Notes under the pieces: model-generated
What the model saw: the letters and a program-made list of their open reading frames with translations, nothing else
The model's database searches: none
Told to the model about the DNA's origin: nothing
Assembly: GCA_007376445.1 (NCBI GenBank)
Contig: VMGF01000002.1
Span: 13,673 to 77,672, forward strand
Direction of reading: 5' to 3'
Source: Parcubacteria group bacterium Gr01-1014_3
GTDB taxonomy: Bacteria > Patescibacteriota > Minisyncoccia > UBA6257 > WO2-44-18
Length of the DNA stretch: 64,000 nucleotides
Shown here: positions 1 through 64,000 of the stretch, piece after piece
Layout: each line of letters starts with the position of its first letter
How positions within the stretch are numbered: position 1 is the stretch's first letter
Position numbers and translations under genes: made by a program

Positions 1-123
1 CCGCGAGCGCAGTTTTCCGCTGAAGACCTGGAAAAAGAAAAACGGCTGGTTAAGGATTTTGACTGGGTGAACACATTTATTGAGAAAGAAGTCAGGGACA
101 TAGAGAAATATGTAGGCAACTAA
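1..123 (+). CDS. C-terminal fragment of unidentified protein (gene starts upstream of window)
   Basis: Frame 1 is open from the window edge to TAA at 121-123 (…DFDWVNTFIEKEVRDIEKYVGN*). No family motif recognised. Confidence 0.3.
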   Translation, partial: PRAQFSAEDLEKEKRLVKDFDWVNTFIEKEVRDIEKYVGN

Positions 124-240
124 AATATAATTTTAAATGCTAAATTTTTAATTTTAATTTAATGACCAAATGTTAAATTTCAAAAATTAAGTCATTGAAA
201 ATTAATTTAAAATTTATAATTAAAAATTTAAAATTACTTT
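124..240. repeat. AT-rich ~110-bp intergenic repeat, copy A
   Basis: Near-identical to 13414-13524 and 52944-53052, and to the reverse complement of 46072-46185. Shared core: aatgaccaaatgttaaatttcaaaa…tcattgaaaattaatttaaaatttataatt. Confidence 0.6.
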
Positions 241-241
241 T

Positions 242-1027
242 ATGACTTTCTGGGATCTAATTTTGGTCTGGTTCGCGCCGATAGCGATTGGTATCGGCAT
301 CGCTTTTTACTACGCGAAAAGAAAAAAAGATCCTTCGGCTGGCGGAGAAGAATCTCACCCAGAACTTTTATCTATGATCGCGCACCAGCTCCGGTCTCCG
401 CTTACTTCCGTTAAATGGATCAGTGAGCGGCTGGCTACTACAAAATTGGAAGCCGATCAGCGGGATAAAGTTTTAGAAATCCAAAAAGTTAATCAGCATC
501 TGATCGATCTCCTGGAAAATCTGAAAAAAATCGGCAAGGAGAAGCTGAACGGCGAAGCTGAAGGCCGCGAGTATTTTTTAGCGAATCTGGTTAATGAAAT
601 TACAGGTTTATTTAAATCTCCAGCCGAACGTAAAAATATCCGCATTGTTCTCGGCGTTCATCCCGGCATCGGCAAGATCAGGACGGATAAATTTCTGCTC
701 ACTGAGGCTATGAAAAATATCCTTGAGAACGCTATCGATTACTCTCCGGCTGGTTCGACTATCGATATTTCGGTTCGCCAGGACGGAGGGCGCTATGCAA
801 TCGCTATCAGTAACGACAAGGCTTGTCCTGAGCAATTCGACCTTGCTCACTGTAAACTTGCCGAAGGAGGAGGTATTTCGGAGAAAGACGGGGGAGGCTT
901 GGGTTTATTGATCGCGCAAACTGCTATTCGGGCGAATCGAGGAGAGTTAGCGATGAAATCTCCAAATGGACAGGGAGCGTCGTTCGTTATATCCTTGCCA
1001 GGCAGTGAAAATTCGACTGCTCGCTAA
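242..1027 (+). CDS. small sensor histidine kinase (HisKA + HATPase_c, one N-terminal TM)
   Basis: H-box MIAHQLRSPLTSV. G-rich ATP-lid motifs (DGGGLGLLIAQ, GQGASF) are at the C-terminus. Hydrophobic N-terminus. Confidence 0.75.
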   Translation: MTFWDLILVWFAPIAIGIGIAFYYAKRKKDPSAGGEESHPELLSMIAHQLRSPLTSVKWISERLATTKLEADQRDKVLEIQKVNQHLIDLLENLKKIGKEKLNGEAEGREYFLANLVNEITGLFKSPAERKNIRIVLGVHPGIGKIRTDKFLLTEAMKNILENAIDYSPAGSTIDISVRQDGGRYAIAISNDKACPEQFDLAHCKLAEGGGISEKDGGGLGLLIAQTAIRANRGELAMKSPNGQGASFVISLPGSENSTAR

Positions 1028-1065
1028 TGCGAGCCCAGCAACACGGTCGAATTTCTACTTCCTGG
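998..1065. repeat. conserved 20-bp-stem hairpin element, copy R1 (ccaggNagtgaaaaYtcgaS…StcgaRtttctactNcctgg)
   Basis: Inverted repeat around a 28-nt loop. Homologous copies lie at 29760-29817 and 46961-47023 and carry compensatory changes. Confidence 0.6.
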
Positions 1066-1093
1066 CTTGCCAGTGAACTAAGTGCGGGGATAC

Positions 1094-1159
1094 TAAATTC
1101 AATTTTAAATTTTGTAATTAATTCATTAAATTAAAATTGAAAATTTAGATTTTAAAATT
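1094..1159. repeat. diverged partial copy of AT-rich intergenic repeat (F)
   Basis: aattttaaattttgtaattaattcattaaattaaaattgaaaattt resembles the core of copies A-D and abuts the start codon at 1160. Confidence 0.35.
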
Positions 1160-1873
1160 ATGAATATTCATTACCCGGTCCGAATTAACCGCTACCTCGC
1201 GCTTCAAAATATTTGCAGCCGAAGAGAGGCGGATAAGTTAATTTCGGCCGGGCAGGTAAAAATCAATAATAGGATCGCCAAGCTGGGGGATCTGGTAAAA
1301 GAAGGCGACGAGGTCAGCCTGAGTGAAGCCGCAAAGAAGCGGGAGGAGTCGTTGGTTTACATCGCGTATAACAAGCCTTTTGGCGTTGTAACTCACAGCG
1401 CGCAAGACGATGAGTCCGAGATACTTGATGATCCGGCGCTTCAAAAATTTGGCCGACTTTTTCCCGTGGGCAGGCTGGACAAGGAGTCTCATGGCCTGAT
1501 CATACTGACCAACGACGGCAGGATCACTGGAAAATTACTGGAGCCGGAGCGGGAGCATGAAAAAGAGTATCTGGTAAAAACTGATCGGGATGTTGCTGAA
1601 GGTTTTTTAAGGAAAATGGGGAAAGGAGTGCAGCTAGAGGACTTTCGAACAAAAAATTGCGAAGTAGAGCCGGCCGGCCCTAAGTCTTTCCGGATCATTC
1701 TTACCGAAGGCAAGAAGCATCAGATCCGGAGAATGTGCGCGGCGCTCGGTTATCAGACGGTGGACTTAAAAAGGATCCGGATAATGAATATCAAATTAGA
1801 CGGACTCAAAGAAGGAAAATTCAGGATAATTATCGGACAGGAGCTGAAGACTTTACTAAATAGCTTAAAATAG
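1160..1873 (+). CDS. 16S/23S rRNA pseudouridine synthase, RsuA/RluB family (S4 domain + catalytic domain)
   Basis: S4-like N-terminus (RINRYLALQNICSRREADKLISAGQVKIN). Catalytic motif GRLDKESHGLIILTNDG. Confidence 0.8.
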   Translation: MNIHYPVRINRYLALQNICSRREADKLISAGQVKINNRIAKLGDLVKEGDEVSLSEAAKKREESLVYIAYNKPFGVVTHSAQDDESEILDDPALQKFGRLFPVGRLDKESHGLIILTNDGRITGKLLEPEREHEKEYLVKTDRDVAEGFLRKMGKGVQLEDFRTKNCEVEPAGPKSFRIILTEGKKHQIRRMCAALGYQTVDLKRIRIMNIKLDGLKEGKFRIIIGQELKTLLNSLK

Positions 1874-1887
1874 GCATAATTGGGTCT

Positions 1888-3363
1888 ATGACCGCGAATT
1901 GGGGAGACGTCGTTTTGAAATTTAATAAAGTCAGCTTTGCCTATGGACCGAAGAAAACCATTTTGGATTCGGTTGATTTTGTTATCCGCGAAAGAGCCAA
2001 GCTTACCCTGATGGGGCAGAACGGCGCCGGCAAGTCCACTATTTTTAAATTGATCTCTAAAGAGATTCAGCCGGAGGAGGGTTCGATCAATATTAAAACC
2101 GGCGCCACGATTGCTACTTCGATGCAGGTGATACCAAAAGATTGGATGAATGACACCGTGATCCAGTACTTTGAGCGCGCTTTTTCTAAAAAAGTTTATG
2201 ACATTGAGCCTCGCATCAATAAGATATTGAATGTAGTTAACCTGAAAGCGGACCTGAAGAAAAAAATGAATCAGTTCTCCGGCGGCCAACAGGCTCGTTT
2301 GCTTTTGGCTTTCGCCCTCATTCAGAACCCAGACATTCTTTTATTGGATGAGCCTACTAATAATCTCGATAAAGTCGGCATTGAGCATCTGACCAAATTT
2401 TTGATTGAGTATTCTAAGACCTGCGTGGTTATTTCTCACGACGCGCACTTTCTGAACTCATTCACCCACGGAGTTTTATATTTAGATAATTTTAGCGGTA
2501 AGGTTGAGCAGTATGTCGGTGACTATATGAAAGTAGTAGCGGAAATCGCTATACGAATCGAGCGTGAGCGGAAAAAGAACGCGATGTTAAAAAAGGATAT
2601 AGAGAACCGCAAAGAGCAGATGAATTATTTCGCGCAAAAAGGTGGAAAAATGCGTGATGTCGCGAGGAAAATGCGGGAAGCTATCCAAGAACTCGAATCC
2701 CAGCTGGTGGATCTCCGTCAAGAAGATAAAACCATCAAAGATTTCATTATTCCAGTGCAGTCTTTTGAGGGATCGGAGCGTCCGGACTGGAAGATTGTGG
2801 AGATAAAGGCGGTGAATATCATGACGACCGGCAAGCCGTCGGCGAAGAAGGTAAATATCGTTTTAAAGCGGAAAGAGAAGCTTTTGATATCTGGCCCTAA
2901 TGGTATCGGCAAAAGCACTCTACTGGAGGCTTTAGCGAGTGGTAAGGCTAAGGGTATGGGTATCTCCGATGACATTAAGATCGGATATTATAAGCAGGAC
3001 TTTTCCGGTCTGGATTTTGACGAGACGGTTTACAAAACCCTCTCGGACGCGATGACCGGCGGTTCGGATCAGGAACTACGTTCGGCGGCCGCCCAATTTT
3101 TACTGGACGCTGATCTATTGAATAATAAAGTGGGCTCGCTTTCCGAAGGTCAAAAAGGACTGCTTTCTTTCGCACGATTTGTTCTGCAGCGACCTGGCTT
3201 ATTGATCATGGATGAGCCGACTAATCACATCAACTTCCGCCACTTGCCAGCGGTCGCCAAGGCTTTAGATAAGTTTGAAGGCGCGTTGATTCTCGTTAGT
3301 CACTCGCCAGAGTTTATCAAGCAGATCAATATTGATCATAAATTGGACCTTGGGGATTTATAA
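1888..3363 (+). CDS. ABC-F family ATPase (two tandem ABC domains, no TMD)
   Basis: Two Walker A motifs (GQNGAGKST, GPNGIGKST). Two signature motifs (FSGGQQARL, LSEGQKGLL). Two Walker B motifs (LLLDEPTN, LIMDEPTN). Confidence 0.8.
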   Translation: MTANWGDVVLKFNKVSFAYGPKKTILDSVDFVIRERAKLTLMGQNGAGKSTIFKLISKEIQPEEGSINIKTGATIATSMQVIPKDWMNDTVIQYFERAFSKKVYDIEPRINKILNVVNLKADLKKKMNQFSGGQQARLLLAFALIQNPDILLLDEPTNNLDKVGIEHLTKFLIEYSKTCVVISHDAHFLNSFTHGVLYLDNFSGKVEQYVGDYMKVVAEIAIRIERERKKNAMLKKDIENRKEQMNYFAQKGGKMRDVARKMREAIQELESQLVDLRQEDKTIKDFIIPVQSFEGSERPDWKIVEIKAVNIMTTGKPSAKKVNIVLKRKEKLLISGPNGIGKSTLLEALASGKAKGMGISDDIKIGYYKQDFSGLDFDETVYKTLSDAMTGGSDQELRSAAAQFLLDADLLNNKVGSLSEGQKGLLSFARFVLQRPGLLIMDEPTNHINFRHLPAVAKALDKFEGALILVSHSPEFIKQINIDHKLDLGDL

Positions 3364-3365
3364 AA

Positions 3366-3497
3366 CCGAAACTAACTCTTTTTCAGAACCAGAATAACCG
3401 GCCTCCAGCGGGCCGGTTTTCTTCTCTCTCGGTGGTTTTTAAACCAAGCAAAACCGCCTCCGAGATGTTCCGAAAAAGAGTTAGTTTCGGTTTTTTT
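3366..3497. repeat. structured ~130-nt repeat / candidate ncRNA, copy 1 (long closing helix, internal hairpins, 3' T-run)
   Basis: ccgaaactaactcttttt at 3366-3383 pairs with aaaaagagttagtttcgg at 3473-3490. Internal hairpin ccggcctccagcgggccgg. Homologous copy at 39574-39724. Confidence 0.5.
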
Positions 3498-4437
3498 ATT
3501 TAAGCAGTCCTTTAAGATTTTCCAGCGCGGATTTTAGTGCGTCGAGAAGCGAGGCGGTGGCGTTTTGAGTATTTGCAGAAGAGCAAAGACTGGCGAAGTT
3601 GGTGCCGCCGGATTCATCGTACCAGTACCGATAATGCAGAGTTCCATCCGGGTCCATAAGCTCCGGATCGAAACCGCCATACATCCCTCCTTGCTTAAAT
3701 AGCAAAATATCTTTATAGCAGACGGCGCCTGGCGCGTTGGAGTTAGACGCTGTTTTATCATAGAACCTAATTGGCTTGGTATGATCCGTGAAGGTGTATT
3801 TAGCAGGGTCTGTGAATTCGCAGATGTTTTTAATGCCAATATAATTCAATTCATTAATATCCTCACAAGGTGAGTAGCCAGTGATCGGGTTAACATTAGC
3901 TACTGTATTAGCTGGATCTCCGGCATAAAGAAAGGCGCGTTTGTCCCTGGGCGATACTCCAGCATACAAGAAACTGCCGGTGCCAAAGTTAATGTATCGG
4001 TTAGGAAGAACGGTGCCGGTACCAGTTTTAATGACCGGCTTTGGGGCTGGAGCGGGCGCCGGAGCTGTAGCTGGTGATGGAATCGGCGTTGGCGTTGGCT
4101 GAGGCGCTGGAGCTGGCGTACCCGCCTGGGCTCGAATTGTGGTGAATTTTGCCCTTGTTATTGGCCCAACTATACCAACGGCTTCAATTCCATTTTTAGC
4201 CTGCCATCTTTTAACGGCCGCTTCAGTCAGTAAGCCAAAGTATCCGGTTACCAAACCTTCTGGATAAACATCTTTATACTGCGCCAAGAAAGTTTGGAGC
4301 AGGCGAACGTTCTCGCCGCGGATGCCTACGTATAATGGAGTGGTTAATACTGGTGGCAATATTGATGAAGCAGTCTGCGCGGAGGCTATCGTGGCCAAAC
4401 CCAAAAACAACGAGCTCAAAAGTGTTTTTTTTACCAT
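3496..4437 (-). CDS. secreted protein with peptidoglycan-binding (PG_binding_1-like) domain and Pro/Ala-rich linker
   Basis: Signal peptide MVKKTLLSSLFLGLATIASAQ. Start trimmed to ATG at 4437 (complement of 4435-4437). PG-binding-like LLQTFLAQYKD…GYFGLLTEAAVKRWQAKNG. Linker PAPAPQPTPTPIPSP. Confidence 0.6.
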   Translation of the reverse strand: MVKKTLLSSLFLGLATIASAQTASSILPPVLTTPLYVGIRGENVRLLQTFLAQYKDVYPEGLVTGYFGLLTEAAVKRWQAKNGIEAVGIVGPITRAKFTTIRAQAGTPAPAPQPTPTPIPSPATAPAPAPAPKPVIKTGTGTVLPNRYINFGTGSFLYAGVSPRDKRAFLYAGDPANTVANVNPITGYSPCEDINELNYIGIKNICEFTDPAKYTFTDHTKPIRFYDKTASNSNAPGAVCYKDILLFKQGGMYGGFDPELMDPDGTLHYRYWYDESGGTNFASLCSSANTQNATASLLDALKSALENLKGLLK

Positions 4438-4528
4438 AGTTAAATTATAGCATCCCATACATAATTTGTTATGTGTGGGATAGCAAATTGAATAAAAATA
4501 AGCCGCTGATTGCGGCATTCGGTCTTGT

Positions 4529-4602
4529 TGGCTGGGGGGCTAGGAATCGAACCTAGATCTGCTGCTCCAAAGGCAGCCGTGTTACCATTGCACTACCCCC
4601 CA
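4529..4602 (-). tRNA. tRNA-Gln (anticodon UUG)
   Basis: The reverse complement folds as a cloverleaf. Acceptor stem UGGGGGG/CCCCCCA with U1-A72, G73 and encoded CCA. Anticodon stem GCUGC/GCAGC with loop CUUUGGA. T-arm CUAGG-UUCGAUU-CCUAG. Confidence 0.85.
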
Positions 4603-5268
4603 ATAATTACAGATGTGGTCTACCCAGGCGGAAATTTTTCTATTTAGATTCGTGCTTTTCCGCACTATGATTCTCAGTAATCCATTATAGGCGATTCCCG
4701 TATTTTTTCGACCAGTCTTTAGTTTATGCTCCTTGAAATATACTTTAATTTTTCTCTTATCGCAAGACACTGTTTTTGCCCAAAAACTCAACGCCTTTTC
4801 GATATCCGCGGTGTTATGTATATATAAAGCGAAGGCGATTTCATTTTTCGGTATTTTTATAATTGTTAACAACCAGCCTAAAAATACCTTTATCATTTTT
4901 GGATCAGAATTATTAAAATTTACTTGCTGGCTGACCAGGTGTTCCTTTGCTTTTGAGCCCTCAGCCCAATAGAGCATAATACCGGCAAGCCATAAATGAT
5001 CATTGTTGAGTTCTCGCATTTCTTGAAAAGCCTCATTTTTAATTTGATCCATAAGAGTAAGGCGTTGCTGATGTCTGGCAATCGCGCCCCTTTGTTGAGC
5101 AAGAATTTTCTTTTTAGTTAGGCGCCGATGTGTTTGTTTTGCTAATGCAACCGAATGTAGCCATGACGATAATGTTGATTTTGCAACCGGAATTTGCGCC
5201 AAAATTTCGGAGTAGGTTAGCCCCCGCCTTCTTAGGATTATTGCCTGCGTTTTTGGATCACTTTTCAT
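4582..5268 (-). CDS. hypothetical protein with N-terminal HTH; weak LAG…EG-like motif (possible homing-endonuclease-like)
   Basis: HTH-like GLTYSEILAQIPVAKSTLSSWL. Motif WLAGIMLYWAEGSK. The last ~20 nt overlap the 5' end of tRNA-Gln. Confidence 0.4.
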   Translation of the reverse strand: MKSDPKTQAIILRRRGLTYSEILAQIPVAKSTLSSWLHSVALAKQTHRRLTKKKILAQQRGAIARHQQRLTLMDQIKNEAFQEMRELNNDHLWLAGIMLYWAEGSKAKEHLVSQQVNFNNSDPKMIKVFLGWLLTIIKIPKNEIAFALYIHNTADIEKALSFWAKTVSCDKRKIKVYFKEHKLKTGRKNTGIAYNGLLRIIVRKSTNLNRKISAWVDHICNYWGVVQW

Positions 5269-5336
5269 ACTGACATGAACACCAAACGTCTTTTTTAGTA
5301 TAACATACCGCTATTCAATTTAAAACACTTCATTTT

Positions 5337-6233
5337 TTACTTCATAATCAAATAAAGTCCGATACCCATGATCGCGAAGAGAATTGTCTTTTTTATAATA
5401 CTAAAAGCATCCGTTTTCTCTCGAAACATCCCGTCAGGAGATTTTTTCGAGAAAATAACCGCGTTTAAAAGAACAAAAAATGGCTGGATTGAAACAATAC
5501 CGGCAATCACAGTTACCGGCGCCATGGAGAGCGCGTAAGTGCCAATGAGCGATCCAATAATACTTAACAAATCTTCCAGGAATATCCATTTAAAAGATTT
5601 TTTAAAGTTGGGGTAATCTTCGGCAACATCCCTTCTAAATGCCGGAATTACGAGAAGCGTGAAACAAAATACGATAGCTATTAACGAGGTGCCGATATAT
5701 CCGGTCGTCCAGCTAACGTCATTTAAAATAAATTTGTACATTACCCAATCAATGGTGCCGATTAACGAGGCTAAAATCATGTAAAAAAATGACTTATTCA
5801 ACCGCAGCTTTCCTTTGGCGCCGTTAAGCGAAAGGAGCACGCTGCTTAATATTATGGTGAAAAATCCCACGTATTGGGTAGTTTTCAGAGTTTCTCCAAT
5901 GATAAAGTAGGCGAGAATTGGTATAAAAATTTTTCCGATCGAGAAAAGAGAACTAACCACGGCGGTATCTTCATTTTGGAGGGCCTTATAATAAGGGAAT
6001 ACATAAAGCACTTCGGCCAAACCGACGATTAAAAATGCCAGCAAAAGCCCCACCGGCGGAATAGACGGTTTTTCCAGTAGCGCGACAAAAGGAATAAATA
6101 TCGGCGCGATTAAAAATCCATAAAAAATACCCGCGTTAATCTTTTTAAACAACTTTCCGGCTATGTAGTTATCTACAACATACGCCCAGGAATGAAAAAC
6201 CGGATTGAGAAGGGTTAAGAGAAGAAGCCCCAT
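5337..6233 (-). CDS. polytopic membrane protein, DMT/EamA-like transporter
   Basis: About 10 hydrophobic segments in ~300 aa with a two-halves pattern. Call is by composition and topology only. Confidence 0.45.
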   Translation of the reverse strand: MGLLLLTLLNPVFHSWAYVVDNYIAGKLFKKINAGIFYGFLIAPIFIPFVALLEKPSIPPVGLLLAFLIVGLAEVLYVFPYYKALQNEDTAVVSSLFSIGKIFIPILAYFIIGETLKTTQYVGFFTIILSSVLLSLNGAKGKLRLNKSFFYMILASLIGTIDWVMYKFILNDVSWTTGYIGTSLIAIVFCFTLLVIPAFRRDVAEDYPNFKKSFKWIFLEDLLSIIGSLIGTYALSMAPVTVIAGIVSIQPFFVLLNAVIFSKKSPDGMFREKTDAFSIIKKTILFAIMGIGLYLIMK

Positions 6234-6235
6234 AA

Positions 6236-7345
6236 TTATTTCTTCAGATTTTCAATAATGGCGATCTCGAGAGGTACGATCGCGAAGGGGGAGTAGCGCA
6301 TCTCTCCGTAAGCGCGAATCAGGGATTTTATAAAGGGAAGATGTTTTTCCGGAATGATCTGACCGCTTTGACTTTTAATCTGCTCTAATTCTTTTTTTGT
6401 TAATTCATGTTGAAAAAGTTCTTCGAGCTTCGGATCAAATTTTAAACTCAATATCCGCCGCCAATAATGAATAAGTTCTTTGGCGAAGTCCACCAGGTTA
6501 TATCCGCCCTCATCCAACTTGGAGATATAAGCCAGAGCCTCACTTAAATTAGAATCCAAAATCAATCGGGAAAATTCCGAGGTCCGGGTAAAGCCGACTT
6601 TACCGATGATCTTTTCCACATTCTCCACTTCTACCTTTTCTTCCAGGCTAGCCAGCTGATCCAGCAGAGATTCCGCGTCACGCGCGCTACCATCGGCGGA
6701 AGCGGCGATAAGTTCGATAGCTTCCTCCGAGACATTCATTTTTTCTTCTTTGACCACTCGCGTGAGTTTCTGCGCGATCGATTCTACGGACAATTTTTTA
6801 AAATGGAATCTTTGCGCGCGAGAACTGATGGTCGACGGAATTTTTTCGTATTCGGTTGTGGCGAGAATAATGATCGTGTACGCCGGCGGTTCTTCCAGGG
6901 TTTTGAGAAGCGCGTTGAAAGCTTCCCGGGTCAACATGTGCGCTTCATCAATAATAAAAATTTTATACGGATAGGAGCTAGGGGAGAGGCGGATGCTTTC
7001 TTTGAGATCGCGCATTTCATCGATGCCCCGGTTGGAAGCGGCATCAATTTCCACCACGTCCAGCGCTCTGCCGGCGTCAATATCTTCGCATCGGCCGCAT
7101 TTATTGCAGGGTTCGCCTTTGTCTTTAAATTTTTTATCCTTGATCCGGGTTTCGCAGTTAGCGATCTTGGCGAGCAGTCGAGCAGTCGTGGTTTTGCCGG
7201 TGCCCCGAGGACCATAGAAAAGATAAGCATGCGCCAACTTGTCCTGGCGGCCGGCGTTTTTTAATATTTCGGCCACGGACTGTTGGCCTAAAACCTCCTC
7301 GAAATTCTTCGGACGGTACTTTCGGTAGATAGCTAATGACATCAA
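6236..7345 (-). CDS. dnaX: DNA polymerase III subunit gamma/tau (short form)
   Basis: YRPKNFEEVLGQ, HAYLFYGPRGTGKTT, Zn module CNKCGRCEDI, VVEIDAASNRGIDEMR. Confidence 0.9.
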   Translation of the reverse strand: MMSLAIYRKYRPKNFEEVLGQQSVAEILKNAGRQDKLAHAYLFYGPRGTGKTTTARLLAKIANCETRIKDKKFKDKGEPCNKCGRCEDIDAGRALDVVEIDAASNRGIDEMRDLKESIRLSPSSYPYKIFIIDEAHMLTREAFNALLKTLEEPPAYTIIILATTEYEKIPSTISSRAQRFHFKKLSVESIAQKLTRVVKEEKMNVSEEAIELIAASADGSARDAESLLDQLASLEEKVEVENVEKIIGKVGFTRTSEFSRLILDSNLSEALAYISKLDEGGYNLVDFAKELIHYWRRILSLKFDPKLEELFQHELTKKELEQIKSQSGQIIPEKHLPFIKSLIRAYGEMRYSPFAIVPLEIAIIENLKK

Positions 7346-7386
7346 CTTTATTTTAGCCCAGTTTTGGCATAAAATGTATATATACG

Positions 7387-8607
7387 ATGCGCCGATATAT
7401 ATTCCTTACTCTTTTAGCCTGCGGTTTAGTAGCGGCGTTTTTATTTATTAGCACGAGCAATATCATTGAACTTCCAATACTAAGAAGCATCGCCAGCTTC
7501 GCGGATCAGGCGCCGGTCAATTTTGACATAGAACCCCAGCGACCACTTGTCATACCCCCGGAACCGATCAAGGCTATTTATCTTACGAGTTATTCTGGCG
7601 GGAATGCCACGAAGATCGCTTCGGTTATTAAGCTGATCAAAGAAACAGAGCTTAATGCGGTGGTAGTAGATATGAAGGATTACTCCGGTTTCGTGGCTTA
7701 CAATACTGACCTGGAACTTCCGAAAGAATATAAAGCGGTGGATCCAAGGATCCCGGCCTTGAATAAACTGGTTAAAAAATTCCACGACGAAAATATTTAT
7801 ATCATCGCGCGCGTGTCGGTTTTTCAGGATCAGCAGCTCGCGAAGGCCAGGCCGGACCTCGCGCTGATCAGTTCTAGCACGCAACAATCCTGGAAAGACT
7901 ATAAGGGTTTGATGTGGATGGATACCTCCTCTCAAGAAGTCTGGGATTACAACATCGCCATCGCGGAAGAGTTGGCGGCTCGCGGCGTGGACGAGATCAA
8001 CTTTGATTACATCCGCTTTGCCTCCGACGGAAACTTAGCGGATATCAAATACCCATTCTGGGATGGCAAGACTTATAAAACCGCGGTATTAAAAAGCTTC
8101 TTTCAATATCTGCGCGAGAAATTAGCTGACGCGGTTCTGTCCGCCGATCTTTTTGGTCTGGTCACAGTGAATACGGACGGACTGGGAATAGGTCAGCACT
8201 TGGAATACGCTTTGCCGTATTTTGACGCGATCGCGCCGATGACTTATCCGTCGCATTATTACAAAGGCTTCATTGGTATTGAGAAACCAGCCGAAGAGCC
8301 ATACAAGGTGATTAAATATTCCATGGATTCCGCCTTGCTTCGCGTTAAGGCGCATGAAAACGCCTTACGAGCGGCGATTGGCAATAGCACGACGACTCCT
8401 ATGCCAAGAATTGCCAAGCTTCGGCCATGGTTCCAGGACTTTGATCTCGGGGCGGATTATGACGAGAAGAAGGTGCGCGCGCAGATCCAAGCTTGGTACG
8501 ACTCCTCGGCCAATCAAGGATATACGAGCGGCGGCTGGATGCTCTGGAATGCTTCCAACAACTACACCAGGGCGGCGCTAGAGCCAGCATCATTCGTAAA
8601 CAACTAA
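7387..8607 (+). CDS. membrane-anchored TIM-barrel glycoside-hydrolase-like protein (GHL10/DUF4015-like)
   Basis: N-terminal TM. IKAIYLTSYSGGN…NAVVVDMKDYSG…WMDTSS…DEINFDYIRF pattern is typical of this family. Confidence 0.5.
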   Translation: MRRYIFLTLLACGLVAAFLFISTSNIIELPILRSIASFADQAPVNFDIEPQRPLVIPPEPIKAIYLTSYSGGNATKIASVIKLIKETELNAVVVDMKDYSGFVAYNTDLELPKEYKAVDPRIPALNKLVKKFHDENIYIIARVSVFQDQQLAKARPDLALISSSTQQSWKDYKGLMWMDTSSQEVWDYNIAIAEELAARGVDEINFDYIRFASDGNLADIKYPFWDGKTYKTAVLKSFFQYLREKLADAVLSADLFGLVTVNTDGLGIGQHLEYALPYFDAIAPMTYPSHYYKGFIGIEKPAEEPYKVIKYSMDSALLRVKAHENALRAAIGNSTTTPMPRIAKLRPWFQDFDLGADYDEKKVRAQIQAWYDSSANQGYTSGGWMLWNASNNYTRAALEPASFVNN

Positions 8608-8608
8608 A

Positions 8609-9367
8609 TTGATGTTTGAAGTTAAACTAGAAAAATTCGCGGGTCCGATGGAGAAGCTTCTCGAACTGATCGAGGAGCGTCAGCTAGAGATCACCCAGCT
8701 TAGTCTTTCACAGGTTACGGACGCCTTTTTGAGTTATATAAAATCTTTGGATAAGCAGATCGAGTCCGGCGTGCTGGCGGATTTTTTGGTGGTCGCGTCC
8801 AAGTTAGTTTTGATAAAGTCCAAGACTTTATTGCCTAGCCTAGAGCTCACCAAAGATGAAGAGACGGAAATTCATGACCTTGAGACTCGGCTTAAAATAT
8901 ATCGCGAGTTTTCTTGGAAAGGTCAGTCCGCGGATGGAGGAAAAACTGCCAGTCAGCACATTCTCTCGCTTTGGAATAAAAAATCGCCGGCCTTCTCCAG
9001 GCAGTTTTTGGCTAATTTTGAGGCCAAGATATTTTATCCGCCGGTGGGATTGGCGATCAGCGATTTGACCAGGTCGGTTATGAATTTAATTTCCGTTTTA
9101 CAATCGATTACGCCGGATACAAAAGAGATCAAAAAAGCGATAATTTCTATCGAAGAAAAGATGCAGGAGTTGGTTAAACGATTTAGCGAATCGGCATCAC
9201 ACAGTCTTCGGTCTTTGGCGAAAACCGGTAATAAATCGGAGGTTATCGTGGTTTTTCTCGCCATCCTTCATCTTCTCAAAGATAAAATGATCCAGGTTAA
9301 ACAGGGGGAGCGGTTTAGTGATATATTAGTAGAAAAGGCAGATGCCAAAAATAATTATGCCAACTAA
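8609..9367 (+). CDS. scpA: segregation and condensation protein A
   Basis: N-terminus FEVKLEKFAGPMEKLLELIEERQLEITQLSLSQVTDAFLSYI. Immediately followed by scpB. Confidence 0.8.
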   Translation: MMFEVKLEKFAGPMEKLLELIEERQLEITQLSLSQVTDAFLSYIKSLDKQIESGVLADFLVVASKLVLIKSKTLLPSLELTKDEETEIHDLETRLKIYREFSWKGQSADGGKTASQHILSLWNKKSPAFSRQFLANFEAKIFYPPVGLAISDLTRSVMNLISVLQSITPDTKEIKKAIISIEEKMQELVKRFSESASHSLRSLAKTGNKSEVIVVFLAILHLLKDKMIQVKQGERFSDILVEKADAKNNYAN

Positions 9368-9893
9368 TAAGCAACTTAGCGCCAAAATTGAAGCCCTTCT
9401 ATTCATCTACGGAGAGGCGATGACCTATAAAAAAATGGCCGAGACCTTGGATTGTTCCGAAGTGGAGTTAAAATCCGCTATTCAAGAACTGGAGGAAAGT
9501 ATTAAGTCGGACCAACGCGGTTTAATTTTAGTTTCGGACAAGGACAAGGTACAGTTGACGACCAAGCCGGATTTTGCCGGCCTTTTTGAACAGCTAATTA
9601 AGGAAGAGATGAGCGAGAATCTTACGCCGTCGGCGCTGGAGACTCTTTCGATCGTTACTTACGCCGGGCCAATCTCTCGGGCGGAGGTTGATTATATCCG
9701 GGGCGTAAATTCGAGTTTTACCCTGCGCAATCTATCTATCCGCGGACTCGTAGAACGTCTTATCGATCCGCATCGGGCCAATGCCTATATTTATTCTCCG
9801 AGTATGGAATTCTTAAAACTTCTCGGTATTTCCAAGAAAGAAGATCTGCCGGAGCACGAAAAATTTAGCCAGTTGGTTAAAAAACTCCACTAA
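9342..9893 (+). CDS. scpB: segregation and condensation protein B
   Basis: LEALLFIYGEAMTYKKMAE… and SPSALETLSIVTYAGPISRAEVDYIRGVNSSFTLRNL (tandem winged-helix). Confidence 0.85.
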   Translation: MPKIIMPTNKQLSAKIEALLFIYGEAMTYKKMAETLDCSEVELKSAIQELEESIKSDQRGLILVSDKDKVQLTTKPDFAGLFEQLIKEEMSENLTPSALETLSIVTYAGPISRAEVDYIRGVNSSFTLRNLSIRGLVERLIDPHRANAYIYSPSMEFLKLLGISKKEDLPEHEKFSQLVKKLH

Positions 9894-9964
9894 TATGGCT
9901 AATCTAGCACTAATATACCAATATACAGATACACGAATTAGTATATTCGCGCTCGATTCGTATA

Positions 9965-10867
9965 TTGGTGGAGTATAAAACTATGACAAAGTTTAATTTG
10001 CAAAGCTTCGCTTTTGCCGCGGTCGTTTTATTTGCGGTTTTAGTTAATTTTTCCGGACGGGAAAATACCAAAGAGACAATATCCGCGGCCGAAATTTCCG
10101 ACACCAATCTCACCGCCAATATCGCGGTGATTTCTGATATCGATCCCACGCCGCCAATTTTCAAGGTTTTACCGAATGTTAAGGCGGTTACGGCTTACGC
10201 CAAGGAACTCTTTGGATCGCAGGTATTTTTTGAAAAGAATATTCATCAGCAATGGCCGGTTGCTTCACTGACTAAATTGATGACCGCCGCGGTTGCGCTG
10301 GAAAAGATCGGAATCAATCAAGAAGTTGTGGCGAGTGAAAATGCCGTCGCCACCGAAGGTATCGCTGGCGGCTTGCTGGTAGGAAGATCGTACCCGGTCC
10401 GCGAGCTTATAAATGTATTGATGGGTGTTTCCAGTAATGACGCCGCGGTCGCGCTGGCCGAATCTTATGGCGTTAAGCGTTTCGTGGCCACGATGAATTC
10501 TAGGGCGGGGAATATCGGAATGCTGGACACGGTTTTCGCCGATCCAACCGGACTCACTTCTTTGAACCAGTCCAATGTTTTGGATCTGGAAAAATTAGTG
10601 AAGCACGTCTTTAATAATTATCCGGAAATTCTAACTGCCAGCCGCCAGCCCGATGTAAAAATCGCTGGGCAAGTGTTTAAAAACATCAACGCCTTCGCGG
10701 GCCGACCGGATTTTCTCGGCGGTAAAACTGGATTTATAGATGAGGCGAGTGGTAATCTTATTTCATTGTTCAATGTTGGTGGTCAGCCTGTTTTAATAAT
10801 CGTTCTTGGGAGCGACGACCGCTTCGGCGACACGCGAAAAATCTATGATCACATTACAGGCAGTTAG
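9965..10867 (+). CDS. D-alanyl-D-alanine carboxypeptidase (S11, PBP5/6-like)
   Basis: SxxK (ASLTKLM), SxN (SSND), KTG (GGKTGF). N-terminal signal/TM. Confidence 0.8.
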   Translation: MVEYKTMTKFNLQSFAFAAVVLFAVLVNFSGRENTKETISAAEISDTNLTANIAVISDIDPTPPIFKVLPNVKAVTAYAKELFGSQVFFEKNIHQQWPVASLTKLMTAAVALEKIGINQEVVASENAVATEGIAGGLLVGRSYPVRELINVLMGVSSNDAAVALAESYGVKRFVATMNSRAGNIGMLDTVFADPTGLTSLNQSNVLDLEKLVKHVFNNYPEILTASRQPDVKIAGQVFKNINAFAGRPDFLGGKTGFIDEASGNLISLFNVGGQPVLIIVLGSDDRFGDTRKIYDHITGS

Positions 10868-11891
10868 AATTATCGGACTTTCCATGGCCGCTTTTCTGGT
10901 GGCTTTCGCGGCTACGCCGTTAGTCAGTAAATTACTGACGCGATTTAACGCGAACAAACAGCTCCGTTCCAGCGAACAGGCGCCGATCTTTGCTAAGTTG
11001 CATCAAAAGAAATCTGGCACACCGACGATGGGCGGCGTGATCATCTGGGGCACCGTGCTGGGCCTGGCTTTATTGTTCATGCTGTTGGATTTCTTTTTTG
11101 ATGGATTTTGGAGTTATTTGAATTTCGTGGATCGCGCGCAGACCTATCTGCCGATCACGGCAATGTTAGTCGCGGCTCTGATCGGACTCGCGGATGATAT
11201 TCTGGGCGTGTTAAAGATCGGTCCAAATGGCGGCGGTCTGAGGATCAGCCAGAAGCTGGTGGTTTATATGGTTATCGCTCTTGTCGGCGCGCTTTGGTTT
11301 TATTATCGGCTAGGCTGGGATACGCTTTCCGTGCCATTTATCGGCAATATCACGATCGGTTGGTGGTACATTCCGTTATTTATTTTCATAATCGTGGCTA
11401 GCGCTTTTTCCTCCAATGAAACTGATGGCCTGGATGGTTTGGCGGGTGGAGTTTTGCTTTTTGCTTTCGCGGCGCTGGTGGTAGTGGCTTTCGCGATTGG
11501 CCGGTATCACTTAGCCGCTTTCGGCGGCATGACCATCGGCGCGCTACTGGCCTTTCTCTGGTTCAATATCTATCCGGCCAGATTTTTCATGGGGGACACT
11601 GGCTCAATGTCCCTGGGCATTACCATGGGCGTGATCGCTATGCTGACCAATACGACCTTACTCTTGCCGTTATTCGCGCCGATCTTAGTTTTAGAATCCC
11701 TCTCGGTAATTATTCAGATCGCCAGTAAAAAATTGCGTAAAGGCAAAAAAGTATTTTTATCCGCCCCTATCCACCATCATTTTGAGGCGATTGGCTGGCC
11801 GGAGACGCAGATCACGATGCGCTTTTGGATTATCTCCGTGGTCTTCAGCGCTCTTGGCTTGACCATTTTCTTCTTGACGAAATATCTATAG
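10844..11891 (+). CDS. mraY: phospho-N-acetylmuramoyl-pentapeptide transferase
   Basis: MGGVIIWG, NETDGLDGLAGG, GDTGSMSLG, APIHHHFE. Start trimmed to ATG at 10844 (MITLQAV…). Confidence 0.9.
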
Positions 11892-11936
11892 AGACGATAA
11901 TTAAATACAGTTGTTTGAAAGGAAAGGAGCACAACA

Positions 11937-13070
11937 ATGCGTACTAGGTTTTTGATTTTCGCGACGCTGATGACTTTTAGTTTGATTGGAAGTAATTCCT
12001 TTGTTATCGCCCAGGAGAAGAAACAGGAAGAGCCGTCGAAGAGCGGTAAAGAAATTGCCGAGATGTTTGAAGACGCGGTGGTTCAGATCGAGACGACTGC
12101 CAAGTGGGATAATGGCATGGAGACTGGCGGATCCGGCAGTGGATTCTTTATTGATGACAAGGGGCATATTTTGACCTGCGCTCACGTGGTCAAGGAAATG
12201 GATGAGGTTATGAAAAATCCGTTTAACGGCCAGAGCGCTAAGGTATTGAGCTACTCTTACTGGGTCATCCTGCCGGAAAAACAAAAAAAGATTCGCGCTG
12301 AAGTCGTTGGTTGGAATAAGCATGTCGATATCGCGCTGATGAAGGCTAAGATCGACGCGCGTGATTATAAATACGCGAAGCTCGGTGATCCGAACAAACT
12401 CAAGAGGGGTGATAAGGTTTACGCGATCGGCAGTCCTTATGATCTCCAGAATACTCTTACCGCGGGATCCGTGAGCGGATTGCACCGTTATCTCGATATG
12501 AATTATGTTGAAGATTTCATTCAGACTGACGCGGCTATCAATCCCGGAAACTCCGGCGGCGTCCTGATCAATGATCGGGGCGAGGTGGTCGGGCTTACGG
12601 CGGCCAAGTACATGATGGCTGATAATCTTGGATTCGCGATTTCTATCGAGCTTGCGAATATCGATCGGCTGATGAAAGGCGAAGTAAAACTTGGAGAACT
12701 TGGAGCTGGCGTAATGTTGGATAATTTCCCGCGGACCAGCGGATTTGAAGATTTGCGGCGACTGAATGAAATTACCGATATTGATGATCTGGAATCTTTG
12801 ATGACCCTGGCTCGTTTGACGAAAGACAACTGCTCGCTGGTTACCAAGGTTGATAGAGAATCTCCGGCCGCTAAGGCGGATCTCCAGCGAGGTGACCTGA
12901 TAAATTCCGTTAACGGCAAAGTTGTGAAGAATGGACGTGAAATCCGGATTCATTTACTGGCCACGGAAATCGGAAAAGAAGTCGCGGTTAAGATCACCCG
13001 CCTAGAGAAGGGCGTGGCAAAGGAGCTGACCGTTACGGTCACGCTGGCTGAACCTAAGAAGGACAAGTAA
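11937..13070 (+). CDS. HtrA/DegP-family serine protease with C-terminal PDZ
   Basis: Catalytic triad context TCAHVV, DIALMK, GNSGGVL. PDZ-like C-terminus. Signal peptide. Confidence 0.8.
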   Translation: MRTRFLIFATLMTFSLIGSNSFVIAQEKKQEEPSKSGKEIAEMFEDAVVQIETTAKWDNGMETGGSGSGFFIDDKGHILTCAHVVKEMDEVMKNPFNGQSAKVLSYSYWVILPEKQKKIRAEVVGWNKHVDIALMKAKIDARDYKYAKLGDPNKLKRGDKVYAIGSPYDLQNTLTAGSVSGLHRYLDMNYVEDFIQTDAAINPGNSGGVLINDRGEVVGLTAAKYMMADNLGFAISIELANIDRLMKGEVKLGELGAGVMLDNFPRTSGFEDLRRLNEITDIDDLESLMTLARLTKDNCSLVTKVDRESPAAKADLQRGDLINSVNGKVVKNGREIRIHLLATEIGKEVAVKITRLEKGVAKELTVTVTLAEPKKDK

Positions 13071-13072
13071 AT

Positions 13073-13378
13073 GTGGAGATGGCTACCATGCTCAAGCGTA
13101 GATGGAATTCTGCCAAGAATGCCTTTACTAGATTGGTCGTGGTCAGTTCGCGCTTTTCTTTCTCACTTTGCGTTGGGTTTTGGTGTGGGGTTATCGCTCT
13201 GTGCGTTGATCTGGATCATATTACGATGCTGTGGGGCCACCCCCATGGAAGAGTGGCGCATACGCCGCTCTTTGTTCTGGCTTGCCTTGTCTGTATCTAT
13301 TATGGTGCACGTCTTGGAAGACTACTTGTTGGGTTGGTTTTGAGAAAAATACGCAAAAATAATCAAGGACCGTCTTAA
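13073..13378 (+). CDS. small hydrophobic hypothetical protein
   Basis: 101-aa ORF with two predicted TM segments. An overlapping alternative frame (13071-13343) also exists. No homology recognised. Confidence 0.3.
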   Translation: MEMATMLKRRWNSAKNAFTRLVVVSSRFSFSLCVGFWCGVIALCVDLDHITMLWGHPHGRVAHTPLFVLACLVCIYYGARLGRLLVGLVLRKIRKNNQGPS

Positions 13379-13413
13379 TTGATGGTCCTTTTACTTTATA
13401 CGCTCGTATACTC

Positions 13414-13524
13414 TAATTTTAAATTCTAAATTTTTAATTTTAATTCAATGACCAAATGTTAAATTTCAAAATTAAATCATTGAAAATTAATTTAAAATTT
13501 ATAATTCAAAATTTAAAATTATTC
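13414..13524. repeat. AT-rich ~110-bp intergenic repeat, copy B
   Basis: taattcaatgaccaaatgttaaatttcaaaattaaatcattgaaaattaatttaaaatttataattcaaaatttaaaatta matches copy A almost base for base. Confidence 0.6.
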
Positions 13525-13616
13525 TGAATTAGGTTAATTTATTCGACCGACAGGATCCTTCGCTGCGTTCAGGATGACAGGATGGTAGTTGTCAAAATGG
13601 TATAATAAATGTATAA

Positions 13617-15125
13617 ATGGTTCTCATTAAAAGCGCACAAATTATAGATGGCACCGGCAAGCCGGCGTATAAGGCTGATGTTCTTTTAAGAGGCGATAAG
13701 ATTTCCGCCATCGGAACTTTTCCCAATAAAAAAGCTGATATCGTGATCGATGGGCTTGGGTTGTTTTTGACCCCGGGGTTTATAGATGTGAACACCGACT
13801 CTGACCATTATCTGAGCTTGTTCACGGAACCATATCAAAAAGATTTCGTCCGTCAGGGCGTCACCACGATTTTCGGCGGACATTGTGGTTCTTCATTAGC
13901 GCCGTTACTTTATGGCGGTCTGGAGTCAATTAGAAAATGGAGTGATATCAATCAGATCAATGTTGACTGGCACAGTGTTGGAGAATTTTTAAAAGTTTTG
14001 GACCGTCGCGGGCTTGGCGTCAACTTCGGCACCTTGATCGGCCACTCCACCTTGCGCCGCGCTTTGATCGGAGAAGGACTTCGCGATCTTACGATCAGCG
14101 ATCTGGAGATTTTTAAAAAATACATCAATGACTCTATGAAGGAGGGAGCCTTCGGTATTTCCACCGGATTAAGTTATGCTCACTCCCGCCAGGTTCCGTA
14201 TTCAGAGATCAAAGAACTGGTTCAGGTCGTGGCTGAGCATAAGGGAGTTTACGCTACGCACCTTCGCAATGAGAAAGAGGGTCTGCTTCCATCTATTTAT
14301 GAAACGTTGAAGGTCGCGGAGGAAACGGGCGCGGAAACTTTGATCAGCCACTTTAAGCCGATCTATGGCTATGAGCGCGACTACCAAGCGAGCTTGGAAA
14401 TACTAACCCCGGCCAATGTCCACTATGACACCTATCCATTCGATACCAGCGTCATTCCGATCTACACACTTCTGCCGGATTGGGCGCAGGTTGGGGGTTT
14501 CGAGGTGATCCGCACATATCTGACCACTCCCGGAACCAGGGAAAATGTGGTCAAAGCTATTAGCGCCACTAAAGGTGATGAGATCGGAGACATTCGTATC
14601 GCTCAAGCTCCGGGGTTTTCTCACCTGATCGGAAAAACTATCCGGGAACTCGCCGAAAATGAAGGGTTATCGTTGCCGGAAACCTTGATCAAAATGATTC
14701 TTCTGACCAATTTCCGAGCAGTTGTATTTTATAAAAATATCGCGCTTTCACTGGCGATCGCCGCTTTGATGAGAGAGCAGGCGATGGTGTCGTCAAACGG
14801 AGCCAGTTTGCCGGACGATCCGGATATTTTGAAGCAGGAAAGATTTTACAATACCTTTCCGAAATTCCTTGAAGTAGTGAATTCACAGAAGCCGATATCG
14901 CTGGAAAAGGCCATCAAAAAGATCACTTCCGATGCCGCCAAAAAATTCGGTTTGAAACAGCGCGGAATTATCCAGGCGGATAATTTTGCGGATCTGACTA
15001 TGTTTTCTTTCACGCCAGCCGGAAAGATGAAAGTTGATTTTGTTTTTGTGAACGGAGAGATGGCGGTCCAGGAAGGGGAGGCGCGATCTAGCTTAAGTGG
15101 CACGATATTGCGTCACAATCACTAA
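13617..15125 (+). CDS. amidohydrolase-superfamily protein (D-aminoacylase-like)
   Basis: SAQIIDGTGKPAYKADVLLRGDKISAIG…GFIDVNTD resembles the N-acyl-D-amino-acid deacylase N-terminus. The usual HxH metal motif is replaced by NTDSDH. Confidence 0.6.
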   Translation: MVLIKSAQIIDGTGKPAYKADVLLRGDKISAIGTFPNKKADIVIDGLGLFLTPGFIDVNTDSDHYLSLFTEPYQKDFVRQGVTTIFGGHCGSSLAPLLYGGLESIRKWSDINQINVDWHSVGEFLKVLDRRGLGVNFGTLIGHSTLRRALIGEGLRDLTISDLEIFKKYINDSMKEGAFGISTGLSYAHSRQVPYSEIKELVQVVAEHKGVYATHLRNEKEGLLPSIYETLKVAEETGAETLISHFKPIYGYERDYQASLEILTPANVHYDTYPFDTSVIPIYTLLPDWAQVGGFEVIRTYLTTPGTRENVVKAISATKGDEIGDIRIAQAPGFSHLIGKTIRELAENEGLSLPETLIKMILLTNFRAVVFYKNIALSLAIAALMREQAMVSSNGASLPDDPDILKQERFYNTFPKFLEVVNSQKPISLEKAIKKITSDAAKKFGLKQRGIIQADNFADLTMFSFTPAGKMKVDFVFVNGEMAVQEGEARSSLSGTILRHNH

Positions 15126-15127
15126 CA

Positions 15128-16225
15128 ATGTTGCGTACCCGCTCCGGCACCCCGGATTATCTGATCATGTTTTGTTTGATTTTCCTGGTGGTTTTCGGCT
15201 TGGTAATGCTGGCAAGCAGTTCTTCATATCTTGGCCAGGCTAAGTTTGGCGACAGTCTTTTTTATCTGAAGCATCAGATCTGGTATGGATTACTGCCTGG
15301 TTTGATCGGGTTTTTCTTGGCGTACTTCTTTTATTACCGGCATTGGGAAAAGCTGGCGATCATTCTTCTACTAGTCAATATAGTTTTTCTGATCTTGATT
15401 TTTACGCCACTTGGCTTGCAAGCTGGAGGCGCGGATCGCTGGCTCTACCTTGGCCCTCTGCGATTTCAACCGGCTGAATTATTAAAATTAACTTTCGTGG
15501 TCTATCTGGCCGCCTGGCTTTCTGGCCGGCTTGAGCGTCGGAAAACTTTTTGGCAGGGATATGTGCCATTCCTGATATTATCCGGCATTGTTTCTGCCCT
15601 AGTCGTATTGCAACCGGCTACTACTATCGTGGTTATTTTGATGCTAACCGCGCTGACGGTTTATTTTGTGAGTGGAGCCAAGCTTAAATATATCTTTGGG
15701 ACGATTTTACTTGGAGCGCTTATCCTAGCGACGATTGTTTATATAACGCCATATCGCTGGCAAAGAATTCAAAGCTTTTTGAATCAGACAGCCAACCCGC
15801 AAGCCGGCGGTTATCATTTAAATCAGGCGAAGATCGCGATCGGATCTGGCGGATTAACTGGCGTAGGGTATGGTGAGTCGACGACCAAGATCGGCTATCT
15901 GCCGGAACCAATTGGCGACTCGATCTTCGCGGTAATCGGCGAAGAGTTGGGGTTCATCGGATCAATGGGTTTGATAACGGTATTTTTTGTTTTAATTTTG
16001 AAAATATTTTTACTCGCGAAAAAATCTCGGGATCATTTCGCTAGGTTCTTGCTGGTTGGCTTTGGTACGCTGATCGCCTTGCAGGTTTTCATCAATATCG
16101 GAGCTATTTCCGGACTTTTACCTCTGACCGGTGTTCCGCTGCCGTTTATTAGCTATGGCGGCACCGCCTTGGCCACCTTTCTCACGATAAGTGGGGTTAT
16201 CGCGAATATCTCGAAATATAATTAA
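15128..16225 (+). CDS. ftsW: SEDS-family peptidoglycan glycosyltransferase FtsW/RodA
   Basis: GGADRWL, QPAELLK, IGDSIFAVIGEELGFIGS. Ten TM segments. Adjacent to murG. Confidence 0.85.
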   Translation: MLRTRSGTPDYLIMFCLIFLVVFGLVMLASSSSYLGQAKFGDSLFYLKHQIWYGLLPGLIGFFLAYFFYYRHWEKLAIILLLVNIVFLILIFTPLGLQAGGADRWLYLGPLRFQPAELLKLTFVVYLAAWLSGRLERRKTFWQGYVPFLILSGIVSALVVLQPATTIVVILMLTALTVYFVSGAKLKYIFGTILLGALILATIVYITPYRWQRIQSFLNQTANPQAGGYHLNQAKIAIGSGGLTGVGYGESTTKIGYLPEPIGDSIFAVIGEELGFIGSMGLITVFFVLILKIFLLAKKSRDHFARFLLVGFGTLIALQVFINIGAISGLLPLTGVPLPFISYGGTALATFLTISGVIANISKYN

Positions 16226-16274
16226 ACATGGTATCTAATTTTCAATTTTGCAATTTTCAATTTACAATTAAGGC

Positions 16275-17414
16275 ATGGCAAAGATTAGAATCGCGATGGT
16301 TGGCGGGGGAACCGGCGGGCATATTTATCCGATCGTTTCTGTCGCGGAAAAACTGAAAACTTGGTCTCAAAAGAGCGGAGTGGATATGGATATCCGCTAT
16401 TTTGGTCAGCCCGAGTCGTACGGCCAGCTTCTGGATATTTATGGTGTTCGCGTGGTGAAGATCGCCTCCAGCAAGCTTCGCCGGTATTTTTCTGTATTGA
16501 ATATCCTGGATTTCTTTAAATTTTTCATCGGCTTCGCGCAGAGTTTGGTTAAATTATATTTTTATATGCCGGACGTGCTTTTCTCCAAGGGCGGCCCGGG
16601 ATCTTTTTCGGTGATTTTGGCAGCCCGATGTTATTTTATTCCGATCGTCGTGCATGAATCTGACGCTATTCCTGGCTTGGCGAATAAATTGGCGAGCCGG
16701 TTCGCTAAAGTCATTGATCTGGCTTTCGCGAACGCCCGGCCACATTTTCAAGGCCGTAAGGCCCAGGTCAATCTGGTTGGAAATCCGGTCAGAGAGGATG
16801 TCTTAACAGAAATGCCCCGAGAACAAGCAAAGGTAGCCTTTGGGTTTGATCCGCAAAAACCGCTGATCTTCGTGATCGGTGGTTCGCAGGGCTCTACGAG
16901 ATTAAATGAGTTCATTTTAGATAATCTGGAGCCGCTTTTATTTAAATTCCAGGTATTGCATCAAGTAGGAAAAGATAATTTGAATGATTATCAAAAACAG
17001 TATAATTTTGTTACCAAAAACTTTTCTCCAGCTTTGACGCAAAACTATAAATTTGTTGGGTATTTGGAAAAAGATCAGTCTAAGGCCTTAGACGCGGCCG
17101 ATATGGTGATCTCGCGAGGTGGAGCTGGGGCAATTTTCGAGATCGCCGCTAAGGGTAAGCCATCTATTTTAGTTCCGCTTCCGGAATCCGCGGCGGATCA
17201 TCAACGACAGAATGCTTATGAGTATTCAGAAAAAGGCGCCGCCATTGTCATCGAAGAGAGTAATCTTTTACCGACCGTTCTCATCGGCCAGATCGAAAAG
17301 ATATTGCAAAATCCGGAACAAATCGCCAGAATGTCGGCAGCGGCGAAAAGCTTCTATCAACCGGAGTCCGCTAACCAGATCGCCATGCATATTTTGGAAC
17401 AATGGGTGGAGTAA
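16275..17414 (+). CDS. murG: UDP-GlcNAc:lipid I N-acetylglucosaminyltransferase
   Basis: GGGTGGHIYP N-terminal motif. GT28 C-terminal domain (ISRGGAGAIFE). Confidence 0.9.
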   Translation: MAKIRIAMVGGGTGGHIYPIVSVAEKLKTWSQKSGVDMDIRYFGQPESYGQLLDIYGVRVVKIASSKLRRYFSVLNILDFFKFFIGFAQSLVKLYFYMPDVLFSKGGPGSFSVILAARCYFIPIVVHESDAIPGLANKLASRFAKVIDLAFANARPHFQGRKAQVNLVGNPVREDVLTEMPREQAKVAFGFDPQKPLIFVIGGSQGSTRLNEFILDNLEPLLFKFQVLHQVGKDNLNDYQKQYNFVTKNFSPALTQNYKFVGYLEKDQSKALDAADMVISRGGAGAIFEIAAKGKPSILVPLPESAADHQRQNAYEYSEKGAAIVIEESNLLPTVLIGQIEKILQNPEQIARMSAAAKSFYQPESANQIAMHILEQWVE

Positions 17415-17453
17415 TCGCGAATATACAAATAAAAGATTAATATTGCGAATAAT
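17408..17453. repeat. conserved 46-nt intergenic element, copy a (GGAGTAATCGCGAATATACAAATAAAAGATTAATATTGCGAATAA)
   Basis: Near-identical to 30198-30245 and to the reverse complement of 63542-63588. Contains GCGAATA twice, ~30 nt apart. Confidence 0.6.
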
Positions 17454-17461
17454 ATATAGAA

Positions 17462-18907
17462 ATGGTGGCTAAAAAGATAAAACCTGTACGTGTAAGAATT
17501 GCCCCGAGTCCCACGGGGTATTTGCATATCGGCACGGCCCGGACGGCGCTTTTTAATTATCTTTTCGCGAAACAAAATAATGGCAGTTTTATTTTGAGGA
17601 TCGAAGACACCGATCTTGAGCGCTCGGAGAAAAGATTTGAGGAAGATATTATCAATAGTTTGCAGTGGCTTGGTTTGGATTGGGATGAAGGCCCGGTTGC
17701 CGGTAAAAAAACTTATAAGGGAAAGTTTAAGCCTTATCGGCAAACTGAGCGGCTGGACACGTATGAAAAATATATTAATAAACTCTTAGAAGATCACGCG
17801 GCGTATTATTGTTTTTGCACCAAAGAAGAGCTGGAAAATCAGCGTCAGGCGGCCTTAGCCGAAGGCAGGGCGCCGAAATATAGCGGAAAATGCCGATCTT
17901 TAAGCGCTGAAGAGGTGAAGCAGAACATGGCCATCAATCAAGGCCATGTGATCCGTTTTAAAGTTCCGGAAGTCACCGTGTCCTTTAAAGACCTGATCCG
18001 CGGCGAAATATCATTTGATGCCACCCTGATAGGGGATATCGTGATCGCGAAAGATCCAAGAGTCCCGCTTTATAATTTCGCGGTGGTAGTGGACGACTCG
18101 GAGATGGAGATTTCGCACGTAATTCGCGGCGAAGACCATATCGCTAATACCCCCAAGCAGATCTTAATTCAGCGGGCCCTGGGTCTTGATCAGCCTGAGT
18201 ACGCTCACTTGCCGCTGATCTTAGATCCTGACCGAAGCAAGATGTCCAAGCGATATTCCGCGACCTCGATCAATGAGTATAAAGAGCAAGGATTTCTACC
18301 CGAAGCCATGGTTAATTTTATGGCGCTTCTAGGCTGGCATCCGCAAGGGGATAAAGAGACCTTCACGATCGAAGAATTGGCGAAAGAATTTGATCTTACT
18401 AGGATTCAAAAAGCCGGCGCGGTTTTTAATATCGCTAAATTAAAATGGGTCAACGGGCAATATATCAAAAAACTCCAGCCCGAACAGTTAATGCTTCGTT
18501 TGGGTCTTCCAGAAACGAAAGAAAACCTACGCGTTGGCGCTATTGTAAAAGACCGGCTCGAGACTTTGCAGGATTTTGCCGCTCTGACCGATTTTTTATT
18601 CAAATTGCCGGAATACGAAGCTGGGTTGCTTGTCTGGCAAACCAACACGAAAGAAAAAACTAAAGAAAACCTGGAGTCCGCGCGAAAGATCCTCTCAAAT
18701 ATCGAGGAGGCTGACTATAATAAAAAATATCTTGATGAAGTATTAATGCCGACAGCGATCGCGCAAGGAAAAGGGGATTATCTTTGGCCGCTTCGGGTCG
18801 CGGTTTCCGGACAAAAAGCTTCGCCTGGTCCATTTGAGATCATTGAGGCCTTAGGCAAGGAAAAAACCCTGGAGAGGATTCAGATCGCGATAGACAAGCT
18901 TATCTAA
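17462..18907 (+). CDS. gltX: glutamyl-tRNA synthetase
   Basis: HIGH motif SPTGYLHIGTART. KMSKS motif KMSKR. The -ARTALFNYLFA- context is typical of GluRS. Confidence 0.95.
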   Translation: MVAKKIKPVRVRIAPSPTGYLHIGTARTALFNYLFAKQNNGSFILRIEDTDLERSEKRFEEDIINSLQWLGLDWDEGPVAGKKTYKGKFKPYRQTERLDTYEKYINKLLEDHAAYYCFCTKEELENQRQAALAEGRAPKYSGKCRSLSAEEVKQNMAINQGHVIRFKVPEVTVSFKDLIRGEISFDATLIGDIVIAKDPRVPLYNFAVVVDDSEMEISHVIRGEDHIANTPKQILIQRALGLDQPEYAHLPLILDPDRSKMSKRYSATSINEYKEQGFLPEAMVNFMALLGWHPQGDKETFTIEELAKEFDLTRIQKAGAVFNIAKLKWVNGQYIKKLQPEQLMLRLGLPETKENLRVGAIVKDRLETLQDFAALTDFLFKLPEYEAGLLVWQTNTKEKTKENLESARKILSNIEEADYNKKYLDEVLMPTAIAQGKGDYLWPLRVAVSGQKASPGPFEIIEALGKEKTLERIQIAIDKLI

Positions 18908-18911
18908 AAAA

Positions 18912-20147
18912 ATGACGAAGCCGATCAAATTCTTATCAGTAGCCATTCTGCTGATGTTGGCTTTAGTCATCGCGCCGGATTCGCGCGCGGCATCCGTGGA
19001 TCTCCTCAAGGAAGCCATCCAGGCTAAAACCAAGTCGCTTCAGGAGATAAACAATCAGATATTGGCGGTTCAAAGGCAACTAGAGCTTAAGCAGGGCGAA
19101 AAAAGCACGCTCGAAAAAGAACTGAAGAAGCTTCAATATACCGCTAGCCAGCTTGATCTCAGCATCAAGGCCAGTCAAATTTCTATTGAAAAGCTCGGGT
19201 TGGAGTTAGGCTCACTCAGGTCAGACATCGATAAGACTCAAAGCTCCATAGGAATTAAAAGAAGCTCGGTGCTTCAGCTGGTCCGGGAAATGGCCGAGCG
19301 GGCCCGGAGCGGACTTCTTTTGGCGCTTCTCCAAAATAAAAATCTTTCGCAGGCGGTCGCCAAAAGCCAAACTATTAAAAGTCTGAATGGTCAGCTGGCA
19401 CTAGAGGTGGTGTCTCTGAAGGAGTTGAATAGCAAGCTGGATGGACAGTTCAAACAAACCAATTCGAAAAAACAGGAGATCGAATATGAAAACAAGAATC
19501 TTAAGAATCGCCGATCGATCCTGGAGAATGTTAAAACCGAACAGCAAACTTTATTGGCTCAGACTAAAAATCAGGAAAAGCTTTATCAGCAGCAGCTGAC
19601 CGACCTTGAGAAAAAACAAGCTGGAATCAGCGATGAGATCGATGTGATCGAAGACGAATTAAGAAAAAACTTTGATCCGACCCTGCTTCCGGTAAAGCGT
19701 CCCGGCGTGCTTGCCTGGCCGGTAAGAAGTCCGATCATTACTCAAAAATACGGTGAGGTTTCTTATCTATATCGTGGTAAAGCGCACAATGGCATGGATC
19801 TTGGTATGCCGATCGGCACGGAAATTGTGGCGGCCGATGATGGTGAAATCATGGCGGTTGGCAATAACGGCCGCTATCAGTACGGAAAATATGTCCTGAT
19901 AAAACACCCCAACAGCCTCGTGACGCTTTACGCCCATCTTTCTAATAATCTGATTGTGAAGGCTGGCCAACAAGTAGAGAGGGGGCAGTTGATCGGTTAT
20001 AGCGGAAATACCGGCTACACGGTTGGCCGCGGGCATCTTCACCTAGGATTATATTGGGAGCCGAGCGTTCGCTTGGAGAATTTCCCGGCTTGTAACTGTG
20101 GCTTAGTGCCTATTGGCATCACCTTAAACCCACAGGATTATCTGTAA
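18912..20147 (+). CDS. M23 (LytM-type) peptidase with long N-terminal coiled coil (EnvC-like)
   Basis: Signal peptide. ~250-aa coiled coil. HNGMDLGMPIGTEIVAADDG and GNTGYTVGRGHLHLGLY motifs. Confidence 0.8.
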   Translation: MTKPIKFLSVAILLMLALVIAPDSRAASVDLLKEAIQAKTKSLQEINNQILAVQRQLELKQGEKSTLEKELKKLQYTASQLDLSIKASQISIEKLGLELGSLRSDIDKTQSSIGIKRSSVLQLVREMAERARSGLLLALLQNKNLSQAVAKSQTIKSLNGQLALEVVSLKELNSKLDGQFKQTNSKKQEIEYENKNLKNRRSILENVKTEQQTLLAQTKNQEKLYQQQLTDLEKKQAGISDEIDVIEDELRKNFDPTLLPVKRPGVLAWPVRSPIITQKYGEVSYLYRGKAHNGMDLGMPIGTEIVAADDGEIMAVGNNGRYQYGKYVLIKHPNSLVTLYAHLSNNLIVKAGQQVERGQLIGYSGNTGYTVGRGHLHLGLYWEPSVRLENFPACNCGLVPIGITLNPQDYL

Positions 20148-20180
20148 TACTTAGCCTCGTTAGAGTGTTATAATAGGTGT

Positions 20181-20348
20181 ATGGAGCTATTAGGCCAGGT
20201 TTGGAGCGTATTTTTAGCCGTGGCGGCTAAATTAACCCACTGGGTGTTGGTTTTAGTGGGGCCTATTTATGAAGGAATCGCCGGCCTAATAATCGCGTTT
20301 TTGAAACTTTTATTGTCGATTGGTAAGACTTTATTAACACTTTTGTAA
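20181..20348 (+). CDS. small hydrophobic protein (55 aa), below the ORF-track cutoff
   Basis: ATG at 20181 is preceded by AGGTG. Product MELLGQVWSVFLAVAAKLTHWVLVLVGPIYEGIAGLIIAFLKLLLSIGKTLLTLL. Stop is in TAATATG context with the next gene. Confidence 0.35.
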   Translation: MELLGQVWSVFLAVAAKLTHWVLVLVGPIYEGIAGLIIAFLKLLLSIGKTLLTLL

Positions 20349-20349
20349 T

Positions 20350-21078
20350 ATGGCTAAACCTTTTTTGTCGGTTATCATTCCGGCTTACAACGAAGCGGAT
20401 CGTTTGCCCATCACCCTGATCGACATAGATAAACATCTTTCCCAGCAGGAATATGACTACGAAATTATCATAGTTAACGACGGATCAAAAGATCAGACCG
20501 CGGAAGTGGTGGCCAAGTTCGTGAATCTTATAAACAATCTACGGATCATCAATAATCCGGACAATCGTGGCAAGGGCGCGGTGGTGCGGCAGGGGATGCT
20601 CGCGGCCAAAGGAAACTGGCGGGTGTTTATGGACGCGGACAATTCAACTTCGGTCATCGAATTCAATAAAATGCTGCCGTATCTGAAAGAAGGTTACGAG
20701 ATCGTGATTGGTTCTCGCGGCGTGCGGGGCGCTAAGCTGCAACCGGCTCAGCCGATCTATCGGCAGATCTTCGGAAAACTGGGTAATATCTTTATTCAGC
20801 TGGTTCTTTTACGGGGTATCTGGGATAGCCAGTGCGGATTTAAATGTTTTTCGGAAGAATCGGCCAACCGGATCTTTCCGAGAATGAAGATTAATCGGTG
20901 GGGGTTTGATGTCGAAGCTTTGGCGCTGGCACGAGCGATGGGATATAAAATCAAAGAGTTGCCAATAACTTGGGCTAATGATCTGCGTTCGCACGTTACC
21001 ACCAAGGCGTATTTCCAGGTTCTGTGGGACACTGTGAAGGTTAGATGGTGGCTCAAGAAGAAGAGGTATCAAAGTTGA
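20350..21078 (+). CDS. family-2 glycosyltransferase (polyprenyl-phosphate sugar synthase-like)
   Basis: LSVIIPAYNEADRL, IIVNDGSKD, DAD motif. ~240-aa GT-A domain. Confidence 0.8.
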   Translation: MAKPFLSVIIPAYNEADRLPITLIDIDKHLSQQEYDYEIIIVNDGSKDQTAEVVAKFVNLINNLRIINNPDNRGKGAVVRQGMLAAKGNWRVFMDADNSTSVIEFNKMLPYLKEGYEIVIGSRGVRGAKLQPAQPIYRQIFGKLGNIFIQLVLLRGIWDSQCGFKCFSEESANRIFPRMKINRWGFDVEALALARAMGYKIKELPITWANDLRSHVTTKAYFQVLWDTVKVRWWLKKKRYQS

Positions 21079-21134
21079 CGATTTTGTACATTATCGAGTA
21101 TCATTTATACTTAATACTAAATAAACACAGAACA

Positions 21135-21235
21135 ATTTTAAGTTTACAATTTTAAATTTTAATTTAATGTTCAAATTACAAAATTTAGAAATTAATCATT
21201 AATTAAAAATTGATAATTAAAAATTGAAAATTTCT
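21135..21235. repeat. diverged copy of AT-rich intergenic repeat (E)
   Basis: ttttaatttaatgttcaaattacaaaatttagaaattaatcattaattaaaaattgataattaaaaattgaaaattt aligns with the core of copies A and D. Ends at the greA start. Confidence 0.4.
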
Positions 21236-21244
21236 TAAAAACAT

Positions 21245-21700
21245 ATGCCTTACTATCTGACACCAGAACGTTTTGAAGAATTGAAAAGTGAATTGAATAA
21301 TTTAAAGACTGTCCGCCGCATCGAAGTAGCGGATCGTTTGAAGCGCGCCAAAGAACTTGGTGATCTTTCTGAAAACGCGGAATACACCGAAGCTCGCGAG
21401 GAGCAAACGGCTATTGAGACCCGTATTGTGGAGCTGGAGGAGATGGTGAAAAATGCCAGCGTGATACAGGGTGGCGTCGGCAAGGACAAGGTCCGCATTG
21501 GTTCAACCGTGGAAGTAGAGAAAAATAAGCAGCCGGCAAAATATAAAATTGTCGGTCCCGAAGAAGCAAACCCCGCGAGCGGTTTAATTTCCAATGAATC
21601 TCCGCTTGGTAAATCCTTTTTGGATAAAAAAGTTGGCGACACAGTTAAGGTCAAAACTCCTTCAGGCGAGGTTGCCTATAAAATACTCAATATTGAGTAA
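21245..21700 (+). CDS. greA: transcription elongation factor GreA
   Basis: YLTPERFEELKSELNNLK…ELGDLSENAEY. The C-terminal FKBP-like domain is present. Confidence 0.9.
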   Translation: MPYYLTPERFEELKSELNNLKTVRRIEVADRLKRAKELGDLSENAEYTEAREEQTAIETRIVELEEMVKNASVIQGGVGKDKVRIGSTVEVEKNKQPAKYKIVGPEEANPASGLISNESPLGKSFLDKKVGDTVKVKTPSGEVAYKILNIE

Positions 21701-23037
21701 TGTTAGACGATATTCTCAAAGAACGTTTTAAGAGAAGGGAACAGCTCATCGCGGCTGGCAGTGATCCATATCCGGCTACTATAAAACGCACAGCTTTAGC
21801 CGAGGCTGTGTTAAAGGATTTCGCGGCGCTTCTTAAAAAGAAAACGAAACTTACTTTAGCCGGTCGTGTCATCGGTTCGCGGGATCAGGGCAATCTGATC
21901 TTTGCTGACCTTTCCGATGCTTCCGGAAAGATTCAGATCATTCTCAAAAAAGATAATCTGAAAAATTATAAAGAGATAAAAGCCGGGATGGATATCGGAG
22001 ATTTTCTGGAAGTTTCCGGCATTGCCTTTAAGACAGCTCGGGGTGAGAAGAGTCTGGAGGTTAAATCCGCTCGGATTATCACCAAATCCATCCGCCCTCT
22101 TCCTTCGGGATGGCATGGATTTAAAGATGTCGAGGAACGCTTCCGTAAGCGTTATTTGGATCTTTTATTTAATCCAGACGTAAAAGACAAGGCGATCCGC
22201 CGTTCAGAAATTATCCGGGAACTGCGCGATTTGTTGGCTAAGGAAGGATTTTTAGAAGTAGAGACGCCGATACTTCAACCGGTTCCTGGCGGGGCGAAGG
22301 CTAGACCATTTGTCACGCATCACAACGCGCTCGATACCGATCTTTACCTTCGGATCGCTCCGGAGCTTTATTTAAAACGTCTATTGGTTGGCGGTCTGGA
22401 AAAGATCTTCGAGATAGGCCGGAATTTTAGAAATGAAGGCATGGATCGGGATCACAATCCGGAGTTCACGATGCTGGAGATGTACTGGGCCTACCAGGAC
22501 TATAAAGGCCTGATGAAGTTCGTCCAAAAGATGCTTAAAAAATATATTCCGGGCAAATGGAGCGTGGTAACTTTCGCGGAAATTTTCAAAAAACATTCCG
22601 GTAAAGATTATAAATCGGTTGACGCTAAAATCCTGGATGAAGTTTTTAAACACGAAGTCCGGCCAAAGATCATAAGTCCAACTTTTGTTATCGATTATCC
22701 GGAGTCGATTATGGCTTTAGCCAAGCTTAAACCAGAAAATTCCAGCCTCACGGAAAGCTTCCAGCTGATCGTGGATGGCGCGGAGATCGTAAAAGGCTTT
22801 TCGGAGATGAATGATCCGGTGATTCAACGCGCGCAGATGGAGAGGCAGGAAAAGGCTTTCCGGGCAGGAGATCAGGAATCAACGCGCGTAGACGAAGATT
22901 TTTTAGAGGCTCTGGAATATGGGATGCCGCCGGCCGCTGGTTTGGGTATTGGCATTGATCGTCTAATCGCGGTAGCCACGAAGACCAACGCGGTAAAAGA
23001 GATCATTCTTTTTCCGATGCTTAAGCCGAAGGAATAG
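21700..23037 (+). CDS. lysS: lysyl-tRNA synthetase, class II (short)
   Basis: OB-fold N-terminus. Class II motifs FRNEGMDRDHNPEFTMLE and GLGIGIDRL. Confidence 0.9.
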   Translation: MLDDILKERFKRREQLIAAGSDPYPATIKRTALAEAVLKDFAALLKKKTKLTLAGRVIGSRDQGNLIFADLSDASGKIQIILKKDNLKNYKEIKAGMDIGDFLEVSGIAFKTARGEKSLEVKSARIITKSIRPLPSGWHGFKDVEERFRKRYLDLLFNPDVKDKAIRRSEIIRELRDLLAKEGFLEVETPILQPVPGGAKARPFVTHHNALDTDLYLRIAPELYLKRLLVGGLEKIFEIGRNFRNEGMDRDHNPEFTMLEMYWAYQDYKGLMKFVQKMLKKYIPGKWSVVTFAEIFKKHSGKDYKSVDAKILDEVFKHEVRPKIISPTFVIDYPESIMALAKLKPENSSLTESFQLIVDGAEIVKGFSEMNDPVIQRAQMERQEKAFRAGDQESTRVDEDFLEALEYGMPPAAGLGIGIDRLIAVATKTNAVKEIILFPMLKPKE

Positions 23038-23097
23038 CTCTTGCTTTTTATTAGGAAGTTGCTATAATATAGCTCAGTTCTTTTATGGAGGTGGCGA

Positions 23098-23442
23098 ATG
23101 CCCAGTGAGCGGCAGAAGCATCTTTTGACTCTTTTTATGACGCAGAATATTTTATCCGCGGAAATTGCCGAAAAATCTAACGGCACCATCCTTATCAAAT
23201 TCGAGGACGGATCGTTTGTGGTTTTGCCTGAAGGAACGGAATACAGTTTATCTGAAAGATTCCTTAAGGCAATGCTCCCTCAACCGGTTGATAGGGTCGC
23301 CCATGCCGGACACTTGATCAATCCGTTCGAAATGCCAGAAATGAAGCTGGGAAAAGAGGCGTCATCGACACCAGCCTGCCTTGGCGGAGGCAATACCTGC
23401 CATCCCGAAGCCACGGAATCATATCCTGGCCCCGGCGTCTAA
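23098..23442 (+). CDS. hypothetical protein
   Basis: RBS GGAGGTG upstream and an intrinsic terminator downstream. No recognisable domain. Confidence 0.4.
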   Translation: MPSERQKHLLTLFMTQNILSAEIAEKSNGTILIKFEDGSFVVLPEGTEYSLSERFLKAMLPQPVDRVAHAGHLINPFEMPEMKLGKEASSTPACLGGGNTCHPEATESYPGPGV

Positions 23443-23452
23443 AACACCAAAA

Positions 23453-23477
23453 CCCCGAGCAATCGGGGTTTTTTTAT
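23453..23477 (+). terminator. rho-independent terminator
   Basis: ccccgagcaatcgggg hairpin followed by a T-run. Confidence 0.7.
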
Positions 23478-23502
23478 TTCCAGCCTCTGATATAATAGAC
23501 CT

Positions 23503-24804
23503 ATGCTCGACGTTAATTTGTTAAGAACTAATTCCGAAGAACTTAAGAAAAAACTTGCCACAAAAAACGTTGACCCGAAGATGGTTGATGATTTTTTAGG
23601 ACTAGATACAAAATGGCGCGAAGCGGTTAAGGCTACCGAAGCCTTGCGCGCTCAATTAAATAAATTAAGCAAAGAAAGGAAAATTGATGAAGCTAAAGTC
23701 GTTAAGGAAAAATTAAAAGCCTCAGAGCAGTCCTATCCGGAGTTAGAAAAGCAAAGATTGGCCGCGCTAAAAGCTTTACCGAATCCACCGCTTCCGGATG
23801 TTCCGGTGGGTGACGAATCTAAAAGCGTGGTTTTACGAGAAGTTGGCGATAAGCCCAAATTCGATTTTCCAGTTAAAAATTACATCGAGATCGGTCAGTC
23901 CTTGGATATTATCGATACTGAAAGAGCCGGAAAAGTCTCCGGAAGCCGCTTTGGCTACCTAAAAGGCGCTGGCGCCCTGCTCGAATTCGGTCTAATCCAG
24001 CTGGTGGTTGATTTCGTGACTAACGAGAAAAATATCGCGAAAATTATTAAAGAACAGAAGCTTTCCATCAAGCCGTCGGCTTTTGTGCCGGTCATTCCGC
24101 CGGTGCTTATTAAGCCGGAATCTATGCAGGCGATGGGTTACGTGGAAAGAGGGGGCGATGAGATCTATTTCCTAGAGAAAGATCAACTCTACCTAGTTGG
24201 TACTTCGGAGCAGTCTATTGGCCCAATGCACATGAATGAGACGCTAGATAAAGAAGCCTTACCGGTTCGCTACCTAGGCTTTTCTACCTGTTTCCGCCGC
24301 GAAGCCGGGTCTTATGGTAAAGACACAAAGGGCATTCTCCGTGTTCATCAGTTCGATAAACTGGAGATGTTCACTATCTGCCTTCCGGAAAATTCCGGAG
24401 AGGAGCATAAGCTTTTGTTAGCCATCGAGGAAAAACTGATGCAGATGTTGGAACTGCCTTATCATGTGCTTCACATCGCCACTGGTGACCTCGGCGATCC
24501 CGCGGCGGCAAAGTACGACATCGAAGCCTGGTTACCAGGTCAGCGGGAAGGCGCTGGTGAGTATCGCGAGACCCACTCCACTTCCAATACCACCGACTAT
24601 CAAGCCCGAAGACTAAATATAAGAATTAAGAATCAGGAATCAGGAATTAAGAATGAGTACGCCCATATGCTTAATGGCACCGCCTTCGCGATTGGCCGTA
24701 TTATTATCGCTATTTTGGAAAATTATCAGACCAAAACTGGTTCGGTTAAGGTTCCTAAGGCTCTGCGGGATTATTTGCATCTTAAAGAAATCGGCGTAAA
24801 GTAG
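23503..24804 (+). CDS. serS: seryl-tRNA synthetase
   Basis: N-terminal coiled-coil arm. Class II motifs (FRREAGS, GSGLAVGR-like NGTAFAIGRIIIAILENYQ). Confidence 0.9.
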   Translation: MLDVNLLRTNSEELKKKLATKNVDPKMVDDFLGLDTKWREAVKATEALRAQLNKLSKERKIDEAKVVKEKLKASEQSYPELEKQRLAALKALPNPPLPDVPVGDESKSVVLREVGDKPKFDFPVKNYIEIGQSLDIIDTERAGKVSGSRFGYLKGAGALLEFGLIQLVVDFVTNEKNIAKIIKEQKLSIKPSAFVPVIPPVLIKPESMQAMGYVERGGDEIYFLEKDQLYLVGTSEQSIGPMHMNETLDKEALPVRYLGFSTCFRREAGSYGKDTKGILRVHQFDKLEMFTICLPENSGEEHKLLLAIEEKLMQMLELPYHVLHIATGDLGDPAAAKYDIEAWLPGQREGAGEYRETHSTSNTTDYQARRLNIRIKNQESGIKNEYAHMLNGTAFAIGRIIIAILENYQTKTGSVKVPKALRDYLHLKEIGVK

Positions 24805-24828
24805 AAAAGTACCTTCAAATAAAAAGAG

Positions 24829-25182
24829 GTGGCCGTGAGAAAGATGCTTCACTGGCTTTTTTCCCGAAAAGTAGTCATCTTCTGGGTGTGTTTTTCGACG
24901 ATCTATGACCTGATCTTCACTTACGTGGTTTTTCGCCTGCATCCGGAGCTTCTCCAGAATAATGGAGAATATAACACTTTCGTCCGCGACCTAATTCAGA
25001 CCTACGGACTGGACTACGCCTTGCTGGTGATCATGCCGCTGATCATGGCGTTCGTGATCTTGATGGGATACCGGTTCTGGAATTTTAAACTCGTAAGATT
25101 TTATATGTACTTTCTCTTCGTGGCTAGAATCGGACTCTTTATTTATAACTTCTTCGTGATCTATACTCTCGCGAAATATTAA
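24829..25182 (+). CDS. hypothetical membrane protein
   Basis: 117-aa ORF with 3-4 hydrophobic segments. Confidence 0.4.
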   Translation: MAVRKMLHWLFSRKVVIFWVCFSTIYDLIFTYVVFRLHPELLQNNGEYNTFVRDLIQTYGLDYALLVIMPLIMAFVILMGYRFWNFKLVRFYMYFLFVARIGLFIYNFFVIYTLAKY

Positions 25183-25210
25183 AGCCCTGCTAGTTAAAGC
25201 AGGGCTTTTT
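25182..25210. terminator. bidirectional hairpin terminator
   Basis: aaagccctgctagttaaagcagggcttttt. The hairpin overlaps the stop codons of the two convergent genes. Confidence 0.6.
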
Positions 25211-25819
25211 ATTCATCCTATACCAATCAATCAAACCTTCCACGGCGATCCAGGCGTCTGTCGCGTACTTCTTGCCAAACCGGACAGGAATCATCAGGTT
25301 CACCAGATTCTGAAAGACGACCAGCGAAAACGCGAGGACCAGTGAAAGCGGCGCCTCGATTCCGGAAATGGCTTTCAGGGTCTGATAGCCCAGCCAGATC
25401 ACTAGGCAAGGGATCAGCACCGCTAACGGACCGGCGATGGCAATAATAAACCGCTCACGAGGATGTCGCCGTGGGTAATAAAACGCGTCCGCCCGGTTTT
25501 TCTCATCTTCGGAATCGCCCAGCTCGCCGACACTTCTCGATTCCGCCATAAGGGTCGGAATACCGAGGATAAGCCGAGTGCCATTCGAAAGAACGCGGGA
25601 ATAGAGGTTCAGGAAACCAAACTTTAGGAAGCGAACCCCAACCCCGAATTTCCGCTGAAAGTAGAAGTGGCCCATCTCATGAATCAGCATCTCCAGCATC
25701 ATAAAAAACACAATATAAATAAAAACCGCTTCCCAGTAATAAGGGGACACACCGTCCCACCACTTGCAAAACGCGTCGAGCAAGCGAAATAGCGGCGTGT
25801 TGAGAGTGAGCATAGGCAC
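25190..25819 (-). CDS. membrane zinc metalloprotease-like protein (HExxH, M50-like)
   Basis: LIHEMGHFYF lies within a hydrophobic segment. Multiple TM segments. No clear LDG motif. Confidence 0.45.
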   Translation of the reverse strand: MPMLTLNTPLFRLLDAFCKWWDGVSPYYWEAVFIYIVFFMMLEMLIHEMGHFYFQRKFGVGVRFLKFGFLNLYSRVLSNGTRLILGIPTLMAESRSVGELGDSEDEKNRADAFYYPRRHPRERFIIAIAGPLAVLIPCLVIWLGYQTLKAISGIEAPLSLVLAFSLVVFQNLVNLMIPVRFGKKYATDAWIAVEGLIDWYRMNKKPCFN

Positions 25820-25888
25820 CTTTCCAAGTTAGGGGTTTTGTGAGATTATTAAGGAACTTAGCGATAAATATACCATAAAATAAGTAAA

Positions 25889-27007
25889 ATGTCCACACCA
25901 AATCTTAAAGTCTGGGTTGAGATCGATAAAGCGGCCGCGAAACATAACTATCAGAAAGTCCGCTCGCTGATCGATAAAAAAACCAAATTATGGTCAGTAG
26001 TTAAGTCCAATGCTTATGGTCATGGCCTGGCGGCTTTCGCGTCTTTAATAAATGAGCTTGGCGCGGATGGTTTCTGTGTTGATAGCGTGATCGAAGGCGT
26101 GAAGCTCCGTGAGCAGGGGATTCGAAAGCCAATTTTAGTACTTGGACCGACCTTCCCGGGTCTTTTGGCTGATGCTGTGGCAAACGATATCATGATCACA
26201 ATTTCTAACTTTGATGCGCTCGACGAGCTAAACAAGAGCAAGTTCAAACCGAAGTTTCATTTAAAGCTTGATACCGGCATGCACCGCCAAGGATTCTATT
26301 TAGACGAATTACCGGAGGTAATTTCCACAATTAAAAATTTAAAATTTAAAATTGAAAATTGCCTGACGGGTGCCTACACGCATTTCGCTTCTGCCAAGGA
26401 CATTAACTACCCAACCTTTACCGATCTTCAATTCGCGGCTTTTCGCGCGGGAATTGAACAGCTAGAAAAAGCTGGTTTCAAAAATCTGATCAGGCATTGC
26501 GCGGCCAGTGGCGCCACTGTGATAGATAAAAAGTATCACCTGGACGCCGTACGTACCGGTATCGCTCTTTATGGTCTCTGGCCGTCAAAGGAGTTGGATG
26601 TCCAGCTTAGCGATGAGATTGAATTGAAGCCAGTATTGTCCTGGCATGCCTTAGTCAGCGAAGTTAAAGATGTAGAGGTTGGAGATTATGTTGGTTATGA
26701 CCTGACAGAAAGAATGGTTAAGGATGGTAAAATCGCGGTTATCCCGATCGGTTATTGGCATGGTTTTCCGCGCGCGCTTTCGGGTGTCGGTGAAGTTTTG
26801 ATCAATGGCGATAAAGCTAAAGTGCTTGGTCGCGTCTCGATGGATATGATCGTGGTGGATGTGAGCGATATTAAGTGCGAAAGAGGGGATGTGGCAACCT
26901 TGATCGGAAAAAACCTCCCTGTTTATAAGATGGCTGAGAAGATTGGCGCCTCCCATTATGAGCTTATTACCCGGATAAACCCGCTTATCGAAAGAGTGGT
27001 ACAATAA
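25889..27007 (+). CDS. alr: alanine racemase
   Basis: PLP-lysine motif VVKSNAYGHG. C-terminal beta domain with the conserved Tyr region. Confidence 0.9.
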   Translation: MSTPNLKVWVEIDKAAAKHNYQKVRSLIDKKTKLWSVVKSNAYGHGLAAFASLINELGADGFCVDSVIEGVKLREQGIRKPILVLGPTFPGLLADAVANDIMITISNFDALDELNKSKFKPKFHLKLDTGMHRQGFYLDELPEVISTIKNLKFKIENCLTGAYTHFASAKDINYPTFTDLQFAAFRAGIEQLEKAGFKNLIRHCAASGATVIDKKYHLDAVRTGIALYGLWPSKELDVQLSDEIELKPVLSWHALVSEVKDVEVGDYVGYDLTERMVKDGKIAVIPIGYWHGFPRALSGVGEVLINGDKAKVLGRVSMDMIVVDVSDIKCERGDVATLIGKNLPVYKMAEKIGASHYELITRINPLIERVVQ

Positions 27008-27013
27008 TGGTGA

Positions 27014-27805
27014 GTGGACTATTCATTCCTCAAAAACAGGCAAAAAGCACGCCGTAGGCTTAGGATAAAGCTATATTTATGGATTGGGGCAGCTGTTTTA
27101 GTCCTGGTTTTAGGCGTTTGGGCTTTTTTAAAAGCGCCTTTTTTTATTATTAAAGAAATTGAGGTTACGGGCCTTACTAAGCTTACCAGCGAGGATGTTT
27201 TGGACGAACTCCAGGCGTCTATTTTACAAACCGGATGGGCCAGGGCACTAGGCGTACGGCACTTCGCGGCTTGGCCGACTCAAATGCAAATACCTAATCC
27301 ATTGATCGCGAAAGTTGATATAGCGAAGCACTATTTGAATAATCGCCTTGAAATTAAAGTTCAGGAGCAGGAATATTTTTCGGTTTGGTGCCGTATTAGC
27401 CAGAATAATGGAACTAACTGCTTCTGGTTAAATGAAAATGGTGTCACGGTGGCTCCCGCGCCTGATACTGAAGGCGCATTGATCTACCGGGTCGTTGAAA
27501 AAAACGAAAATGAAGCCGCGCTTGGTGAAGAAATCATTAATCAGCGCGAATGGCCAAATATTAAAAATATTTTAGAAAGTTTGTCAGATCTTTCGTTAAA
27601 AATTAAAGAGTTTGTTTATAATGGGCGTCTGCAAGAACTGATTGCTTACGGCACGGCCGGAGAAAAGCTGATTTTTAGCACTCGCTTAAACTACGGCGAA
27701 AAAGTCTTAGGCTACATCAAAACCTCCGCCGAGAAAGGGGATTTGAAGCGTTCCGAATATCTCGATCTGACGGTGGAGAATAGGATTTATTTAAAACCTA
27801 GATAA
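27014..27805 (+). CDS. ftsQ: cell-division protein FtsQ/DivIB-like (TM + POTRA)
   Basis: N-terminal TM followed by IKEIEVTGLTKLTSEDVLDEL POTRA-like start. Size ~260 aa. Confidence 0.55.
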   Translation: MDYSFLKNRQKARRRLRIKLYLWIGAAVLVLVLGVWAFLKAPFFIIKEIEVTGLTKLTSEDVLDELQASILQTGWARALGVRHFAAWPTQMQIPNPLIAKVDIAKHYLNNRLEIKVQEQEYFSVWCRISQNNGTNCFWLNENGVTVAPAPDTEGALIYRVVEKNENEAALGEEIINQREWPNIKNILESLSDLSLKIKEFVYNGRLQELIAYGTAGEKLIFSTRLNYGEKVLGYIKTSAEKGDLKRSEYLDLTVENRIYLKPR

Positions 27806-27860
27806 CCCACTACCCTACTTGTCATTGCGAGGGTAAACCCGAAGCAATCTTACTTTGAAG

Positions 27861-29714
27861 TTATAGTTTATAAATAAAGATCGAAGTTCCGGCTCGAGCA
27901 AAAGGTTCGTCCGGATTTAGCAGCCAACGATATTCATCTTCGGGTTTACGGGTTGATCCGTCGGTAAGTTCACCCTTGGATACCTGGAGAGTATTCGCGG
28001 AAAGAGCCAGCCATTGAATGCCCTGAACTCGTGGATTGCCGCGAGCTGACCACCAGTTTTCTGCAAGATCTCCAAGATAATATTTCGGGTCTCCGCCGCC
28101 GAAATAATCTACTGCGATCCGATCAATATCGTTTTCTGGATCATCATCGCGATTAACATTATCTATATAGGTAGCGAGACGGCGGAGATCCTGCCCCCAG
28201 TCATAGTTAGAATCCACCACATTTTTATAGCCATTAGTTAAACCGCCACCGGCAAAATTAAAATAGGATAGGTAGCTTGGAGTAGCCAAAATTACCGAGG
28301 TGGCATACCAAAGCAGGAGGACGACTAGAATGGTGGTTTTTAGAGAGAGGCTGAATAATTCTTTTGATACGATAATAATTTTTAAAACTAAATTGCTTCC
28401 ACGCGCCATATTCTCAGAGCTGAGCCAGCGCTTAATCACACCAGCGGTAAGAATGTAAATAAACGGCAGGGTAGGGAGAATGTGGCGGAAGCCGATATTT
28501 AAATTTCCAAGCATCGCGTAAGTCCAATAAATAACCACGAACGACCCCATCGCGAACTCGGTGAAGTGAGTAGTTAAATACTCTTTGATCTTTACTGACA
28601 AGCTACTGCCCGACTTGAAGGTGGAGCGCAGAAGATCCCAAAACGCCAAAGCTCCGGCTAAAATAATCAAAACGAGGGAAGCGATTGGTTCCTTCAAGAG
28701 AAAAACAACTGGGAAATAATACCAGTAAGCGCTACCTGTGGTGAGCGTAGCCGAACCAGTGGAGGTTTCGCCGAGGAAATAGAGCGTGTTTCCATTCATA
28801 GACCGCTCATAGGTCATAAAAAGGCCAAGCAAATAATGACCAATCGGCCGTAAAACCGGATTTTGAATGATCCAGGCGGGGAATGAACTTAAGATGTGTT
28901 GGGTGTCGGCTAACTGGCGATCTACCGGATAGTGGAGTGTGGTGATGAAATAAGCCACATAAACGACTAATAAGGCCACTAAAGCCAACAGAATCCCGAG
29001 TTTGAAGTACCGGCCACGATCTCCGCGCCAGGCTTCCACGCTGGTATAAACCAAGGCTAAAAATAAAAAATAAGGAATTAAAATAACTGCCGAGAATTTC
29101 ATCAATAACGCCAAACCCAAAACCAAACCGGCCAACGCGGCCATTTTTTTAGTTGGGTGAAATAAAAATCGCAGAAACATCGCGGTGGCCCCGACAATAC
29201 CAAGTGTCGCCCCGATGTCGGTGGTCACATAGTGACCATGCGAAAGTACCAGCGGTGATAACCCAAATAGAAAAGTTGGCAGTAAAGCCCACCAGCGGCC
29301 GATAATCTCCTTGGCCCAAAAATAAATTATTAAAATTAACAGAAGCGTAAGGAGGATCGGCCCAAGCCTAGCCCATAGCAATATCTGATCGGCGTTATTT
29401 CCGGACTTATATAAAAACTCATCACCCAGATTCCATTCATCGTTAGCGCCCTGATTCCAGGCTAAAGATTGGAGAGGAAAATTGATTGGCTGAAAGAGTA
29501 GGGGCGCCGCGGCCAACATTTTAACCAGCGGCGGGTGTTCTGGGTTTAGCCGGTAGTCTAAAAACTTAAGATAACTATAGCCAGCGGAAATATGGGCCAC
29601 CTCATCCACAATCGCGGAGTCACTGATAGCGGCGTTAAGCATTAATACGGCCGATACAATGACTATAACCATGACAATTGACCAGCGAGCAAGGGAAATG
29701 AGCCTATCAATCAT
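27861..29714 (-). CDS. GT39/ArnT-like polyprenyl-phosphate-dependent glycosyltransferase (PMT_2 family)
   Basis: DEVAHISAGYSYLKFLDYRLNPEHPPLVK motif. About 12 TM segments. C-terminal soluble domain. Confidence 0.75.
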   Translation of the reverse strand: MIDRLISLARWSIVMVIVIVSAVLMLNAAISDSAIVDEVAHISAGYSYLKFLDYRLNPEHPPLVKMLAAAPLLFQPINFPLQSLAWNQGANDEWNLGDEFLYKSGNNADQILLWARLGPILLTLLLILIIYFWAKEIIGRWWALLPTFLFGLSPLVLSHGHYVTTDIGATLGIVGATAMFLRFLFHPTKKMAALAGLVLGLALLMKFSAVILIPYFLFLALVYTSVEAWRGDRGRYFKLGILLALVALLVVYVAYFITTLHYPVDRQLADTQHILSSFPAWIIQNPVLRPIGHYLLGLFMTYERSMNGNTLYFLGETSTGSATLTTGSAYWYYFPVVFLLKEPIASLVLIILAGALAFWDLLRSTFKSGSSLSVKIKEYLTTHFTEFAMGSFVVIYWTYAMLGNLNIGFRHILPTLPFIYILTAGVIKRWLSSENMARGSNLVLKIIIVSKELFSLSLKTTILVVLLLWYATSVILATPSYLSYFNFAGGGLTNGYKNVVDSNYDWGQDLRRLATYIDNVNRDDDPENDIDRIAVDYFGGGDPKYYLGDLAENWWSARGNPRVQGIQWLALSANTLQVSKGELTDGSTRKPEDEYRWLLNPDEPFARAGTSIFIYKL

Positions 29715-29733
29715 ATAATCAAATTATACATCC

Positions 29734-30204
29734 TTGTCATCGTTATCGTCATTTGCATACCAGGTAGTGAAAACTCGAGTGATGCATGGTGGTCTTGCTC
29801 GAGTTTCTACTACCTGGCATAGTTTCCGTATAATGATGCGCTTTCCAAAGAATAGTCGGGAATACCACTGGACCAGCCACATCAAGGGCAAGATGGTTTT
29901 TTACCAGATCTCCGAGCAGAAAATTAAGACTATTTTAAAGTCTCCTAGCCGGAAAGAGATCGGCATCGCGCCGGAGACTTCGGCCTTTATGAAAAGAAAT
30001 GATACTCCAAAGCGAAAGCAAGAGATATGGGTGATGTTCGCGAACAATAAAAATTCCAAGCTGGAAAAAGTTAGCGCCAAAACTATTATGATCAGCGCTT
30101 GGCGGTATCCGGGCATTAGCAAGGCAGGCGATGCGATTCCTGTGCCGGAAGATATTTTGGCGGAATTAAGAGATCAGAATACTTGGCTTGGGCATCTGGA
30201 GTAA
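29734..30204 (+). CDS. hypothetical protein (start codon uncertain)
   Basis: The ORF spans hairpin R3. A downstream Met (MMRFPK… or MVFYQ…) is the more likely start. No domain recognised. Confidence 0.35.
   Translation: MSSLSSFAYQVVKTRVMHGGLARVSTTWHSFRIMMRFPKNSREYHWTSHIKGKMVFYQISEQKIKTILKSPSRKEIGIAPETSAFMKRNDTPKRKQEIWVMFANNKNSKLEKVSAKTIMISAWRYPGISKAGDAIPVPEDILAELRDQNTWLGHLE
29760..29817. repeat. conserved 20-bp-stem hairpin element, copy R3
   Basis: ccaggtagtgaaaactcgag…ctcgagtttctactacctgg. Both arm positions are substituted together relative to R1 and R2. Confidence 0.6.
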
Positions 30205-30245
30205 TCGCGAATATACAAATAAAAGATTTAATATTGCGAATAATA
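30198..30245. repeat. conserved 46-nt intergenic element, copy b
   Basis: ggagtaatcgcgaatatacaaataaaagatttaatattgcgaataata. Includes the stop codon of the upstream ORF. Confidence 0.6.
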
Positions 30246-30247
30246 AT

Positions 30248-30273
30248 AAAACCGCTCATTTCTGAGCGGTTTG
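30248..30273. terminator. bidirectional hairpin terminator
   Basis: aaaccgctcatttctgagcggttt lies between convergent genes, with T-runs on both strands. Confidence 0.6.
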
Positions 30274-30282
30274 TGTTAATTG

Positions 30283-32298
30283 TCACAGATCCTTTTGATT
30301 ATCCTTTGTTTGTTCGTATCCCTTTTTTATAGAGTCTTCCACATCTTTCTCGAACTTTTCTGATGCTAGATAGGCCTCTCGGTCGGATTTCGACTTCTCC
30401 AGTCCGAGCTGATCAACGAGCGAGATAATATCTTTCTTCAGCCAGTCGTCGTAGGTGTTTTTCAGCAGGTCTTCCGCGACCTTCCGAGCCTGGTCGTCAT
30501 TGTTGCGACCAATCTCCTTGAACCAGCCTGCGATCCGTAGACGAGCTTCGGCGCAGTAATAATCGGCGAGATGGATGAAGCGATGCTTGTTGGGATTCTG
30601 CTTCAGCGCGTCAACCATATTCAAATCGTTCGCGTAGAAGCAGGCAGCGGTCATGGCGTAAAGTTCGGTAGCGATATTCGCCAGCCGCATAAAGAGCAGC
30701 TGCTTGTGCGGAAGCTTCGCGCGGTATTTGGCCGAAGACCAGATGACGGTTTTGGCTAGCTTACGAGCCATGCCGTCCACATAATCGAGGTGTCGCTTTA
30801 GTGTTCTCGTGTGAATCTGTGTATCGGTCTTGCGGCGGAAGGTGAGTCGGAATAGATCCCAGCCGAAGCCAAGAGCCGCGCCAAACTTCTTAAGCCACTG
30901 TCCCTTTTCCAGGAACACTTCGCCGCGCTTCTTATATTCATCGATACCTTCACGGATGATCCACTGACTCAAAATTTCAGACGAGCCTTCGAATATCCGA
31001 TTCGGGCGGAAATTCCGGTGAATCGCTTCGGTCGGAATCGGCGGTTCCCCGCGATTCTCCAGCGACTTCGCCGTTTCATACCCGCGTCCGCCGCGCATCT
31101 GCATCAGGTCGTCCACGATCTTCCAACCGCGTTCAGAGGCGTACACCTTGCAGGCAGCCGCTTCCATCCGGGCGTCGAGCTTATGGTCCACGCGATAAGT
31201 CGCGTACCAGCACATCGCTTCCATCGCGAAGGAATTAGCGAGACCGGGAGCGAGCATACCACTTCCAACTGCTTCGTGCTTTCCGATCTGCTTGCCCCAC
31301 TGACGACGTTCATTGCCCCACCACTTGCCGATCAGCAAGCACTGGCGGGAGATCGCCGCGCAGGATCCGGCCACCGCGAGACGTCCTGTATTCAGGGCCT
31401 CCATCGCAATCTTAAATCCGAGACCTTCCTTTTCACCAACGAGCTGTTCCTTGGGAACGTGCACGTTATTGTAGGTGATCTCGCTATTGTACATACCGCG
31501 AAGTCCTTCGAACTGACAACGCTCCCACGAAAGGCCTTCGCTGTTAGTCGGGATAATGAAGGCGCTGAAACAGGGCTTGTAGCCTTTTTCGTGAATTTCT
31601 TCAGGTTTATCGACGGTTTTCACGATCAGGCAGATGAGAGGGGAGACGCACTCCGAATCATTCTTCGCGCCGTTGGTCATCCACCACTTCTTTCCGGTGA
31701 TATGATAGCCGGTCACAACGCCGGATTCATCCTTTATCCGTACCGCGACTGTCTCCATATTTGCCGGATCGGATCCGGCACCGGATTCTGTGAATGAAAA
31801 TCCGGAGGGTGAGCTCGCGACCTTCGGCAAATACTTTTTCTTCTGTTCGTCCGTGCCGTAACCCTTGAGCGGCCATCCAAGACCGATAGAGTTCGAGGCC
31901 GAAAGCAGGGCCACTAAGGCGCCACAATAACTGGCAGTCAGCGACATTAGGCGCATGTAATCGCTCTGCGAAAGATTCTTGCCGCCGTATTCGACGGGGA
32001 TCTTCAGGCCAAAAAAGCCCTCTTCACAAAGCCACTCCATCGCGCGATTGGAAATACGATCGGTATCTTCGACGTTCTGCGGGTCAACTTCGGTCATCAA
32101 GAAATGACGAAGCTTCGCCAGCATCTTCTCGCCTTCTCGCTTTTCATCCGCGGTTTCGAAATTCTGACAAGAAGCAAAAAGTTCAAAGTTCGCTCTGCCG
32201 CGGAAAAGATCCGCCATAAAACCATCGTGCCGCTTCTTATCGCGCTGCTCTTCAGCGATCATTACGCCCTGTCCGAGCTTGGACATGTCCATGGCCAT
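30283..32298 (-). CDS. acyl-CoA dehydrogenase, long form with C-terminal extension
   Basis: ACAD N-, middle and C-terminal domains. Active-site region GGRGYETAK…IFEGSSEIL. ~670 aa. Confidence 0.85.
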   Translation of the reverse strand: MAMDMSKLGQGVMIAEEQRDKKRHDGFMADLFRGRANFELFASCQNFETADEKREGEKMLAKLRHFLMTEVDPQNVEDTDRISNRAMEWLCEEGFFGLKIPVEYGGKNLSQSDYMRLMSLTASYCGALVALLSASNSIGLGWPLKGYGTDEQKKKYLPKVASSPSGFSFTESGAGSDPANMETVAVRIKDESGVVTGYHITGKKWWMTNGAKNDSECVSPLICLIVKTVDKPEEIHEKGYKPCFSAFIIPTNSEGLSWERCQFEGLRGMYNSEITYNNVHVPKEQLVGEKEGLGFKIAMEALNTGRLAVAGSCAAISRQCLLIGKWWGNERRQWGKQIGKHEAVGSGMLAPGLANSFAMEAMCWYATYRVDHKLDARMEAAACKVYASERGWKIVDDLMQMRGGRGYETAKSLENRGEPPIPTEAIHRNFRPNRIFEGSSEILSQWIIREGIDEYKKRGEVFLEKGQWLKKFGAALGFGWDLFRLTFRRKTDTQIHTRTLKRHLDYVDGMARKLAKTVIWSSAKYRAKLPHKQLLFMRLANIATELYAMTAACFYANDLNMVDALKQNPNKHRFIHLADYYCAEARLRIAGWFKEIGRNNDDQARKVAEDLLKNTYDDWLKKDIISLVDQLGLEKSKSDREAYLASEKFEKDVEDSIKKGYEQTKDNQKDL

Positions 32299-32436
32299 AG
32301 GCCATCTCCTTAAAAGAATTTGTTAAATAACCGAGTAAATTGTACAACAAAAATTTAACTTTGACAATATTCCGAAAGGGTTGCTTTTATGGCCATACGG
32401 TCATAAAAGCAACCGGGGGAAATAAACATAGAGAAT

Positions 32437-32468
32437 AAAAAAATCCTGTTAGGTTTTCTAACAGGATT
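32437..32468 (-). terminator. rho-independent terminator after the hydratase/dehydrogenase gene
   Basis: On the minus strand, aatcctgttagaaaacctaacaggatt is followed by TTTTTTT. Confidence 0.65.
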
Positions 32469-32503
32469 TATTGGCCACTAGTGGCTAGTCGCTAACTACT
32501 ATT

Positions 32504-34543
32504 TTAATGTTCAGCTCGGCCGATGACTCCTCGGCGATTGGGCATCATGCCACCACCGAGGATCAGGCTCAAGTCGATCATGTCAATTGATGCAATGCCA
32601 TTTTCATATATATCCATCGCCTCAAGCCACATCTTTGACAAAATAGTTTCTCTAATCGCGACTATTTCGCCGTGTAGTGAATGTTTCTTTTTTGGCATAA
32701 TATCGAGTCGCTTTGCGAATTCATAGTTAGGCTTCACGGGCTTGCCGTTCTTCCAAATATAGAATCCCTTGCCGGTCTTCGTTCCAAGCGTGGACTTATC
32801 ATCCGCGATCTTGAAGTCTTTCAGATCAGGCAAGCTCTTCGGATAAGCTGCCTGCATCATCTTCATTACATGAGCTCCCGTATCAAAGCCAATCAGGTCG
32901 AGGGTCTTAAACGGCCCCATCATCATGCCACACATCTCGAACGCCTGATCTAACATCCAAAGATTCGGTCTACTCGGCCAATAACTGACATTAAAGATGC
33001 TTTGCATCAGATACTGCGTCATCACGCGATTCACCAGAAGGCCGACGCATTCTTTATTCAGAACCACCGGCGTTTTGCCCATCGCTCGCGTCAGATTTAA
33101 AACCTTCGCGATAATTTCAGGATTCGTCTGCTTGATGCCGGCGATCTCTACCAGGTCCATTTTGTGGGCCGGATTGAAGAAGTGCATCGCGCAGAAATTT
33201 TCCGGATGCAATAACACCGACGCGATCTCGCTGGGAAGAAGCGAAGAGGTGTTGCTAACAAGTATCGCGCCAGGGCGAGTCAATTCTTCAAGCTTCGTGA
33301 ACAGTTTATGCTTTTCCGCCATATCTTCCACAATCGCTTCGATCACTATATCGCAACGACTCAGAAGGCTATGGAAAGTCTCGCCGTAACCGACCGTCAG
33401 CCGGTTGCGTGTTTCTTCTGCCACTCCCTTAATCATTTTTCCCTTCTTAACTTCACGCGCCAGCTCGTCTTCAATGAAGCGGACTGCTTTGTGAATCGAG
33501 GGGACATAGGTGTCGTGGAGATAAACTTGCTTGTTATGAGCGGTCAGCGCGGCATAAGCGATGGTGCTACCCATCACGCCCGCGCCGATAACTCCAACGA
33601 CATCCAGAGGATAAACCTTAGCCTCAAGTGGCGTCGCTTTCCTCGCGTCCTTACGGACAAAGAAAAGATCGATCAGATTTTTCGCTTCGGGGGTATTGGC
33701 CGCCTTGACGAAAAGATCGCTTTCCTCGTTCAGTCCCCGAGACAATGACTTAGAGCTAGCGCAAACCGCTTCAAGAGCAAGTAGCGGAGCAGGGTAAACG
33801 CCCTTCGTCGCTTTCAATGTCGCTTTGCGAGCCATTGAACAAACCAGCTTCTTTCCAAAAGGTAACCGTTCTAAGAATGAGACCTTACGCTTCACCGGAA
33901 GGAAAAAGTCCAGTATAACTGTTCCGAAATCGAGCTCTTCGATTGCTAATGCTTCCCATTTATCAACCAGAGAGTCGGCTAAGCCATACTGCTTCGCTTC
34001 CTTCGCCGAAAGCTTTTTGCCTCCGACGATCACCTTGATAGCATTTTGCATGCCAACGAGGCGCGGGAGAATTTGAGTTCCGCCAAAGCCAGGAATAATT
34101 CCCAGCTGGGTTTCAGGAAGTCCCAAACGAGTCTTCGGATGATCAATCACGAACCGGTAATGGCAAGCCATAGCCAGTTCCAAACCACCGCCCAGACACT
34201 CGCCAGCAATCAATGCGATGATCGGATAAGGAGCTTGCCGGATCTTCATCAGAATCTCATGCGCGCGATTTAGGAGTTGTTTGAGGTTAGAGGGATCATT
34301 AACGATCTCGCGTATCTCATCCACGTCCATACCGGCGCAAAAACTTTCAAACTTACTGGACCGGATAACCATTACTCTGGGATGATCCGTTAAGTTCACA
34401 TCCAGAACCTGATTTAGTTCCTCAAGAGCTTGCTTAGAAAGCGTATTTTGTTTTGCCTCCGGACCGCAATCAAGAGAAAGAATCCGTAGTCCTTCGCGTA
34501 TCGAAGTTCGGTATTGCCATTTCGTCAGCTTTAAGTCTTCCAT
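32504..34543 (-). CDS. fatty-acid oxidation alpha subunit: enoyl-CoA hydratase + 3-hydroxyacyl-CoA dehydrogenase (FadB/FadJ-like)
   Basis: Crotonase fold at the N-terminus. NAD-binding VIGAGVMGSTIAYA. 3HCDH C-terminal repeats. Confidence 0.9.
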   Translation of the reverse strand: MEDLKLTKWQYRTSIREGLRILSLDCGPEAKQNTLSKQALEELNQVLDVNLTDHPRVMVIRSSKFESFCAGMDVDEIREIVNDPSNLKQLLNRAHEILMKIRQAPYPIIALIAGECLGGGLELAMACHYRFVIDHPKTRLGLPETQLGIIPGFGGTQILPRLVGMQNAIKVIVGGKKLSAKEAKQYGLADSLVDKWEALAIEELDFGTVILDFFLPVKRKVSFLERLPFGKKLVCSMARKATLKATKGVYPAPLLALEAVCASSKSLSRGLNEESDLFVKAANTPEAKNLIDLFFVRKDARKATPLEAKVYPLDVVGVIGAGVMGSTIAYAALTAHNKQVYLHDTYVPSIHKAVRFIEDELAREVKKGKMIKGVAEETRNRLTVGYGETFHSLLSRCDIVIEAIVEDMAEKHKLFTKLEELTRPGAILVSNTSSLLPSEIASVLLHPENFCAMHFFNPAHKMDLVEIAGIKQTNPEIIAKVLNLTRAMGKTPVVLNKECVGLLVNRVMTQYLMQSIFNVSYWPSRPNLWMLDQAFEMCGMMMGPFKTLDLIGFDTGAHVMKMMQAAYPKSLPDLKDFKIADDKSTLGTKTGKGFYIWKNGKPVKPNYEFAKRLDIMPKKKHSLHGEIVAIRETILSKMWLEAMDIYENGIASIDMIDLSLILGGGMMPNRRGVIGRAEH

Positions 34544-35813
34544 TACTCACCCCTTTCCAGGCAAGCGGCGACACCCTGGCCGCCGCCAACACAAAGAGTA
34601 ACCAATCCGCTCGTCGCGCCGGTAAGCTCAAGTTCCTTGGCGCAGGTAAGCACCAGGCGAGCGCCACTCGCGGAAATCGGATGGCCAAGCGCGATCGCGC
34701 CGCCGTTCCGGTTAACTTTTTCCGGCGAAAGCCGGCCGAAGTTATCCTTAACCAATTCAAATTCTTTCTGCTGGGCCAAAACGACCGCGGCAAAAGCTTC
34801 GTTGGTCTCGATCACATCAATATCGTCGAGAGTGCTCCAGTCATGGCTAAAGATTTGCTTGATAGCCTGAACCGGGCCAAGGCCCATTCTTTCGGGCACA
34901 CATCCACCAATCGAAGAAAATCTTGAGTACATAGTCGCCAGGAGCGGCCAGCCATTTTTCTTGGCCAGCTCTTCGTTAACCACCATCAGCGCGACCGCGC
35001 CGTCCGTGATCTGAGAAGAATTTCCTGGCGTAACTGTGCCGCCCTTGTGGAGAGGTCGCAGTTTACTAAGAGCCGACAGATTCTGGTCGAAACGAATTCC
35101 GTTGTCCTGATCGATACCGCGGAACGGTACGATCTCGTGCTTCAGACGGCCGGAAAGCGTTGCCGCCTTCGCGCGCCGCTGAGATTCGAGAGCGAACAAG
35201 TCCTGCTCTTCGCGAGAAATCTTGTACTCCTCGGCAATCTGATCCGCGATCTCGTCCATACCCAGTTTACAAACCGGATCGGTCAGACCGATCTTGATCG
35301 ACCACTCCGGCTTATGCGGCATCATTTTCATTTTTGTCCACTCCTTCATTAAAGAAGGAAGGCGGCGCCACATCGGCGCCTTCTTGCGCGAAACCTCGTA
35401 AAGTTTCGCGAATTGGGCTCGCTGTTGGCGATTGTAGACCGCGACGTAGTCCGACATCACTTCTGATGCCACCACTAGGATGCATTTGTACAAACCAAGC
35501 TCAACATTCTTTACCGCGTCGAGCACGGCGTGAAGCCCGCTCCCGCAGTTAATGTTAACCGTCCAGGCCGGAATTCTTGGGTCGAGTCCTGCCTTGAGCA
35601 AGATCACTCGCGCCAGATTCGAGCCGTCCGGGTGAAGCACCTGATTGCCAATATTGGCGCCAACCACGCAATCACAAGATTCCTTCAGCTTCGGATAACG
35701 CTTAAAAAGCTCGCCAACCGGCGTCAAAGCCATCTCGCTCGCGGAAAGATCAGGAATTGTTCCCGCCTTCAAAAACGGCGTCCGCACTCCATCAACGATC
35801 ACTGCCTTGTTCA
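34543..35813 (-). CDS. acetyl-CoA C-acyltransferase (thiolase, FadA-like)
   Basis: GTG start at complement 35811-35813 after AAGGAG (MNKAVIVDGVRTPF). Active-site Cys context NINCGSGL. C-terminal GGGQGVA. TAATG overlap with the next gene. Confidence 0.85.
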
Positions 35814-35935
35814 CAAGGCGTCTCCTTAAATAGGTTTTTAAAATGTTAAAAAACCAGATAAATAGTACTAAAAATAACCCCTTTTGGCAAACCGGGAAAA
35901 TAGTGATATATTGTACTCGGTTCTTTAAGAGGTGA

Positions 35936-36427
35936 ATGATGACCGACCCAAAGCTTCGTGAGCTTGAGAAGAAGGTTAATGAACGCAAGAAGCTCGTTGA
36001 ACGGATCATGGTTTTTGTGGAAAAAGTCCTTGTAAAGCATGGCAAGGAGACATACCGCTATGAGGGGTCTTGCCATACCAACACGAAATACGAATTAAAA
36101 GCAGGGAAGTTTTTACTAAAGGGTAGTTTTGGCCAAACCCAAATGGGAGGTAATAATGTTTACATTCTTTATAAAGATAAAGAGGTTTTCCAGGTTTACT
36201 ATCAAGCCAACCTGGATGAATGTCGGGTTGATGTTTTTGAAAATGGAGCTTGGTTACCAGCCTTCCAGAAGTTGATGCATAATTTCAAAGAGGTGATTGC
36301 GAGAGTTAATAAGAAACAGAAAGACAGCGCCAGTAAATTAGAAAATAAATCGTTGATTGAAGAAAAGCGCAAGCAACTTCTAATCAAAGCTAAGCGACTT
36401 GGCTTGCCTACCGACGGGCAAGCCTGA
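35936..36427 (+). CDS. hypothetical protein
   Basis: RBS GAGGTG. Own terminator at 36427-36452. No domain recognised. Confidence 0.4.
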   Translation: MMTDPKLRELEKKVNERKKLVERIMVFVEKVLVKHGKETYRYEGSCHTNTKYELKAGKFLLKGSFGQTQMGGNNVYILYKDKEVFQVYYQANLDECRVDVFENGAWLPAFQKLMHNFKEVIARVNKKQKDSASKLENKSLIEEKRKQLLIKAKRLGLPTDGQA

Positions 36428-36499
36428 CCGCGGAATAATCCGCGGTTTTTTTATTTCAAAAATAAAACCGCCTACAAAAAGTAGGCGGTTAATTTTTTT
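36427..36499. terminator. pair of hairpin terminators (gaccgcggaataatccgcggtttttt and aaccgcctacaaaaagtaggcggtt) between convergent genes
   Basis: Two GC stems, each followed by T-runs; the second has T-runs on both strands. Confidence 0.65.
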
Positions 36500-36833
36500 A
36501 TTCCTTAATTCCGAAAAGTGTTTTAAATTCTTCTTCCGTTAAACCAAGCTTCTGCAGAATTTCTTTCTTCTTCCTTTTTATTTCAGCCGCTTTCTGCTCG
36601 GCGACAAGCTTCGCCTTGGCATCATCAGCCTCCGCTTTTTCCTTGGTCTTCTTATTTTCCTTATATTCGTCCCACCACTTCTTCAACCCCGGAGAAAACA
36701 GCTTTTCAAGTTTAAGTAATTCCAATTGTTCACAGAGAGGCGCTAGCAGATCATGATATTCCTTAGACAACTCCCGACACGCTTGGCCGACCGCGCGCCG
36801 CTCATTGCTTTCCCGACTAACACCGAAAGCCAT
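36498..36833 (-). CDS. hypothetical protein, Lys/Glu-rich C-terminal half
   Basis: Preceded by a gccgaaaggc hairpin plus AAGGAG leader. No domain recognised. Confidence 0.4.
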   Translation of the reverse strand: MAFGVSRESNERRAVGQACRELSKEYHDLLAPLCEQLELLKLEKLFSPGLKKWWDEYKENKKTKEKAEADDAKAKLVAEQKAAEIKRKKKEILQKLGLTEEEFKTLFGIKE

Positions 36834-36861
36834 ACCTGCTCCTTTCTGCCTTTCGGCTCAG

Positions 36862-37613
36862 TTAAGAACTAAACTCCGATTTGATGTAGTTTTCGAGAGT
36901 GGTCAAATCAAAGCTCGCGATTAATCTACATTCCTTACCATCCCAGCCGATAACTAAGGGGTCTATATTTAGACGACCCTCTTCCCAGGCGGCTTCTGTG
37001 ACGACAAAAACTTTATGCACATGCCATTTAGTATGTCCATTCGTTGTACACTCAGTAAAATCAAGTTGTTTAAATTCTTCTCTCGCAGTAAGAATTTTTT
37101 CACGAATTTCATATGGAATAAGCCCCTTGAATTCCATTGCCAAGTTCAATCCTCTACTTTTAGAGGGTACTATTTGAACTAAACCATCCAACATAGCCTC
37201 GCGGATAGCGTATGGCAGTCCCATGGGATATCTGATATAACTACTATTCTCTATTTGGCATACTGCTTCATAGTCATGTTCGGCGAATGGATCAAAAATC
37301 GCCAAACTTGGGAATCCCTTTTTATTTCTCCACTTAAAAACATGCGTGGAAAGCTTAGTGGGATACTTGAGTGAAATCTTTTGTTTAATTAGCTTCGGCA
37401 GGCGATTATCTATGGATTCAATACTCTTTCTGATTTTTGTTTTAGCGTGGAATTCAATTGCTAATAGCTGGTCGAGCTTCCTCTCTAAAAATTGCTTTTC
37501 TTTTATCAACTTATCGATTTCATCAATAACTTCTTCTAACTTCTCTTTCTGACTAACTTCTTTTGAGCAATACTTCAATGCCTCTTTAATAGGATTAGTA
37601 GTAATTTCGGTCA
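36862..37613 (-). CDS. hypothetical protein (~250 aa), N-terminal coiled coil
   Basis: Start trimmed to ATG at complement 37611-37613 after a gccgaaaggcagaagggagc leader (MTEITTNPIKE…). Confidence 0.4.
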
Positions 37614-37917
37614 TCGCTAGCTCCCTTCTGCCTTTCGGCATGTAAATGAACTTGCAATAAAATACCATTTTATATGGATTACGTCAATTCAAAGAAAACG
37701 CCCATCTCCACAAGGGGACAGGCGTTTTCTAAGAATAAAATATTCACAACGAGAAATTATCTGTCCCTAATGGGTTGGATTTAGCACCTTACGGTAAAGC
37801 AGGTTGCTGGAGCTTCATAGGGCCAAGACCCTCGGCTCACTCTTGATAATATTTCGTTGTCAAAGTTCAAGTGCTTATTACAACCGCTATCCTATCAGAT
37901 TGGTTTCCTTAGGTCAA

Positions 37918-37945
37918 TTGACAAACTTAGTTTATATGATATAAT
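37918..37945 (+). promoter_or_regulatory. near-consensus sigma70-type promoter (TTGACA-N16-TATAAT)
   Basis: ttgacaaacttagtttatatgatataat lies 45 nt upstream of the ATG at 37990. Confidence 0.5.
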
Positions 37946-37989
37946 ACACGGAGTTCAAAAAAAGAATCCAAAACACAGGAGGTGACGCG

Positions 37990-38358
37990 ATGGAATTATT
38001 CGAGAGACTTTGGGAAGAAATGCAGGAAGCATTTCGCCGTCGTAATCTCTTTGCGGCGATCAAGGTTTTGAGGTTTTCCACGCCAATAACGATGGGGTTA
38101 AAGGAAACCAAGAATTATGTCGAGCGCTATTGGAATATGGATGGTGGACTAGAGGCCATGAAAGCCGACCTCATGATCCAGCTCGGCATTGAGTCTCCTG
38201 CCACGGAAGAGAAGAAAAGTGTTGAGGAAATCGCTGCCATACTTCAGGGCATAAAGGTCGTACAAGATGAGAACTTCGCTCTGACAGTAAAGAAGGAAGT
38301 TTCCTGGGATCAGATGAACGAGTTTTTTGCCAAAGCAGCTCGAGAATTGGGATTCTAG
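37990..38358 (+). CDS. hypothetical protein with ribosomal L7/L12 C-terminal-domain-like motif
   Basis: AAIKVLRFSTPITMGLKETKNYVE matches the L7/L12 CTD signature (vIKvvReiTGLGLKEAKDLVd). RBS AGGAGGTG. Confidence 0.4.
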   Translation: MELFERLWEEMQEAFRRRNLFAAIKVLRFSTPITMGLKETKNYVERYWNMDGGLEAMKADLMIQLGIESPATEEKKSVEEIAAILQGIKVVQDENFALTVKKEVSWDQMNEFFAKAARELGF

Positions 38359-38423
38359 CATCCAGCGGCGAAGATTAATCTTCGCCGCTTTTATTTTTCT
38401 AATTTTTTGGTATAATCAAGCGA

Positions 38424-39494
38424 ATGAAATTAAGTATCGGCATCGTGGGGTTGCCAAACGTCGGTAAGTCCACCTTGTTTAAAATCCTCACGAAAAACGA
38501 GGTAAATATCGCCAATTATCCATTCTGCACCATTGATCCGAATGTGGGTGTGGTTAGCGTACCCGATGAACGGCTGGATCAGCTCGCCAAGATGAGTAAG
38601 TCGGCTAAGATCATCCCAGCGATCGTGGAATTTTATGATATTGCCGGTCTGGTCAAAGGCGCTAACAAAGGCGAAGGTTTAGGTAATCAGTTTTTAACTC
38701 ACATCCGCGAAACCGACGCGATCGTAATGGTACTCCGGGTATTTAAAAATGAAGAAATCATCCACGTGGAAAATTCCGTGGATCCGATCCGCGATATGGA
38801 AATCATCAACACCGAGCTAGCCCTGAAGGACTTGGAATCGGTGGAAAAACTTTATAAAAAAGCGGAAGGCGAGTCTAAGATCGGCGGTACGCCGGCGCAA
38901 AAACAAGCAATTAAAGATTTTGAAGCCGTCAAAAAAATTAAATCAGTCCTGGAAGCCGGTCAAAATTTAAATACTCCGGAATTTGCCGAAGCCTTGGAGA
39001 ACGAAAAAGTTGCCGCGTTAAATTTGCTCTCCGGAAAAAAGCAGATCTATTTACTCAACGGAAAACTCGAAGATGTCTCCGAAGAATTAAAAAAGAAGAT
39101 CGCGGAGAGGCTTGCCCGCAGTAGCTTCAGCGAAGGCGGGGGAGGATATGTGATTATGGATTTATCTATAGCCACCGATATACCGGAGCTAGTTAAAAAG
39201 GCCTACGAAGTGCTCGGCCTAATCAGCTTCTTTACCACGGGCGAAGATGAGACCCGCGCCTGGACTATTAAGAAAAACAGCAAAGCTTCGCAAGCCGCTG
39301 GCGCGATCCATACTGATTTTGAAAAGAAATTCATCCGCGCGGAAGTAGTTAACTGGCAAAAATTACTCGAAGCCCATTCGGCGAGCTCAGGGCAAGCCGG
39401 TTGGTCCGCCGCCAAACAAAAAGGCTGGATGCGTTTAGAGGGTAAGGACTATATCGTACAGGATGGCGATGTTATGGAGATTAGGCATGGCTAG
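38424..39494 (+). CDS. ychF: ribosome-binding ATPase YchF (Obg family)
   Basis: GIVGLPNVGKSTLF. TGS-like C-terminus. ~356 aa. Confidence 0.9.
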   Translation: MKLSIGIVGLPNVGKSTLFKILTKNEVNIANYPFCTIDPNVGVVSVPDERLDQLAKMSKSAKIIPAIVEFYDIAGLVKGANKGEGLGNQFLTHIRETDAIVMVLRVFKNEEIIHVENSVDPIRDMEIINTELALKDLESVEKLYKKAEGESKIGGTPAQKQAIKDFEAVKKIKSVLEAGQNLNTPEFAEALENEKVAALNLLSGKKQIYLLNGKLEDVSEELKKKIAERLARSSFSEGGGGYVIMDLSIATDIPELVKKAYEVLGLISFFTTGEDETRAWTIKKNSKASQAAGAIHTDFEKKFIRAEVVNWQKLLEAHSASSGQAGWSAAKQKGWMRLEGKDYIVQDGDVMEIRHG

Positions 39495-39503
39495 ACTTAT
39501 TGG

Positions 39504-39539
39504 GTCTATAGGCTAATTCGCACGAATTAGCCTATAGAC
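39504..39539. repeat. perfect 36-bp palindrome (gtctataggctaattcg·cac·gaattagcctatagac)
   Basis: Read directly from the sequence. No flanking T-run on the + strand. Confidence 0.6.
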
Positions 39540-39573
39540 GGGGTAATGGAAATCCGTCATGGATAAGGGCTCC

Positions 39574-39724
39574 AGCCAACTATTTTTTCGGAAACAGAAT
39601 AATCCGGCTCCAGCAGCCGGATTTTCTTCGCCCTCGGCACGCCGCTCCGACCTAATAGGTCGGAGACCGATTATAGGATAGTCCAGCCGGCGCGCCTCCG
39701 GGATGTTCCGAAAAATTAGTTGTC
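39574..39724. repeat. structured ~150-nt repeat / candidate ncRNA, copy 2
   Basis: The 5' 60 nt and 3' 25 nt align with 3366-3497. Stem-preserving changes in the ccggcYccagcRgccgg hairpin. Variable middle. Confidence 0.5.
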
Positions 39725-39764
39725 CTCCGCCTTGTTAAATAAAGGAAAATTTTTAAATTAAAAA

Positions 39765-39801
39765 GACCCGCAAGGCTGTGATACAGCTAACCTTGCGGGT
39801 C
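39765..39801 (-). terminator. rho-independent terminator
   Basis: gacccgcaagg…ccttgcgggtc followed by a T-run on the minus strand. Confidence 0.65.
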
Positions 39802-39820
39802 TCACCGGGTTGGAGGCGGT

Positions 39821-40093
39821 TTAGGCGACTTGCCGGGTCGATTCGTCTTCGTCGAGAAGGCTCTTCACGTCCTCGACGCTCTTGAAATCGGTCACCAGAG
39901 TCGTCCAGCCTTCGAGTTCGGAAAGGGTGATCAACACCCTCTTGCCGAGCTTCTCTTCGATGTACGGCGGATACTCTCGATCCTTGGGCTTGCGGAACGT
40001 CATCGTCACCGGCCTCGACCTGTTGTCCTTGTCACCGGCGTCGCGGCCACCACAAAGTAGCACTTCCAGCGCGCCAAACATGAGCTTCTTCAT
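39821..40093 (-). CDS. small secreted/lipoprotein-like hypothetical protein
   Basis: MKKLMFGALEVLLCGG signal/lipobox-like N-terminus. RBS GGAGGT. Terminator downstream. Confidence 0.4.
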   Translation of the reverse strand: MKKLMFGALEVLLCGGRDAGDKDNRSRPVTMTFRKPKDREYPPYIEEKLGKRVLITLSELEGWTTLVTDFKSVEDVKSLLDEDESTRQVA

Positions 40094-40296
40094 CTGAAAC
40101 CTCCAAAAAAAGTTCTGCCTGTATTATAGACTAGAACTGTTATTCTGTCAAGCGCCATTCTTACGGCCTAATTCGTGCAAATATGTCCTACGTCTTATGG
40201 TCTAATTCCCGCCAGAGGCGGGCAAGCGTACGAATGGGCGAATAAGGAGGGGATAGTGGAATTTCGACTTTACGAAGTTTCGATTATAATGAATAC

Positions 40297-40701
40297 ATGC
40301 CCAAAGAAGTTTCACCAGAACATTTAGCGATCGAACAGGATATCGCGGCTATATCGGCCGATCTTAAAGCCCGCCGCGGCGGGCAAGCTCGCAAAAACGC
40401 GGAGCAAGGAATATCAAAAGAAGATATGAAGTCCGCCGTGAGCACGAGGATTGAAAGTTCACCCGCCCCTGGCGCTAGTTCGTCCTCACAAAGCTCGGCC
40501 TCCACGCTTCCTTCATACACTCAAAACGCTCCGGAAGAGGTGCGTCTCAAAATAGAGAAGCTTATTGATCTCGCCTGGCATAAAGGAATCTGGCGGGCGG
40601 TTCAGGAAGCTAAGAACAGCGACCCGCTGACCTTGGACGCGTTGCACGACGCGTTAACGGATAAGATCTACGAAGAATTCAAAAAGCGGGGATTACTATG
40701 A
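40297..40701 (+). CDS. hypothetical protein with Ser/Ala-rich low-complexity centre
   Basis: 134-aa ORF. No domain recognised. Confidence 0.35.
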   Translation: MPKEVSPEHLAIEQDIAAISADLKARRGGQARKNAEQGISKEDMKSAVSTRIESSPAPGASSSSQSSASTLPSYTQNAPEEVRLKIEKLIDLAWHKGIWRAVQEAKNSDPLTLDALHDALTDKIYEEFKKRGLL

Positions 40702-40744
40702 ATAGTCGAAAGTTCGTAAAGTCAAAAGTCCTTAAAGCACATTA

Positions 40745-43075
40745 ATGTATAACGCACTTTTAATTTCTTTCGGAATTCCGCTGGTAGTTTTTCTGATCGG
40801 AATCGGCGTAGCCGTGGCGGTTAAAAATCACCGGAAAAGATTTCTTGGAGTTTTAAATTTAAAACCCCTGATTGTCACGCTACGTCAGAAAACCGATGGT
40901 GATAAAAAAGATCCACTCGCTGAAATCAGCCTTTCCAGTCAGCTTTTTAGTTTACTGACCAACCTCAAAAATCCCTTCTCACTCGAACTTGCCGTGCATA
41001 ATGTTGGCGAAGACATTCATTTTTATATTTCCGTGCCGGAAGATTCGATCGATTCGGTGAGCCGTCAAATTCAAGGACTATGGTCCGAGGCGGATGTGCG
41101 GAAAGCGGGGGATTACACTATTTTTAATTCCGGCGGAGTGGCCCGCGTGGCATTTTTAAAACAAAAGAATCATTACGCTCTTCCGGTCCGGACTTATACT
41201 GAAGCTGGTCTGGACACCTTTTTAACTATCCTGAATAATTTTTCCAAGGTAGAGATGGTAGGGGAGGGTTTGGCTCTCCAGGTAGTGGCGAAACCGGCTC
41301 AATCCAGCACGGTAAAAAATATAGACAGGATGATCATGGGGCTTAAAAAAGGCGTGAAGTTATCCGATGCCTTGAATGGCAAAGTTTCACTGCCAACGCC
41401 GAAAAAAGATGAAGTAGCGCCACAAATCATTGTTGATGAAGAAGCAGTCAAAAATCTGATCTCCAAGATCTCTAAACCGCTTTTTGAGGTGAATGTGCGC
41501 CTAGTCGCGTCCGCTATGTCGGCTTATCGCTCAGAGGAACTTTTAAATAACTTAAGCGCCGCCTTTTCTCAGTTTACCGCCCCAAACCGGAATGAATTCA
41601 AGGTTAATGAACCGGCCAATCCTTCCAAGCTGATTTTTAAATATATATTCCGCCAGTTCGATTCCTCAGAATCGATGACTCTAGGCGCCGATGAATTAGC
41701 GAGCATATTTCATTTCCCAACTTCCACCACCGAAGTTCCGAAGGTTAAATGGCTTAAATCTAAAGAGGCCCCACCGCCAGCCGTCTTGCCGGAAAATGGC
41801 GTGGTGATCGGCGAAAGCCGCTTCCGAGGCGAAGTTAAAACCGTCAGAATAACCGACGAAGACCGCCGGCGCCATGTTTATATCATCGGTCAGACGGGTA
41901 CCGGTAAATCCACCCTGCTTATCGAAATGGCCGCTTCCGATATCGCGGCTGGAAAAGGTTTGGCCGTCATCGATCCACACGGCGATCTGATTGATTCTAT
42001 CCTTGCCCACATCCCAAAGAATCGGGTGGATGATGTGGTGGTATTTGATCCGGGTGATACCGACCGGCCACTTGGTTTGAATATGCTTGAGTACAACCCA
42101 GCGCGACCGGAGGAGAAAACTTTTATCGTCAACGAGATGCAGAGTATTTTCAATAGACTTTTCACCGCTGAAACCATGGGCCCGATGTTTGAACAGTACA
42201 TGCGGAACGCGCTTTTGCTTTTAATGGATGACCCAAATGAAAAAGCGACCTTAATGGAAATTCCCCGCGTGTTTACCGATGCCGAATACCGGAAACGGCT
42301 GATCGCCAAGGCGAAAAATCCGGCGGTGATTGATTTCTGGGAAAAGGAAGCCGTGAAAGCCGGTGGTGATGCTTCGCTCGCGAATATGACGCCTTACATC
42401 ACTTCGAAATTCAACAATTTCACATCCAACGACTACATCCGGCCAATCATTGGCCAGCCGGTGTCAGCCTTTAATTTCCGGAAGATCATGGATGAAGGCA
42501 AAATCCTTTTAGTTAATCTTTCGAAGGGCAAGATAGGGGATATCAACTCCAATCTTCTGGGCATGGTAATCGTTGGTAAAATTCTGATGGCCGCGCTGTC
42601 CCGCGTGGATCTGCCACAAGAGCAGAGAAAGGACTTTAACCTGTACATAGATGAGTTCCAGAATTTCACCACGGATTCTATTTCCACGATTCTTTCCGAG
42701 GCCCGGAAATATCGTCTGAACTTGATAATCGCGCACCAATTTATCGGCCAATTAAATGAAAAAATCCGGAACGCGGTGTTTGGCAACGTAGGGGCGCAGA
42801 TAGTCTTCCGGGTAGGGGCCGAAGATGCTGATTTTCTCATAAAACAGTTCGAGCCGGTCTTTTCCAAGCAGGATCTGCTTAATATTGACAATTTTAATAG
42901 TTATGTTAAAATGCTCGTGAACGGTCAGACAACCAAGCCGTTCAACATAGCGCTATTGGCGCCTAATAAGGGAATCCCCGGTTTAAGCTCAAAATTAAAG
43001 GAATTATCGAGATTAAGATATGGTAAGCAAAGAGCGGAAGTAGAGGGGGATATCCTGGGGCGTTTAAGGGGCTAA
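40745..43075 (+). CDS. membrane-anchored P-loop ATPase of the FtsK/HerA superfamily (VirD4/TraG/DUF87-like)
   Basis: N-terminal TM. Walker A YIIGQTGTGKSTLL. DPHGDL. Walker B-like LYIDEFQNF followed by ARKYRLNLIIAHQFIGQL. ~370-aa N-terminal region of unknown function. Confidence 0.55.
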   Translation: MYNALLISFGIPLVVFLIGIGVAVAVKNHRKRFLGVLNLKPLIVTLRQKTDGDKKDPLAEISLSSQLFSLLTNLKNPFSLELAVHNVGEDIHFYISVPEDSIDSVSRQIQGLWSEADVRKAGDYTIFNSGGVARVAFLKQKNHYALPVRTYTEAGLDTFLTILNNFSKVEMVGEGLALQVVAKPAQSSTVKNIDRMIMGLKKGVKLSDALNGKVSLPTPKKDEVAPQIIVDEEAVKNLISKISKPLFEVNVRLVASAMSAYRSEELLNNLSAAFSQFTAPNRNEFKVNEPANPSKLIFKYIFRQFDSSESMTLGADELASIFHFPTSTTEVPKVKWLKSKEAPPPAVLPENGVVIGESRFRGEVKTVRITDEDRRRHVYIIGQTGTGKSTLLIEMAASDIAAGKGLAVIDPHGDLIDSILAHIPKNRVDDVVVFDPGDTDRPLGLNMLEYNPARPEEKTFIVNEMQSIFNRLFTAETMGPMFEQYMRNALLLLMDDPNEKATLMEIPRVFTDAEYRKRLIAKAKNPAVIDFWEKEAVKAGGDASLANMTPYITSKFNNFTSNDYIRPIIGQPVSAFNFRKIMDEGKILLVNLSKGKIGDINSNLLGMVIVGKILMAALSRVDLPQEQRKDFNLYIDEFQNFTTDSISTILSEARKYRLNLIIAHQFIGQLNEKIRNAVFGNVGAQIVFRVGAEDADFLIKQFEPVFSKQDLLNIDNFNSYVKMLVNGQTTKPFNIALLAPNKGIPGLSSKLKELSRLRYGKQRAEVEGDILGRLRG

Positions 43076-43199
43076 GGCCCGCCGAAGGCGGACAGGTAGA
43101 GATAAAAATCGCGACCTTGTGTGAGGAAGCGGTTAAAAATATAGGAAGTTCTTTTCAAAACAAAAAACCCACGCCGATGGCTGGGTAAAGGAGGAAGGT

Positions 43200-44297
43200 A
43201 TGATCACGTGCAGAGAGGCGCTGAGTACGCCTGGCTTCACTCACTGGTTGGTGAGAAACTTCGCGGACCACGCATCTCTGGATTACAGTAATCCAGCGGA
43301 TGAGGAGAGGATCGTGAAGTGGTTCCTGGCGCGCGTTGCCTGCAGAGAAGCAGCTCCGCTGATGCGCCAGATGTACCGCGAAATGTTCCTCGGCGACATT
43401 GGGCTTTGCCTGTCGAATTCCATCCTGGGATCGGTCGAGAAGTATCTCGATCGTCTGGCGATCGAGAATCCGGAAGGCGCGGCCTACTACTGTGAGCGGG
43501 CCAAGCGCTGGCATGAGATCCCGCGCGAGATCCAGAGGCTGACGGAAGAGTACGCGCAGGCAGGCGGTGAAGGCCGCCGCGACCAGGCGAGTCTCGACCT
43601 CGCTTCCACTCAGCGCGACTGCGAACTTCGCAAGCGCGTGGGTCGCTTCCTTCCCCTCTGGCGTTCTGCCGAAGAGAAAGAGGTGATGCAGTACCCGTTC
43701 GGCGCACTGGAGAGTTCGATCCAGACGTTCAAGGTTGAGTTGAACAGGTTCGCCCAAATCGAACAGCAGATCCCGGCTCTTCAAAAGGAGCGTTGGGATC
43801 TCAAGCGTGAGTTCCTCACGGTCATGGATATCGTAAAGGAACTGCTTGTTGAGATTCGCATGGAGGTGAGCTCCAAGCTCATTGAAATGGTGAGCAGGGT
43901 TCGGGTCAAGAAGGACTGGCGGGATCGCTCGGTTGAGGAACTCGAAGTGGCGCAGAGCTATCTCGAGAAGATGCAGGCGGCGGGAGCGGAGTTCGGATTG
44001 GATTACCTGGCCGATATCGACAATGTGGTGGGTTTCCAGAAAAATCTGGATGACGCCATCTCCCGGAGCCTGTATGAAGATCTGAAGAAGCGGATGGTCG
44101 CGCAAAACAAGCAGCCGGCCTCCGTTGCTCTTCCGGCCGTCGAGAACCTGATCAATCAGGCGCTCGCCCGCACTCAGTTGGGATCCCTCCGGGATTACCA
44201 AGCTCGCGAGGCCGTGGTCAAAACGCTGCAGGATCTCCACAGAGATGGAGCCATCAGCGGAGCTCACAAGCTCTTGTTTCGACCCATGGCCCGATAG
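43200..44297 (+). CDS. hypothetical all-alpha protein, GC-anomalous (~58 percent GC)
   Basis: Strong RBS AAGGAGG 6 nt upstream. Intrinsic terminator at 44341-44378. The antisense 413-aa ORF is rejected. Confidence 0.5.
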   Translation: MITCREALSTPGFTHWLVRNFADHASLDYSNPADEERIVKWFLARVACREAAPLMRQMYREMFLGDIGLCLSNSILGSVEKYLDRLAIENPEGAAYYCERAKRWHEIPREIQRLTEEYAQAGGEGRRDQASLDLASTQRDCELRKRVGRFLPLWRSAEEKEVMQYPFGALESSIQTFKVELNRFAQIEQQIPALQKERWDLKREFLTVMDIVKELLVEIRMEVSSKLIEMVSRVRVKKDWRDRSVEELEVAQSYLEKMQAAGAEFGLDYLADIDNVVGFQKNLDDAISRSLYEDLKKRMVAQNKQPASVALPAVENLINQALARTQLGSLRDYQAREAVVKTLQDLHRDGAISGAHKLLFRPMAR

Positions 44298-44340
44298 CAG
44301 CCCCTCCTCCAGCCCTAGCCGCCAACAGGCGGCAGGGCAG

Positions 44341-44378
44341 CCCCTAGACGACACACATCGTTTAGGGGTTTTTTTAAT
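44341..44378 (+). terminator. rho-independent terminator
   Basis: cccctagacgacacacatcgtttagggg followed by a T-run. Confidence 0.65.
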
Positions 44379-44615
44379 TCCGGTCTGAATTTTCAAGCTG
44401 ATAAGCGTAGAAAATTAAGCCACCGGAATTAAACCCCACACTAATTTTGCAGATATATAAGAAGCGCTACGCGGGCGGCGAATAGCCGTGATCCCTAGCG
44501 TATCGCTGTTTTAATTTAGAAAAGACTTAAAGATATAAAAATTTAAATATTGAAAATGCAAAATTAGTGCGGGGTAATCTAGCTATACTTTTAATGATTT
44601 TATATAATTAATAAT

Positions 44616-45131
44616 ATGAAAGAAGTAATGCCTAAAATACACCCAGAAAAGCAGGAAGTCATTGTCCGCCATCCGGAGCCGATTAAAATACCCAAAAGAT
44701 TCACGAAGCCGCCAGAAAAAAAGATGGCGCCAACGGTAGAGAAAAAAATGGAAAAAGACGCCCTGGATAAAGTCTTAGATATCCTAGAAGACGCGGAAAA
44801 TAAGCTAATAAAAGAAGGTCCGGTGAAATTAGCGGGCAAAGGCTTGCGTAAAAGTTCGGAAGTTCTTGTTGAAAGGCCCATTAAAAATATTTTCAGTGGC
44901 GTATGGGAAGGAATAAAAAAGATGTTTTCTTCCACTGAGTCGGAAACGATGGCAATGCCTAAAGGATCGACGATCGAGACCGAAGCCGAGAATGTTTTAG
45001 ATCTTTCACGCTCGGGAGCGACCAGAAAAGAATTGAAGGAGGAGGTAGGCAAGATAGAAAAGCAAGGGTTAACCACCAAAGAAAAGGAGGTGGTCGCGTT
45101 CAACCGGTTAAAGCAAAAGAAAGGTAAGTAG
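44616..45131 (+). CDS. Lys/Glu-rich, probably disordered hypothetical protein
   Basis: 171 aa, about 35 percent K+E. No domain recognised. Confidence 0.35.
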   Translation: MKEVMPKIHPEKQEVIVRHPEPIKIPKRFTKPPEKKMAPTVEKKMEKDALDKVLDILEDAENKLIKEGPVKLAGKGLRKSSEVLVERPIKNIFSGVWEGIKKMFSSTESETMAMPKGSTIETEAENVLDLSRSGATRKELKEEVGKIEKQGLTTKEKEVVAFNRLKQKKGK

Positions 45132-45240
45132 TTATTTATAAATAACCGATCTTCCGGAGCCAAAATTCGTTCTCCCACTCCCACCGAGTCAAACTCGGTT
45201 AGAGTTTGTGAGGTGAGCCGAGTCTGACTCGGCTACTATA

Positions 45241-46014
45241 TTATAAATAGCCAATTTTTTGTAACCAAAAAACATTTTCCCATTCCCACAATTTCTTAGC
45301 CGCTAAAAATGCCTGAAAATCCTCCCGCCAATAAGGGAATTCTTTTAATTCCACGATACCTTTGAGTTCTGACCAATCATGGCCATCTTCCGGGCAAGCG
45401 GGAACTGTGCCGCGCCAAGCGGTCTTAATCTTGTCCTGGCCGCCCTTTGGCCGAAGAGTAGCCTTACAGCGCTGACAATCTTTTTGCTGATCAATGCGCA
45501 GGATCCAGCGAGTTTCCAGACCGGCAAACTCCGGTTCGCGCTTTAAGGCGTCCATATAGGCAGAGGTTTGGAGATTGTAATCGCGATAGATTGATTGCGA
45601 TGTCTTAATATCCAACACGCCGAACTTACCACCAATCGTCGCCATCGCGTCGATCGTGCCGGAATACCGATGGGCAAAGTTAATGATCCGGCGCTCAACA
45701 TGCGGCGCCTCAACTTTAATATCGTTATTCTTTAAAAAATTAATCGTGGCTTCAACGGCTGGAGCAATCTCCGGGGGTATGACAGGGGATTCACCAACCA
45801 TGAATTTTTCCACGATTTCATGGACGAGCGTGCCTTCTTCGGCTGATTTTTTGGTTTTCGCTTCGGCTTCTTCAAAATTCTTCGCGGCGGCGTAATAGCG
45901 GTAAAGCGCTGGTTTGGATTTAATTTCTAAAATTTTAGTAACACGCGGGAGCCACTGACCATCAATTTCATATCCGGCCGCGGCTTTAAATTCTTCCGCT
46001 GTTTTGTAATACAT
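45241..46014 (-). CDS. PD-(D/E)xK nuclease, RecB/Cas4-like, with C-terminal Cys3-His cluster
   Basis: Motif I GTLVHEIVE. Motif II YSGTIDAM. Motif III VLDIKTS. QxxxY as LQTSAYMDAL. C-terminal CQRC…CPEDGH. Confidence 0.55.
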   Translation of the reverse strand: MYYKTAEEFKAAAGYEIDGQWLPRVTKILEIKSKPALYRYYAAAKNFEEAEAKTKKSAEEGTLVHEIVEKFMVGESPVIPPEIAPAVEATINFLKNNDIKVEAPHVERRIINFAHRYSGTIDAMATIGGKFGVLDIKTSQSIYRDYNLQTSAYMDALKREPEFAGLETRWILRIDQQKDCQRCKATLRPKGGQDKIKTAWRGTVPACPEDGHDWSELKGIVELKEFPYWREDFQAFLAAKKLWEWENVFWLQKIGYL

Positions 46015-46071
46015 GAGAATACTATAAAGTATGCCATGCCCGCCGACGAGCGGGAAGCTAGAATGATAACT

Positions 46072-46185
46072 TAATTTTAAATTTTTGAATTATAAATTTT
46101 AAATTAATTTTTAATGATTTAATTTTGAAATTGAATATTTAGTCATTAAATTAAAATTAAAAATTTAGCATTTAAAATTATTAAA
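46072..46185. repeat. AT-rich ~110-bp intergenic repeat, copy C (inverted orientation)
   Basis: Reverse complement matches copy A nearly base for base. Confidence 0.6.
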
Positions 46186-46261
46186 GATAGAGATGAATTA
46201 GTAATTCTTGATTCTGCGCTTACAGGAGAGTACAATCGAGACAGTTATTTGAAGGTGGCAA

Positions 46262-46930
46262 ATGGCTCTAAAGGGCGATGAAGTCGCGTATCTGATAGCT
46301 GATTTGAGAAAACAAAGAGAAGAGCTGGCGCTACAAGATTTTCACTATAAGATTGGCTGGAATGAAGCTGATCTTTATGATCTCTTCAAGCAGTTCGAGG
46401 ATACAATTATGCAAGTGGCTTACAGCGAATTATTTACGCTGACACCGGGCCGGTTGCCATTTTTGGTGGTCTTTCCGCCATCTAGCGCGGCAAACGAAGA
46501 CAAGCTCAAGGAGCGTCTGGCTATGCTTGGTTTTTCGGCAACAATGAATCAGATTCAGGTTAAGTTGTCTCAGATTGAAGACATAGAAAAAGAGGGGAGT
46601 TATCCTTATATAATTTTTGATGTTGACCCGGGATATCTCATGAAAGACACGCGCTATTCCGCGGTTGTTCTTCAACAAATGAAACCGGTTCGTAGGCGGC
46701 TAACATTCTTTGAAGCAGTTTCGATGGCGCCTAAAATCAAGGTGAACTTTCAAATCGTGATAACTGGAGCTCGTTACATAGACGAAGACACCTCTCCGGC
46801 AATTGATTTTGCCATGTCAAAAGCGGCGCCAATCATTAACCACTTCGATCTGAACAATACTAGCGCCCGCATCGGAATACCTTCTTGCGTGGAACCAGAG
46901 GTTTATAAATCCAAAACTGCCGTCTATTAA
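46262..46930 (+). CDS. hypothetical protein
   Basis: 222-aa ORF with a terminator at 46929-46952. No domain recognised. Confidence 0.4.
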   Translation: MALKGDEVAYLIADLRKQREELALQDFHYKIGWNEADLYDLFKQFEDTIMQVAYSELFTLTPGRLPFLVVFPPSSAANEDKLKERLAMLGFSATMNQIQVKLSQIEDIEKEGSYPYIIFDVDPGYLMKDTRYSAVVLQQMKPVRRRLTFFEAVSMAPKIKVNFQIVITGARYIDEDTSPAIDFAMSKAAPIINHFDLNNTSARIGIPSCVEPEVYKSKTAVY

Positions 46931-46952
46931 CTGCCCCAATGGGCAGTTTTTA
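46929..46952 (+). terminator. rho-independent terminator
   Basis: ctgccccaatgggcag followed by TTTTTATTT. Confidence 0.7.
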
Positions 46953-46960
46953 TTTGCTTG

Positions 46961-47023
46961 CCAGGAAGTGAAAATTCGACTGTTTTGGACTCATTTCCGG
47001 ATGGTCGAATTTCTACTTCCTGG
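46961..47023. repeat. conserved 20-bp-stem hairpin element, copy R2
   Basis: ccaggaagtgaaaattcgac…gtcgaatttctacttcctgg. Both arms and the cttgccagg/cctggcttg flanks are near-identical to R1. Confidence 0.6.
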
Positions 47024-47090
47024 CTTGAATCCCGATGTAAACCAGAGTAAGATTATCTTTATCCGTTCCTTGAAAATAAAGGAGAAACAT

Positions 47091-48884
47091 ATGAAGGAAG
47101 AGAAAATCATCTCTTTCGGCGAGTATTTGGATCGCGTTAAAAAGGATCCGCAAATCGTTACGACGGCGCATCAGCTAATCTATAACGCCATTATGAAGAA
47201 GGGTGTCGAGAAGGTGTTCGGAGAGCTTTACGGCATAGATTCGGTGATTGAAGAGGTCGTGGACTACTTCGGCAAGGCTAGTTTGGGTGGCGGACGATCG
47301 AAACGATTCTTGTTCTTGCTTGGCCCTCCGAGTTCTGGAAAGAGCACGATCGCGCGAGCGATTGCCTGGGCTATTGATGATGAGCCAATCTATTGCATTG
47401 AAGGCTGTCCAATCCGTGATCAGCCTATTTATCTTTTGAAGCGGCGTGATCGTTTGGCGCTGGCCAAAGAACTTGGCATCTATCTCCCAGAAGGGGATAT
47501 CTGCCCGGTTTGCCGGAAGCGGCTAAAAACCGAGTTCGACTATGATTACACGAAGTTCAAGGTTAAGATCGATAAAATTTCTGTCCGATCGTTCAATGGT
47601 TTTGCCTCGGTAGATCCCACGGATCCGATGTCATTTGATAAAGCGCGGCTGATCGGTTCGGTAACTCTTGGCGAAAAAGAAGGTAATCCGGACAACTTTG
47701 AGTTGGACGGCGCGATTCTTCGCGGTAATCGTGGCGCGCTTGAATTAGTGGAAATCTTAAAGAATCTGACTGAAGCTCTGTACGTTCTTATCGAAGCAAC
47801 CCAGAGTAAGACTATCGAATCTCCCGCGGGCCGCACTGAAAAGATCTATGTCGATCTCGCGATCATCAGCCATTCCAATGAAGCGGAGTGGGTAAAGTTT
47901 TATTCCGATAAAAAGAACGAAGCCCTGCTGGATCGCATGCACGTGATCAATGTGCCGCATAATATCCGGCTCGACGATCAGATTAGAGTTCTGAAGGGTA
48001 TGAGTATCGCGACACCACGCCAGAGCCTTAATTATCATGTTAATCCGCTTAGTCTTAAGTTGGTCGCGGCCTTTACGGTCATGACGCGCTTACAGATTGG
48101 CGGTGAAACTGATGCTGATGAAGCGTTAGCGCGGATGCTGGCCTACAACGGCTTGATTGCCGAAGGGTCGGATGCAACACCCGCGACGCTGATGAAGCAA
48201 TATCCTCGCGATGGCTGGCAAGGCATTTCTAACCGGGATGGCGCGGAAATCTTGGAAATGTCCCTGTCTATGAAACAGTCGGATAAAGAGATGTGCATTG
48301 ATCCGATCTCTGTCCTGGATGCAATTGATAAGTTCATCTCACAAGACACGAATAAGAAATTTTCAGTTAAAGAAAAGGCTAATTGGCCGCCTCTTGCTAC
48401 CATCCTCAAAAAGGACTTTGCGCGGGAAGCCGCCAAGCAATTCTGCACGATCGCTGAAGAATCTACCCAGCTTTGCACCGATACTTTTGAAAAGTATCTG
48501 GAAGCTATCCGTAATTTGCTGAATCGCGTTGAGCTGAATGATCAGCAAAAAGACCTGGTAACTTATGTCGAGAACGGCTGGCGCGATAAAAGTGACGACG
48601 AAAAAAACGATAAACGCTCTGATATCAGTCGCCATATCCACTCATTCACGGAAGCCTCCGAGGATATGAAAACCGGTGTTTATAACTATATCAACAGCAC
48701 CGTCATTATTGATGTCATCAGCCGGCTCCTCTTGAGCGAGCAGGAGCTGACCAGTTTAGATAAACAGAACGACTGGCTCAATCTGGATCAGTTCGTAAAA
48801 GAAAAGTTCGAAAAGCTGAACTATTGTCCGAAGTGCCTGCGCCGAGTAGCGCATTGGCTCAAGGATAATCAGAAGTTTCCTTAA
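47091..48884 (+). CDS. prkA: PrkA-family serine protein kinase (AAA ATPase + kinase-like)
   Basis: Start trimmed to ATG at 47091 after AAGGAG. P-loop LLGPPSSGKST. C-terminal PrkA_C region. Followed by yeaH- and spoVR-like genes. Confidence 0.8.
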   Translation: MKEEKIISFGEYLDRVKKDPQIVTTAHQLIYNAIMKKGVEKVFGELYGIDSVIEEVVDYFGKASLGGGRSKRFLFLLGPPSSGKSTIARAIAWAIDDEPIYCIEGCPIRDQPIYLLKRRDRLALAKELGIYLPEGDICPVCRKRLKTEFDYDYTKFKVKIDKISVRSFNGFASVDPTDPMSFDKARLIGSVTLGEKEGNPDNFELDGAILRGNRGALELVEILKNLTEALYVLIEATQSKTIESPAGRTEKIYVDLAIISHSNEAEWVKFYSDKKNEALLDRMHVINVPHNIRLDDQIRVLKGMSIATPRQSLNYHVNPLSLKLVAAFTVMTRLQIGGETDADEALARMLAYNGLIAEGSDATPATLMKQYPRDGWQGISNRDGAEILEMSLSMKQSDKEMCIDPISVLDAIDKFISQDTNKKFSVKEKANWPPLATILKKDFAREAAKQFCTIAEESTQLCTDTFEKYLEAIRNLLNRVELNDQQKDLVTYVENGWRDKSDDEKNDKRSDISRHIHSFTEASEDMKTGVYNYINSTVIIDVISRLLLSEQELTSLDKQNDWLNLDQFVKEKFEKLNYCPKCLRRVAHWLKDNQKFP

Positions 48885-48963
48885 TTATATAACCCCGATT
48901 TACATCGGGGTTATTTTTGTTAAGATTATGGCAGTCTTTTCATAACTAAATAAGAGGTGCTAA

Positions 48964-50067
48964 ATGACTCTCAAAGACAGCCGTAACGACAAAGTTACGC
49001 CGCAAACAAGCTGGGATATTCATCGCCATCAGTCCAAATTAAGACGCGCGCTACGTGAACAGATCGAGGAGATCATTCTAAGCCAACCGGTGATAACTGG
49101 TAATCCCGATAAAGTCATTCAGATACCAGTCCGATCGTTACAAGAATTTACTTTTCAATTCAAAGACGGCGGGGGAGCGGGTAAGTTCGTGGAAGGCATT
49201 CCCAAAAAAGCCGGCACTAAGGCTGGTCAGGAAATGATCGAAGCGGACATTCGTCTACAACTCGCGATCGAACTGATGATGGAAGATCTGGAGATCCTCG
49301 ACTTATTCCGCGCTATTGAAGAGGGAGAGCGGGTCCCTAGAAGCCGCACACGGCCATGGGGAAAGAAACATTATGGTAACCGGGCTCGTCTGATGAAGCG
49401 GGAAACCGTAAAAAATAAATTGGCCAGAGTACGAGCGACCAAGTCTCAATCCAAGGCATTCAAAGCGGAAGATAGCCGTTATCGGCACTTCAAAGAAACA
49501 CCAGACGGCGATTACCGCGCGGTGATATTCTATATTATGGATATTTCGGGCTCCATGGATGGCCGAAAACTCTATCTTTGCCGGGCGCTTAATTACTGCA
49601 TTAACCAGTATCTCAGGCAGATATATAGCGAAGTGCAGGCGCGATTTATCGTCCATGAAGCGAAGGCCGAAGAAAAGACTGAGGAAGAATTTTTCCGGAC
49701 AAAATCGAATGGCGGCACGCAACTATCCACCGGGACCGAAGAAGCCCTAAAAATCATCGATCGGGATTATTCTAATGGGGATTGGGACATTTATGCCTGG
49801 CATGCCACGGATGGCGATAATTCTTCGCAAGATAACCCCATGTTCGCGAAAGAACTTGGTAAACTATCAGAAAAAGCCCGCGCTATCATGCTTTGTGAAA
49901 CTGATACATCGATCGGATCGGCTAGTCAGTCGGATGCCCTGAAAGAACTGCGCGAAAAGGTTAACAACTTTTTTGTGTTCTTATTGGACCGGAAAGAAGG
50001 CATCCGCGACACCTTAAAAGGTATGCTGGAAGTCCTTAAAGAAAGGAGCGGGGTCAATGAAAGATAA
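48964..50067 (+). CDS. YeaH/YhbH (DUF444, vWA-like) protein
   Basis: FYIMDISGSMDG metal-ion-site-like motif. Conserved position between prkA and spoVR. Confidence 0.75.
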   Translation: MTLKDSRNDKVTPQTSWDIHRHQSKLRRALREQIEEIILSQPVITGNPDKVIQIPVRSLQEFTFQFKDGGGAGKFVEGIPKKAGTKAGQEMIEADIRLQLAIELMMEDLEILDLFRAIEEGERVPRSRTRPWGKKHYGNRARLMKRETVKNKLARVRATKSQSKAFKAEDSRYRHFKETPDGDYRAVIFYIMDISGSMDGRKLYLCRALNYCINQYLRQIYSEVQARFIVHEAKAEEKTEEEFFRTKSNGGTQLSTGTEEALKIIDRDYSNGDWDIYAWHATDGDNSSQDNPMFAKELGKLSEKARAIMLCETDTSIGSASQSDALKELREKVNNFFVFLLDRKEGIRDTLKGMLEVLKERSGVNER

Positions 50068-51358
50068 TGAATTCAAGAAGCTCGATAAATGGATCATTAA
50101 GATCGAAGATCGGGCCAGGGAATTCGGGCTTAAATTCCGCGCCCAAAACTTCACGGTATGCAGCGCGGAAAAAATGTTGGAGAAAGAAGCCCAGCTCGGC
50201 GGCTACGATCTTTATTCGCATTGGAGCTTTGGTAAACGATTTGCGAAGAGCAAGACGCTTTACACGTATAAGTATCACTTCTTACCATATGAAATGGTCA
50301 TTAATACTGATCCTTGCGATGCCTGCTTGTTAGACAGCAATCCGCTGACATACAACCTGCTGGTTGCCGCGCATGTCTATGGGCACAACGATTTTTTCTG
50401 CAATAATCTGATGTTTAAGGATACGGAGCCAAAATACATTCAGATGTATCTCCGTGAAGGCGGCCGAAGGATCGAGGAATATATCCGGAACCCCAGGATC
50501 GGGCTCGAGAACGTGGAGAGCTTGCTGGACGCGGCTCACGCAGTTTGGATGATTAATGACTCGGCCGGAAGGAGTTTCTTGGACTTCGTGCTTCGTGATT
50601 TTGAGCATCTTAGCGATTATGAACGGGATATTTTAAAAACCGTTGATACCTGGTCCAGGCATGTCCGCGGGAATATGAAAACCAAAGTCATGAACGAAGG
50701 GTGGGCGACTTACTGGCACTGGAAGATCGTCGAAAGCTTTTCCAGCGAGATCAAGAGCGAATTCGGTCCGTCAGCCTATGTTGATGAGATGCTGGAGATG
50801 CATAGAGGGGTCGTCAGGCTTCCCAATAATCTCAAAAGCCTTAATCCATACCGGGTTGGGCTTCTCACTTGGGAAAAGATCTGGAATGATCTTATGTGGA
50901 ATCAAAAATTTTCGCCCGTGGATTTTTTCAACATCCGGGCCGGAAAAACGGATGTTGAGTTCATCTCGGAACATTTCCGCGGTGAACCACTGATCTACGA
51001 GAAATTCTTAAAACCGATCCTCAAGGCTAACGGAGTTAGTCAAAAGATTGATGTTGCCGGCGAAACAGAAAAATACCGTAAAATGATTATTGGATCCTGC
51101 GGAGAAATTCTGATCCCGAGATTCAATTTCTACATTGATAAAACACCTTCCGGAAGATCACTCATGCTGATTCATGTTTTTGATGGCAGAGAGTTGGAAA
51201 GGGGAGTAATACTCCATAATACCGTTAAATTGATCCATCGTATTTGGCCAGGGGAAATTATTCTCAAAACCGTTGGATCCGAAAAAGGCGGTAAAAAGAA
51301 CATCGCGCTGGTCTGGCGCAATGGAGAATTCCAGAAAATTGAAATGCCGGCGAGTTAG
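50057..51358 (+). CDS. SpoVR/YcgB-family protein
   Basis: Size and position as the third gene of the prkA-yeaH-ycgB trio. Confidence 0.7.
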   Translation: MKDNEFKKLDKWIIKIEDRAREFGLKFRAQNFTVCSAEKMLEKEAQLGGYDLYSHWSFGKRFAKSKTLYTYKYHFLPYEMVINTDPCDACLLDSNPLTYNLLVAAHVYGHNDFFCNNLMFKDTEPKYIQMYLREGGRRIEEYIRNPRIGLENVESLLDAAHAVWMINDSAGRSFLDFVLRDFEHLSDYERDILKTVDTWSRHVRGNMKTKVMNEGWATYWHWKIVESFSSEIKSEFGPSAYVDEMLEMHRGVVRLPNNLKSLNPYRVGLLTWEKIWNDLMWNQKFSPVDFFNIRAGKTDVEFISEHFRGEPLIYEKFLKPILKANGVSQKIDVAGETEKYRKMIIGSCGEILIPRFNFYIDKTPSGRSLMLIHVFDGRELERGVILHNTVKLIHRIWPGEIILKTVGSEKGGKKNIALVWRNGEFQKIEMPAS

Positions 51359-51363
51359 ATAAC

Positions 51364-51395
51364 GGCCGCGTAGCCCTAGGGGAGCGCGGCCTTTT
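51364..51395 (+). terminator. rho-independent terminator
   Basis: ggccgcgtagccctaggggagcgcggcc followed by TTTT. Confidence 0.65.
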
Positions 51396-51537
51396 AATTT
51401 TCCTACGGAAAATTACCCCGCCATAGGCGGTGGTTTCTCCTTATGTACCTGTCGCACAAGATATATTTTGCGACATATGTCATAGGGATGTTCGGGAGTA
51501 CTAAAAAGACCCCTTCTCAGGGGCCTCTTTAGTTAAC

Positions 51538-51984
51538 TTACGGAGTCTGCTGACCTTCCTTGTATCGCTTGATGGCTTGTACTACCTGGGAGTCGTCTAC
51601 TAGATTCTCCACGAAAATTATGTGATCTTTGTTAATTTTCATTAAGTCATCCGGACGATGTAATTCCACGGTGCCAAGCTTCACCAGGCTCAACTGCTGG
51701 GTCGGCTGAGGGGTCTTTTGGCCCTGAACCGGCTGCAATACCTGATTAACCTGCAGATAGTAGATATCGGTCAATCTTGGGAAATTCGAGTTCAGATCGG
51801 ATAATTTACCGAAATAAACCTGTCCATTAGACAAGAATACCGCCTGGAAACTGGATCCTGAACCGAGTATCGGTAAGGAAAAACCATTCTGCCAGAGATA
51901 ACCGCCTAAGGCGACCAAGAACACTACCGCAAGCAATAAAACGACCCAGAAAACCTTTTTTGAAGACTTTGCTGATGATTCCAT
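51538..51984 (-). CDS. hypothetical protein with one N-terminal TM
   Basis: VFWVVLLLAVVFLVALGGYLW hydrophobic anchor. Terminator hairpin at 51508-51531 on the minus strand. Confidence 0.4.
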   Translation of the reverse strand: MESSAKSSKKVFWVVLLLAVVFLVALGGYLWQNGFSLPILGSGSSFQAVFLSNGQVYFGKLSDLNSNFPRLTDIYYLQVNQVLQPVQGQKTPQPTQQLSLVKLGTVELHRPDDLMKINKDHIIFVENLVDDSQVVQAIKRYKEGQQTP

Positions 51985-52165
51985 TGTAAAATATTAATTC
52001 AAAAAGCCGACCTTTTATTAAGTTTGTACCACTTAATTATATTACTCTGGCGCAAGCCGTCAAATCGGCCGTGTGAATAAGTTTATTGTTTTCTCTGAGC
52101 GAAGCTCAGTCAGAAACAATAAACCCCGCCTTTTTGCGCGCAGCGAAAAGGGAGGGGTAAATTCA

Positions 52166-52930
52166 TTATATTAGCGTTAAAATCTCAGCTCCATCATCTG
52201 TTATAACCACCGTATGTTCAAAGTGGGCCGACAAGCTGCCGTCTTCCGTGGAATAACTGTCATCGTCATTCATAACTATCTCGGATGTTCCGGCGCTGAC
52301 CATCGGCTCGATCGCAAGAACCATTCCAGCTTTCAATTCTAATCCCTTGCCTCTTTCTCCTTCATTAAAGACGCTCGGATCTTCGTGAAGTTCACGGCCA
52401 ACGCCATGGCCGGTCAAGCCCTCAACCACCTTAAATCCAGCTTTTTTTACAGTAGAGCTGATAGCCCAACCGATATCGCCAAGGTGATTGCCCGGCTTAA
52501 CCTGTTTAATACCCTCAAAAAGGGCTTTTTCGGTCGTTTTAAGCAGCTTTTGGGCTGTATTAGTAGTTTCACCAATACCTATCGTCCAGGCCGCGTCAGC
52601 GTAAAATCCTTCATAAATCACCCCAAAATCTAGCTTGAGTAAATCCCCGCTTTTTAATTTATAATTTATCGGCACACCATGGACAACGACATCATTTAAA
52701 GATGTACAAATAGTGCATGGATATGGTTTTTCCGCGCCGTATGGTTTGTATCCCAGGAAAGCTGGCCGGCCACCTTCTTTGGTAATCAATTTCTTGGCGA
52801 GAGCATCCAGGGTCTTTAAGCTGACGCCTTCTTTCGCTTCGGCTAACACAACCTTGGCGACTTTCGCCAAAATCTGCCCAGCCGCTCTGATTTTAGCTAT
52901 TTCGTCTTTGGTTTTTATGAGGACAGACAT
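52166..52930 (-). CDS. map: methionine aminopeptidase type I
   Basis: Metal-binding Asp and His residues in conserved contexts (DAAWT, HGVGRELHE, AIEPM). Confidence 0.9.
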   Translation of the reverse strand: MSVLIKTKDEIAKIRAAGQILAKVAKVVLAEAKEGVSLKTLDALAKKLITKEGGRPAFLGYKPYGAEKPYPCTICTSLNDVVVHGVPINYKLKSGDLLKLDFGVIYEGFYADAAWTIGIGETTNTAQKLLKTTEKALFEGIKQVKPGNHLGDIGWAISSTVKKAGFKVVEGLTGHGVGRELHEDPSVFNEGERGKGLELKAGMVLAIEPMVSAGTSEIVMNDDDSYSTEDGSLSAHFEHTVVITDDGAEILTLI

Positions 52931-52943
52931 ATAAAGTTATGGG

Positions 52944-53052
52944 GAATTTTAAATTTCCAATTTTAAATTTTAATTGAATGAATAAATTACAAAATTTGAG
53001 ATTTAATCATTGAAAATTAATTTAAAATTTATAATTAAAAATTGAAAATTAT
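52944..53052. repeat. AT-rich ~110-bp intergenic repeat, copy D (between adk and map)
   Basis: tcattgaaaattaatttaaaatttataattaaaaattgaaaatta is identical to the 3' half of copy A. Confidence 0.55.
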
Positions 53053-53774
53053 CTGTTTAGTAGTTTAATTACTTTCTTATGTACTTCGTACGGAGCCGGT
53101 TCGCCGTCGATTTCGTTAACTTTGTATCCCCGCTTTTTTATTTCGGAAATGATCGGCGCCGTGCGCTTTTCGTACTCTATAAGCCGAGCCTTGATAACCT
53201 CCGGATCATCTAATGTCCGCTTCCGTAAATGCCCGCCGCAAACTGGGCAGGTCGTGTGGTGATGAGTTGTGTCATTGTACATTATCACCGTCCCGCATGC
53301 CGAGCAGATCTTTCGGTTGCTATTGCGCTGAATCGAGCTGGCTGACTTAACCTTAAGTAAGATCACGGAAATATTTTTCTTCCCATAAACATTTTCAAGA
53401 AACGCGATCAGGCCACCAGTCGAAGACTTTGGAGAAGTTTTTTCTCCGGAATCCGGGTCATACATGCTCCCGAAAGCCTCATAGAGCGTCCTTGGCGAAC
53501 CGCTATAAACCACGCTAAAACCCGCCTTAGCTATCTCCCCTGTCTTTTCTTTAACGATTTTCAAAACCCAGGTTGGTGAAAGTAATTTACCGGTATCAAA
53601 TAATTTCGCTTCTTTTTTAATTTCCGGATTTTTTTGCTTGTCTTCGTCATGAACTATTAACTCCAGAAATTTCCCGGTATCAAAATGGATCAAGCCTTTG
53701 GCGGCTGATAGCAAATTCGCCTGTGTCCCCTTCCCTGCCCCAGGAGCTCCGTAGATTATGACCGCTTTCTTCAT
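53049..53774 (-). CDS. adk: adenylate kinase with zinc-ribbon lid
   Basis: GAPGAGKGTQ P-loop. Lid CSACG…CPVCG. Confidence 0.9.
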   Translation of the reverse strand: MKKAVIIYGAPGAGKGTQANLLSAAKGLIHFDTGKFLELIVHDEDKQKNPEIKKEAKLFDTGKLLSPTWVLKIVKEKTGEIAKAGFSVVYSGSPRTLYEAFGSMYDPDSGEKTSPKSSTGGLIAFLENVYGKKNISVILLKVKSASSIQRNSNRKICSACGTVIMYNDTTHHHTTCPVCGGHLRKRTLDDPEVIKARLIEYEKRTAPIISEIKKRGYKVNEIDGEPAPYEVHKKVIKLLNR

Positions 53775-53795
53775 AAAAAAATTCTAACGTTTTAA

Positions 53796-53824
53796 AATTA
53801 AAAATACCAGCTATAAGCTGGTAT
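53796..53824 (-). terminator. intra-operon hairpin (terminator/attenuator-like) between the small ORF and adk
   Basis: On the minus strand, ataccagcttatagctggtat is followed by TTTTTAATTTT. Confidence 0.45.
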
Positions 53825-53836
53825 TACGAAATTAGA

Positions 53837-54139
53837 CTAATCGATGGTTCTCACGGTGGCTGACTTGAAAAGCCAACCAGAAAACACATAGATCTTGACG
53901 CGCTTTCCCGCGGGGTTGATAGCATCAGCGGTAAACCGAACGACATCCTCTTTGCTCCCGCCTTTTAAAGGTACAAACCAGACATCTCGATCTAATATCT
54001 TGATATTAGTGAAACCGAAATTATCAAGCGCCTTAACAGCCACGCTCTCATCTACAAAAATTCCGGTCGGGAAAATGAACAGTACGAAGAAAATCAGCGT
54101 GATAAGCAAGTAAAACCACCCGACTCTTTTTTCGGACAT
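53837..54139 (-). CDS. small membrane hypothetical protein between secY and adk
   Basis: 100-aa ORF with an N-terminal TM (WFYLLITLIFFVLFIF). Confidence 0.4.
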   Translation of the reverse strand: MSEKRVGWFYLLITLIFFVLFIFPTGIFVDESVAVKALDNFGFTNIKILDRDVWFVPLKGGSKEDVVRFTADAINPAGKRVKIYVFSGWLFKSATVRTID

Positions 54140-54206
54140 AACACCCCCCTATCAAGGAACACACTAAATACTAACAAAATATCTTAAGGTTGTCAATAAC
54201 GCTATC

Positions 54207-55475
54207 TTAGACTCCGTCGTATTCGCGGAGAGCTAGCTGGGCGTCAATCTGCTTCATCGTTTCTAAGACTACTGAAACCACGATCAACAAAGCCGTGCCA
54301 CCGATGGCGAGAGTTTGAACACCGGTTAAGTATTGCGTAATCGTCGGCAAGACCGCGATAAGACCCAAGAAAAGCGCGCCGAACAGAGTGATCCTGTGAG
54401 TCAGTTTCGATAAGAAATCCGCCGTCGGCTCACCGGGACGAATACCCGGCACGAACCCACCGCCTTGCTGAAGATTCTTAGAAATTGCTTTTGGATCAAA
54501 GGAGATTGAAGTGTAGAAGTAGGTAAAAACCACAACCAATCCAAAATAAACCAGTCCGTAAACCAGCTGATTACCCAGGAAGTTGGTCACGATGGTTTGC
54601 AAGCGGACGGAAAGATCCACGTTAAAAAGCGCTACGATCTGGCTGGCGAACTGCGGGAATAGTAATAGCGAAATCGCGAAGATGATCGGAATCACACCGG
54701 CCTGATTGATCTTCAACGGAAGATAGCTGGCCACACCACCGAAGACACGATTACCACGAATACGCTTAGCATAAGAAACCGGCACCTTGCGCTCGCCTTC
54801 GTTAATAAAGACTACGCCAGCGATGATCGCTAACGCTAACGCCAAGAAAGCTATGTAAATCGGTATTTGAGACGGGGTGTAGCTCAAAAACAAATTACGA
54901 ACCGCCGATGGAACTCCTTGGACGATGCCCGCGAAAATAATAAGTGAAATACCGCTACCGAGTTTTTGCTCGTTGATCAGCTCACCGATCCAGGTCAGGA
55001 TCATACTGCCAGTCGCGATGATTAAAACATTGTGAAGTAATTCAAAATTACTCAAGGTAGTCACGATCTGCTGGCTCTTCAAAAGATTTAAAAAGGCGTA
55101 AGACTGCAAGGCCGCGAGCGGAACAGTCAGGTAGCGGGAATACCGATTAAACTTTGCCCGGCCGGCCGAGCCTTCTTCTTGGTACATCTGCTTCAAAGAA
55201 GGAAAGATCATCGTCAAAAGCTGCATGATGATCGAAGCCGTGATGTATGGGCCGACACCCAACATCATGATCGAAAGGTTGCTCAAACCGCCGCCGGAGA
55301 ACAAATTAAAAAAACCGAAGATTTGGCTGGAGTTCAAAAAAGCCGCTAAACGGACAGAGTCGATACCCGGGATCGGAATCGCGGCCAGTAAACGAAAAGC
55401 CACTAGACCGAGAGCGATCAGGAGGACCTTATTCCGGATTTCTTTTACTTTAAAAAGCTGTGCGAGCTTATTCAT
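54207..55475 (-). CDS. secY: preprotein translocase subunit SecY
   Basis: Ten TM segments. Conserved SecY motifs (GxGxSLIIFAGIV-like). Position after rplO. Confidence 0.95.
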   Translation of the reverse strand: MNKLAQLFKVKEIRNKVLLIALGLVAFRLLAAIPIPGIDSVRLAAFLNSSQIFGFFNLFSGGGLSNLSIMMLGVGPYITASIIMQLLTMIFPSLKQMYQEEGSAGRAKFNRYSRYLTVPLAALQSYAFLNLLKSQQIVTTLSNFELLHNVLIIATGSMILTWIGELINEQKLGSGISLIIFAGIVQGVPSAVRNLFLSYTPSQIPIYIAFLALALAIIAGVVFINEGERKVPVSYAKRIRGNRVFGGVASYLPLKINQAGVIPIIFAISLLLFPQFASQIVALFNVDLSVRLQTIVTNFLGNQLVYGLVYFGLVVVFTYFYTSISFDPKAISKNLQQGGGFVPGIRPGEPTADFLSKLTHRITLFGALFLGLIAVLPTITQYLTGVQTLAIGGTALLIVVSVVLETMKQIDAQLALREYDGV

Positions 55476-55490
55476 GAGTAATGTCTAAGT

Positions 55491-55886
55491 TTACTCTACT
55501 TTACCACCAGCGGCGATAATTTTCTTTTTGGCCGACTCGGAAACCGGCAAACCCTTCACGGTAACGGCTTTTTTGATCTCTCCGCCACCCAATATTTTAA
55601 ACTTCGCGCCCAAAATTTCCTGGCTAATAATGCCGTCCACGGCCCTTTTTTCCAGATCATTCACATTCAAAACATCCAGTTTATCCGACTTCGGTTTATT
55701 TTTGTGACCGCGTAACTTCGGCAAACGCCTAATTAATTCACGTATGGCCGGACGGATCCTGTGACCGGAACGAGAACGCTGACCCTTCTGACCGCGGCCG
55801 GAAGTATGGCCTCGTTTACCGCCGCGGGCTACTCTCGGGGCTGCCTCCTTTAACGGATTATTTCGTTTTAATGTATGAAGCTGCAT
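55491..55886 (-). CDS. rplO: 50S ribosomal protein L15
   Basis: MQLHTLKRN…GGKRGHTSGRGQKGQ. Confidence 0.9.
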   Translation of the reverse strand: MQLHTLKRNNPLKEAAPRVARGGKRGHTSGRGQKGQRSRSGHRIRPAIRELIRRLPKLRGHKNKPKSDKLDVLNVNDLEKRAVDGIISQEILGAKFKILGGGEIKKAVTVKGLPVSESAKKKIIAAGGKVE

Positions 55887-55890
55887 ATAT

Positions 55891-56400
55891 TTATTTGATC
55901 GTGATCTTATTTCTCTTCTCTTTTAATTGTTTCAAGGCTTCCATCGTCGCCATCGCGTTGGTCAGCTTATTCGGCGTACGGCCAAGACACTTCGCCGTCG
56001 CGTCTTTAATACCGGCCAACAACAAGACAGCTCGGACAGCGCCACCAGCCTTCAAACCATGACCGACGATCGCTGGCTTAATGACAACCTCCGCGGCGCT
56101 GAATTTCGCGTATACCTGATGAGGAATAGTGCGTCCTTTCAACTGCAGTGAAATGATGTTTTTCATGGCGTTATTTTTCGCTTTAGCCACGGACATAGCC
56201 ACATCGGCCCCTTTGCCGATACCCACGCCAACCCTCCCCTTCTCGTCACCAAGAATGATTGTTACCCGAAAACGCATACGCTTACCGCCGGCGACAACGC
56301 GAGTAACACGGCGAAGATCCAGTACCTTCTCCTTGAATCCGGTATCCTCTTTTTTAAACCGGCTAAACTTATTAAATTTTCTATCTCTCTGTTGTTCCAT
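55891..56400 (-). CDS. rpsE: 30S ribosomal protein S5
   Basis: VVAGGKRMRFRVTIILGDEKGRVGVGIGKG. rplO follows directly, with no rpmD. Confidence 0.9.
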   Translation of the reverse strand: MEQQRDRKFNKFSRFKKEDTGFKEKVLDLRRVTRVVAGGKRMRFRVTIILGDEKGRVGVGIGKGADVAMSVAKAKNNAMKNIISLQLKGRTIPHQVYAKFSAAEVVIKPAIVGHGLKAGGAVRAVLLLAGIKDATAKCLGRTPNKLTNAMATMEALKQLKEKRNKITIK

Positions 56401-56404
56401 GTTT

Positions 56405-56752
56405 TTATATCTTTAAACCGGCTTCACGCGCGGCTTCAGCGATAGCTTTCACCCGACCATGATAGCGGTAAAATGACCGATTGAAAACTGCCGCCTTAAC
56501 TCCAAGCTTTTTAGCCTTTTCAGCGATCGCCGCGCCAAGCTTCTTGGCAGAGTCGCTCTTTTTGCCCTTTTCTCCTTTGGTAGAAGCCGCGGCGAGAGTG
56601 TGGCCCTTGCTGTCATCGATCAGTTGAACATAGGTGAACTTATTGCTGCGGAATACGGATAAACGAGGACGTTCGGTGGTGCCAAAAATCTTCGCCCGGC
56701 TGCGCGCCTGCCTCAAAGTTCTATTTAAGCTTTTTTTATTTTTCTTTTGCAT
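56405..56752 (-). CDS. rplR: 50S ribosomal protein L18
   Basis: Conserved L18 fold sequence and operon position. Confidence 0.85.
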
Positions 56753-56754
56753 AT

Positions 56755-57330
56755 TTATTTAGCAGCTCCGGCGGCAGTTCCCGCGCCAGCGACTTTCTTA
56801 CCGGCCTTGCGGCGCACAACTTCGCCGCGATAACGGATGCCCTTGCCTTGGTATGGTTCCGGTTCTTTAACCTTACGGATCTGCGCGGCAACTTGACCAA
56901 CTAAGGCGCGATCAATACCGGAGACCTTAATAGAGCTCTTCTCAACGACGATCTTGATACCGGCCGGAGTAGTGTACTTTACCGGGTGAGAGAAGCCAAC
57001 ATTCAACACTAGATTGTTACCATCCAGCGAAGCCTTAAATCCGATACCTTCGATATCCAAGGTTTTTGTAAAACCTTTACTGACACCTTCAATAGCATTT
57101 TTAATCAAAGCGGCCATCGTGCCCCAGTTGGAGCGGCCGTATTTATTGGTGGACTCAGTGGTAACCGCTAACTCTTTTTCCTTTATCTCTATTTTAGTGT
57201 GCTCCAAAACCGGAATTGATAAAGAACCTTCCTTGCCTTTGAAATCCAAAACCGCGACGTCGTCTTTCTGGCCTAACTTGACCTCGACGCCTTCCGGAAT
57301 AACTATTGGTTTTTTACCGATTTTAGACAT
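56755..57330 (-). CDS. rplF: 50S ribosomal protein L6
   Basis: [19 protein letters not shown]. Two-domain L6. Confidence 0.9.
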
Positions 57331-57347
57331 AGTTTTGTTTTATTGAA

Positions 57348-57731
57348 CTACCAAATTTCGAATAATAGTTGACCACCGACTTTATCTTTGCGGGCCTGCA
57401 AATTAGACATCACTCCTTTTGGCGTGGAAAGCGCGGAAATACCATACCCCTGACGGACGGCTTTCAGGTCTTTATAGCCCAAGTAAATGCGGCGGGAAGG
57501 CTTACTGATAAATCGGACACCGCCGATGGCGCCTTGGCCCTTATCGTCGTATTTCAGCTTGATCTCAATAACCCTCTTTGGCATGCGGCCCTTCTTGGAC
57601 ACATTTTCCACAAAGTTATATTTACCCAATAATTCAGCCACGGCAAAATCCATGTTGGAAAATGGCAATTTCAACATTTCCTTCCGAGCCTTCTGGGCAT
57701 TCCTTAATTTTGTGAGTAAATCAGTATACAT
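57348..57731 (-). CDS. rpsH: 30S ribosomal protein S8
   Basis: MYTDLLTKLRNAQKARKE… and operon position. Confidence 0.9.
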   Translation of the reverse strand: MYTDLLTKLRNAQKARKEMLKLPFSNMDFAVAELLGKYNFVENVSKKGRMPKRVIEIKLKYDDKGQGAIGGVRFISKPSRRIYLGYKDLKAVRQGYGISALSTPKGVMSNLQARKDKVGGQLLFEIW

Positions 57732-57740
57732 GTGTTTGTT

Positions 57741-57926
57741 TTACCAGGAAGATTTCTTAACACCCGGAATTTCACCACGACCGGCTAACTCGCGGAAGCA
57801 AATACGGCAGATTCCGAACACTCGCATAAAACCGCGTTTCCGGCCGCAACGAAAACATCTCCGGACAATCCGGCTAGAAAACTTCGGTTTCTTTTGTGAG
57901 CGCGCTATGACGGAATCTTTTGCCAT
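57741..57926 (-). CDS. rpsZ: 30S ribosomal protein S14, type Z (zinc-binding)
   Basis: 61 aa. [22 protein letters not shown]. Confidence 0.9.
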
Positions 57927-57953
57927 ATGTTTATTTATAGTGAGTTTATCGAA

Positions 57954-58463
57954 CTATTTCTTAGACTCTTCCTTTTGGAAAGGAATTCCTAATTCTTTAT
58001 ATAATTCGACGGCTTCTTTGTGATCCCGGCCACGCTTCGGAACTATAGTGATCTCCATGCCGAAAGTAACCTTGGAATGCTCTGGGTTAATTTCCGGAAA
58101 GACCACGTGATCCTTTATCCCGAAATTCAAATTGCCACCTTTGTCGATATTGCGCGGGTTGATGCCACGGAAATCACGAACGCGAGGCAAAGCGACGCGA
58201 ACCACTTTTTCCAGGAATTTCTGCATGCGAGTACGACGTAATGTGGCTTTCAAACCAACAACCGTGCCGGCGCGAAGTTTGAATCCGGAAATAGACTCGG
58301 TAGCCGGACGGCCCGCCGGTCTCTGGCCAACGATCGCCGAAAACTCTTTGATGACTTCCGGCAAAACCTTGTCGGAAAAATTTGGCTGTGTGGAAAGTTT
58401 GCCAATGCCGGTATTGACCACGATCTTTTCCAACTCTTTAAATTTACTTACAGCTTTAGTCAT
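57954..58463 (-). CDS. rplE: 50S ribosomal protein L5
   Basis: Conserved L5 sequence (NTGIGK…) and operon position. Confidence 0.9.
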   Translation of the reverse strand: MTKAVSKFKELEKIVVNTGIGKLSTQPNFSDKVLPEVIKEFSAIVGQRPAGRPATESISGFKLRAGTVVGLKATLRRTRMQKFLEKVVRVALPRVRDFRGINPRNIDKGGNLNFGIKDHVVFPEINPEHSKVTFGMEITIVPKRGRDHKEAVELYKELGIPFQKEESKK

Positions 58464-58467
58464 TGTT

Positions 58468-58773
58468 TTAAATTATTGCTTTGCAGCTACGGCAAATCCG
58501 ACGTTTAGCGGTGGCATCGATCTGGAAACCAACCCGAACTGGCTCTTTACAGCTAGGACATACTAACATAACTTTTGAAGCATTTAAAGGCCGCGGGAGG
58601 CTGACGATCTCGCCTTTTTCACCCTGTTTTTTCGGGCGCATGTGCTTTTTTACCATATTCAAACCATCCACCAATACCCTGCTTTCGGCGGTGTCCACGT
58701 TTAATACCTTGCCGTTCTTTCCACGGTCTTTTCCTACCATAACTTGAACTGTGTCGCCCTTGTGAATTTTCAT
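58468..58773 (-). CDS. rplX: 50S ribosomal protein L24 (KOW) with C-terminal Cys4 extension
   Basis: MKIHKGDTVQVMVGKDRGKNGKV. C-terminal CPSC…CRSC. Confidence 0.85.
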   Translation of the reverse strand: MKIHKGDTVQVMVGKDRGKNGKVLNVDTAESRVLVDGLNMVKKHMRPKKQGEKGEIVSLPRPLNASKVMLVCPSCKEPVRVGFQIDATAKRRICRSCKAII

Positions 58774-58777
58774 ATAT

Positions 58778-59146
58778 TTATACGAGTTCCTCTGCTAATG
58801 AGGCAATGCTCTCAAAGCCTTTTTCTTTAACTTCTCTTGGAATCGGCCCGAAAACACGGGTACCCTTCGGCTCGTTTTTTTCGTCAATCAATACGACCGC
58901 GTTTTCATCGAAGCGAACATAAGAACCATCCGACCGGCGCATAGCTTGGCGCTGGCGAACCACCAAGACCCTTACAATATCTTTTTTCTTGACCGGCTTT
59001 CTCGGCTCGGCAGTCTGCACGGAAGCAACGACAATTTCCCCTACTCTAGCATAACGCTTCTTGGAACCTCCAAGAACCCTAAAACAGCGAACGGTTTTCG
59101 CTCCGCTGTTGTCCGCTACTTTTAAAATGGATCGTTCTTGAATCAT
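58778..59146 (-). CDS. rplN: 50S ribosomal protein L14
   Basis: MIQERSILKVADNSGAK. Confidence 0.9.
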   Translation of the reverse strand: MIQERSILKVADNSGAKTVRCFRVLGGSKKRYARVGEIVVASVQTAEPRKPVKKKDIVRVLVVRQRQAMRRSDGSYVRFDENAVVLIDEKNEPKGTRVFGPIPREVKEKGFESIASLAEELV

Positions 59147-59196
59147 ATATTTGTTTTATTTATAGTGAGCTTGTTTGGTTTATTAAATAAGTCGAA

Positions 59197-59514
59197 CTAT
59201 TCGGCGTCCTGCAAAGTTACCGGAACTTCCGCGACCGGATTCGTCGACACGATCTTGCCGATCACAACCCACCGCTTGTCGCGGGAGATCGGACGAGTTT
59301 CCTGAATAGTGACTTGGTCGCCAGTTTTATATTCCCCTTTCTCATCGTGAGCCTTTAAGCGGGTTGAAAGCTTGTAATATTTTAAATATTTTGGGTGTTT
59401 GCGGGTGTGATCAACTTGAACTACCACGGTTTTTCTCATTTTGTCGGAAACGACAACGCCGCTCAACTTCCGGCCCATTTTCGGTTTTTCCTGAACTGGT
59501 TTATTCATAGACAT
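59197..59514 (-). CDS. rpsQ: 30S ribosomal protein S17
   Basis: OB-fold S17 sequence and operon position. Confidence 0.85.
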
Positions 59515-59714
59515 TATTTAGTTCCCATATTATTCAATAAAGTAAGCATTTGCGCAATGTCCTTCTTGACCGAGCGGATCTCGCGGACATTCTTAACCTT
59601 TCCCGAAGCAAGGTCGGTTTTTAAGGTCCAAAGCTTATCCTTCAGCTCTAAAACGCTCTTTCTGAGAGCTTCCGGCTGCTGAGTCTTCAATTGAGCGAAT
59701 TCTTTCTTTTTCAT
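59514..59714 (-). CDS. rpmC: 50S ribosomal protein L29
   Basis: 66-aa helical protein. [13 protein letters not shown]. Confidence 0.85.
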
Positions 59715-59715
59715 A

Positions 59716-60126
59716 TTATTTAGTAACCATCCTGGTTCTTACTGGTAACTTGAAGCCAGCCAATCGCAAAGCTTCTTTAGCGACTTCCGGTTTTACACCG
59801 TCCATTTCAAATAAAATGCGGCCTGGTTTAACCGGAAAAACATAGTGATCCACTGGGCCTTTTCCGCCACCCATGGTGAGTTCCGGAGGACGCTTAGTGA
59901 TCGGTTTATCGGGGAAAATGCGGATCCAAAGCTTGCCTTCGCGCTTAATGAAGTTGCTGATGGTCTTTCGAGCGGACTCGATCTGCCGGGAGTTAACCCA
60001 AGCGGCGCTTTCGGCTTTCAAGCCATAAGAACCGTACTCCAGCTTGGTGCCGCGGGTTTCCACGGTACGGCTCAAAGAACGTCCCTTGTGCCACTTTCTA
60101 TGTTTTACTTTCTTTGGTACTAACAT
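59716..60126 (-). CDS. rplP: 50S ribosomal protein L16
   Basis: Start trimmed to MLVPKKVKHRKWHKG (complement 60124-60126) to avoid overlap with rpsC. Confidence 0.9.
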   Translation of the reverse strand: MLVPKKVKHRKWHKGRSLSRTVETRGTKLEYGSYGLKAESAAWVNSRQIESARKTISNFIKREGKLWIRIFPDKPITKRPPELTMGGGKGPVDHYVFPVKPGRILFEMDGVKPEVAKEALRLAGFKLPVRTRMVTK

Positions 60127-60134
60127 ATATTTGT

Positions 60135-60863
60135 TTATTTGCTCCTGGGGCCCCCTTCCGAAACTTTTCCTCCGAAGGAGGATCCGCCTCCGGCGGAAAA
60201 GACCATACCTTTGAATATCCAAACTTTGACGCCAACCGTGCCGTAGGTGTTAAAAGCGGTGGCTTCACCATAGTCGATATTCGCGCGAAGAGTCGACAAG
60301 GGAAGCTTGCCCTTCGCCAGCCATTCCCGGCGGGAAATTTCCGCGCCATCTAAGCGGCCGGAAAGCCTTATTTTCGCGCCCTTAACTTCACGGTTCTGCA
60401 TTGCCATCTCCAGATACTTTTTCATCGTCCGGCGCATCGGTAAACGCTTCTCCAAGTCCCAAGCGGCCAATTGAGCCACATACTGGGCGGAAACATCGGT
60501 GCGCTTCAACTCTTCGATATTCAAACTCAAAGAAACTTTCGGCACGGCTACACCGCGCTTTTTAAGCATCTTTTTGAGAGATTCATTGATTGCTTTGGAA
60601 AGCTCCTCGATACCCTTACCGCCACGGCCGATGATCAAACCCGGCTTCGCGGCCTTAATGAACACTTTAAAAGAATTATCCGTGCCGCGCTCGATCTCGA
60701 TCTTCACGATACCGGACAAAGCGATCTTGGCCTTGACGATCTTGCGGATCAAAACATCCTCCTGGAGCTGATCCTTGAAGTTTTTCTTTTTCGGGAACCA
60801 TCGTGAACTCCAATTACCGATGATGCCTAAGCGGAATGAATCTGGTCTAATTTTATTTCCCAT
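60135..60863 (-). CDS. rpsC: 30S ribosomal protein S3
   Basis: KH domain followed by the S3 C-terminal domain. Gly-rich tail. Confidence 0.9.
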   Translation of the reverse strand: MGNKIRPDSFRLGIIGNWSSRWFPKKKNFKDQLQEDVLIRKIVKAKIALSGIVKIEIERGTDNSFKVFIKAAKPGLIIGRGGKGIEELSKAINESLKKMLKKRGVAVPKVSLSLNIEELKRTDVSAQYVAQLAAWDLEKRLPMRRTMKKYLEMAMQNREVKGAKIRLSGRLDGAEISRREWLAKGKLPLSTLRANIDYGEATAFNTYGTVGVKVWIFKGMVFSAGGGSSFGGKVSEGGPRSK

Positions 60864-60889
60864 GGTCGTAGTTTAATATATTAAATGTT

Positions 60890-61405
60890 TTAAGCGCTCT
60901 TGCGTTGGAACATTTTCTTAAAGAAACCGCCCTTTTCCCGCGCCTTATTTGCCTGGGATTCCTCTCCGGGCATTTTTGGCTTCTTGATTTCGGTAGATTT
61001 CTTAGTAGTGGATTTTTTAGCTTTCGGCACGAACACAAACCGTTCCTTTCTTGAGGTGGACTCAGCTAAAGTAATGGTGACATGGCTCATCTTTTTCAGG
61101 AGCGGAGTAGCTCGGCCTTGGGCGCGAGGCAAAAATCTCTTCAAAACTGGGCCCTGATCAACCCGGATTTCCGAAATAACCAAGGTCTTTGGATCCATTT
61201 TCTGATTGTTTTTCGCGTTGGCGATAGCGGAACGCAATAACTTTAAAAGAGGCTTGGCGGAACGCTGAACACGCATCATCAGCTGAGCCTCGGCTTCCTG
61301 GACGGACAACCCGCGTAAAGTACCCGCGACTAGGCGGACTTTTCTAGGCGCTATGTGGAGATAGCGCAGAATAGCTGTTTGAGTTTTTACGTTGGTCGTA
61401 TCCAT
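60890..61405 (-). CDS. rplV: 50S ribosomal protein L22 with Lys-rich C-terminal extension
   Basis: AILRYLHIAPRKVRLVAGTLRG. The ~60-aa basic tail is unusual. Confidence 0.85.
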   Translation of the reverse strand: MDTTNVKTQTAILRYLHIAPRKVRLVAGTLRGLSVQEAEAQLMMRVQRSAKPLLKLLRSAIANAKNNQKMDPKTLVISEIRVDQGPVLKRFLPRAQGRATPLLKKMSHVTITLAESTSRKERFVFVPKAKKSTTKKSTEIKKPKMPGEESQANKAREKGGFFKKMFQRKSA

Positions 61406-61414
61406 ATAATTGCT

Positions 61415-61759
61415 TTATTTTTTGCCGGCTACCGGAGCGGTTTTCGCGGCCTGAGCCTTGGTGACCTCTGCCTGAGCCTGCGCGGTCTCCAATTCACGCT
61501 GCATCTTACCGCCGTGTTTGGTGAACTTACGGGTCAGTGAAAATTCTCCAAGACGATGTCCGACCATCTCTTCCTTGATCAAAACTTCATTGAAAACTTT
61601 GCCGTTGTGGACGCCAAATTTATAACCCACCATCTCAGGTGAGATTTCGGAAGCGCGAGACCAAGTTTTAATAACCGTGTTAGAACCAGACGGTAATTTA
61701 GATATCTTTTTGAGTAATTTTGGGTCAACGAATGGCCCTTTTTTTGCTGAGCGTGACAT
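61415..61759 (-). CDS. rpsS: 30S ribosomal protein S19
   Basis: [11 protein letters not shown]…VHNGK…[10 protein letters not shown]. Confidence 0.9.
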
Positions 61760-61792
61760 ATTTTTATTTTTATTTATAGTGAGCCCGTCGAA

Positions 61793-62629
61793 CTATCTGA
61801 CTTTCGGACGGCGCTGTAAAATAAACTTGGTCGACCACTTCTTGTGATGACGAGTCTTATGACCGCCGGTAACTTTACCCCAGATGGTCTTCGGACGCTT
61901 CGTGCCACGAGGCTGCGCGCCTTCACCGCCACCGTACGGATGGTCTACCGGGTTCATGGCGCTGCCACGAACGGTCGGGCGGATACCCAAATGCCGGGAT
62001 CTGCCGGCGCTTCCGACGTTCACCAAATTATAGTCAGGATTGGAAACTTGTCCAATTGAAGCCATACCAGACGAAGAAACGCGGCGGACTTCTTTTGAGC
62101 CGAGTTTAATGTCGGTCATACCGCCATCGTGCGCCAAAACCTCAGCGGAAGAACCGGCCGAGCGGGCTAATTTACCTCCACCACCGCCACGAATTTCTAC
62201 GTTATGAACCAGCTGACCAACCGGAATATTCTTTAACTTCATGCGATTACCCGGCTTGAGCGGAGCATTTTCAGCGGTAACAATCTCATCACCAACCTTG
62301 GTATCTTTAGTAGCCAAAACATAACGGCGATCGCCATCTTTGTATGAAATAAGCGCGATGAAACCGCTGCGATACGGATCGTATTCAATGGTCTCCACGC
62401 GTCCCGGAACATTCATTTTATTTTGTAAAAAGTCCACTTCGCGATAACGCTTTTTATTACCGCTACCCTGATGACGCATAGTAATAACACCGCGGTTATT
62501 GCGGCCAGACTGGGTCTTCAACCGGCTGGTTAATGGCTTATGAGGACGAGCGCCGCGCGTCAAAAGCGACCGGTATTCTACCACGGTCATTGCTCGCCTC
62601 GATGGACTTGTTGGTTTATAGGATTTCAT
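61793..62629 (-). CDS. rplB: 50S ribosomal protein L2
   Basis: Conserved L2 C-terminal GGGEG…HPYGGGEG-type region. 278 aa. Confidence 0.9.
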   Translation of the reverse strand: MKSYKPTSPSRRAMTVVEYRSLLTRGARPHKPLTSRLKTQSGRNNRGVITMRHQGSGNKKRYREVDFLQNKMNVPGRVETIEYDPYRSGFIALISYKDGDRRYVLATKDTKVGDEIVTAENAPLKPGNRMKLKNIPVGQLVHNVEIRGGGGGKLARSAGSSAEVLAHDGGMTDIKLGSKEVRRVSSSGMASIGQVSNPDYNLVNVGSAGRSRHLGIRPTVRGSAMNPVDHPYGGGEGAQPRGTKRPKTIWGKVTGGHKTRHHKKWSTKFILQRRPKVR

Positions 62630-62633
62630 ATGA

Positions 62634-62921
62634 TTAAGATGAATGCGGCATTATATCCAATTTTTGGCCTTCTTTCAACTGAACATAAGCTTTTTTGTAG
62701 TTCGAAGTCAGCGCTTCATGGCCCTTAACCCGGCGCGGCTTTCCTGGATTGTTGGATACATTTACGTCGGTCGCGTCCACTTTATAAATCTCTTTTAAAG
62801 CTTTTTTGATCTCCGGCTTAGTAGCGCTTTTTTCAACCAAAAACACATACTTACCCATCGCGCTAAGATCGTGGGCTTTTTCGCTGATTATTGGTCGTTT
62901 GATTAAAAATTTATTTGCCAT
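62634..62921 (-). CDS. rplW: 50S ribosomal protein L23
   Basis: Position between rplD and rplB. 95-aa basic protein. Confidence 0.85.
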   Translation of the reverse strand: MANKFLIKRPIISEKAHDLSAMGKYVFLVEKSATKPEIKKALKEIYKVDATDVNVSNNPGKPRRVKGHEALTSNYKKAYVQLKEGQKLDIMPHSS

Positions 62922-62925
62922 GGTT

Positions 62926-63537
62926 TTATTTTATTTCCACGAGAGCGTTCTTATCGATCACGACGGTTTTGTGTTTCAAAACATCCGAGACGTTCAAAGA
63001 AGTGGCTGGCAAGCTGGCAACCTTCGGAATATTCCGGGCGGCGCGGGCGGCATTCAGATTCTTCGCGGCCGGCACGATCAAAGAGCTGACGTTTTTACCG
63101 AGCAACATCTTCAAGCTGGCAAAAAACTGCTTGGTCTTTCCGGACATTTCCAACGAATCCACTATACGAACCTCGCCATCGGCAAGTTTCTTAGAAAGCG
63201 CGCTATGCACCGCGACGCGGGCCATTTTCTTGTTAACTTTTTGAGTAAAAATACGCTCTTTGGTTGGACCATGAGAAACACCGCCGCCTTTCCAGATCGG
63301 AGAGCGGATAGAGCCATGACGAGCGCGGCCAGTATGCTTCTGCTTCCACGGCTTTTTACCGCCGCCACGCACTTCACCGCGGCCCTTAGCATGCGCCCAT
63401 GGGTGATGTTGATTAGCGTCCTGAGCCAAAATAACCTGGTGAACCAAGTCCGGATTCCAAGGAGTAGCAAAAATCGCGTCCGGCAGATCAACTTCTCCGA
63501 CGCTCTCCCCTTTTAGATTGTATAGTTGAGTTTTCAT
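62926..63537 (-). CDS. rplD: 50S ribosomal protein L4
   Basis: Conserved L4 sequence and operon position. Confidence 0.9.
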   Translation of the reverse strand: MKTQLYNLKGESVGEVDLPDAIFATPWNPDLVHQVILAQDANQHHPWAHAKGRGEVRGGGKKPWKQKHTGRARHGSIRSPIWKGGGVSHGPTKERIFTQKVNKKMARVAVHSALSKKLADGEVRIVDSLEMSGKTKQFFASLKMLLGKNVSSLIVPAAKNLNAARAARNIPKVASLPATSLNVSDVLKHKTVVIDKNALVEIK

Positions 63538-63541
63538 TTTG

Positions 63542-63588
63542 TTATTCGCAATATTAAATCTTTTATTTGTATATTCGCGATTACTCCT
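63542..63588. repeat. conserved 46-nt intergenic element, copy c (reverse orientation, between rplC and rplD)
   Basis: Reverse complement reads aggagtaatcgcgaatatacaaataaaagatttaatattgcgaataac, then the rplD ATG. Confidence 0.6.
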
Positions 63589-64000
63589 TTATTTTTTATA
63601 AATTTCAACTCTGCCGCCAGGATTACCCGGTACGGCGCCCCTTAGCCAGATCATTTTTTCTTCCGGCTTGAGTTCAACCAAAGTTAAGTTCTTGATGGTC
63701 GCGCGAACCACACCCATGTGACCGGCCATTCTGCGGCCAGGCAAAACACGCTGAGGGGTAGTGTTGCCGATAGAACCAGGAGCGCGCTGACGGTTTTTCT
63801 GACCGTGAGTCGCCGGACCGCCGTGGAAACCATGGCGTTTGACCACACCGGCAAAGCCTTTTCCTTTGGTAATACCGCTGACGCGCACTAAATCACCGGC
63901 CTTAAAATCTCCGGTCTCTCCAGATACTAATTGCACGGGTGTAATTGGGACGACTTTGTCACCCTTATACATCTGCGTCATCCTCATTTTTTTACCAATC
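63589..64000 (-). CDS. rplC: 50S ribosomal protein L3 (C-terminal part; the N-terminus lies beyond the window)
   Basis: Conserved L3 sequence. The ORF runs off the window edge. Confidence 0.85.
   Translation of the reverse strand, partial: IGKKMRMTQMYKGDKVVPITPVQLVSGETGDFKAGDLVRVSGITKGKGFAGVVKRHGFHGGPATHGQKNRQRAPGSIGNTTPQRVLPGRRMAGHMGVVRATIKNLTLVELKPEEKMIWLRGAVPGNPGGRVEIYKK

Follow-up and report, generated by a model that had tools for sequence, protein, structure and literature searches.

A family of A/T-rich palindromic repeats in Patescibacteria that probably represents a small, non-autonomous mobile element

The A/T-rich intergenic repeats in a 64-kb stretch of DNA (hereafter the window) from the uncultivated MAG "Parcubacteria group bacterium Gr01-1014_3" are probably copies of a small, non-coding and non-autonomous mobile element (we put the probability of this reading at about 0.72). 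The element is an almost pure A/T imperfect palindrome of ~100–110 bp; its family would be Patescibacteria-wide and a new one of MITE-like or IVS-like hairpins. In line with the MITE-like mobile element considered in the initial annotation of this DNA, all five full copies are absent from the orthologous sites in close relatives, and short-read assemblies of the same organism break in copies A and B.

Patescibacteria genomes are tiny and are thought to hold little mobile DNA. Our search of the MITE literature found no description of such elements in Patescibacteria, and the group goes unmentioned in a review of prokaryotic MITEs from 2024 (PMC10969869). A dense, recently active repeat family would break short-read MAG assemblies, separate essential genes whose translation is coupled, adk and map among them, and could rewire operons.

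Copies in the window

The window was searched with an nhmmer profile built from copies A–D. This search and direct reading of the sequence re-found the seven repeats reported initially to within a few bases: five full copies (A–E), a truncated one (F) and an arm fragment of doubtful status (G), with a repeat length of 99–109 nt and a density of about one copy per 10 kb.

128..236, plus strand: copy A (nhmmer 129–236, E = 3.9e-21); core AATTTT...AAAATT at 129–235, with T128 and A236 on either side
1096..1159, strand not given: copy F (nhmmer 1098–1159, partial, E = 2.6e-4)
13414..13521, plus strand: copy B (nhmmer 13415–13521, E = 2.8e-21)
16237..16269, plus strand: G, of doubtful membership (nhmmer 16236–16271, weak, E = 0.57)
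21133..21233, plus strand: copy E, diverged subfamily (nhmmer 21134–21232, equal to the core, E = 1.2e-8)
46072..46180, minus strand (inverted): copy C (nhmmer 46073–46179, E = 1e-17)
52944..53051, plus strand: copy D (nhmmer 52945–53051, E = 5e-19); core 52945–53050

The repeat is dispersed in both orientations, as first described, with C on the minus strand and A, B, D and E on the plus strand. Copy A takes up the space from the upstream gene's stop codon (121–123) to the histidine kinase ATG at 242. Copy D splits adk and map on the minus strand; one end of the element supplies the adk stop codon (53049–53051) and the other lies 14 nt from the map ATG. Copy C is flanked by divergent genes, one for a PD-(D/E)XK nuclease (ATG 46014, minus strand) and one of 222 aa (ATG 46262). 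Copy B lies 24 nt 3′ of a terminator-like hairpin (13365–13390) and 95 nt 5′ of an amidohydrolase ATG (13617), and copy E sits in the greA leader, with a conserved TTGAC..TATCAT promoter on one side and ATG 21245 on the other. Copy F, truncated to ~64 nt, joins a short left arm to a right-arm-like TCATT...TAAAATT and adjoins the pseudouridine synthase ATG at 1160. The settings, namely operon spacers (A, D), a 5′ leader (E), the promoter region of a divergent gene pair and a spacer behind a terminator, are transcribed but non-coding, and copies A–E have stop codons in all frames and no listed ORF inside. Segment G, initially counted as a diverged copy, is indeed present in the ftsW–murG spacer, yet it is merely a 33-nt left-arm-type heptad run (AATTTTC AATTTTGC AATTTTC AATTTAC AATT).

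Sequence and palindromic architecture

The copies have a G+C content of 7–10%, with 8–11 G or C in total per copy, in a genome of ~46% and a window of 37–56% per kb. The 24-mer AAAATTAATTTAAAATTTATAATT is exact in A–D, and at up to 3 mismatches it gives 6 matches in the window versus 0 in 100 shuffles. The ~90% identity first ascribed to A–D holds for A and B (94.5% over ~110 nt) and for A–C and B–C (~88%), but not for D, which is 76–83% identical to A–C. Copy E is 67–81% identical to the other copies, and copy D is a mosaic with an E-like left arm and centre and an A/B-like right arm; this genome carries at least two subfamilies.

From end to end, each unit forms an imperfect palindrome composed of AATTTTN / NAAAATT heptads, with arms of ~50 nt that are 72–76% complementary and terminal inverted repeats TAATTTTAAAT...ATTTAAAATTA. 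Members from different lineages keep the same spacing of heptads (11, 7, 7, 7). The internal inverted repeat AATGAC...GTCATT, previously attributed to each copy, is perfect in A only. The initial annotation contained neither the whole-length palindrome and its heptad build nor the connection to rRNA described below.

Presence and absence in relatives

Orthologous sites in relatives, a comparison that had been proposed at the outset, lack the element for all five full copies, with flanking proteins 72–95% identical. At the site of copy A, relatives L137 and L138 have gaps of just 6 nt and 1 nt, respectively, and no element; copy B is absent from the matching spacer in L142, and the copy C spacer measures 122 nt in L132 versus 247 nt here, with conserved flanks. 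In place of copy D, adk and map overlap (TAATG) in L132, are separated by a 14-nt gap in L135 and flank an unrelated 71-nt spacer in L134. The copy E site is empty in L159, whose GreA is 95% identical, and in L142, and it holds an unrelated insert in L140. Copy F is missing from L138, and in L137 another palindrome, which is GC-rich, stands in its place; at the position of G, L140 has an unrelated 145-nt palindromic spacer. Three independent short-read assemblies of the same organism (L009–L011) break inside copy A, starting in its right arm, and assembly L139 starts at window position 13492, inside copy B. A further independent assembly contains copy E without any difference in sequence.

Because orthologous sites are empty in relatives and assemblies break inside A and B, copies A–E are, by sequence comparison, recent, lineage-specific, multi-copy insertions. 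In principle, deletion in the relatives could also have emptied these sites, but the losses would have to be precise and to have happened repeatedly and independently. TA stands on both sides of A, B and C (D, GA/TA; E, CA/TT), where it merely extends the palindrome and is indistinguishable from inverted-repeat ends, and the empty site of copy C fits a 0-, 2- (TA) or 3-bp (TAA) duplication equally well; a TA target duplication is possible on these flanks.

The same data bear on whether the repeats are an assembly artefact or ordinary A/T-rich promoters whose likeness is fortuitous or convergent. Similarity can be inflated where A/T sequence is of low complexity, and single GAAAATT arrays do arise by chance, both within coding DNA and on unrelated contigs of Bacteroidota. 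However, the E-values reach 1e-17 to 1e-21 after bias correction, the shuffles yield no 24-mer match, and A and B are nearly identical along their whole length; copy E recurs unchanged and the arms of A and B recur in other assemblies, and the sites are empty in relatives. The statistics and the independent assemblies refute this explanation, to which we assign a negligible probability.

Promoter-like ends

Outward sigma-70-like TTTAAA-17-TAAAAT arrangements, as consensus matches scoring 9/12 and with a spacing inside the 16–18 nt of sigma-70 promoters, lie at both ends of the element. In copy A the geometry is leaderless for the histidine kinase ATG.

206..234, plus strand: promoter-like site in the right arm of copy A (TTTAAA, 17 nt, TAAAAT); its -10 ends 7 nt before ATG 242

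Four tandem heptads would automatically give TTGAAA-17-GAAAAT and would therefore form an outward sigma-70-like promoter at each end. In a hexamer test of 24 family members, the right ends passed in 20/24 and the left ends in 8/24, and 10 of the 26 ORF starts within 60 nt lie 5–8 nt past right ends. With respect to adjacent genes both orientations occur, and the bias between them is weak (10 to 5). A -10-like hexamer peak at -12 in 12/68 window genes is a strong leaderless signature; the genome's frequent -10 box 6 nt from the ATG would be the setting for leaderless starts, in which an end promoter could start leaderless transcripts of the adjoining gene, such as the histidine kinase after A.

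The outward hexamers, their excess at right ends, the ORF-start peak, the leaderless signature and the conserved heptad spacing, together with the closeness of A, E and F to start codons (6, 12 and 0 nt), would all suit a regulatory cassette that is under selection and not selfish. Such a cassette would be a portable promoter working in both directions, an UP element or an array that binds a regulator or nucleoid protein; recombination would copy it from spacer to spacer, and it would be kept for the leaderless expression of the gene beside it. We consider this reading unlikely. The promoter geometry is also kept in members inside 16S and 23S rRNA genes, where a promoter is useless. Genes downstream of B and C have their own promoters, conserved in relatives without the element, and relatives express the same genes without it. 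Copy D and four other family members point the "promoter" end at a stop codon, and closeness to start codons is expected because of insertion into 1–20-nt spacers. The geometry may be a by-product and, because it is retained inside rRNA genes, probably does not account for the element's existence. The promoter/UP cassette suggested initially is possible as an effect, as in copy A, but improbable as a purpose.

Wider family and rRNA-borne members

About 40 distinct metagenome copies were collected. Exact-protein look-up assigned the carrier contigs to Moraniibacteriota, Colwellbacteria and Patescibacteria, and a Moranbacteria MAG carries one copy. Family members in Patescibacteria occur in intergenic spacers and at rRNA hairpin tips: contig L049 has three copies within a 23S gene, L127 has one in the same 23S hairpin, and L020 has one at a 16S hairpin tip. 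Against a profile from the window copies alone, these rRNA-borne members score 25–28 bits (best of 300 shuffles, 8–11 bits), and outside the A/T-rich unit they bear additional GC-rich arms, which are missing from the window copies. The hairpin shared by L127 and L049 follows a conserved ACCGAAG motif, and we take it to be helix 45 of 23S rRNA; the rRNA sites apparently include this classical helix-45 site.

RNA of the window copies is predicted to fold at -12 to -19 kcal/mol with A-U pairs only (z = -1.9 to -3.2). Many relatives in the family fold at z = -5 to -7, and the rRNA-borne members at -34 to -39 kcal/mol (z = -6 to -7). Conservation of the whole-length fold-back (mean z = -3.6 over 24 members), the location of A and D within operons and of E in a 5′ leader, and the rRNA-borne members at hairpin tips, which resemble classical IVS excised by RNase III (PMC4990558), could indicate that the repeat is first an RNA-level element, with dispersal secondary. 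It would then be a transcribed A-U hairpin that separates cistrons and serves as an attenuator or terminator, as a site of processing or as a small RNA. This appears quite improbable. None of the copies overlaps a match to Rfam 15, whether at the gathering threshold or with E values of up to 1 allowed; a terminator scan finds no intrinsic terminator, with its G+C-rich stem ahead of a U tract, inside A or B, whose stems are A-U only; the window hairpins are weak; and the repeat occurs in both orientations relative to transcription.

RNase III (rnc) is retained in CPR bacteria (PMC12641178). Efficient recognition of the window hairpins by this enzyme is uncertain because their predicted folds are weak and A-U only.

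Proposed mobilization

As a mobile element, the repeat would be moved by an enzyme supplied in trans, probably inserting where the target is A/T-rich, as at TA or a TAA stop codon, and its conserved, non-identical heptad ends may be the recognition sites of the moving machinery. Pfam scans of 50 window ORFs detected no transposase, integrase, RAYT or Y1-transposase domain, and no longer element with the same ends, or distant end pairs, was seen in ~1 Mb of fetched loci. Tolerance of the element inside transcripts could stem from the RNA folding back on itself, the folded RNA being either a neutral helical extension or a double-stranded RNase III substrate that is cut out as in the classical rRNA IVS.

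A more far-reaching proposal, which we advance tentatively and would not yet favour, is that a phylum-wide, transposase-less A/T hairpin family is the source of at least some intervening sequences in Patescibacteria rRNA. The same element would then sit in operon spacers and at rRNA hairpin tips (23S helix 45 and others, the 16S V3 hairpin), with RNase III removing it from transcripts, a mover enzyme reading the conserved, non-identical heptad ends, and outward promoters making coupled genes leaderless units as a side effect. An intergenic "junk" repeat would thereby be linked to the unexplained intervening sequences of bacterial rRNA. Where rRNA IVS come from has been an open question since 1990, and one hypothesis sees them as a "remnant of transposition" (PMC4990558). 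Since one sequence family appears both as polymorphic intergenic insertions and as rRNA hairpin-tip insertions, this hypothesis becomes directly testable in public data.

Comparison with known elements

The window copies share the characters of MITEs, being small (<~500 bp) and non-coding, with terminal inverted repeats, multiple similar copies and presence/absence variation. A precedent for such behaviour is the Correia element (CREE) of Neisseria, a non-coding, inverted-repeat-bounded unit of ~105 or 155 bp with many intergenic copies and presence/absence among strains (PMC2649163, PMC10969869). CREE often lie at TA, carry outward sigma-70 promoters at the gene-near end and are transcribed as hairpins bound or cut by RNase III, and their mobilising enzyme is unknown (PMC2649163, PMC10969869). 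The likeness covers size, lack of coding capacity, inverted repeats, intergenic copies, presence/absence, TA beside copies A, B and C, and outward promoter-like ends. The sequences, however, are unrelated: direct reading of the window copies revealed no CREE consensus (26-bp Correia repeat, CCGGTACGG / TCAGGACAA ends; PMC2649163), and these core motifs are impossible at 7–10% G+C. The window element also differs in being a whole-length palindrome of heptads in a Patescibacteria host, with no IHF site identified and a TA duplication that is not demonstrable. To our knowledge, CREE have not been described within rRNA genes, unlike members of the present family.

The rRNA IVS of Salmonella, Campylobacter, Leptospira and Coxiella are A/T-richer than their host, have complementary ends and form an extended stem-loop in place of a small loop (PMC4990558). 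They are typical of 23S helices 9, 25 and 45; their sporadic distribution suggests horizontal transfer, and a transposon origin has long been suspected (PMC4990558). The present family is likewise A/T-rich with complementary ends, and its members in L049, L127 and L020 replace a hairpin loop within rRNA. There are no rRNA genes in the window, so its copies lack the location of an IVS, while fold-back is predicted for all of them. Differences are that RNase III excision is only a candidate here and that the rRNA-borne members have the extra outer arms. We know of no classical IVS that forms dispersed intergenic repeat families.

The REP-like label, an initial alternative, does not fit. REP/BIME elements are 20–40 nt long, have a conserved GTAG-type head and are mobilised in trans by RAYT (IS200/IS605-like) transposases. 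The window repeat resembles them as a short, highly repeated intergenic palindrome for which mobilization in trans is proposed, but its unit is ~108 nt without a GTAG-type head, and no RAYT-type gene was found among the scanned window ORFs.

ERIC / YPAL elements of enterobacteria are imperfect palindromes of ~127–170 bp at transcribed intergenic sites in either orientation, whose RNA hairpins affect mRNA stability and whose copy number varies by lineage (PMC10969869). The whole-length imperfect palindrome, the transcribed intergenic sites and the occurrence in either orientation are shared; sequence and taxon are different, and ERIC are neither A/T-only nor heptad-built. No rRNA-borne ERIC is known to us.

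Rickettsia palindromic elements (RPE) characteristically insert in frame into protein-coding genes. They are palindromic repeats of ~100–150 bp in a reduced genome and in unusual insertion places (PMC10969869). The window copies, in contrast, are all non-coding; the sole coding look-alike, a heptad run at 26329–26365, is homologous alanine racemase coding sequence and a chance match, not a further copy.

Copies and architecture of the repeat

Searching the window with an nhmmer profile built from copies A–D of the hairpin repeat gave the following matches.

129–236 (+), full copy A, E = 3.9e-21
1098–1159, partial, truncated copy F, E = 2.6e-4
13415–13521 (+), full copy B, E = 2.8e-21
16236–16271, weak, doubtful 33-nt arm fragment G between ftsW and murG, E = 0.57
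21134–21232 (+), full copy E, E = 1.2e-8
46073–46179 (−), full copy C, E = 1e-17
52945–53051 (+), full copy D, E = 5e-19

Read and aligned, A–D resolve into a single shared unit, TAATTTTAAAT...ATTTAAAATTA. The dispersed repeat proposed in the initial annotation is real: the profile matches A–E at E-values of 1.2e-8 to 2.8e-21, and a 24-mer exact in A–D finds six matches in the window at ≤3 mismatches versus none in 100 shuffles. The accompanying estimate of ~90% identity among A–D applies to A–C only (A–B, 94.5%; A–C and B–C, ~88%) and fails for D, which is 76–83% identical to these three; E is 67–81% identical to the other copies. D is a mosaic, with an A/B-like right arm and an E-like left arm and centre. 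The G+C content of the copies is 7–10%, versus 37–56% per kb in the window, and six of the window's seven A/T islands are repeat copies. An A/T island at 44506–44569 gave no nhmmer match to the A–D profile.

Every copy is a whole-length imperfect palindrome with arms of 49–58 nt that are 72–76% complementary. The left arm is built of AATTTTN heptads and the right arm of NAAAATT heptads, with 11-mers of the type TCATTGAAAATT lying inward of both. Arms were compared from their outer ends inward, the near-A/T-only alphabet and the heptads leaving alignments ambiguous. Two asymmetries are conserved: in the left arm, heptad 2 is aberrant throughout (AATGCTA, AAGTACC, AATAACA and others), and in the right arm heptad 3 is invariably [G/T]ATAATT. 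The element is A/T-only, heptad-built and asymmetric-ended. Its predicted fold-back as RNA is weak in the window copies (−12 to −19 kcal/mol, z = −1.9 to −3.2), and an Rfam scan of the entire window, at the gathering threshold and at E up to 1, found no match on them. A heptad run at 26329–26365 in alr was rejected as a further copy because it is homologous alanine-racemase coding sequence.

Filled and empty insertion sites

The copies are flanked by housekeeping genes (histidine kinase, pseudouridine synthase, ftsW, murG, greA, aminoacyl-tRNA synthetases, adk, map and a ribosomal-protein operon). For each full copy the orthologous site was fetched from relatives; the nearest named relatives of the source genome are Candidatus Harrisonbacteria. 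L-numbers denote sequences fetched from genome and metagenome collections.

Sites of the five full copies in the window and in relatives
Site A: window, 118 nt separating the histidine kinase from the upstream gene; L137 (kinase 77% identical), 6-nt gap, TAA TTTTCA ATG; L138 (72%), 1-nt gap
Site B: window, terminator, element, promoter; L142, terminator then promoter, without the element
Site C: window, 247-nt spacer; L132, 122-nt spacer, flanks conserved
Site D: window, element separates adk and map; L132 (Map 89%), adk and map overlap, TAATG; L135, 14-nt gap; L134 (95%), unrelated 71-nt spacer
Site E: window, greA leader holds the element; L159 (GreA 95%) and L142, leader uninterrupted; L140, unrelated insert at the position

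All five full copies are absent from the relatives' sites, in agreement with the mobile-element reading first put forward. Repeated precise loss would also leave such sites empty, but outgroups are concordant at A, D and E, which makes lineage-specific gain far more parsimonious. Copy E is the most diverged, though the closest relative has no element at its site; the divergence therefore stems from another source subfamily rather than from age in place. Among short-read assemblies made independently of the same organism, L009–L011 begin in the right arm of A and L139 in that of B, whereas the diverged copy E was assembled through; the breaks are what would be expected if near-identical copies were numerous genome-wide. 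We conclude, with a probability of about 0.7, that these copies arose by recent insertion of a mobile element that is non-autonomous.

At the insertion points, A, B and C carry TA on both sides, D carries GA/TA and E no TA. A TA duplication is not separable from the inverted-repeat ends, because a flanking T...A extends the palindrome, and the empty site of C (..TAATAAG..) is equally consistent with a duplication of 0, 2 or 3 bp. A 7-nt CTTAATA/CTTAAAA repeat around the larger insert at E, seen at this copy only, was considered as a duplication and taken as coincidence. Family-wide, element ends frequently overlap a TAA stop codon (−2 to +9 nt), as would fit TA/TAA targets within very short spacers.

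In close relatives, other small inserts, palindromic or rich in repeats, occupy the very spacers filled here by D, G, E and F (L134 350–420; L140 1972–2116 and 7012–7220; L137 1134–1265), and the same gene junctions seem to have been colonised repeatedly by different element families.

Family members beyond the window and within rRNA genes

Scanning genome collections with the 24-mer gave only one clear member, from a Moranbacteria MAG. Iterative profile searches run after a metagenome scan brought the number of distinct members to ~40; by exact-protein look-ups, carrier contigs fall in Moraniibacteriota, Colwellbacteria and "Patescibacteria". The 11, 7, 7, 7 spacing and the left/right asymmetry are retained also in members whose variable heptad base has gone from A/T to G/C.

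Some members lie within rRNA genes. The 23S rRNA gene of L049, which also contains two group I introns, holds three. The first, an insertion of 181 nt, falls within the hairpin of Rfam LSU model positions 273–297; a second sits at the apex of the 1206–1226 hairpin, in a loop also occupied in L127. This second hairpin comes after the conserved ACCGAAG motif and, going by the E. coli structure, is probably helix 45. Helix 45, with helices 9 and 25, is a classical site of the intervening sequences (IVSs) of bacterial rRNA (PMC4990558). In the Colwellbacteria-like L020, a member lies in a 164-nt insertion at SSU model positions 458–464, the tip of a 16S hairpin. rRNA-borne members have additional GC-rich inverted outer arms and a strong predicted fold (−34 to −39 kcal/mol, z = −6 to −7). 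They score 25–28 bits against a profile of the window copies only, versus 8–11 bits for the best of 300 dinucleotide shuffles, and by direct sequence comparison their left halves are close to intergenic-only members such as L063. rRNA insertions are known in CPR bacteria and are discussed mostly as introns (PMC9297842); our literature search found no text tying them to a dispersed intergenic repeat.

The Patescibacteria rRNA operon of L049 (1–8800) has at least four A/T-rich hairpin insertions in its 23S gene, group I introns at 6301–6536 and 7447–7690, and a tRNA between the 16S and 23S genes.

Many pattern matches, from Bacteroidota or large viral contigs, were lone (GAAAATT)n arrays, and the viral contig scan gave single heptad arrays only, with no full element. 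In each of three ~100-kb viral contigs of 51% G+C (L146, L149, L153) and of the Bacteroidota contigs L077 and L081, arrays of the form AATTGATAATTGAAAATTGAAAATT(GAAAATT)n stand at several intergenic positions, 3–10 nt from start codons in the AATTTTC-to-ATG orientation. These probably represent something different and were set aside; they resemble a recurrent regulatory or promoter motif of Bacteroidota and their phages, separate from the palindromic element. In Flavobacterium aquicola DSM 100880 (L006 3139–3235), an 87-nt A/T palindrome lies between fadB-like and thiolase genes, its right arm identical to copy B over 38 nt, which may stem from transfer, from convergence or from the 24-mer match extending by chance. 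On another metagenome contig, L018, a tandem array at 3347–5310 (~135-nt period), whose unit has CAATGGA heptad runs and a GATAATTGAAAATT end motif, appears from its sequence to be a satellite-like relative of the family.

Classification

The nearest counterparts of the element in behaviour are Correia elements and ERIC-type whole-length palindromes, and through its rRNA-borne relatives it is close to IVSs; in sequence it is a member of none of these. It falls outside the definition of an intrinsic terminator. The REP-like label given at first finds no support, as the element lies outside the REP/BIME definition and Pfam scans of 50 window ORFs returned housekeeping genes only, with no transposase, integrase or RAYT (REP-mobilising transposase) domain. 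Nor did the fetched loci contain end-motif pairs 0.6–3 kb apart, as would mark an autonomous element; an apparent distant end pair in L049 was rejected as separate small copies inside one 23S gene. We file the element as MITE/IVS-type; it occupies operon spacers and rRNA hairpin tips, and neither a demonstrable duplication nor a partner turned up in the window and the fetched loci.

Promoter-like ends and possible effects on neighbouring genes

Consensus scans detected outward TTTAAA-17-TAAAAT at both element ends. Four tandem GAAAATT heptads necessarily give TTGAAA-17-GAAAAT; a 4+4 hexamer test was passed by 20/24 right ends versus 8/24 left ends. Across the window, 12 of 68 genes have a TANNNT hexamer whose first base is exactly at −12 relative to the start codon, with a further four at −13 and three at −14 and ~2 per position elsewhere; a Shine-Dalgarno-like motif precedes only ~13 of 67. 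This is a strong leaderless-mRNA signature. Examples of leaderless-type starts are 23503, 38424, 40297, 45241–46014 (−), 51538–51984 (−) and 53049–53774 (−); a PD-(D/E)XK gene has TATAGT, 6 nt and ATG, conserved in L132.

At copy A, 7 nt separate the terminal TAAAAT from the kinase ATG; family-wide, ORF starts cluster 5–8 nt past right ends, with 10 of the 26 that lie within 60 nt. Given this spacing and the promoter-like right ends, insertion could provide the gene downstream with a leaderless promoter of its own; at A and at adk–map, it would break coupling and then supply such a promoter. Against selection for promoter function, the geometry persists in copies within rRNA genes, B and C lie upstream of genes already having their own conserved promoters, orientation relative to neighbouring genes is only weakly biased (10:5, not significant), and proximity to start codons follows from insertion into 1–20-nt spacers. 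Fold-back may be the simpler reason for tolerance within transcripts, the element acting as a neutral helical extension or as an RNase III substrate. Classical IVSs and Correia elements provide precedents (PMC4990558, PMC2649163), and RNase III is retained in CPR bacteria (PMC12641178). Promoter donation and RNase III processing are alike plausible but unproven.

Other features of the window

A SAM riboswitch (RF00162, 69.7 bits) lies at 37754–37852 (−), upstream of a 268-aa ORF (36862–37668) with no Pfam match. A VirD4/TraG-like coupling-protein ORF (T4SS-DNA_transf, TraG-D_C) occupies 40745–43075. On the minus strand, 30283–36045 encodes an acyl-CoA dehydrogenase, a FadB-like enoyl-CoA hydratase/3-hydroxyacyl-CoA dehydrogenase and a thiolase; this beta-oxidation-like cluster, unusual in Parcubacteria, has a G+C content of 0.50–0.56, above the remaining window, and may be acquired DNA. 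A PrkA/DUF444/SpoVR gene trio at 46968–51358 is conserved in L132.

A second dispersed palindromic repeat, of ~75–85 nt and normal G+C (CCAGGnAGTGAAAAyTCGAsTG ... GTCGAATTTCTACTnCCTGG), is found at 987–1069, 29749–29821 and 46950–47027. One copy makes the histidine kinase longer at its C-terminus than in L138, and another overlaps the GTG (46968) listed as the start of the PrkA-like ORF; at 638 aa, versus 598 aa in L132, this ORF has probably been called too long. A third small repeat of ~49 nt, GGAGTAATCGCGAATATACAAATAAAAGATT(T)AATATTGCGAATAA, with an internal inverted repeat TCGCGAATAT / ATATTGCGA, occurs in copies 98–100% identical at 17408–17452, 30198–30246 and 63539–63587 (−), and more weakly at 16192–16223. 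At three sites the upstream gene's stop codon lies within it, and at two a start codon follows a few nt past its 3′ end: the minus-strand ATG 63537, and ATG 17462, which has a TAATAT −10 box 6 nt upstream.

Follow-up and report, generated by a model that had tools for sequence, protein, structure and literature searches.

The three hairpin-forming repeats described here, R1, R2 and R3, are likely to be non-autonomous, MITE-like copies of a very small, Ssn-like GIY-YIG element family that is found across the Patescibacteria (CPR). They lie in a 64-kb stretch of DNA (the window, i.e. the whole of the sequence analysed) from Parcubacteria group bacterium Gr01-1014_3. More tentatively, we propose that the hairpins are the non-autonomous form of an autonomous transposable element of only ~315 bp, maybe the smallest in bacteria, with a sole 88-aa Ssn-like GIY-YIG nuclease that would recognise its own single-stranded DNA fold-back, insertion at TATG start codons with duplication of 4 bp, and expression from host signals; this fuller proposal we regard as possible rather than probable.

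All three copies are present on the + strand, in one common orientation, at the positions where they had been predicted. R1 (68 nt; 998–1065) has its left arm at 998–1017, its loop at 1018–1045 and its right arm at 1046–1065; the corresponding segments of R3 (58 nt; 29760–29817) are 29760–29779, 29780–29797 and 29798–29817, and those of R2 (63 nt; 46961–47023) are 46961–46980, 46981–47003 and 47004–47023. The arm patterns have six matches in the window, one for each arm of the three copies, where 0.05–0.08 would be expected, and none of 100 shuffles scored as high. With filters off, a search of the window with a covariance model derived from 93 members of the family recovered R1, R2 and R3 only, each at ~65 bits (64.8, 65.3 and 64.6 respectively; E ~1e-14), with the next-best match at E >= 2 and no fourth copy. 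All three are flanked by 4-bp direct repeats that had been overlooked, and which we interpret as target-site duplications: CTTG at 994–997 and 1066–1069 around R1, CATA at 29756–29759 and 29818–29821 around R3, and CTTG at 46957–46960 and 47024–47027 around R2. The loop of R1 has a GC-rich mini hairpin of its own (GCTCGC-TAAT-GCGAGC; 1019–1034), which was likewise missed.

R1 overlaps the end of a histidine-kinase ORF (HisKA + HATPase_c; 242–1027, + strand) and does encode the kinase C-terminus, contributing the last nine codons and the TAA stop (1025–1027), which is located at the tip of the mini hairpin. Read without R1 and one CTTG, the ORF would end ...ISLPVN* and not ...ISLPGSENSTAR*, and the reconstructed insertion site is no more than 12 nt from the kinase stop. 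The location of the copies upstream of + strand genes also held, the next + strand ATG being 94, 15 and 67 nt away from R1, R3 and R2 respectively; we attribute this to a preference of the element for gene boundaries, not to a shared regulon. The public call of the ORF following R3 begins at an ATG (29782) inside the element. Another hairpin, terminator-like and with a T run, is located separately 5' of R2 (46931–46951). As for the copies themselves, we rejected an intrinsic terminator, since what comes after the right arms is CTTGCC, CATAGT and CTTGAA (R1, R3 and R2 respectively), with no T run. There is no nuclease gene within the 64-kb window.

The element is defined by its 20-nt arms, CCAGGNAGTGAAAAYTCGRY and the near-complement RYCGARTTTCTACTNCCTGG. 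Beyond the three window copies, ~100 with the same arms are present in CPR/Patescibacteria genomes; the genome scan gave 99 loci, almost all of them in CPR MAGs. The repeat is dispersed (e.g. 14 loci in one Portnoybacteria MAG), and the short forms, of 58–77 nt, have a short variable spacer between the arms. Perfect 4-nt direct repeats flank 69 of 104 copies, compared with 9% for unpaired flanks used as a control, and 13 further copies have a repeat with one mismatch; 17 different tetramers are represented in all, with a target consensus of T-A-T-G that is relaxed to Y-W-T-R in the short forms. The orthologous site of R2 is empty in the related L102, where a single CTTG is present, and in L101 only ACTTCCCGG followed by CTTG is left there, a remnant of the right arm. 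This filled/empty comparison concerns R2, as look-ups with the exact proteins at R1 and R3 returned no record or the same strain. Elsewhere, copies are nested, with insertion inside GTGAAAA^TTCGAC of another copy, or arranged in tandem with one common TATG; identical copies occur at different loci, some copies are at stop codons, and the genes flanking them are unrelated to each other. The target duplications, the empty site and the nested and tandem insertions show, to the extent that comparison of genomes can, that the family is mobile, and the contrast drawn earlier, "rather than recent copying", is wrong. Two other candidates were discarded: an arm pair in L047 (2837/6595), considered as a large element, is a chance match within coding sequence, and P0031, considered as a multi-locus copy, is one locus represented by contigs from many samples. 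Viral contigs gave no matches, and so no sign of phage carriage.

The same arms also bracket a gene. In a metagenome scan we recovered 86 unique long forms (297–327 bp, ~315 bp), with a single gene between the arms that codes for a single-domain GIY-YIG nuclease of ~88 aa (86–93 aa); several of the metagenome contigs come from the Hainich wells. At L039 (186–580) and at L078, for example, the arms surround an 88-aa ORF that matches Pfam GIY-YIG (PF01541; 6.5e-13); NCBIfam gave no match for the nuclease. In 99 + 110 loci the GIY-YIG gene is the only ORF between the arms, with junctions that are tight and always the same, and an arm map of the 99 loci revealed no kilobase-scale element bounded by them. 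More distant GIY-YIG genes (L050 and L090) carry different, likewise tight TIRs, indicating that the repeats co-vary with the nuclease lineage.

The long forms have a characteristic relationship to start codons. The TATG duplication is perfect in 41 of the 86, an ATG lies directly before the left arm in ~54, and the nuclease ORF shares the frame of that ATG in 34 of these 54 and lies in one of the other two frames in 20, a preference for in-frame placement rather than a rule. Among the 120 closest homologues of the nuclease, at least 55 begin MPGSENS..AI, which corresponds to a translated ATG and left arm. The nuclease stop is 19–20 nt from the end of the element, and the ORF is disrupted in 26 of 86 long forms. 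When empty sites are reconstructed they fall on a start codon for 36/51 long forms and 21/68 short forms; short forms at start codons have no uORF-frame or translational-coupling signal (frames 9:9:11).

Within the nuclease, G19, R27, E51, R62 and E63 are invariant, and Y4/Y6, Y17, H31 and N32 nearly so. It shares with Ssn proteins a single GIY-YIG domain of less than 150 aa with the catalytic residues, the Y, Y, R, H, E, N set being conserved. These comparisons show that short and long forms have common arms, that start codons are preferred, and that the nuclease active site is conserved. The best plasmid matches (41–42% identity, E 2e-6) are to GIY-YIG genes with canonical SRM hairpins on both sides, and hhalign against SRM-flanked Rhizobium and Azospirillum genes gives a probability of 97.9% (E 4e-13), although UPF0213 is about equally close. 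By these alignments, the element nuclease is shown to be homologous to the SRM-flanked Ssn-type ssDNA nucleases.

An AF2 model (pLDDT 84) has the GIY-YIG fold, with its best PDB matches to UPF0213 and Slx1 and only a weak structural match to I-TevI. UPF0213 (YhbQ/YazA; PDB 1zg2, 1ywl) and Slx1 are the closest solved folds and sequences; unlike the element nuclease, they are the products of single-copy host genes without reported flanking repeats. Slx1 cuts branched and stem-loop DNA, and differs from the element nuclease in needing Slx4 and having an extra zinc-finger domain. YhbQ and YazA have been placed in the Slx1 family (PMC7017083). The GIY-YIG homing endonucleases (I-TevI, Seg proteins) are similar in that a selfish nuclease gene is located beside or in host genes, but they have a large DNA-binding domain, spread into a single cognate allele through repair of a break, and lack TIRs, target duplication and non-autonomous derivatives.

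The closest parallel is with Ssn proteins and their SRM/NTS repeats (Chenal et al., Nat Commun 2025, PMC11893778). These nucleases act on ssDNA alone, directed by a hairpin: they bind a hairpin folded in ssDNA, cleave a few nucleotides to its 5' side, and also cut when the hairpin is built from two half oligonucleotides; the clade is delimited by CDD cd10448 and by a blastp match to N. meningitidis SsnA at E<1e-10 (PMC11893778). Both systems have a ~90-aa single-domain GIY-YIG protein, and the layout of the locus is alike in part, inverted repeats that can form hairpins enclosing the gene and being present in many extra copies as well; the IS-like architecture of Ssn loci was noted in that paper itself (PMC11893778). 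The arrangements differ in that an Ssn gene has a self-contained ~28-nt hairpin on each side, whereas each flank of the CPR gene is half of one hairpin and not a whole one, the element ends pairing as 20-nt TIRs flush with the ORF. Nor do the CPR repeats fit the SRM consensus, HGTCWYN(0-2)YYVSBRHN(0-5)WNVSBRGN(0-2)RNCYNB (PMC11893778), which has no matches in the window and seven in 1.47 Mb of CPR loci, with four in each of the positive controls L223 and L224; a mini hairpin in the element loop (CGAC-TG-GTTGCC-GAA-GGCAAC) only resembles the consensus. The 4-bp duplication, the TATG/start-codon target, nesting, tandems and an empty site are features of the CPR element of which the Ssn paper makes no mention (PMC11893778). 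The hosts of the element are CPR, and the ssDNA activity of its nuclease is predicted only, unlike that of the characterised Ssn.

The original prediction described a 20-bp stem with compensatory changes, and this is what we observe. Relative to R1 and R2, R3 has C-G in place of T-A at pair 15 and G-C in place of C-G at pair 20; at pair 6, R2 has A-T and R3 has T-A, with R1 mismatched (C/T), and pairs 10 and 11 are G·T and A·C in all three window copies, as had been noted. Pairing is kept while sequence changes across the family as well, with 98.8% of cells paired among 95 members and both-side changes in 138 cells, compared with 29.6 in shuffles (0/500 as high). Conservation of the outer arms is partly circular, because the search patterns fixed the outer 12–13 nt of each arm; only ~15 independent covariance-model hits relieve this, and in copies not forced by the search pattern the outer stem also covaries (CCGGG/CCCGG, GAAAG/CTTC). 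Several inner-stem variants are found side by side in one small genome (PEYL01), consistent with recognition of structure rather than of sequence. The loops of the short copies had been presumed unrelated, and their internal sequence is indeed not conserved, with the mini hairpin as the exception.

An alternative explanation is that the hairpins are ordinary MITEs of a DDE-type IS with an unseen transposase, and that the GIY-YIG gene is a passenger or an invading homing gene. The dimensions of the repeats fit, in that DDE elements (IS5, IS701 or IS1380, for example) typically have 20-bp TIRs and duplicate 4 bp; in addition, the left and right repeats of an IS co-evolve, as one protein binds both, and this alone can yield 'compensatory' changes. 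Other MITEs and TIR-bearing IS (Correia elements of Neisseria, Rickettsia palindromic elements, and MITEs derived from IS5/IS1380) likewise have TIRs, a short target duplication, and non-coding short copies with the same ends as a coding partner, and their insertion at gene ends can rewrite protein termini, as at R1. We nonetheless consider this explanation unlikely. At the 99 + 110 loci the sole ORF found between the arms, in 86 unique long forms, is that of the GIY-YIG nuclease, which belongs to no recognised transposase class; the partner is thus a ~315-bp unit encoding an 88-aa GIY-YIG protein and not a DDE, DEDD, HUH, serine or tyrosine transposase. The translated left arm in so many of its homologues (at least 55 of 120), the different TIRs of the distant genes at L050 and L090, and the structure-compatible stem variants of PEYL01 all argue in the same direction, and the inner part of the TIR covaries where that of other such elements is conserved.

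It is less probable still that the hairpin is selected as an RNA within 5' leaders, acting in stability, RNase III processing or translational control, and that the copies are independent regulatory sites. The predicted RNA folds are very stable (-33 kcal/mol, z ~ -7), the copies lie upstream of co-directional genes with an orientation bias relative to the downstream gene (TATG 25, CATA 5), and ~30% of short copies are exactly between the ribosome-binding region and the start codon, a position in which a flush hairpin could keep them near each other. However, G·T mismatches (27) are about as common across the family as A·C mismatches (19), indicating that neither strand tolerates wobble and giving no RNA-specific signal, and the two strands fold about equally well, the minus strand being nearly as stable. 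Pairing is even better kept in the long forms, in which the arms are ~270 nt apart around a translated ORF (Watson-Crick at 751/765 free positions). Target duplications, the empty site, and nested and tandem insertions indicate insertion, not evolution in situ, and the flanking genes are unrelated, with copies also at stop codons and inside other copies. No Rfam 15 family matches the element: at the gathering threshold the window contains a SAM riboswitch and one tRNA only, and an E-value scan of four loci gave chance-level hairpin hits (E 0.1–0.9). Of the two possibilities raised in the original prediction, the folded RNA therefore has no specific support, whereas a cruciform or recognition site is close to our preferred reading of fold-back DNA recognised by a hairpin-specific nuclease. 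The hairpin may nevertheless bring a benefit at the RNA level, for example by keeping the host start codon usable.

A further interpretation, slightly less probable again, is that this is a domesticated host system of the Ssn/SRM type, as proposed for Neisseria, in which the hairpins are genomic marks that a host ssDNA nuclease cuts so as to control DNA that is incoming or single-stranded, and are now immobile. Homology of the nuclease to SRM-flanked Ssn-type genes, the multiple intergenic copies and the published function of Ssn (PMC11893778) are consistent with this. Polymorphism of the R2 site between close relatives, identical copies at different loci, nested and tandem insertions, the many decayed nuclease ORFs, and the position of the nuclease gene inside the repeat unit at varied loci are not; such polymorphism, copying and decay are how an active selfish element behaves. 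Neither of these two readings excludes the other.

Spread of REP/REPIN-type repeats by a RAYT (IS200/IS605-like HUH) transposase is very improbable, for although the copies are hairpin-forming extragenic repeats with GTAG (CCAGGTAG..., reverse complement ...GTAGTAGAAA), the associated gene is GIY-YIG only, with no HUH/RAYT gene, and the 4-bp target duplication that is the rule in this family is not made by REPINs or IS200/IS605. These 'peel and paste' systems have in common with the CPR element the proposed recognition of ssDNA hairpins and the dispersal of hairpin repeats, and differ in their HUH chemistry, their covalent intermediates, and hairpins that are subterminal rather than formed by end-to-end pairing. 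On the anatomy of the element (a target-site duplication, no arrays, no integrase or RAYT) we also rejected an attC site, a REP and a CRISPR repeat, and we take the identity of AATTTCTACT to Cas12a repeats as coincidence because there are no arrays.

Returning to the mobile GIY-YIG element, insertion duplicates 4 bp of target, and we propose that the nuclease would act in cis to mobilise the long forms and in trans to mobilise the short ones. It probably recognises the two-arm fold-back when the DNA is single-stranded, as characterised Ssn do, which would explain why the inner stem conserves pairing and not sequence. The long forms themselves appear to lack a promoter and a ribosome-binding site and would be expressed from host-gene signals, since duplication of TATG leaves the host ATG ahead of the nuclease ORF, by preference in frame (giving an N-terminal MPGSENS...); the other TATG copy would restore the host start codon 19–20 nt past the nuclease stop. 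The copies in the window are probably passive, with side effects that would include the altered kinase C-terminus at R1 and stable hairpins in 5' regions at R2 and R3. We know of no strand-joining activity for a hydrolytic nuclease of 88 aa, and for this reason the model leaves the 4-bp duplication unexplained.

In neither Rfam nor the literature searched did we find the family described, the Ssn paper (PMC11893778) alone being related; searches on the arm sequences, CPR MITEs, GIY-YIG genes with TIRs or target duplications, and GIY-YIG proteins in Patescibacteria likewise returned no description. Three anonymous hairpins thus become part of a defined mobile-element family spanning many CPR lineages. 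Gene calls can start inside these elements, many nuclease genes including a translated arm, and this is a reason for annotators to mask them. The family provides sequence-level evidence for IS-like mobile units made up of a single-domain GIY-YIG nuclease and its hairpin repeats, for Ssn/NTS only a hypothesis so far, and it poses the mechanistic question of how an 88-aa hydrolase inserts with a 4-bp duplication. Such nuclease and hairpin pairs may also enlarge the toolbox of programmable ssDNA nucleases. Targeting of start codons with the host ATG preferentially in frame suggests a compact borrowing of host expression signals in very small genomes. If the proposal is correct, a GIY-YIG-based class would be added to the DDE, DEDD, HUH, serine and tyrosine transposons, and Ssn/SRM systems would descend from, or still be, mobile elements.

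Copies of the hairpin are present at 998-1065 (R1), 29760-29817 (R3) and 46961-47023 (R2), all in the same orientation, and the two arms of each give six matches to the arm pattern in the window against an expectation of 0.05-0.08; in 100 dinucleotide-preserving shuffles of the window this number is never reached. The stem is 20 bp long with compensatory changes, as the original prediction had it, and two pairs (numbered from the outer end) are switched in R3: pair 15 is C-G in R3 and T-A in R1 and R2, and pair 20 is G-C in R3 and C-G in R1 and R2. Pair 6 is a mismatch in R1, A-T in R2 and T-A in R3, and the G·T and A·C pairings reported as conserved occupy pairs 10 and 11 in all three. A covariance model of 93 family members, run on the window with filters off, recovers R1, R2 and R3 at ~65 bits and no further copy better than E = 2. 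Weak matches at E 2-9 (36190-36215, 45184-45232 and 34557-34579) are short hairpins unrelated to the family, probably terminators or chance matches. Each copy also lies between 4-bp direct repeats that had been missed, CTTG/CTTG at R1 and R2 and CATA/CATA at R3.

We located the region upstream of the orthologous prkA in two related genomes. At locus L102 (PrkA 84% identical) it reads ...GGGGCGGTTTTTTTATC-CTTG-AATACC..., with a single CTTG and without the element, and at L101 (PrkA 89% identical) a remnant, ACTTCCCGG-CTTG, retains the final 9 nt of the right arm (a deletion stub at L101:2924-2932); the window has ...TTTG-CTTG-element-CTTG-AATCCC. With the window filled, L102 empty with one CTTG and L101 holding a remnant, the R2 site is an insertion polymorphism with a target-site duplication (TSD). 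A terminator-like hairpin (46931-46951, CTGCCC-CAA-TGGGCAG plus a T run) lies at the end of a 222-aa ORF directly 5' of R2, and since a hairpin and T run occupy the same position in L101 and L102, R2 went in between the terminator and the prkA leader. R1 does form the coding end of the histidine kinase: ORF 242-1027 takes its last nine codons and stop from the element, and excising R1 and one CTTG in silico gives a frame ending in ...ISLPVN-stop in place of the present ...ISLPGSENSTAR-stop. Between R1 and the rluB-like gene is a very AT-rich, internally repetitive spacer with aaatt/ttaaa motifs (1080-1159). Following R3, the public call for ORF 29782-30204 (+, 140 aa) begins at an ATG within the R3 loop; the frame is open from 29734 and traverses the entire element, 29833 seems the likelier start, and the product has no Pfam match.

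The prkA-DUF444 (yhbH-like)-spoVR operon (47091-51358, + strand) and a 671-aa acyl-CoA dehydrogenase (30283-32298, - strand) are unusual content for a Parcubacteria (CPR) genome; the protein collection has only 13 PrkA relatives at E<=1e-100, those with names being Patescibacteria. The window SecY is nearest to Harrisonbacteria and Parcubacteria. On the - strand, rpmD (L30) is absent between S5 (55891-56400) and L15 (55491-55886), which are 4 nt apart, in keeping with the loss of L30 known from CPR. A SAM-I riboswitch (37754-37852, - strand, 69.7 bits) and a tRNA gene (4532-4602, - strand) are the only Rfam matches in the window at gathering threshold.

The family extends well beyond this contig. 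We scanned one genome per species with the pattern CAGGNAGTGAAA-N20-50-TTTCTACTNCCTG, our search patterns holding the outer 12-13 nt of each arm fixed, and obtained 99 loci, nearly all in CPR/Patescibacteria MAGs (family sequences are mostly from MAGs) and 14 of them in one Portnoybacteria MAG. The hosts include Portnoy-, Saccharibacteria, Paceibacteria, Harrison-, Lipton-, Doudna-, Gottesman-, Azam-, Jorgensen-, Giovannoni- and Yanofskybacteria. A few matches are in MAGs labelled Lunatimonas, Humimicrobiaceae, Gammaproteobacteria or Rickettsiales (L004, L036, L058, L078 and L088); L004 and L088 have no duplications and the appearance of chance or degenerate matches, and L058 and L078 are typical copies whose non-CPR label could stem from mis-binning or horizontal transfer.

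Sixty-nine of 104 copies whose flanks can be read are bordered, directly outside CCAGG...CCTGG, by a perfect direct repeat of 4 nt, and in 13 others the repeat has one mismatch; in an unpaired-flank control only 9% match. Seventeen different tetramers are duplicated, by far the commonest being TATG (25 copies). Nested copies are always inserted at GTGAAAA^TTCGAC in the left arm of another copy, with AAAA duplicated, and tandem copies with one common TATG are also seen. The original prediction had set a selected structure against recent copying; the duplications, the polymorphism at R2 and the nested and tandem copies show that the copies are insertions. Two further arrangements were encountered: a sister hairpin family with different ends (CCCCGTAGTGAAATTTCGA...TCGAAATCCTACTACGGGG; L017:958-1025, - strand), which sits in the loop palindrome of another copy with TSD CTGG within a triple nesting (L017:915-1128), and a 31-nt deletion remnant, CCAGGTAGTGAAGCAAAGCTCTATTACCTGG, flanked by cttcg (L005:6733-6763).

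At L039 and L078 the family arms surround an 88-aa ORF that fills the whole interior (CCAGGTAGTGAAAATTCGACSGCGATT-ATG...stop-GTCGAATTTCTACTACCTGG), with TSD TATG. Pfam identifies the ORF as a GIY-YIG domain (6.5e-13), and its 120 closest public homologues (70-99% identity) are mainly named CPR; at least 55 of them have the annotated N-terminus MPGSENS(T/I)AI, which is ATG plus the left arm, translated. Scanning metagenomes for arms 270-300 nt apart, with simple ORF calls, gave 110 loci representing 86 distinct long elements of 297-327 bp. A perfect TATG duplication is present in 41 of these, an ATG immediately 5' of the left arm in ~54, and an intact nuclease ORF in ~60; the ORF is in frame with the pre-arm ATG in 34 versus 20 in the other two frames, and in most the stop is 19-20 nt from the element end. 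The ORF follows the left-to-right arm orientation in 74 of 86 and is flipped in 12, as at L103:1500-1830, where the arm types are swapped relative to the ORF, the GTAGAAA arm comes first and the N-terminus is MPGSRNS, which suggests inversion between the arms. When the element and one repeat were removed computationally to reconstruct empty sites, insertion proved to be at a start codon for 36 of 51 long forms but just 21 of 68 short forms, with 12 more of the short forms at or near stop codons. The orientation bias is common to both forms, and the logo of the target site reads T(.84) A(.94) T(.94) G(.88) in long forms and Y-W-T-R in short ones. No nuclease gene was found in the 64-kb window.

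Pairing is kept while sequence changes throughout the family. Among 95 distinct copies, scored at 19 pairs with the loop removed, 98.8% of cells are paired and 138 are changed on both sides, versus 29.6 in shuffles; none of 500 shuffles equalled the covariation, shifting the partner by 1-3 columns leaves only 28-45% pairing, and past pair 20 pairing drops to ~50%. Covariation is found at every pair unconstrained by the search pattern (1, 6 and 15-20), and in ~15 extra copies recovered by the covariance model only, free of pattern constraint, the outer stem is also compensatory (CCGGG/CCCGG, GAAAG/CTTC, GAAAC/GTTC), with the G·T/A·C asymmetry kept in most. Selection on a folded RNA, one option originally offered, might be read from the fold energies of R1-R3 (about -33 kcal/mol for + strand RNA, -27 to -30 for - strand RNA and -15 to -18 for single-stranded DNA; z-scores -5 to -8), but finds no specific support. 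Long-form arms, separated by ~270 nt of coding sequence, covary at their free positions, 751 of 765 of which are Watson-Crick pairs. In short forms the figure is 824 of 900, and the transition mismatches divide into 27 G·T and 19 A·C, so that neither strand tolerates wobble as would be expected of an RNA helix. The family has no Rfam match, and the short uORF (MPGSENS...) from the upstream ATG usually terminates within the element and has no frame preference. From the long-form arm pairing, the near-even mismatch split and these two negative results we take the pairing constraint to lie at the level of DNA, or to affect both strands equally; the hairpin may bring an added benefit at the RNA level. 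The first interpretation is partly right, in selection on pairing and in a recognition site; it errs in opposing this to copying, and its RNA option lacks specific support.

The nuclease carries the GIY-YIG catalytic set as invariant or near-invariant residues (Y4/Y6, Y17, G19, R27, H31, N32 and E63). Among solved structures, its relatives by sequence are limited to the UPF0213 proteins BH0048 and EF2693; an AlphaFold model (pLDDT 84) is nearest to BH0048 and next to Slx1 structures (probability 1.0, TMq 0.58-0.63), with UvrC and I-TevI much weaker. Slx1 cleaves DNA structure-selectively, and YhbQ and YazA belong to the Slx1 family (PMC7017083). An exhaustive profile search returned 13,144 50%-identity clusters at E <= 1e-3 and just 9 at E <= 1e-30, so the arm-carrying clade makes up a minor branch within a large family. 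More distant nucleases (47-50% identity) among the scanned loci lie in different, equally tight inverted repeats at L050:5664-5945, where the element has TSD TGAA, occupies the start codon of dnaJ and rebuilds its ATG with a terminal A, and at L090:2316-2574; the architecture is therefore general, and the repeats vary with nuclease lineage.

Ssn proteins are single-domain GIY-YIG enzymes of ~94 aa (CDD cd10448) whose binding target in single-stranded DNA is a hairpin repeat (NTS/SRM), with the cut falling a few nucleotides 5' of the repeat; they have no activity on dsDNA or RNA, and a hairpin made from two separate halves is still cut (Chenal et al. 2025, PMC11893778). Their genes are bracketed by the repeats, 'identical to' an IS; a mobile origin is put forward as a hypothesis, and neither target duplications nor CPR members are reported (PMC11893778). 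The best plasmid matches to the CPR nuclease are Ssn-type Rhizobium and Azospirillum genes (41-42% identity) with canonical SRMs on each side (e.g. CGTCATCCCCGCGAAGGCGGGGATCCAG), and profile comparison with SRM-flanked genes gives a probability of 97.9% (E 4e-13). The SRM consensus is not matched by the CPR arms (0 matches in the window, 7 in 1.47 Mb of CPR loci). On these plasmids (L223 and L224) a pair of inverted SRM hairpins lies on each side of the gene, and the Azospirillum unit is located between sufB and sufC.

The loops, described originally as unrelated, are indeed variable in sequence but not random: 62 of 100 short copies contain a perfect GC-rich mini hairpin of at least 5 bp (1019-1034 in R1), versus 6.7% of shuffled loops. 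The mini hairpin lies flush against an arm at its inner end, can be on either strand (43 top, 20 bottom) and often has an A/T-rich stretch after it. The arrangement CGAC-TG-GTTGCC-GAA-GGCAAC recalls the SRM CGTC-AT-CCCCGC-GAAG-GCGGGG, and nested insertions 3 nt 5' of CGAC have the geometry of the published Ssn cut; we take this resemblance as a lead.

The elements insert with a 4-bp duplication, favour T-A-T-G and show presence-absence polymorphism among relatives. Their short and long forms have common ends, and the long form has one gene only, for a conserved GIY-YIG nuclease that is a relative of hairpin-directed ssDNA nucleases. We found no description of the family in Rfam or the searched literature. 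Every mechanistic step beyond insertion we infer: the nuclease would recognise the two-arm fold-back in single-stranded DNA, which would yield covariation without conserved inner-stem sequence, and would act in cis to move long forms and in trans to move short ones. Expression of long forms may rely on the ribosome-binding site and ATG of the host gene, and the regenerated TATG would leave that gene translatable. We would best class the family as a TIR/TSD mobile element, accompanied by MITE-like derivatives, that has an Ssn-like GIY-YIG nuclease for its partner.

Follow-up and report, generated by a model that had tools for sequence, protein, structure and literature searches.

Between two convergent genes in the analysed stretch of Parcubacteria DNA (64,000 nt, referred to here as the window) lies a sequence of about 130 nt whose ends are complementary to each other. 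It raises the question of whether such an element is a structured RNA, a mobile repeat or an ordinary terminator. The flanking genes encode an ABC-F ATPase (1888-3363, plus strand) and a peptidoglycan-binding-domain protein (PG_binding_1; 3496-4518, minus strand), which bears out the convergent setting given by the initial annotation. The 18-bp closing repeat reported there is exact: ccgaaactaactcttttt (3366-3383) is the reverse complement of 3473-3490. The perfect inverted repeat is in reality 22 bp long (3362-3383 and 3473-3494) and becomes a closing helix, P1, of 27-28 bp once an inner GAA/TTC segment is added. By an arithmetic estimate, about 1e-6 perfect inverted repeats of 22 bp within 200 nt would be expected per 64 kb. 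The 146-nt region folds with -66.8 kcal/mol on the plus strand and -72.3 kcal/mol on the minus strand, against about -29 and -34 kcal/mol for shuffled sequences (z = -10.1 and -9.5, respectively), and none of 200 shuffles was equally stable. The whole element, copy 1, measures 133 nt (3362-3494) as delimited by the inverted repeat, the folding and a covariance model hit. It is assigned to the minus strand, the strand inferred below as structurally selected.

The P1 arm beside the ABC-F gene (3362-3388, minus strand) pairs with 3468-3494 and belongs to columns that covary, while the opposite arm (3468-3494, minus strand) is defined by the inverted repeat and the minus-strand fold, in which P1 forms 28 continuous pairs. 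At position 3385 an A faces the C of 3471, which makes an A.C mismatch on the plus strand and a G.U pair on the minus strand. The two hairpins that had been noticed inside the helix were recovered as P2 (3391-3422) and P3 (3426-3464), both assigned to the minus strand. P2 is supported by the fold, by a covarying stem and by a loop and flanks that are conserved at about 100% in an independently ascertained set of sequences. On the plus strand it reads AGAA-U-AACCGGCC-U-CCAGC-G-GGCCGGTT-TTCT, and on the minus strand a C-G pair closes its GCUG loop and two A are bulged. P3, supported by the fold and by three compensatory pairs relative to the ortholog L118, consists of a 3-bp base (CTC/GAG), an internal loop TC/TCC (GA/GGA on the minus strand) and a 9-bp stem. 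Its loop carries a conserved ACCAAGC (GCUUGGU on the minus strand), and in copy 1 it takes its minimal form, from which an inner hairpin is absent. The T-run at which the element had been said to end does exist in copy 1 (3491-3497), but it is missing from copy 2 and from L118 and is not a feature of the family.

The TAA stop codon of the ABC-F gene (3361-3363) overlaps the first bases of the helix. A truncation of this gene by insertion of the element was considered and rejected, as its orthologs all stop at the same residue; the difference in length (491 vs 505 aa) is N-terminal. Beyond the other neighbouring gene, a tRNA-Gln(UUG) is found at 4529-4602 on the minus strand. Its 5' end is overlapped by a mechanically called ORF (4582-5268, minus strand) whose true start probably lies further in.

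A homologous copy had been proposed near 39.57 kb and was recovered by motif search, alignment and covariance model. This copy 2 spans 168 nt (39566-39733, minus strand). The motifs common to both copies are found nowhere else in the window, where the motif search gives an expectation of 0.00-0.01, and the covariance model retrieves the two copies (129 bits at 39561-39743, 123 bits at 3356-3505) and no third match. The helices of copy 2 are P0 (39566-39570/39729-39733), P1 (39577-39593/39706-39722), P2 (39596-39627) and P3 (39631-39702), the last of which contains the extra inner hairpin. When the two copies are aligned, compensatory differences appear in every helix.

Copy 2 lies downstream of ychF (38424-39494, plus strand). 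YchF and the ABC-F ATPase are both 100% identical to proteins of Parcubacteria group bacterium Gr01-1014_3, which places the window on a CPR/Patescibacteria chromosome. In the ortholog of copy 2 the element abuts the ychF stop codon, whereas in the window a duplication of the 3' end of the gene and a palindrome are interposed. The live gene ends at 39494 and the interposed region is 39495-39567. A perfect 16+16 palindrome, occurring once within the window, follows ychF at 39505-39538. Downstream of it is what remains of the ancestral C-terminus, GGGGTAATGGAAATCCGTCATGGATAA, a sequence that can be aligned with the genuine end of ychF in the ortholog L001. This arrangement looks like the insertion of a small hairpin cassette that brought a replacement C-terminus. 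On the other side, copy 2 is separated from a small convergent ORF (39821-40093, minus strand) by a long GC-rich hairpin (39764-39806) preceded by AAAAA on the plus strand, which is the predicted minus-strand intrinsic terminator of that ORF. The synteny around 40297-43075 comprises ychF, a gene for a 134-aa protein and one for a 776-aa VirD4/TraG-like coupling ATPase (DUF8128 + T4SS-DNA_transf). The block is conserved across the Parcubacteria sequences L001, L002 and L004, with copies of the element at different block borders in each genome. The same part of the window carries a SAM-I riboswitch (69.7 bits; 37754-37852, minus strand) upstream of a 268-aa ORF without Pfam match (36862-37668, minus strand), a candidate for an uncharacterised SAM- or methionine-related gene of a CPR genome.

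Further copies, a search for which the initial annotation had recommended, turned out to be numerous. The loci syntenic to ychF yielded two more, one orthologous (L001) and one in a different place (L004). A scan of a genome collection with a pattern centred on P2 returned at least 113 loci. Among the matches listed, real hairpins were confined to Patescibacteria/Parcubacteria MAGs, whose groups include Azam-, Colwell-, Wolfe-, Harrison- and Liptonbacteria, Paceibacterota and TPA assemblies labelled 'Saccharibacteria'; the matches outside the CPR were due to chance and were rejected by the covariance model. This model (CM R1), built from 47 sequences, found 106 strong matches when run on the 0.9 Mb of DNA that had been fetched, and a clear interval separates scores of about 87 bits from the noise. 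A metagenome scan with an unrelated 3' motif (ACCAAGC...CTGCGGGATGTTCC) added 79 loci, 80 model matches and 66 distinct sequences. Together, the two independent pattern scans and the covariance model account for at least about 150 distinct copies, exclusively from Patescibacteria/Parcubacteria genomes and groundwater metagenomes; in a viral collection three pattern matches were obtained and none was confirmed by the model. In DNA that had not been selected for the element, its density is estimated at about one per 30-45 kb. Several individual MAGs have at least 5-8 copies on different contigs, and up to three copies occur within 8 kb.

Many of the carriers are MAGs titled 'uncultured Candidatus Saccharibacteria bacterium' (L004, L014, L091 and other TPA assemblies with CA...-prefixes). 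Their YchF and ABC-F proteins are 75-80% identical to Parcubacteria proteins, and the label is probably generic or wrong.

The element has no counterpart in Rfam 15 on either strand. Over the whole window, Rfam 15 at its gathering threshold matches only the SAM riboswitch and the tRNA. With both copies, both strands and E values up to 10, the best Rfam 15 match reaches 21.6 bits against a cutoff of 70, and all matches are at chance level. A description of the element was not found in the literature on ncRNAs, structured RNAs, repeats, MITEs and riboswitches of Parcubacteria, Patescibacteria or the CPR. The sole CPR RNA system met there, TIGR-Tas, consists of tandem arrays adjoining a tas gene and was judged unrelated. 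The element is a real, previously undescribed, lineage-specific and multi-copy family of Parcubacteria (Paceibacteria-type CPR).

The initial annotation had asked for folding of both copies and for covariation in an alignment, and this evidence shows conserved structure that extends far past the terminal repeat. Across the 69 sequences of the genome set, standard pairs are formed by 94.9% of the cells, against 73.7% after shuffling, double changes affect 25 of the 33 pairs, and a control in which the partners were slid gave at most 60% pairing. Since these sequences had been picked by 5' motifs, the metagenomes were scanned with the unrelated 3' motif. The 66 distinct sequences obtained in this way show 94.7% pairing against 72.6% after shuffling and double changes in 27 of the 33 pairs. 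The observed pairing was reached by none of 500 shuffles in either set. In the metagenome set the 5' junction, the P2 loop and its flanking bases are still 95-100% conserved. The stems of P2 and P3 covary, all 10 P1 pairs show double changes, and even the base of P2 covaries, as divergent members replace AGAA/UUCU with AGCG/CGCU. Mutual information recovers all the helices, extends P1 and P3 and uncovers non-canonical covariation of two junction positions, where A.G alternates with C.U or C.C. As far as can be judged from aligned sequences, the element thus shows, in an independently ascertained alignment, the covariation that would be expected of a conserved structured RNA.

The architecture of the family combines an almost invariant centre with variable arms. 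P1, often perfect, has a median length of about 20 bp and a maximum of about 40 bp. Its sequence is unrelated from copy to copy, and in some subfamilies a 2x2 internal loop and an outer helix are added. P1 caps a conserved three-way junction with P2, which has a variable 6-7-bp stem between invariant flanks and an invariant loop, and P3, which has a 3-bp base, an asymmetric internal loop, a variable stem and a conserved 7-nt bulge. The inner hairpin of P3 is optional, as copies 1 and 2 illustrate. A K-turn was considered for the GA loops, but the 3-nt bulge is followed by GA out of register and the assignment is not claimed. In a 278-nt relative (L048:5504-5781) the closing-helix junction (GGAAACAGAATAA ... 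GCGGGATGTTCC) is unchanged and a UCCAGCG hairpin resembles P2, while the interior is larger and different, which hints at a wider superfamily.

The strand on which this structure is selected does not seem to be the one read by the initial annotation. On that strand, which corresponds to the plus strand of the window, the helices of the metagenome set contain 75 A.C cells and 8 G.U cells, and those of the genome set 62 and 20. The imbalance holds at interior arm positions (51 vs 15, p=1e-5) and in arms when only distinct contexts are counted (44 vs 15). An A.C on the annotated strand is a G.U on its complement. The complement also folds more stably in 55 of 65 copies, and its RNAalifold consensus has -50.6 kcal/mol and 43 pairs, 33 of them compensated, against -27.3 kcal/mol and 33 pairs for the annotated strand. 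Finally, the pyrimidine loops UC/UC and UC/UGC read GA/GA and GA/GCA on the complement, where the P2 loop of the family becomes a C-G-closed GCWG with a bulged A. Two features fit the plus strand better, namely the nearly invariant U.G closing the top of P2 and the G.U-rich outer P0 helix of one subfamily. Because of the wobble asymmetry, the consensus energy, the stability of individual copies and the GA-type loops, the structurally selected strand is most likely the minus strand of the window. A signal in double-stranded DNA cannot explain the wobble asymmetry, but the folding of single-stranded DNA could produce it as well. Since the fold is selected on one strand, the active form of the element would be a nucleic acid in the single-stranded state, a transcript being the simplest candidate.

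The position of the copies relative to genes was examined with rough ORF calls. The orientation classes of 65 copies number 20, 19, 17 and 9, the rarest being the intergenic regions between divergent genes (9/65), and the orientation of the element relative to its neighbours is only weakly biased. On the 5' side of the annotated strand, the helix and the end of a co-oriented gene are usually 5-30 nt apart (most of 41 cases), the modal distance between stop codon and core being 26-30 nt, while the spacer on the other side is about 100 nt. Read on the minus strand, the element therefore has a spacer of about 100 nt on its 5' side and none on its 3' side, and it is tail-to-tail with the gene that ends against it. 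TAG stops are enriched among such genes (16/28, or 57%, vs 91/365, or 25%, elsewhere). The conserved end of the element, (U)AGGGGCUCGG, seems to supply the stop codon of some of them, and in L011 a coding region runs into the arm of the element. Housekeeping genes with no relation to one another make up the neighbours. Of the protein families encoded by the 384 ORFs within 3 kb of the copies none is enriched, those of transposases, RTs and nucleases included, and no transposase cluster was found, nor did the 0.9 Mb of fetched DNA contain a split or ORF-bearing copy.

Sigma-70-like promoters are not enriched upstream of the element on either strand, and the AT-rich boxes that visual inspection suggested 5-12 nt upstream of the minus-strand 5' end are not significant. 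A helix followed by a U-tract (5 or more T in the next 8 nt) is found in just 8 of 57 copies on the plus strand and 4 of 58 on the minus strand, while a terminator-like score is obtained on either strand for P2 together with its U-rich tail. The initial annotation had already held that copy 1 is not a 5' riboswitch, and the family agrees with it: a riboswitch or other 5' cis-regulator was rejected because the copies have no consistent upstream, co-oriented position, rarely lie between divergent genes (the 9 of 65 above) and have unrelated neighbours. A retron msr-msd was likewise rejected, since no RT-like cluster lies beside the copies and there are tens of them per genome, as was an integron attC site, since the ends have no R''/R' boxes (RYYYAAC...GTTRRRY) and the copies are single and scattered after housekeeping genes.

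Comparisons between relatives show how the copies persist and change. In GCA_041643015.1, whose proteins are 87-93% identical, orthologous elements are present at both loci of the window. Copy 1 and L118 differ by at least 6 compensatory pairs; three consecutive ones are in P3, and in P1 a U-A is replaced by a C-G. The overall conservation of copy 1 (81%, against 72-79% for the coding flanks) is to be taken as no higher than that of its flanks. Copy 2 is 89.6% identical to its ortholog (L001:1727-1906), whereas the flanks reach 70% and 54%. The ortholog has also kept an AT-rich block of 30 nt that lies upstream of copy 2. In relatives at about 75-80% protein identity, the elements are missing from these loci or found at other positions. 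One MAG has four copies with an identical core and unrelated arms; in another, the arms and P3 are common to the copies and P2 differs. Such mixtures of cores and arms suggest that modules may be exchanged or subject to gene conversion. Decayed copies also exist, and three of them keep the same half. A 5' truncation indicative of retroposition was considered and rejected, as retention of this half is expected from the search pattern; low-scoring metagenome matches are divergent copies rather than truncated ones. Two filled/empty comparisons (L002 vs L004) revealed no target-site duplication, at about 80% protein identity and with blurred junctions. The possibility that a terminator hairpin was there first and received the core in its loop was discarded, as the two empty sites have no prior palindrome. 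The outer arms of copy 1 do resemble a terminator in L119, but at a different locus, and this resemblance is probably a coincidence.

Several scenarios may explain these observations. The one we favor, to which we give about an even chance of being correct, is that the element is an orphan structured RNA module that multiplies as a repeat and faces gene ends tail-to-tail, with its minus strand being the functional one and a candidate role at transcript ends. Copies would spread by duplication or recombination of whole elements or of modules, as a non-autonomous repeat, and would survive where a convergent gene has its stop codon immediately next to the minus-strand 3' end. The least secure step is that a protein or an RNase might recognise the RNA as a module, with the long perfect helix as a possible substrate of the RNase III type and the junction as a surface for specific binding. 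Where genes are closely packed, the ends of their transcripts would then be defined or insulated by the module, as they are by elements of the ERIC, REP and BOX types in other bacteria; this role in transcript-end definition or processing is proposed by analogy with ERIC and REP and from the RNase III-like helix. ERIC/IRU of the Enterobacteriaceae, BOX, RUP, bcr1 of the Bacillus cereus group and RPE of Rickettsia measure about 100-200 nt and are scattered through intergenic regions, with tens of copies in either orientation near gene ends. Their two ends pair into a long hairpin, none of them contains a gene of its own, and their presumed effect, exerted by the RNA, is on how stable transcripts are or how they are processed. 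The element resembles them in its dispersed intergenic copies, its end-paired long hairpin, its placement at gene ends and its lack of an own gene. Nevertheless, families of the ERIC type conserve their entire sequence, including the ends, between copies, while here the helix is copy-specific and only the branched core is conserved; the taxon (CPR) and the sequence are also different.

Alternatively, each copy could be a functional member of a trans-acting or catalytic RNA gene family, that is, an independently transcribed sRNA, an RNP scaffold or a self-cleaving ribozyme. The nearly invariant junction and loop nucleotides, purine-rich on the minus strand and preserved across lineages of candidate-phylum level, would be expected in that case. 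So would the non-Watson-Crick covariation between junction positions (A.G / C.U), the spacer of about 100 nt found on the 5' side and not on the 3' side, the AT-rich block kept upstream of copy 2 in its ortholog and the retention of the junction motifs in the longer variant. Yet the family shows neither a general promoter signal nor a terminator, tens of copies with copy-specific helices would be unusual for a trans-acting RNA, and no ribozyme or sRNA model of Rfam matches, so that we consider this scenario unlikely, albeit worth keeping in mind. Parallels can be drawn with orphan ncRNA motifs from comparative genomics, such as HEARO, which are also defined by conservation and covariation and have a highly conserved junction and multiple copies. 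HEARO and the omega-RNAs have an IscB or TnpB gene beside at least some of their copies, whereas no such gene accompanies the element.

A more speculative version, which we hold to be rather improbable, makes the three-way junction the active centre of a new CPR-specific RNA, either a self-cleaving or self-processing ribozyme or a SINE-like, RNA-mediated mobile element. If it were true, the ribozyme would excise itself from read-through transcripts, and the SINE-like form would need the fold for its own propagation. It would also explain the near-invariant junction, the covarying helices and the exchange of cores between copies.

In the context of DNA transposition, the element could be a classical MITE, a non-autonomous transposon with an incidental RNA structure and with terminal inverted repeats to which a transposase encoded at another locus binds. 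The initial annotation had seen a likeness to either a structured ncRNA or a MITE. The sequences are indeed a conserved, structured and dispersed repeat, but their arms vary and covary in a way that terminal repeats of the transposase type do not. A dispersed multi-copy intergenic repeat with inverted ends is what a MITE would look like, as are the presence and absence between relatives, the decayed copies and the stop codons supplied by the element; Correia/NEMIS elements are likewise small, non-coding, multi-copy, patchily distributed among relatives and stop-codon donors. Nevertheless, the arms of the copies are wholly different, which leaves no common site for a transposase. In addition, P2 and P3 covary inside the element around conserved loops, and the wobble asymmetry of 75 to 8 indicates selection on a single strand, which a double-stranded terminal repeat does not provide. 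No transposase is found among the roughly 380 neighbouring ORFs, the orthologs are stable over about 10% of protein divergence, and no target-site duplication appeared in the two filled/empty comparisons, whose junctions are blurred at about 80% protein identity. In contrast to Correia/NEMIS, the element has no conserved terminal sequence, and neither a partner IS nor a target-site duplication was seen, while the fold of a single strand is selected. A MITE origin is therefore distinctly unlikely.

The same low probability is given to a site that folds as single-stranded DNA for an enzyme of the HUH or tyrosine type (an IS200/IS605-derived PATE, a REPIN or an attC-like site), with one DNA strand being active. 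This would account for the strand-specificity of the structural selection, for a conserved fold with a variable sequence, for the short motif (TAG) that one side abuts and for dispersed copies without an adjacent gene. Structure- and strand-dependent recognition and dispersed intergenic copies are also shared with REP/REPIN-RAYT systems and IS200/IS605 PATEs. Against it, no Y1 or RAYT transposase and no integrase was seen beside any of the roughly 150 copies, the two ends are paired together instead of forming separate left and right hairpins, cassette arrays and an R'/R'' (GTTRRRY) box are absent, and tandem-GA loops and a tetraloop with a bulged A are typical of RNA. REP/REPIN-RAYT systems and PATEs have simple or paired hairpins of conserved sequence and an identifiable HUH transposase, while the core of the element is branched, its arms are variable and no HUH gene was seen nearby.

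That the convergent genes are separated by nothing more than a bidirectional intrinsic terminator of the ordinary kind, or by a palindrome arisen by chance, can hardly be the explanation: the A-tract and T-run flanking the long hairpin of copy 1, its convergent genes and the terminator-like scores of P2 and its U-rich tail on both strands agree with a terminator, but the scarcity of U-tracts (8/57 and 4/58 copies, and none in the copy 1 ortholog) and a conserved, covarying branched core that termination does not need refute it as a sufficient explanation, while shuffle folding and the motif-expectation counts exclude a chance palindrome.

The interest of the family lies partly in its hosts. 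The CPR/Patescibacteria have tiny genomes and, to our knowledge, almost no ncRNA biology has been described in them beyond rRNA, tRNA, introns and a few riboswitches. The element takes up roughly 0.4-0.5% of such Parcubacteria genomes and, with its presence in several Parcubacteria lineages, is among the best-supported orphan structured elements of the CPR radiation. A covariance model of it would improve the annotation of Parcubacteria MAGs in their intergenic regions, gene ends and stop codons. If the favored RNA module were to be merely a selfish repeat, it would still show that a structure-dependent repeat without any protein of its own can persist in extremely reduced genomes.
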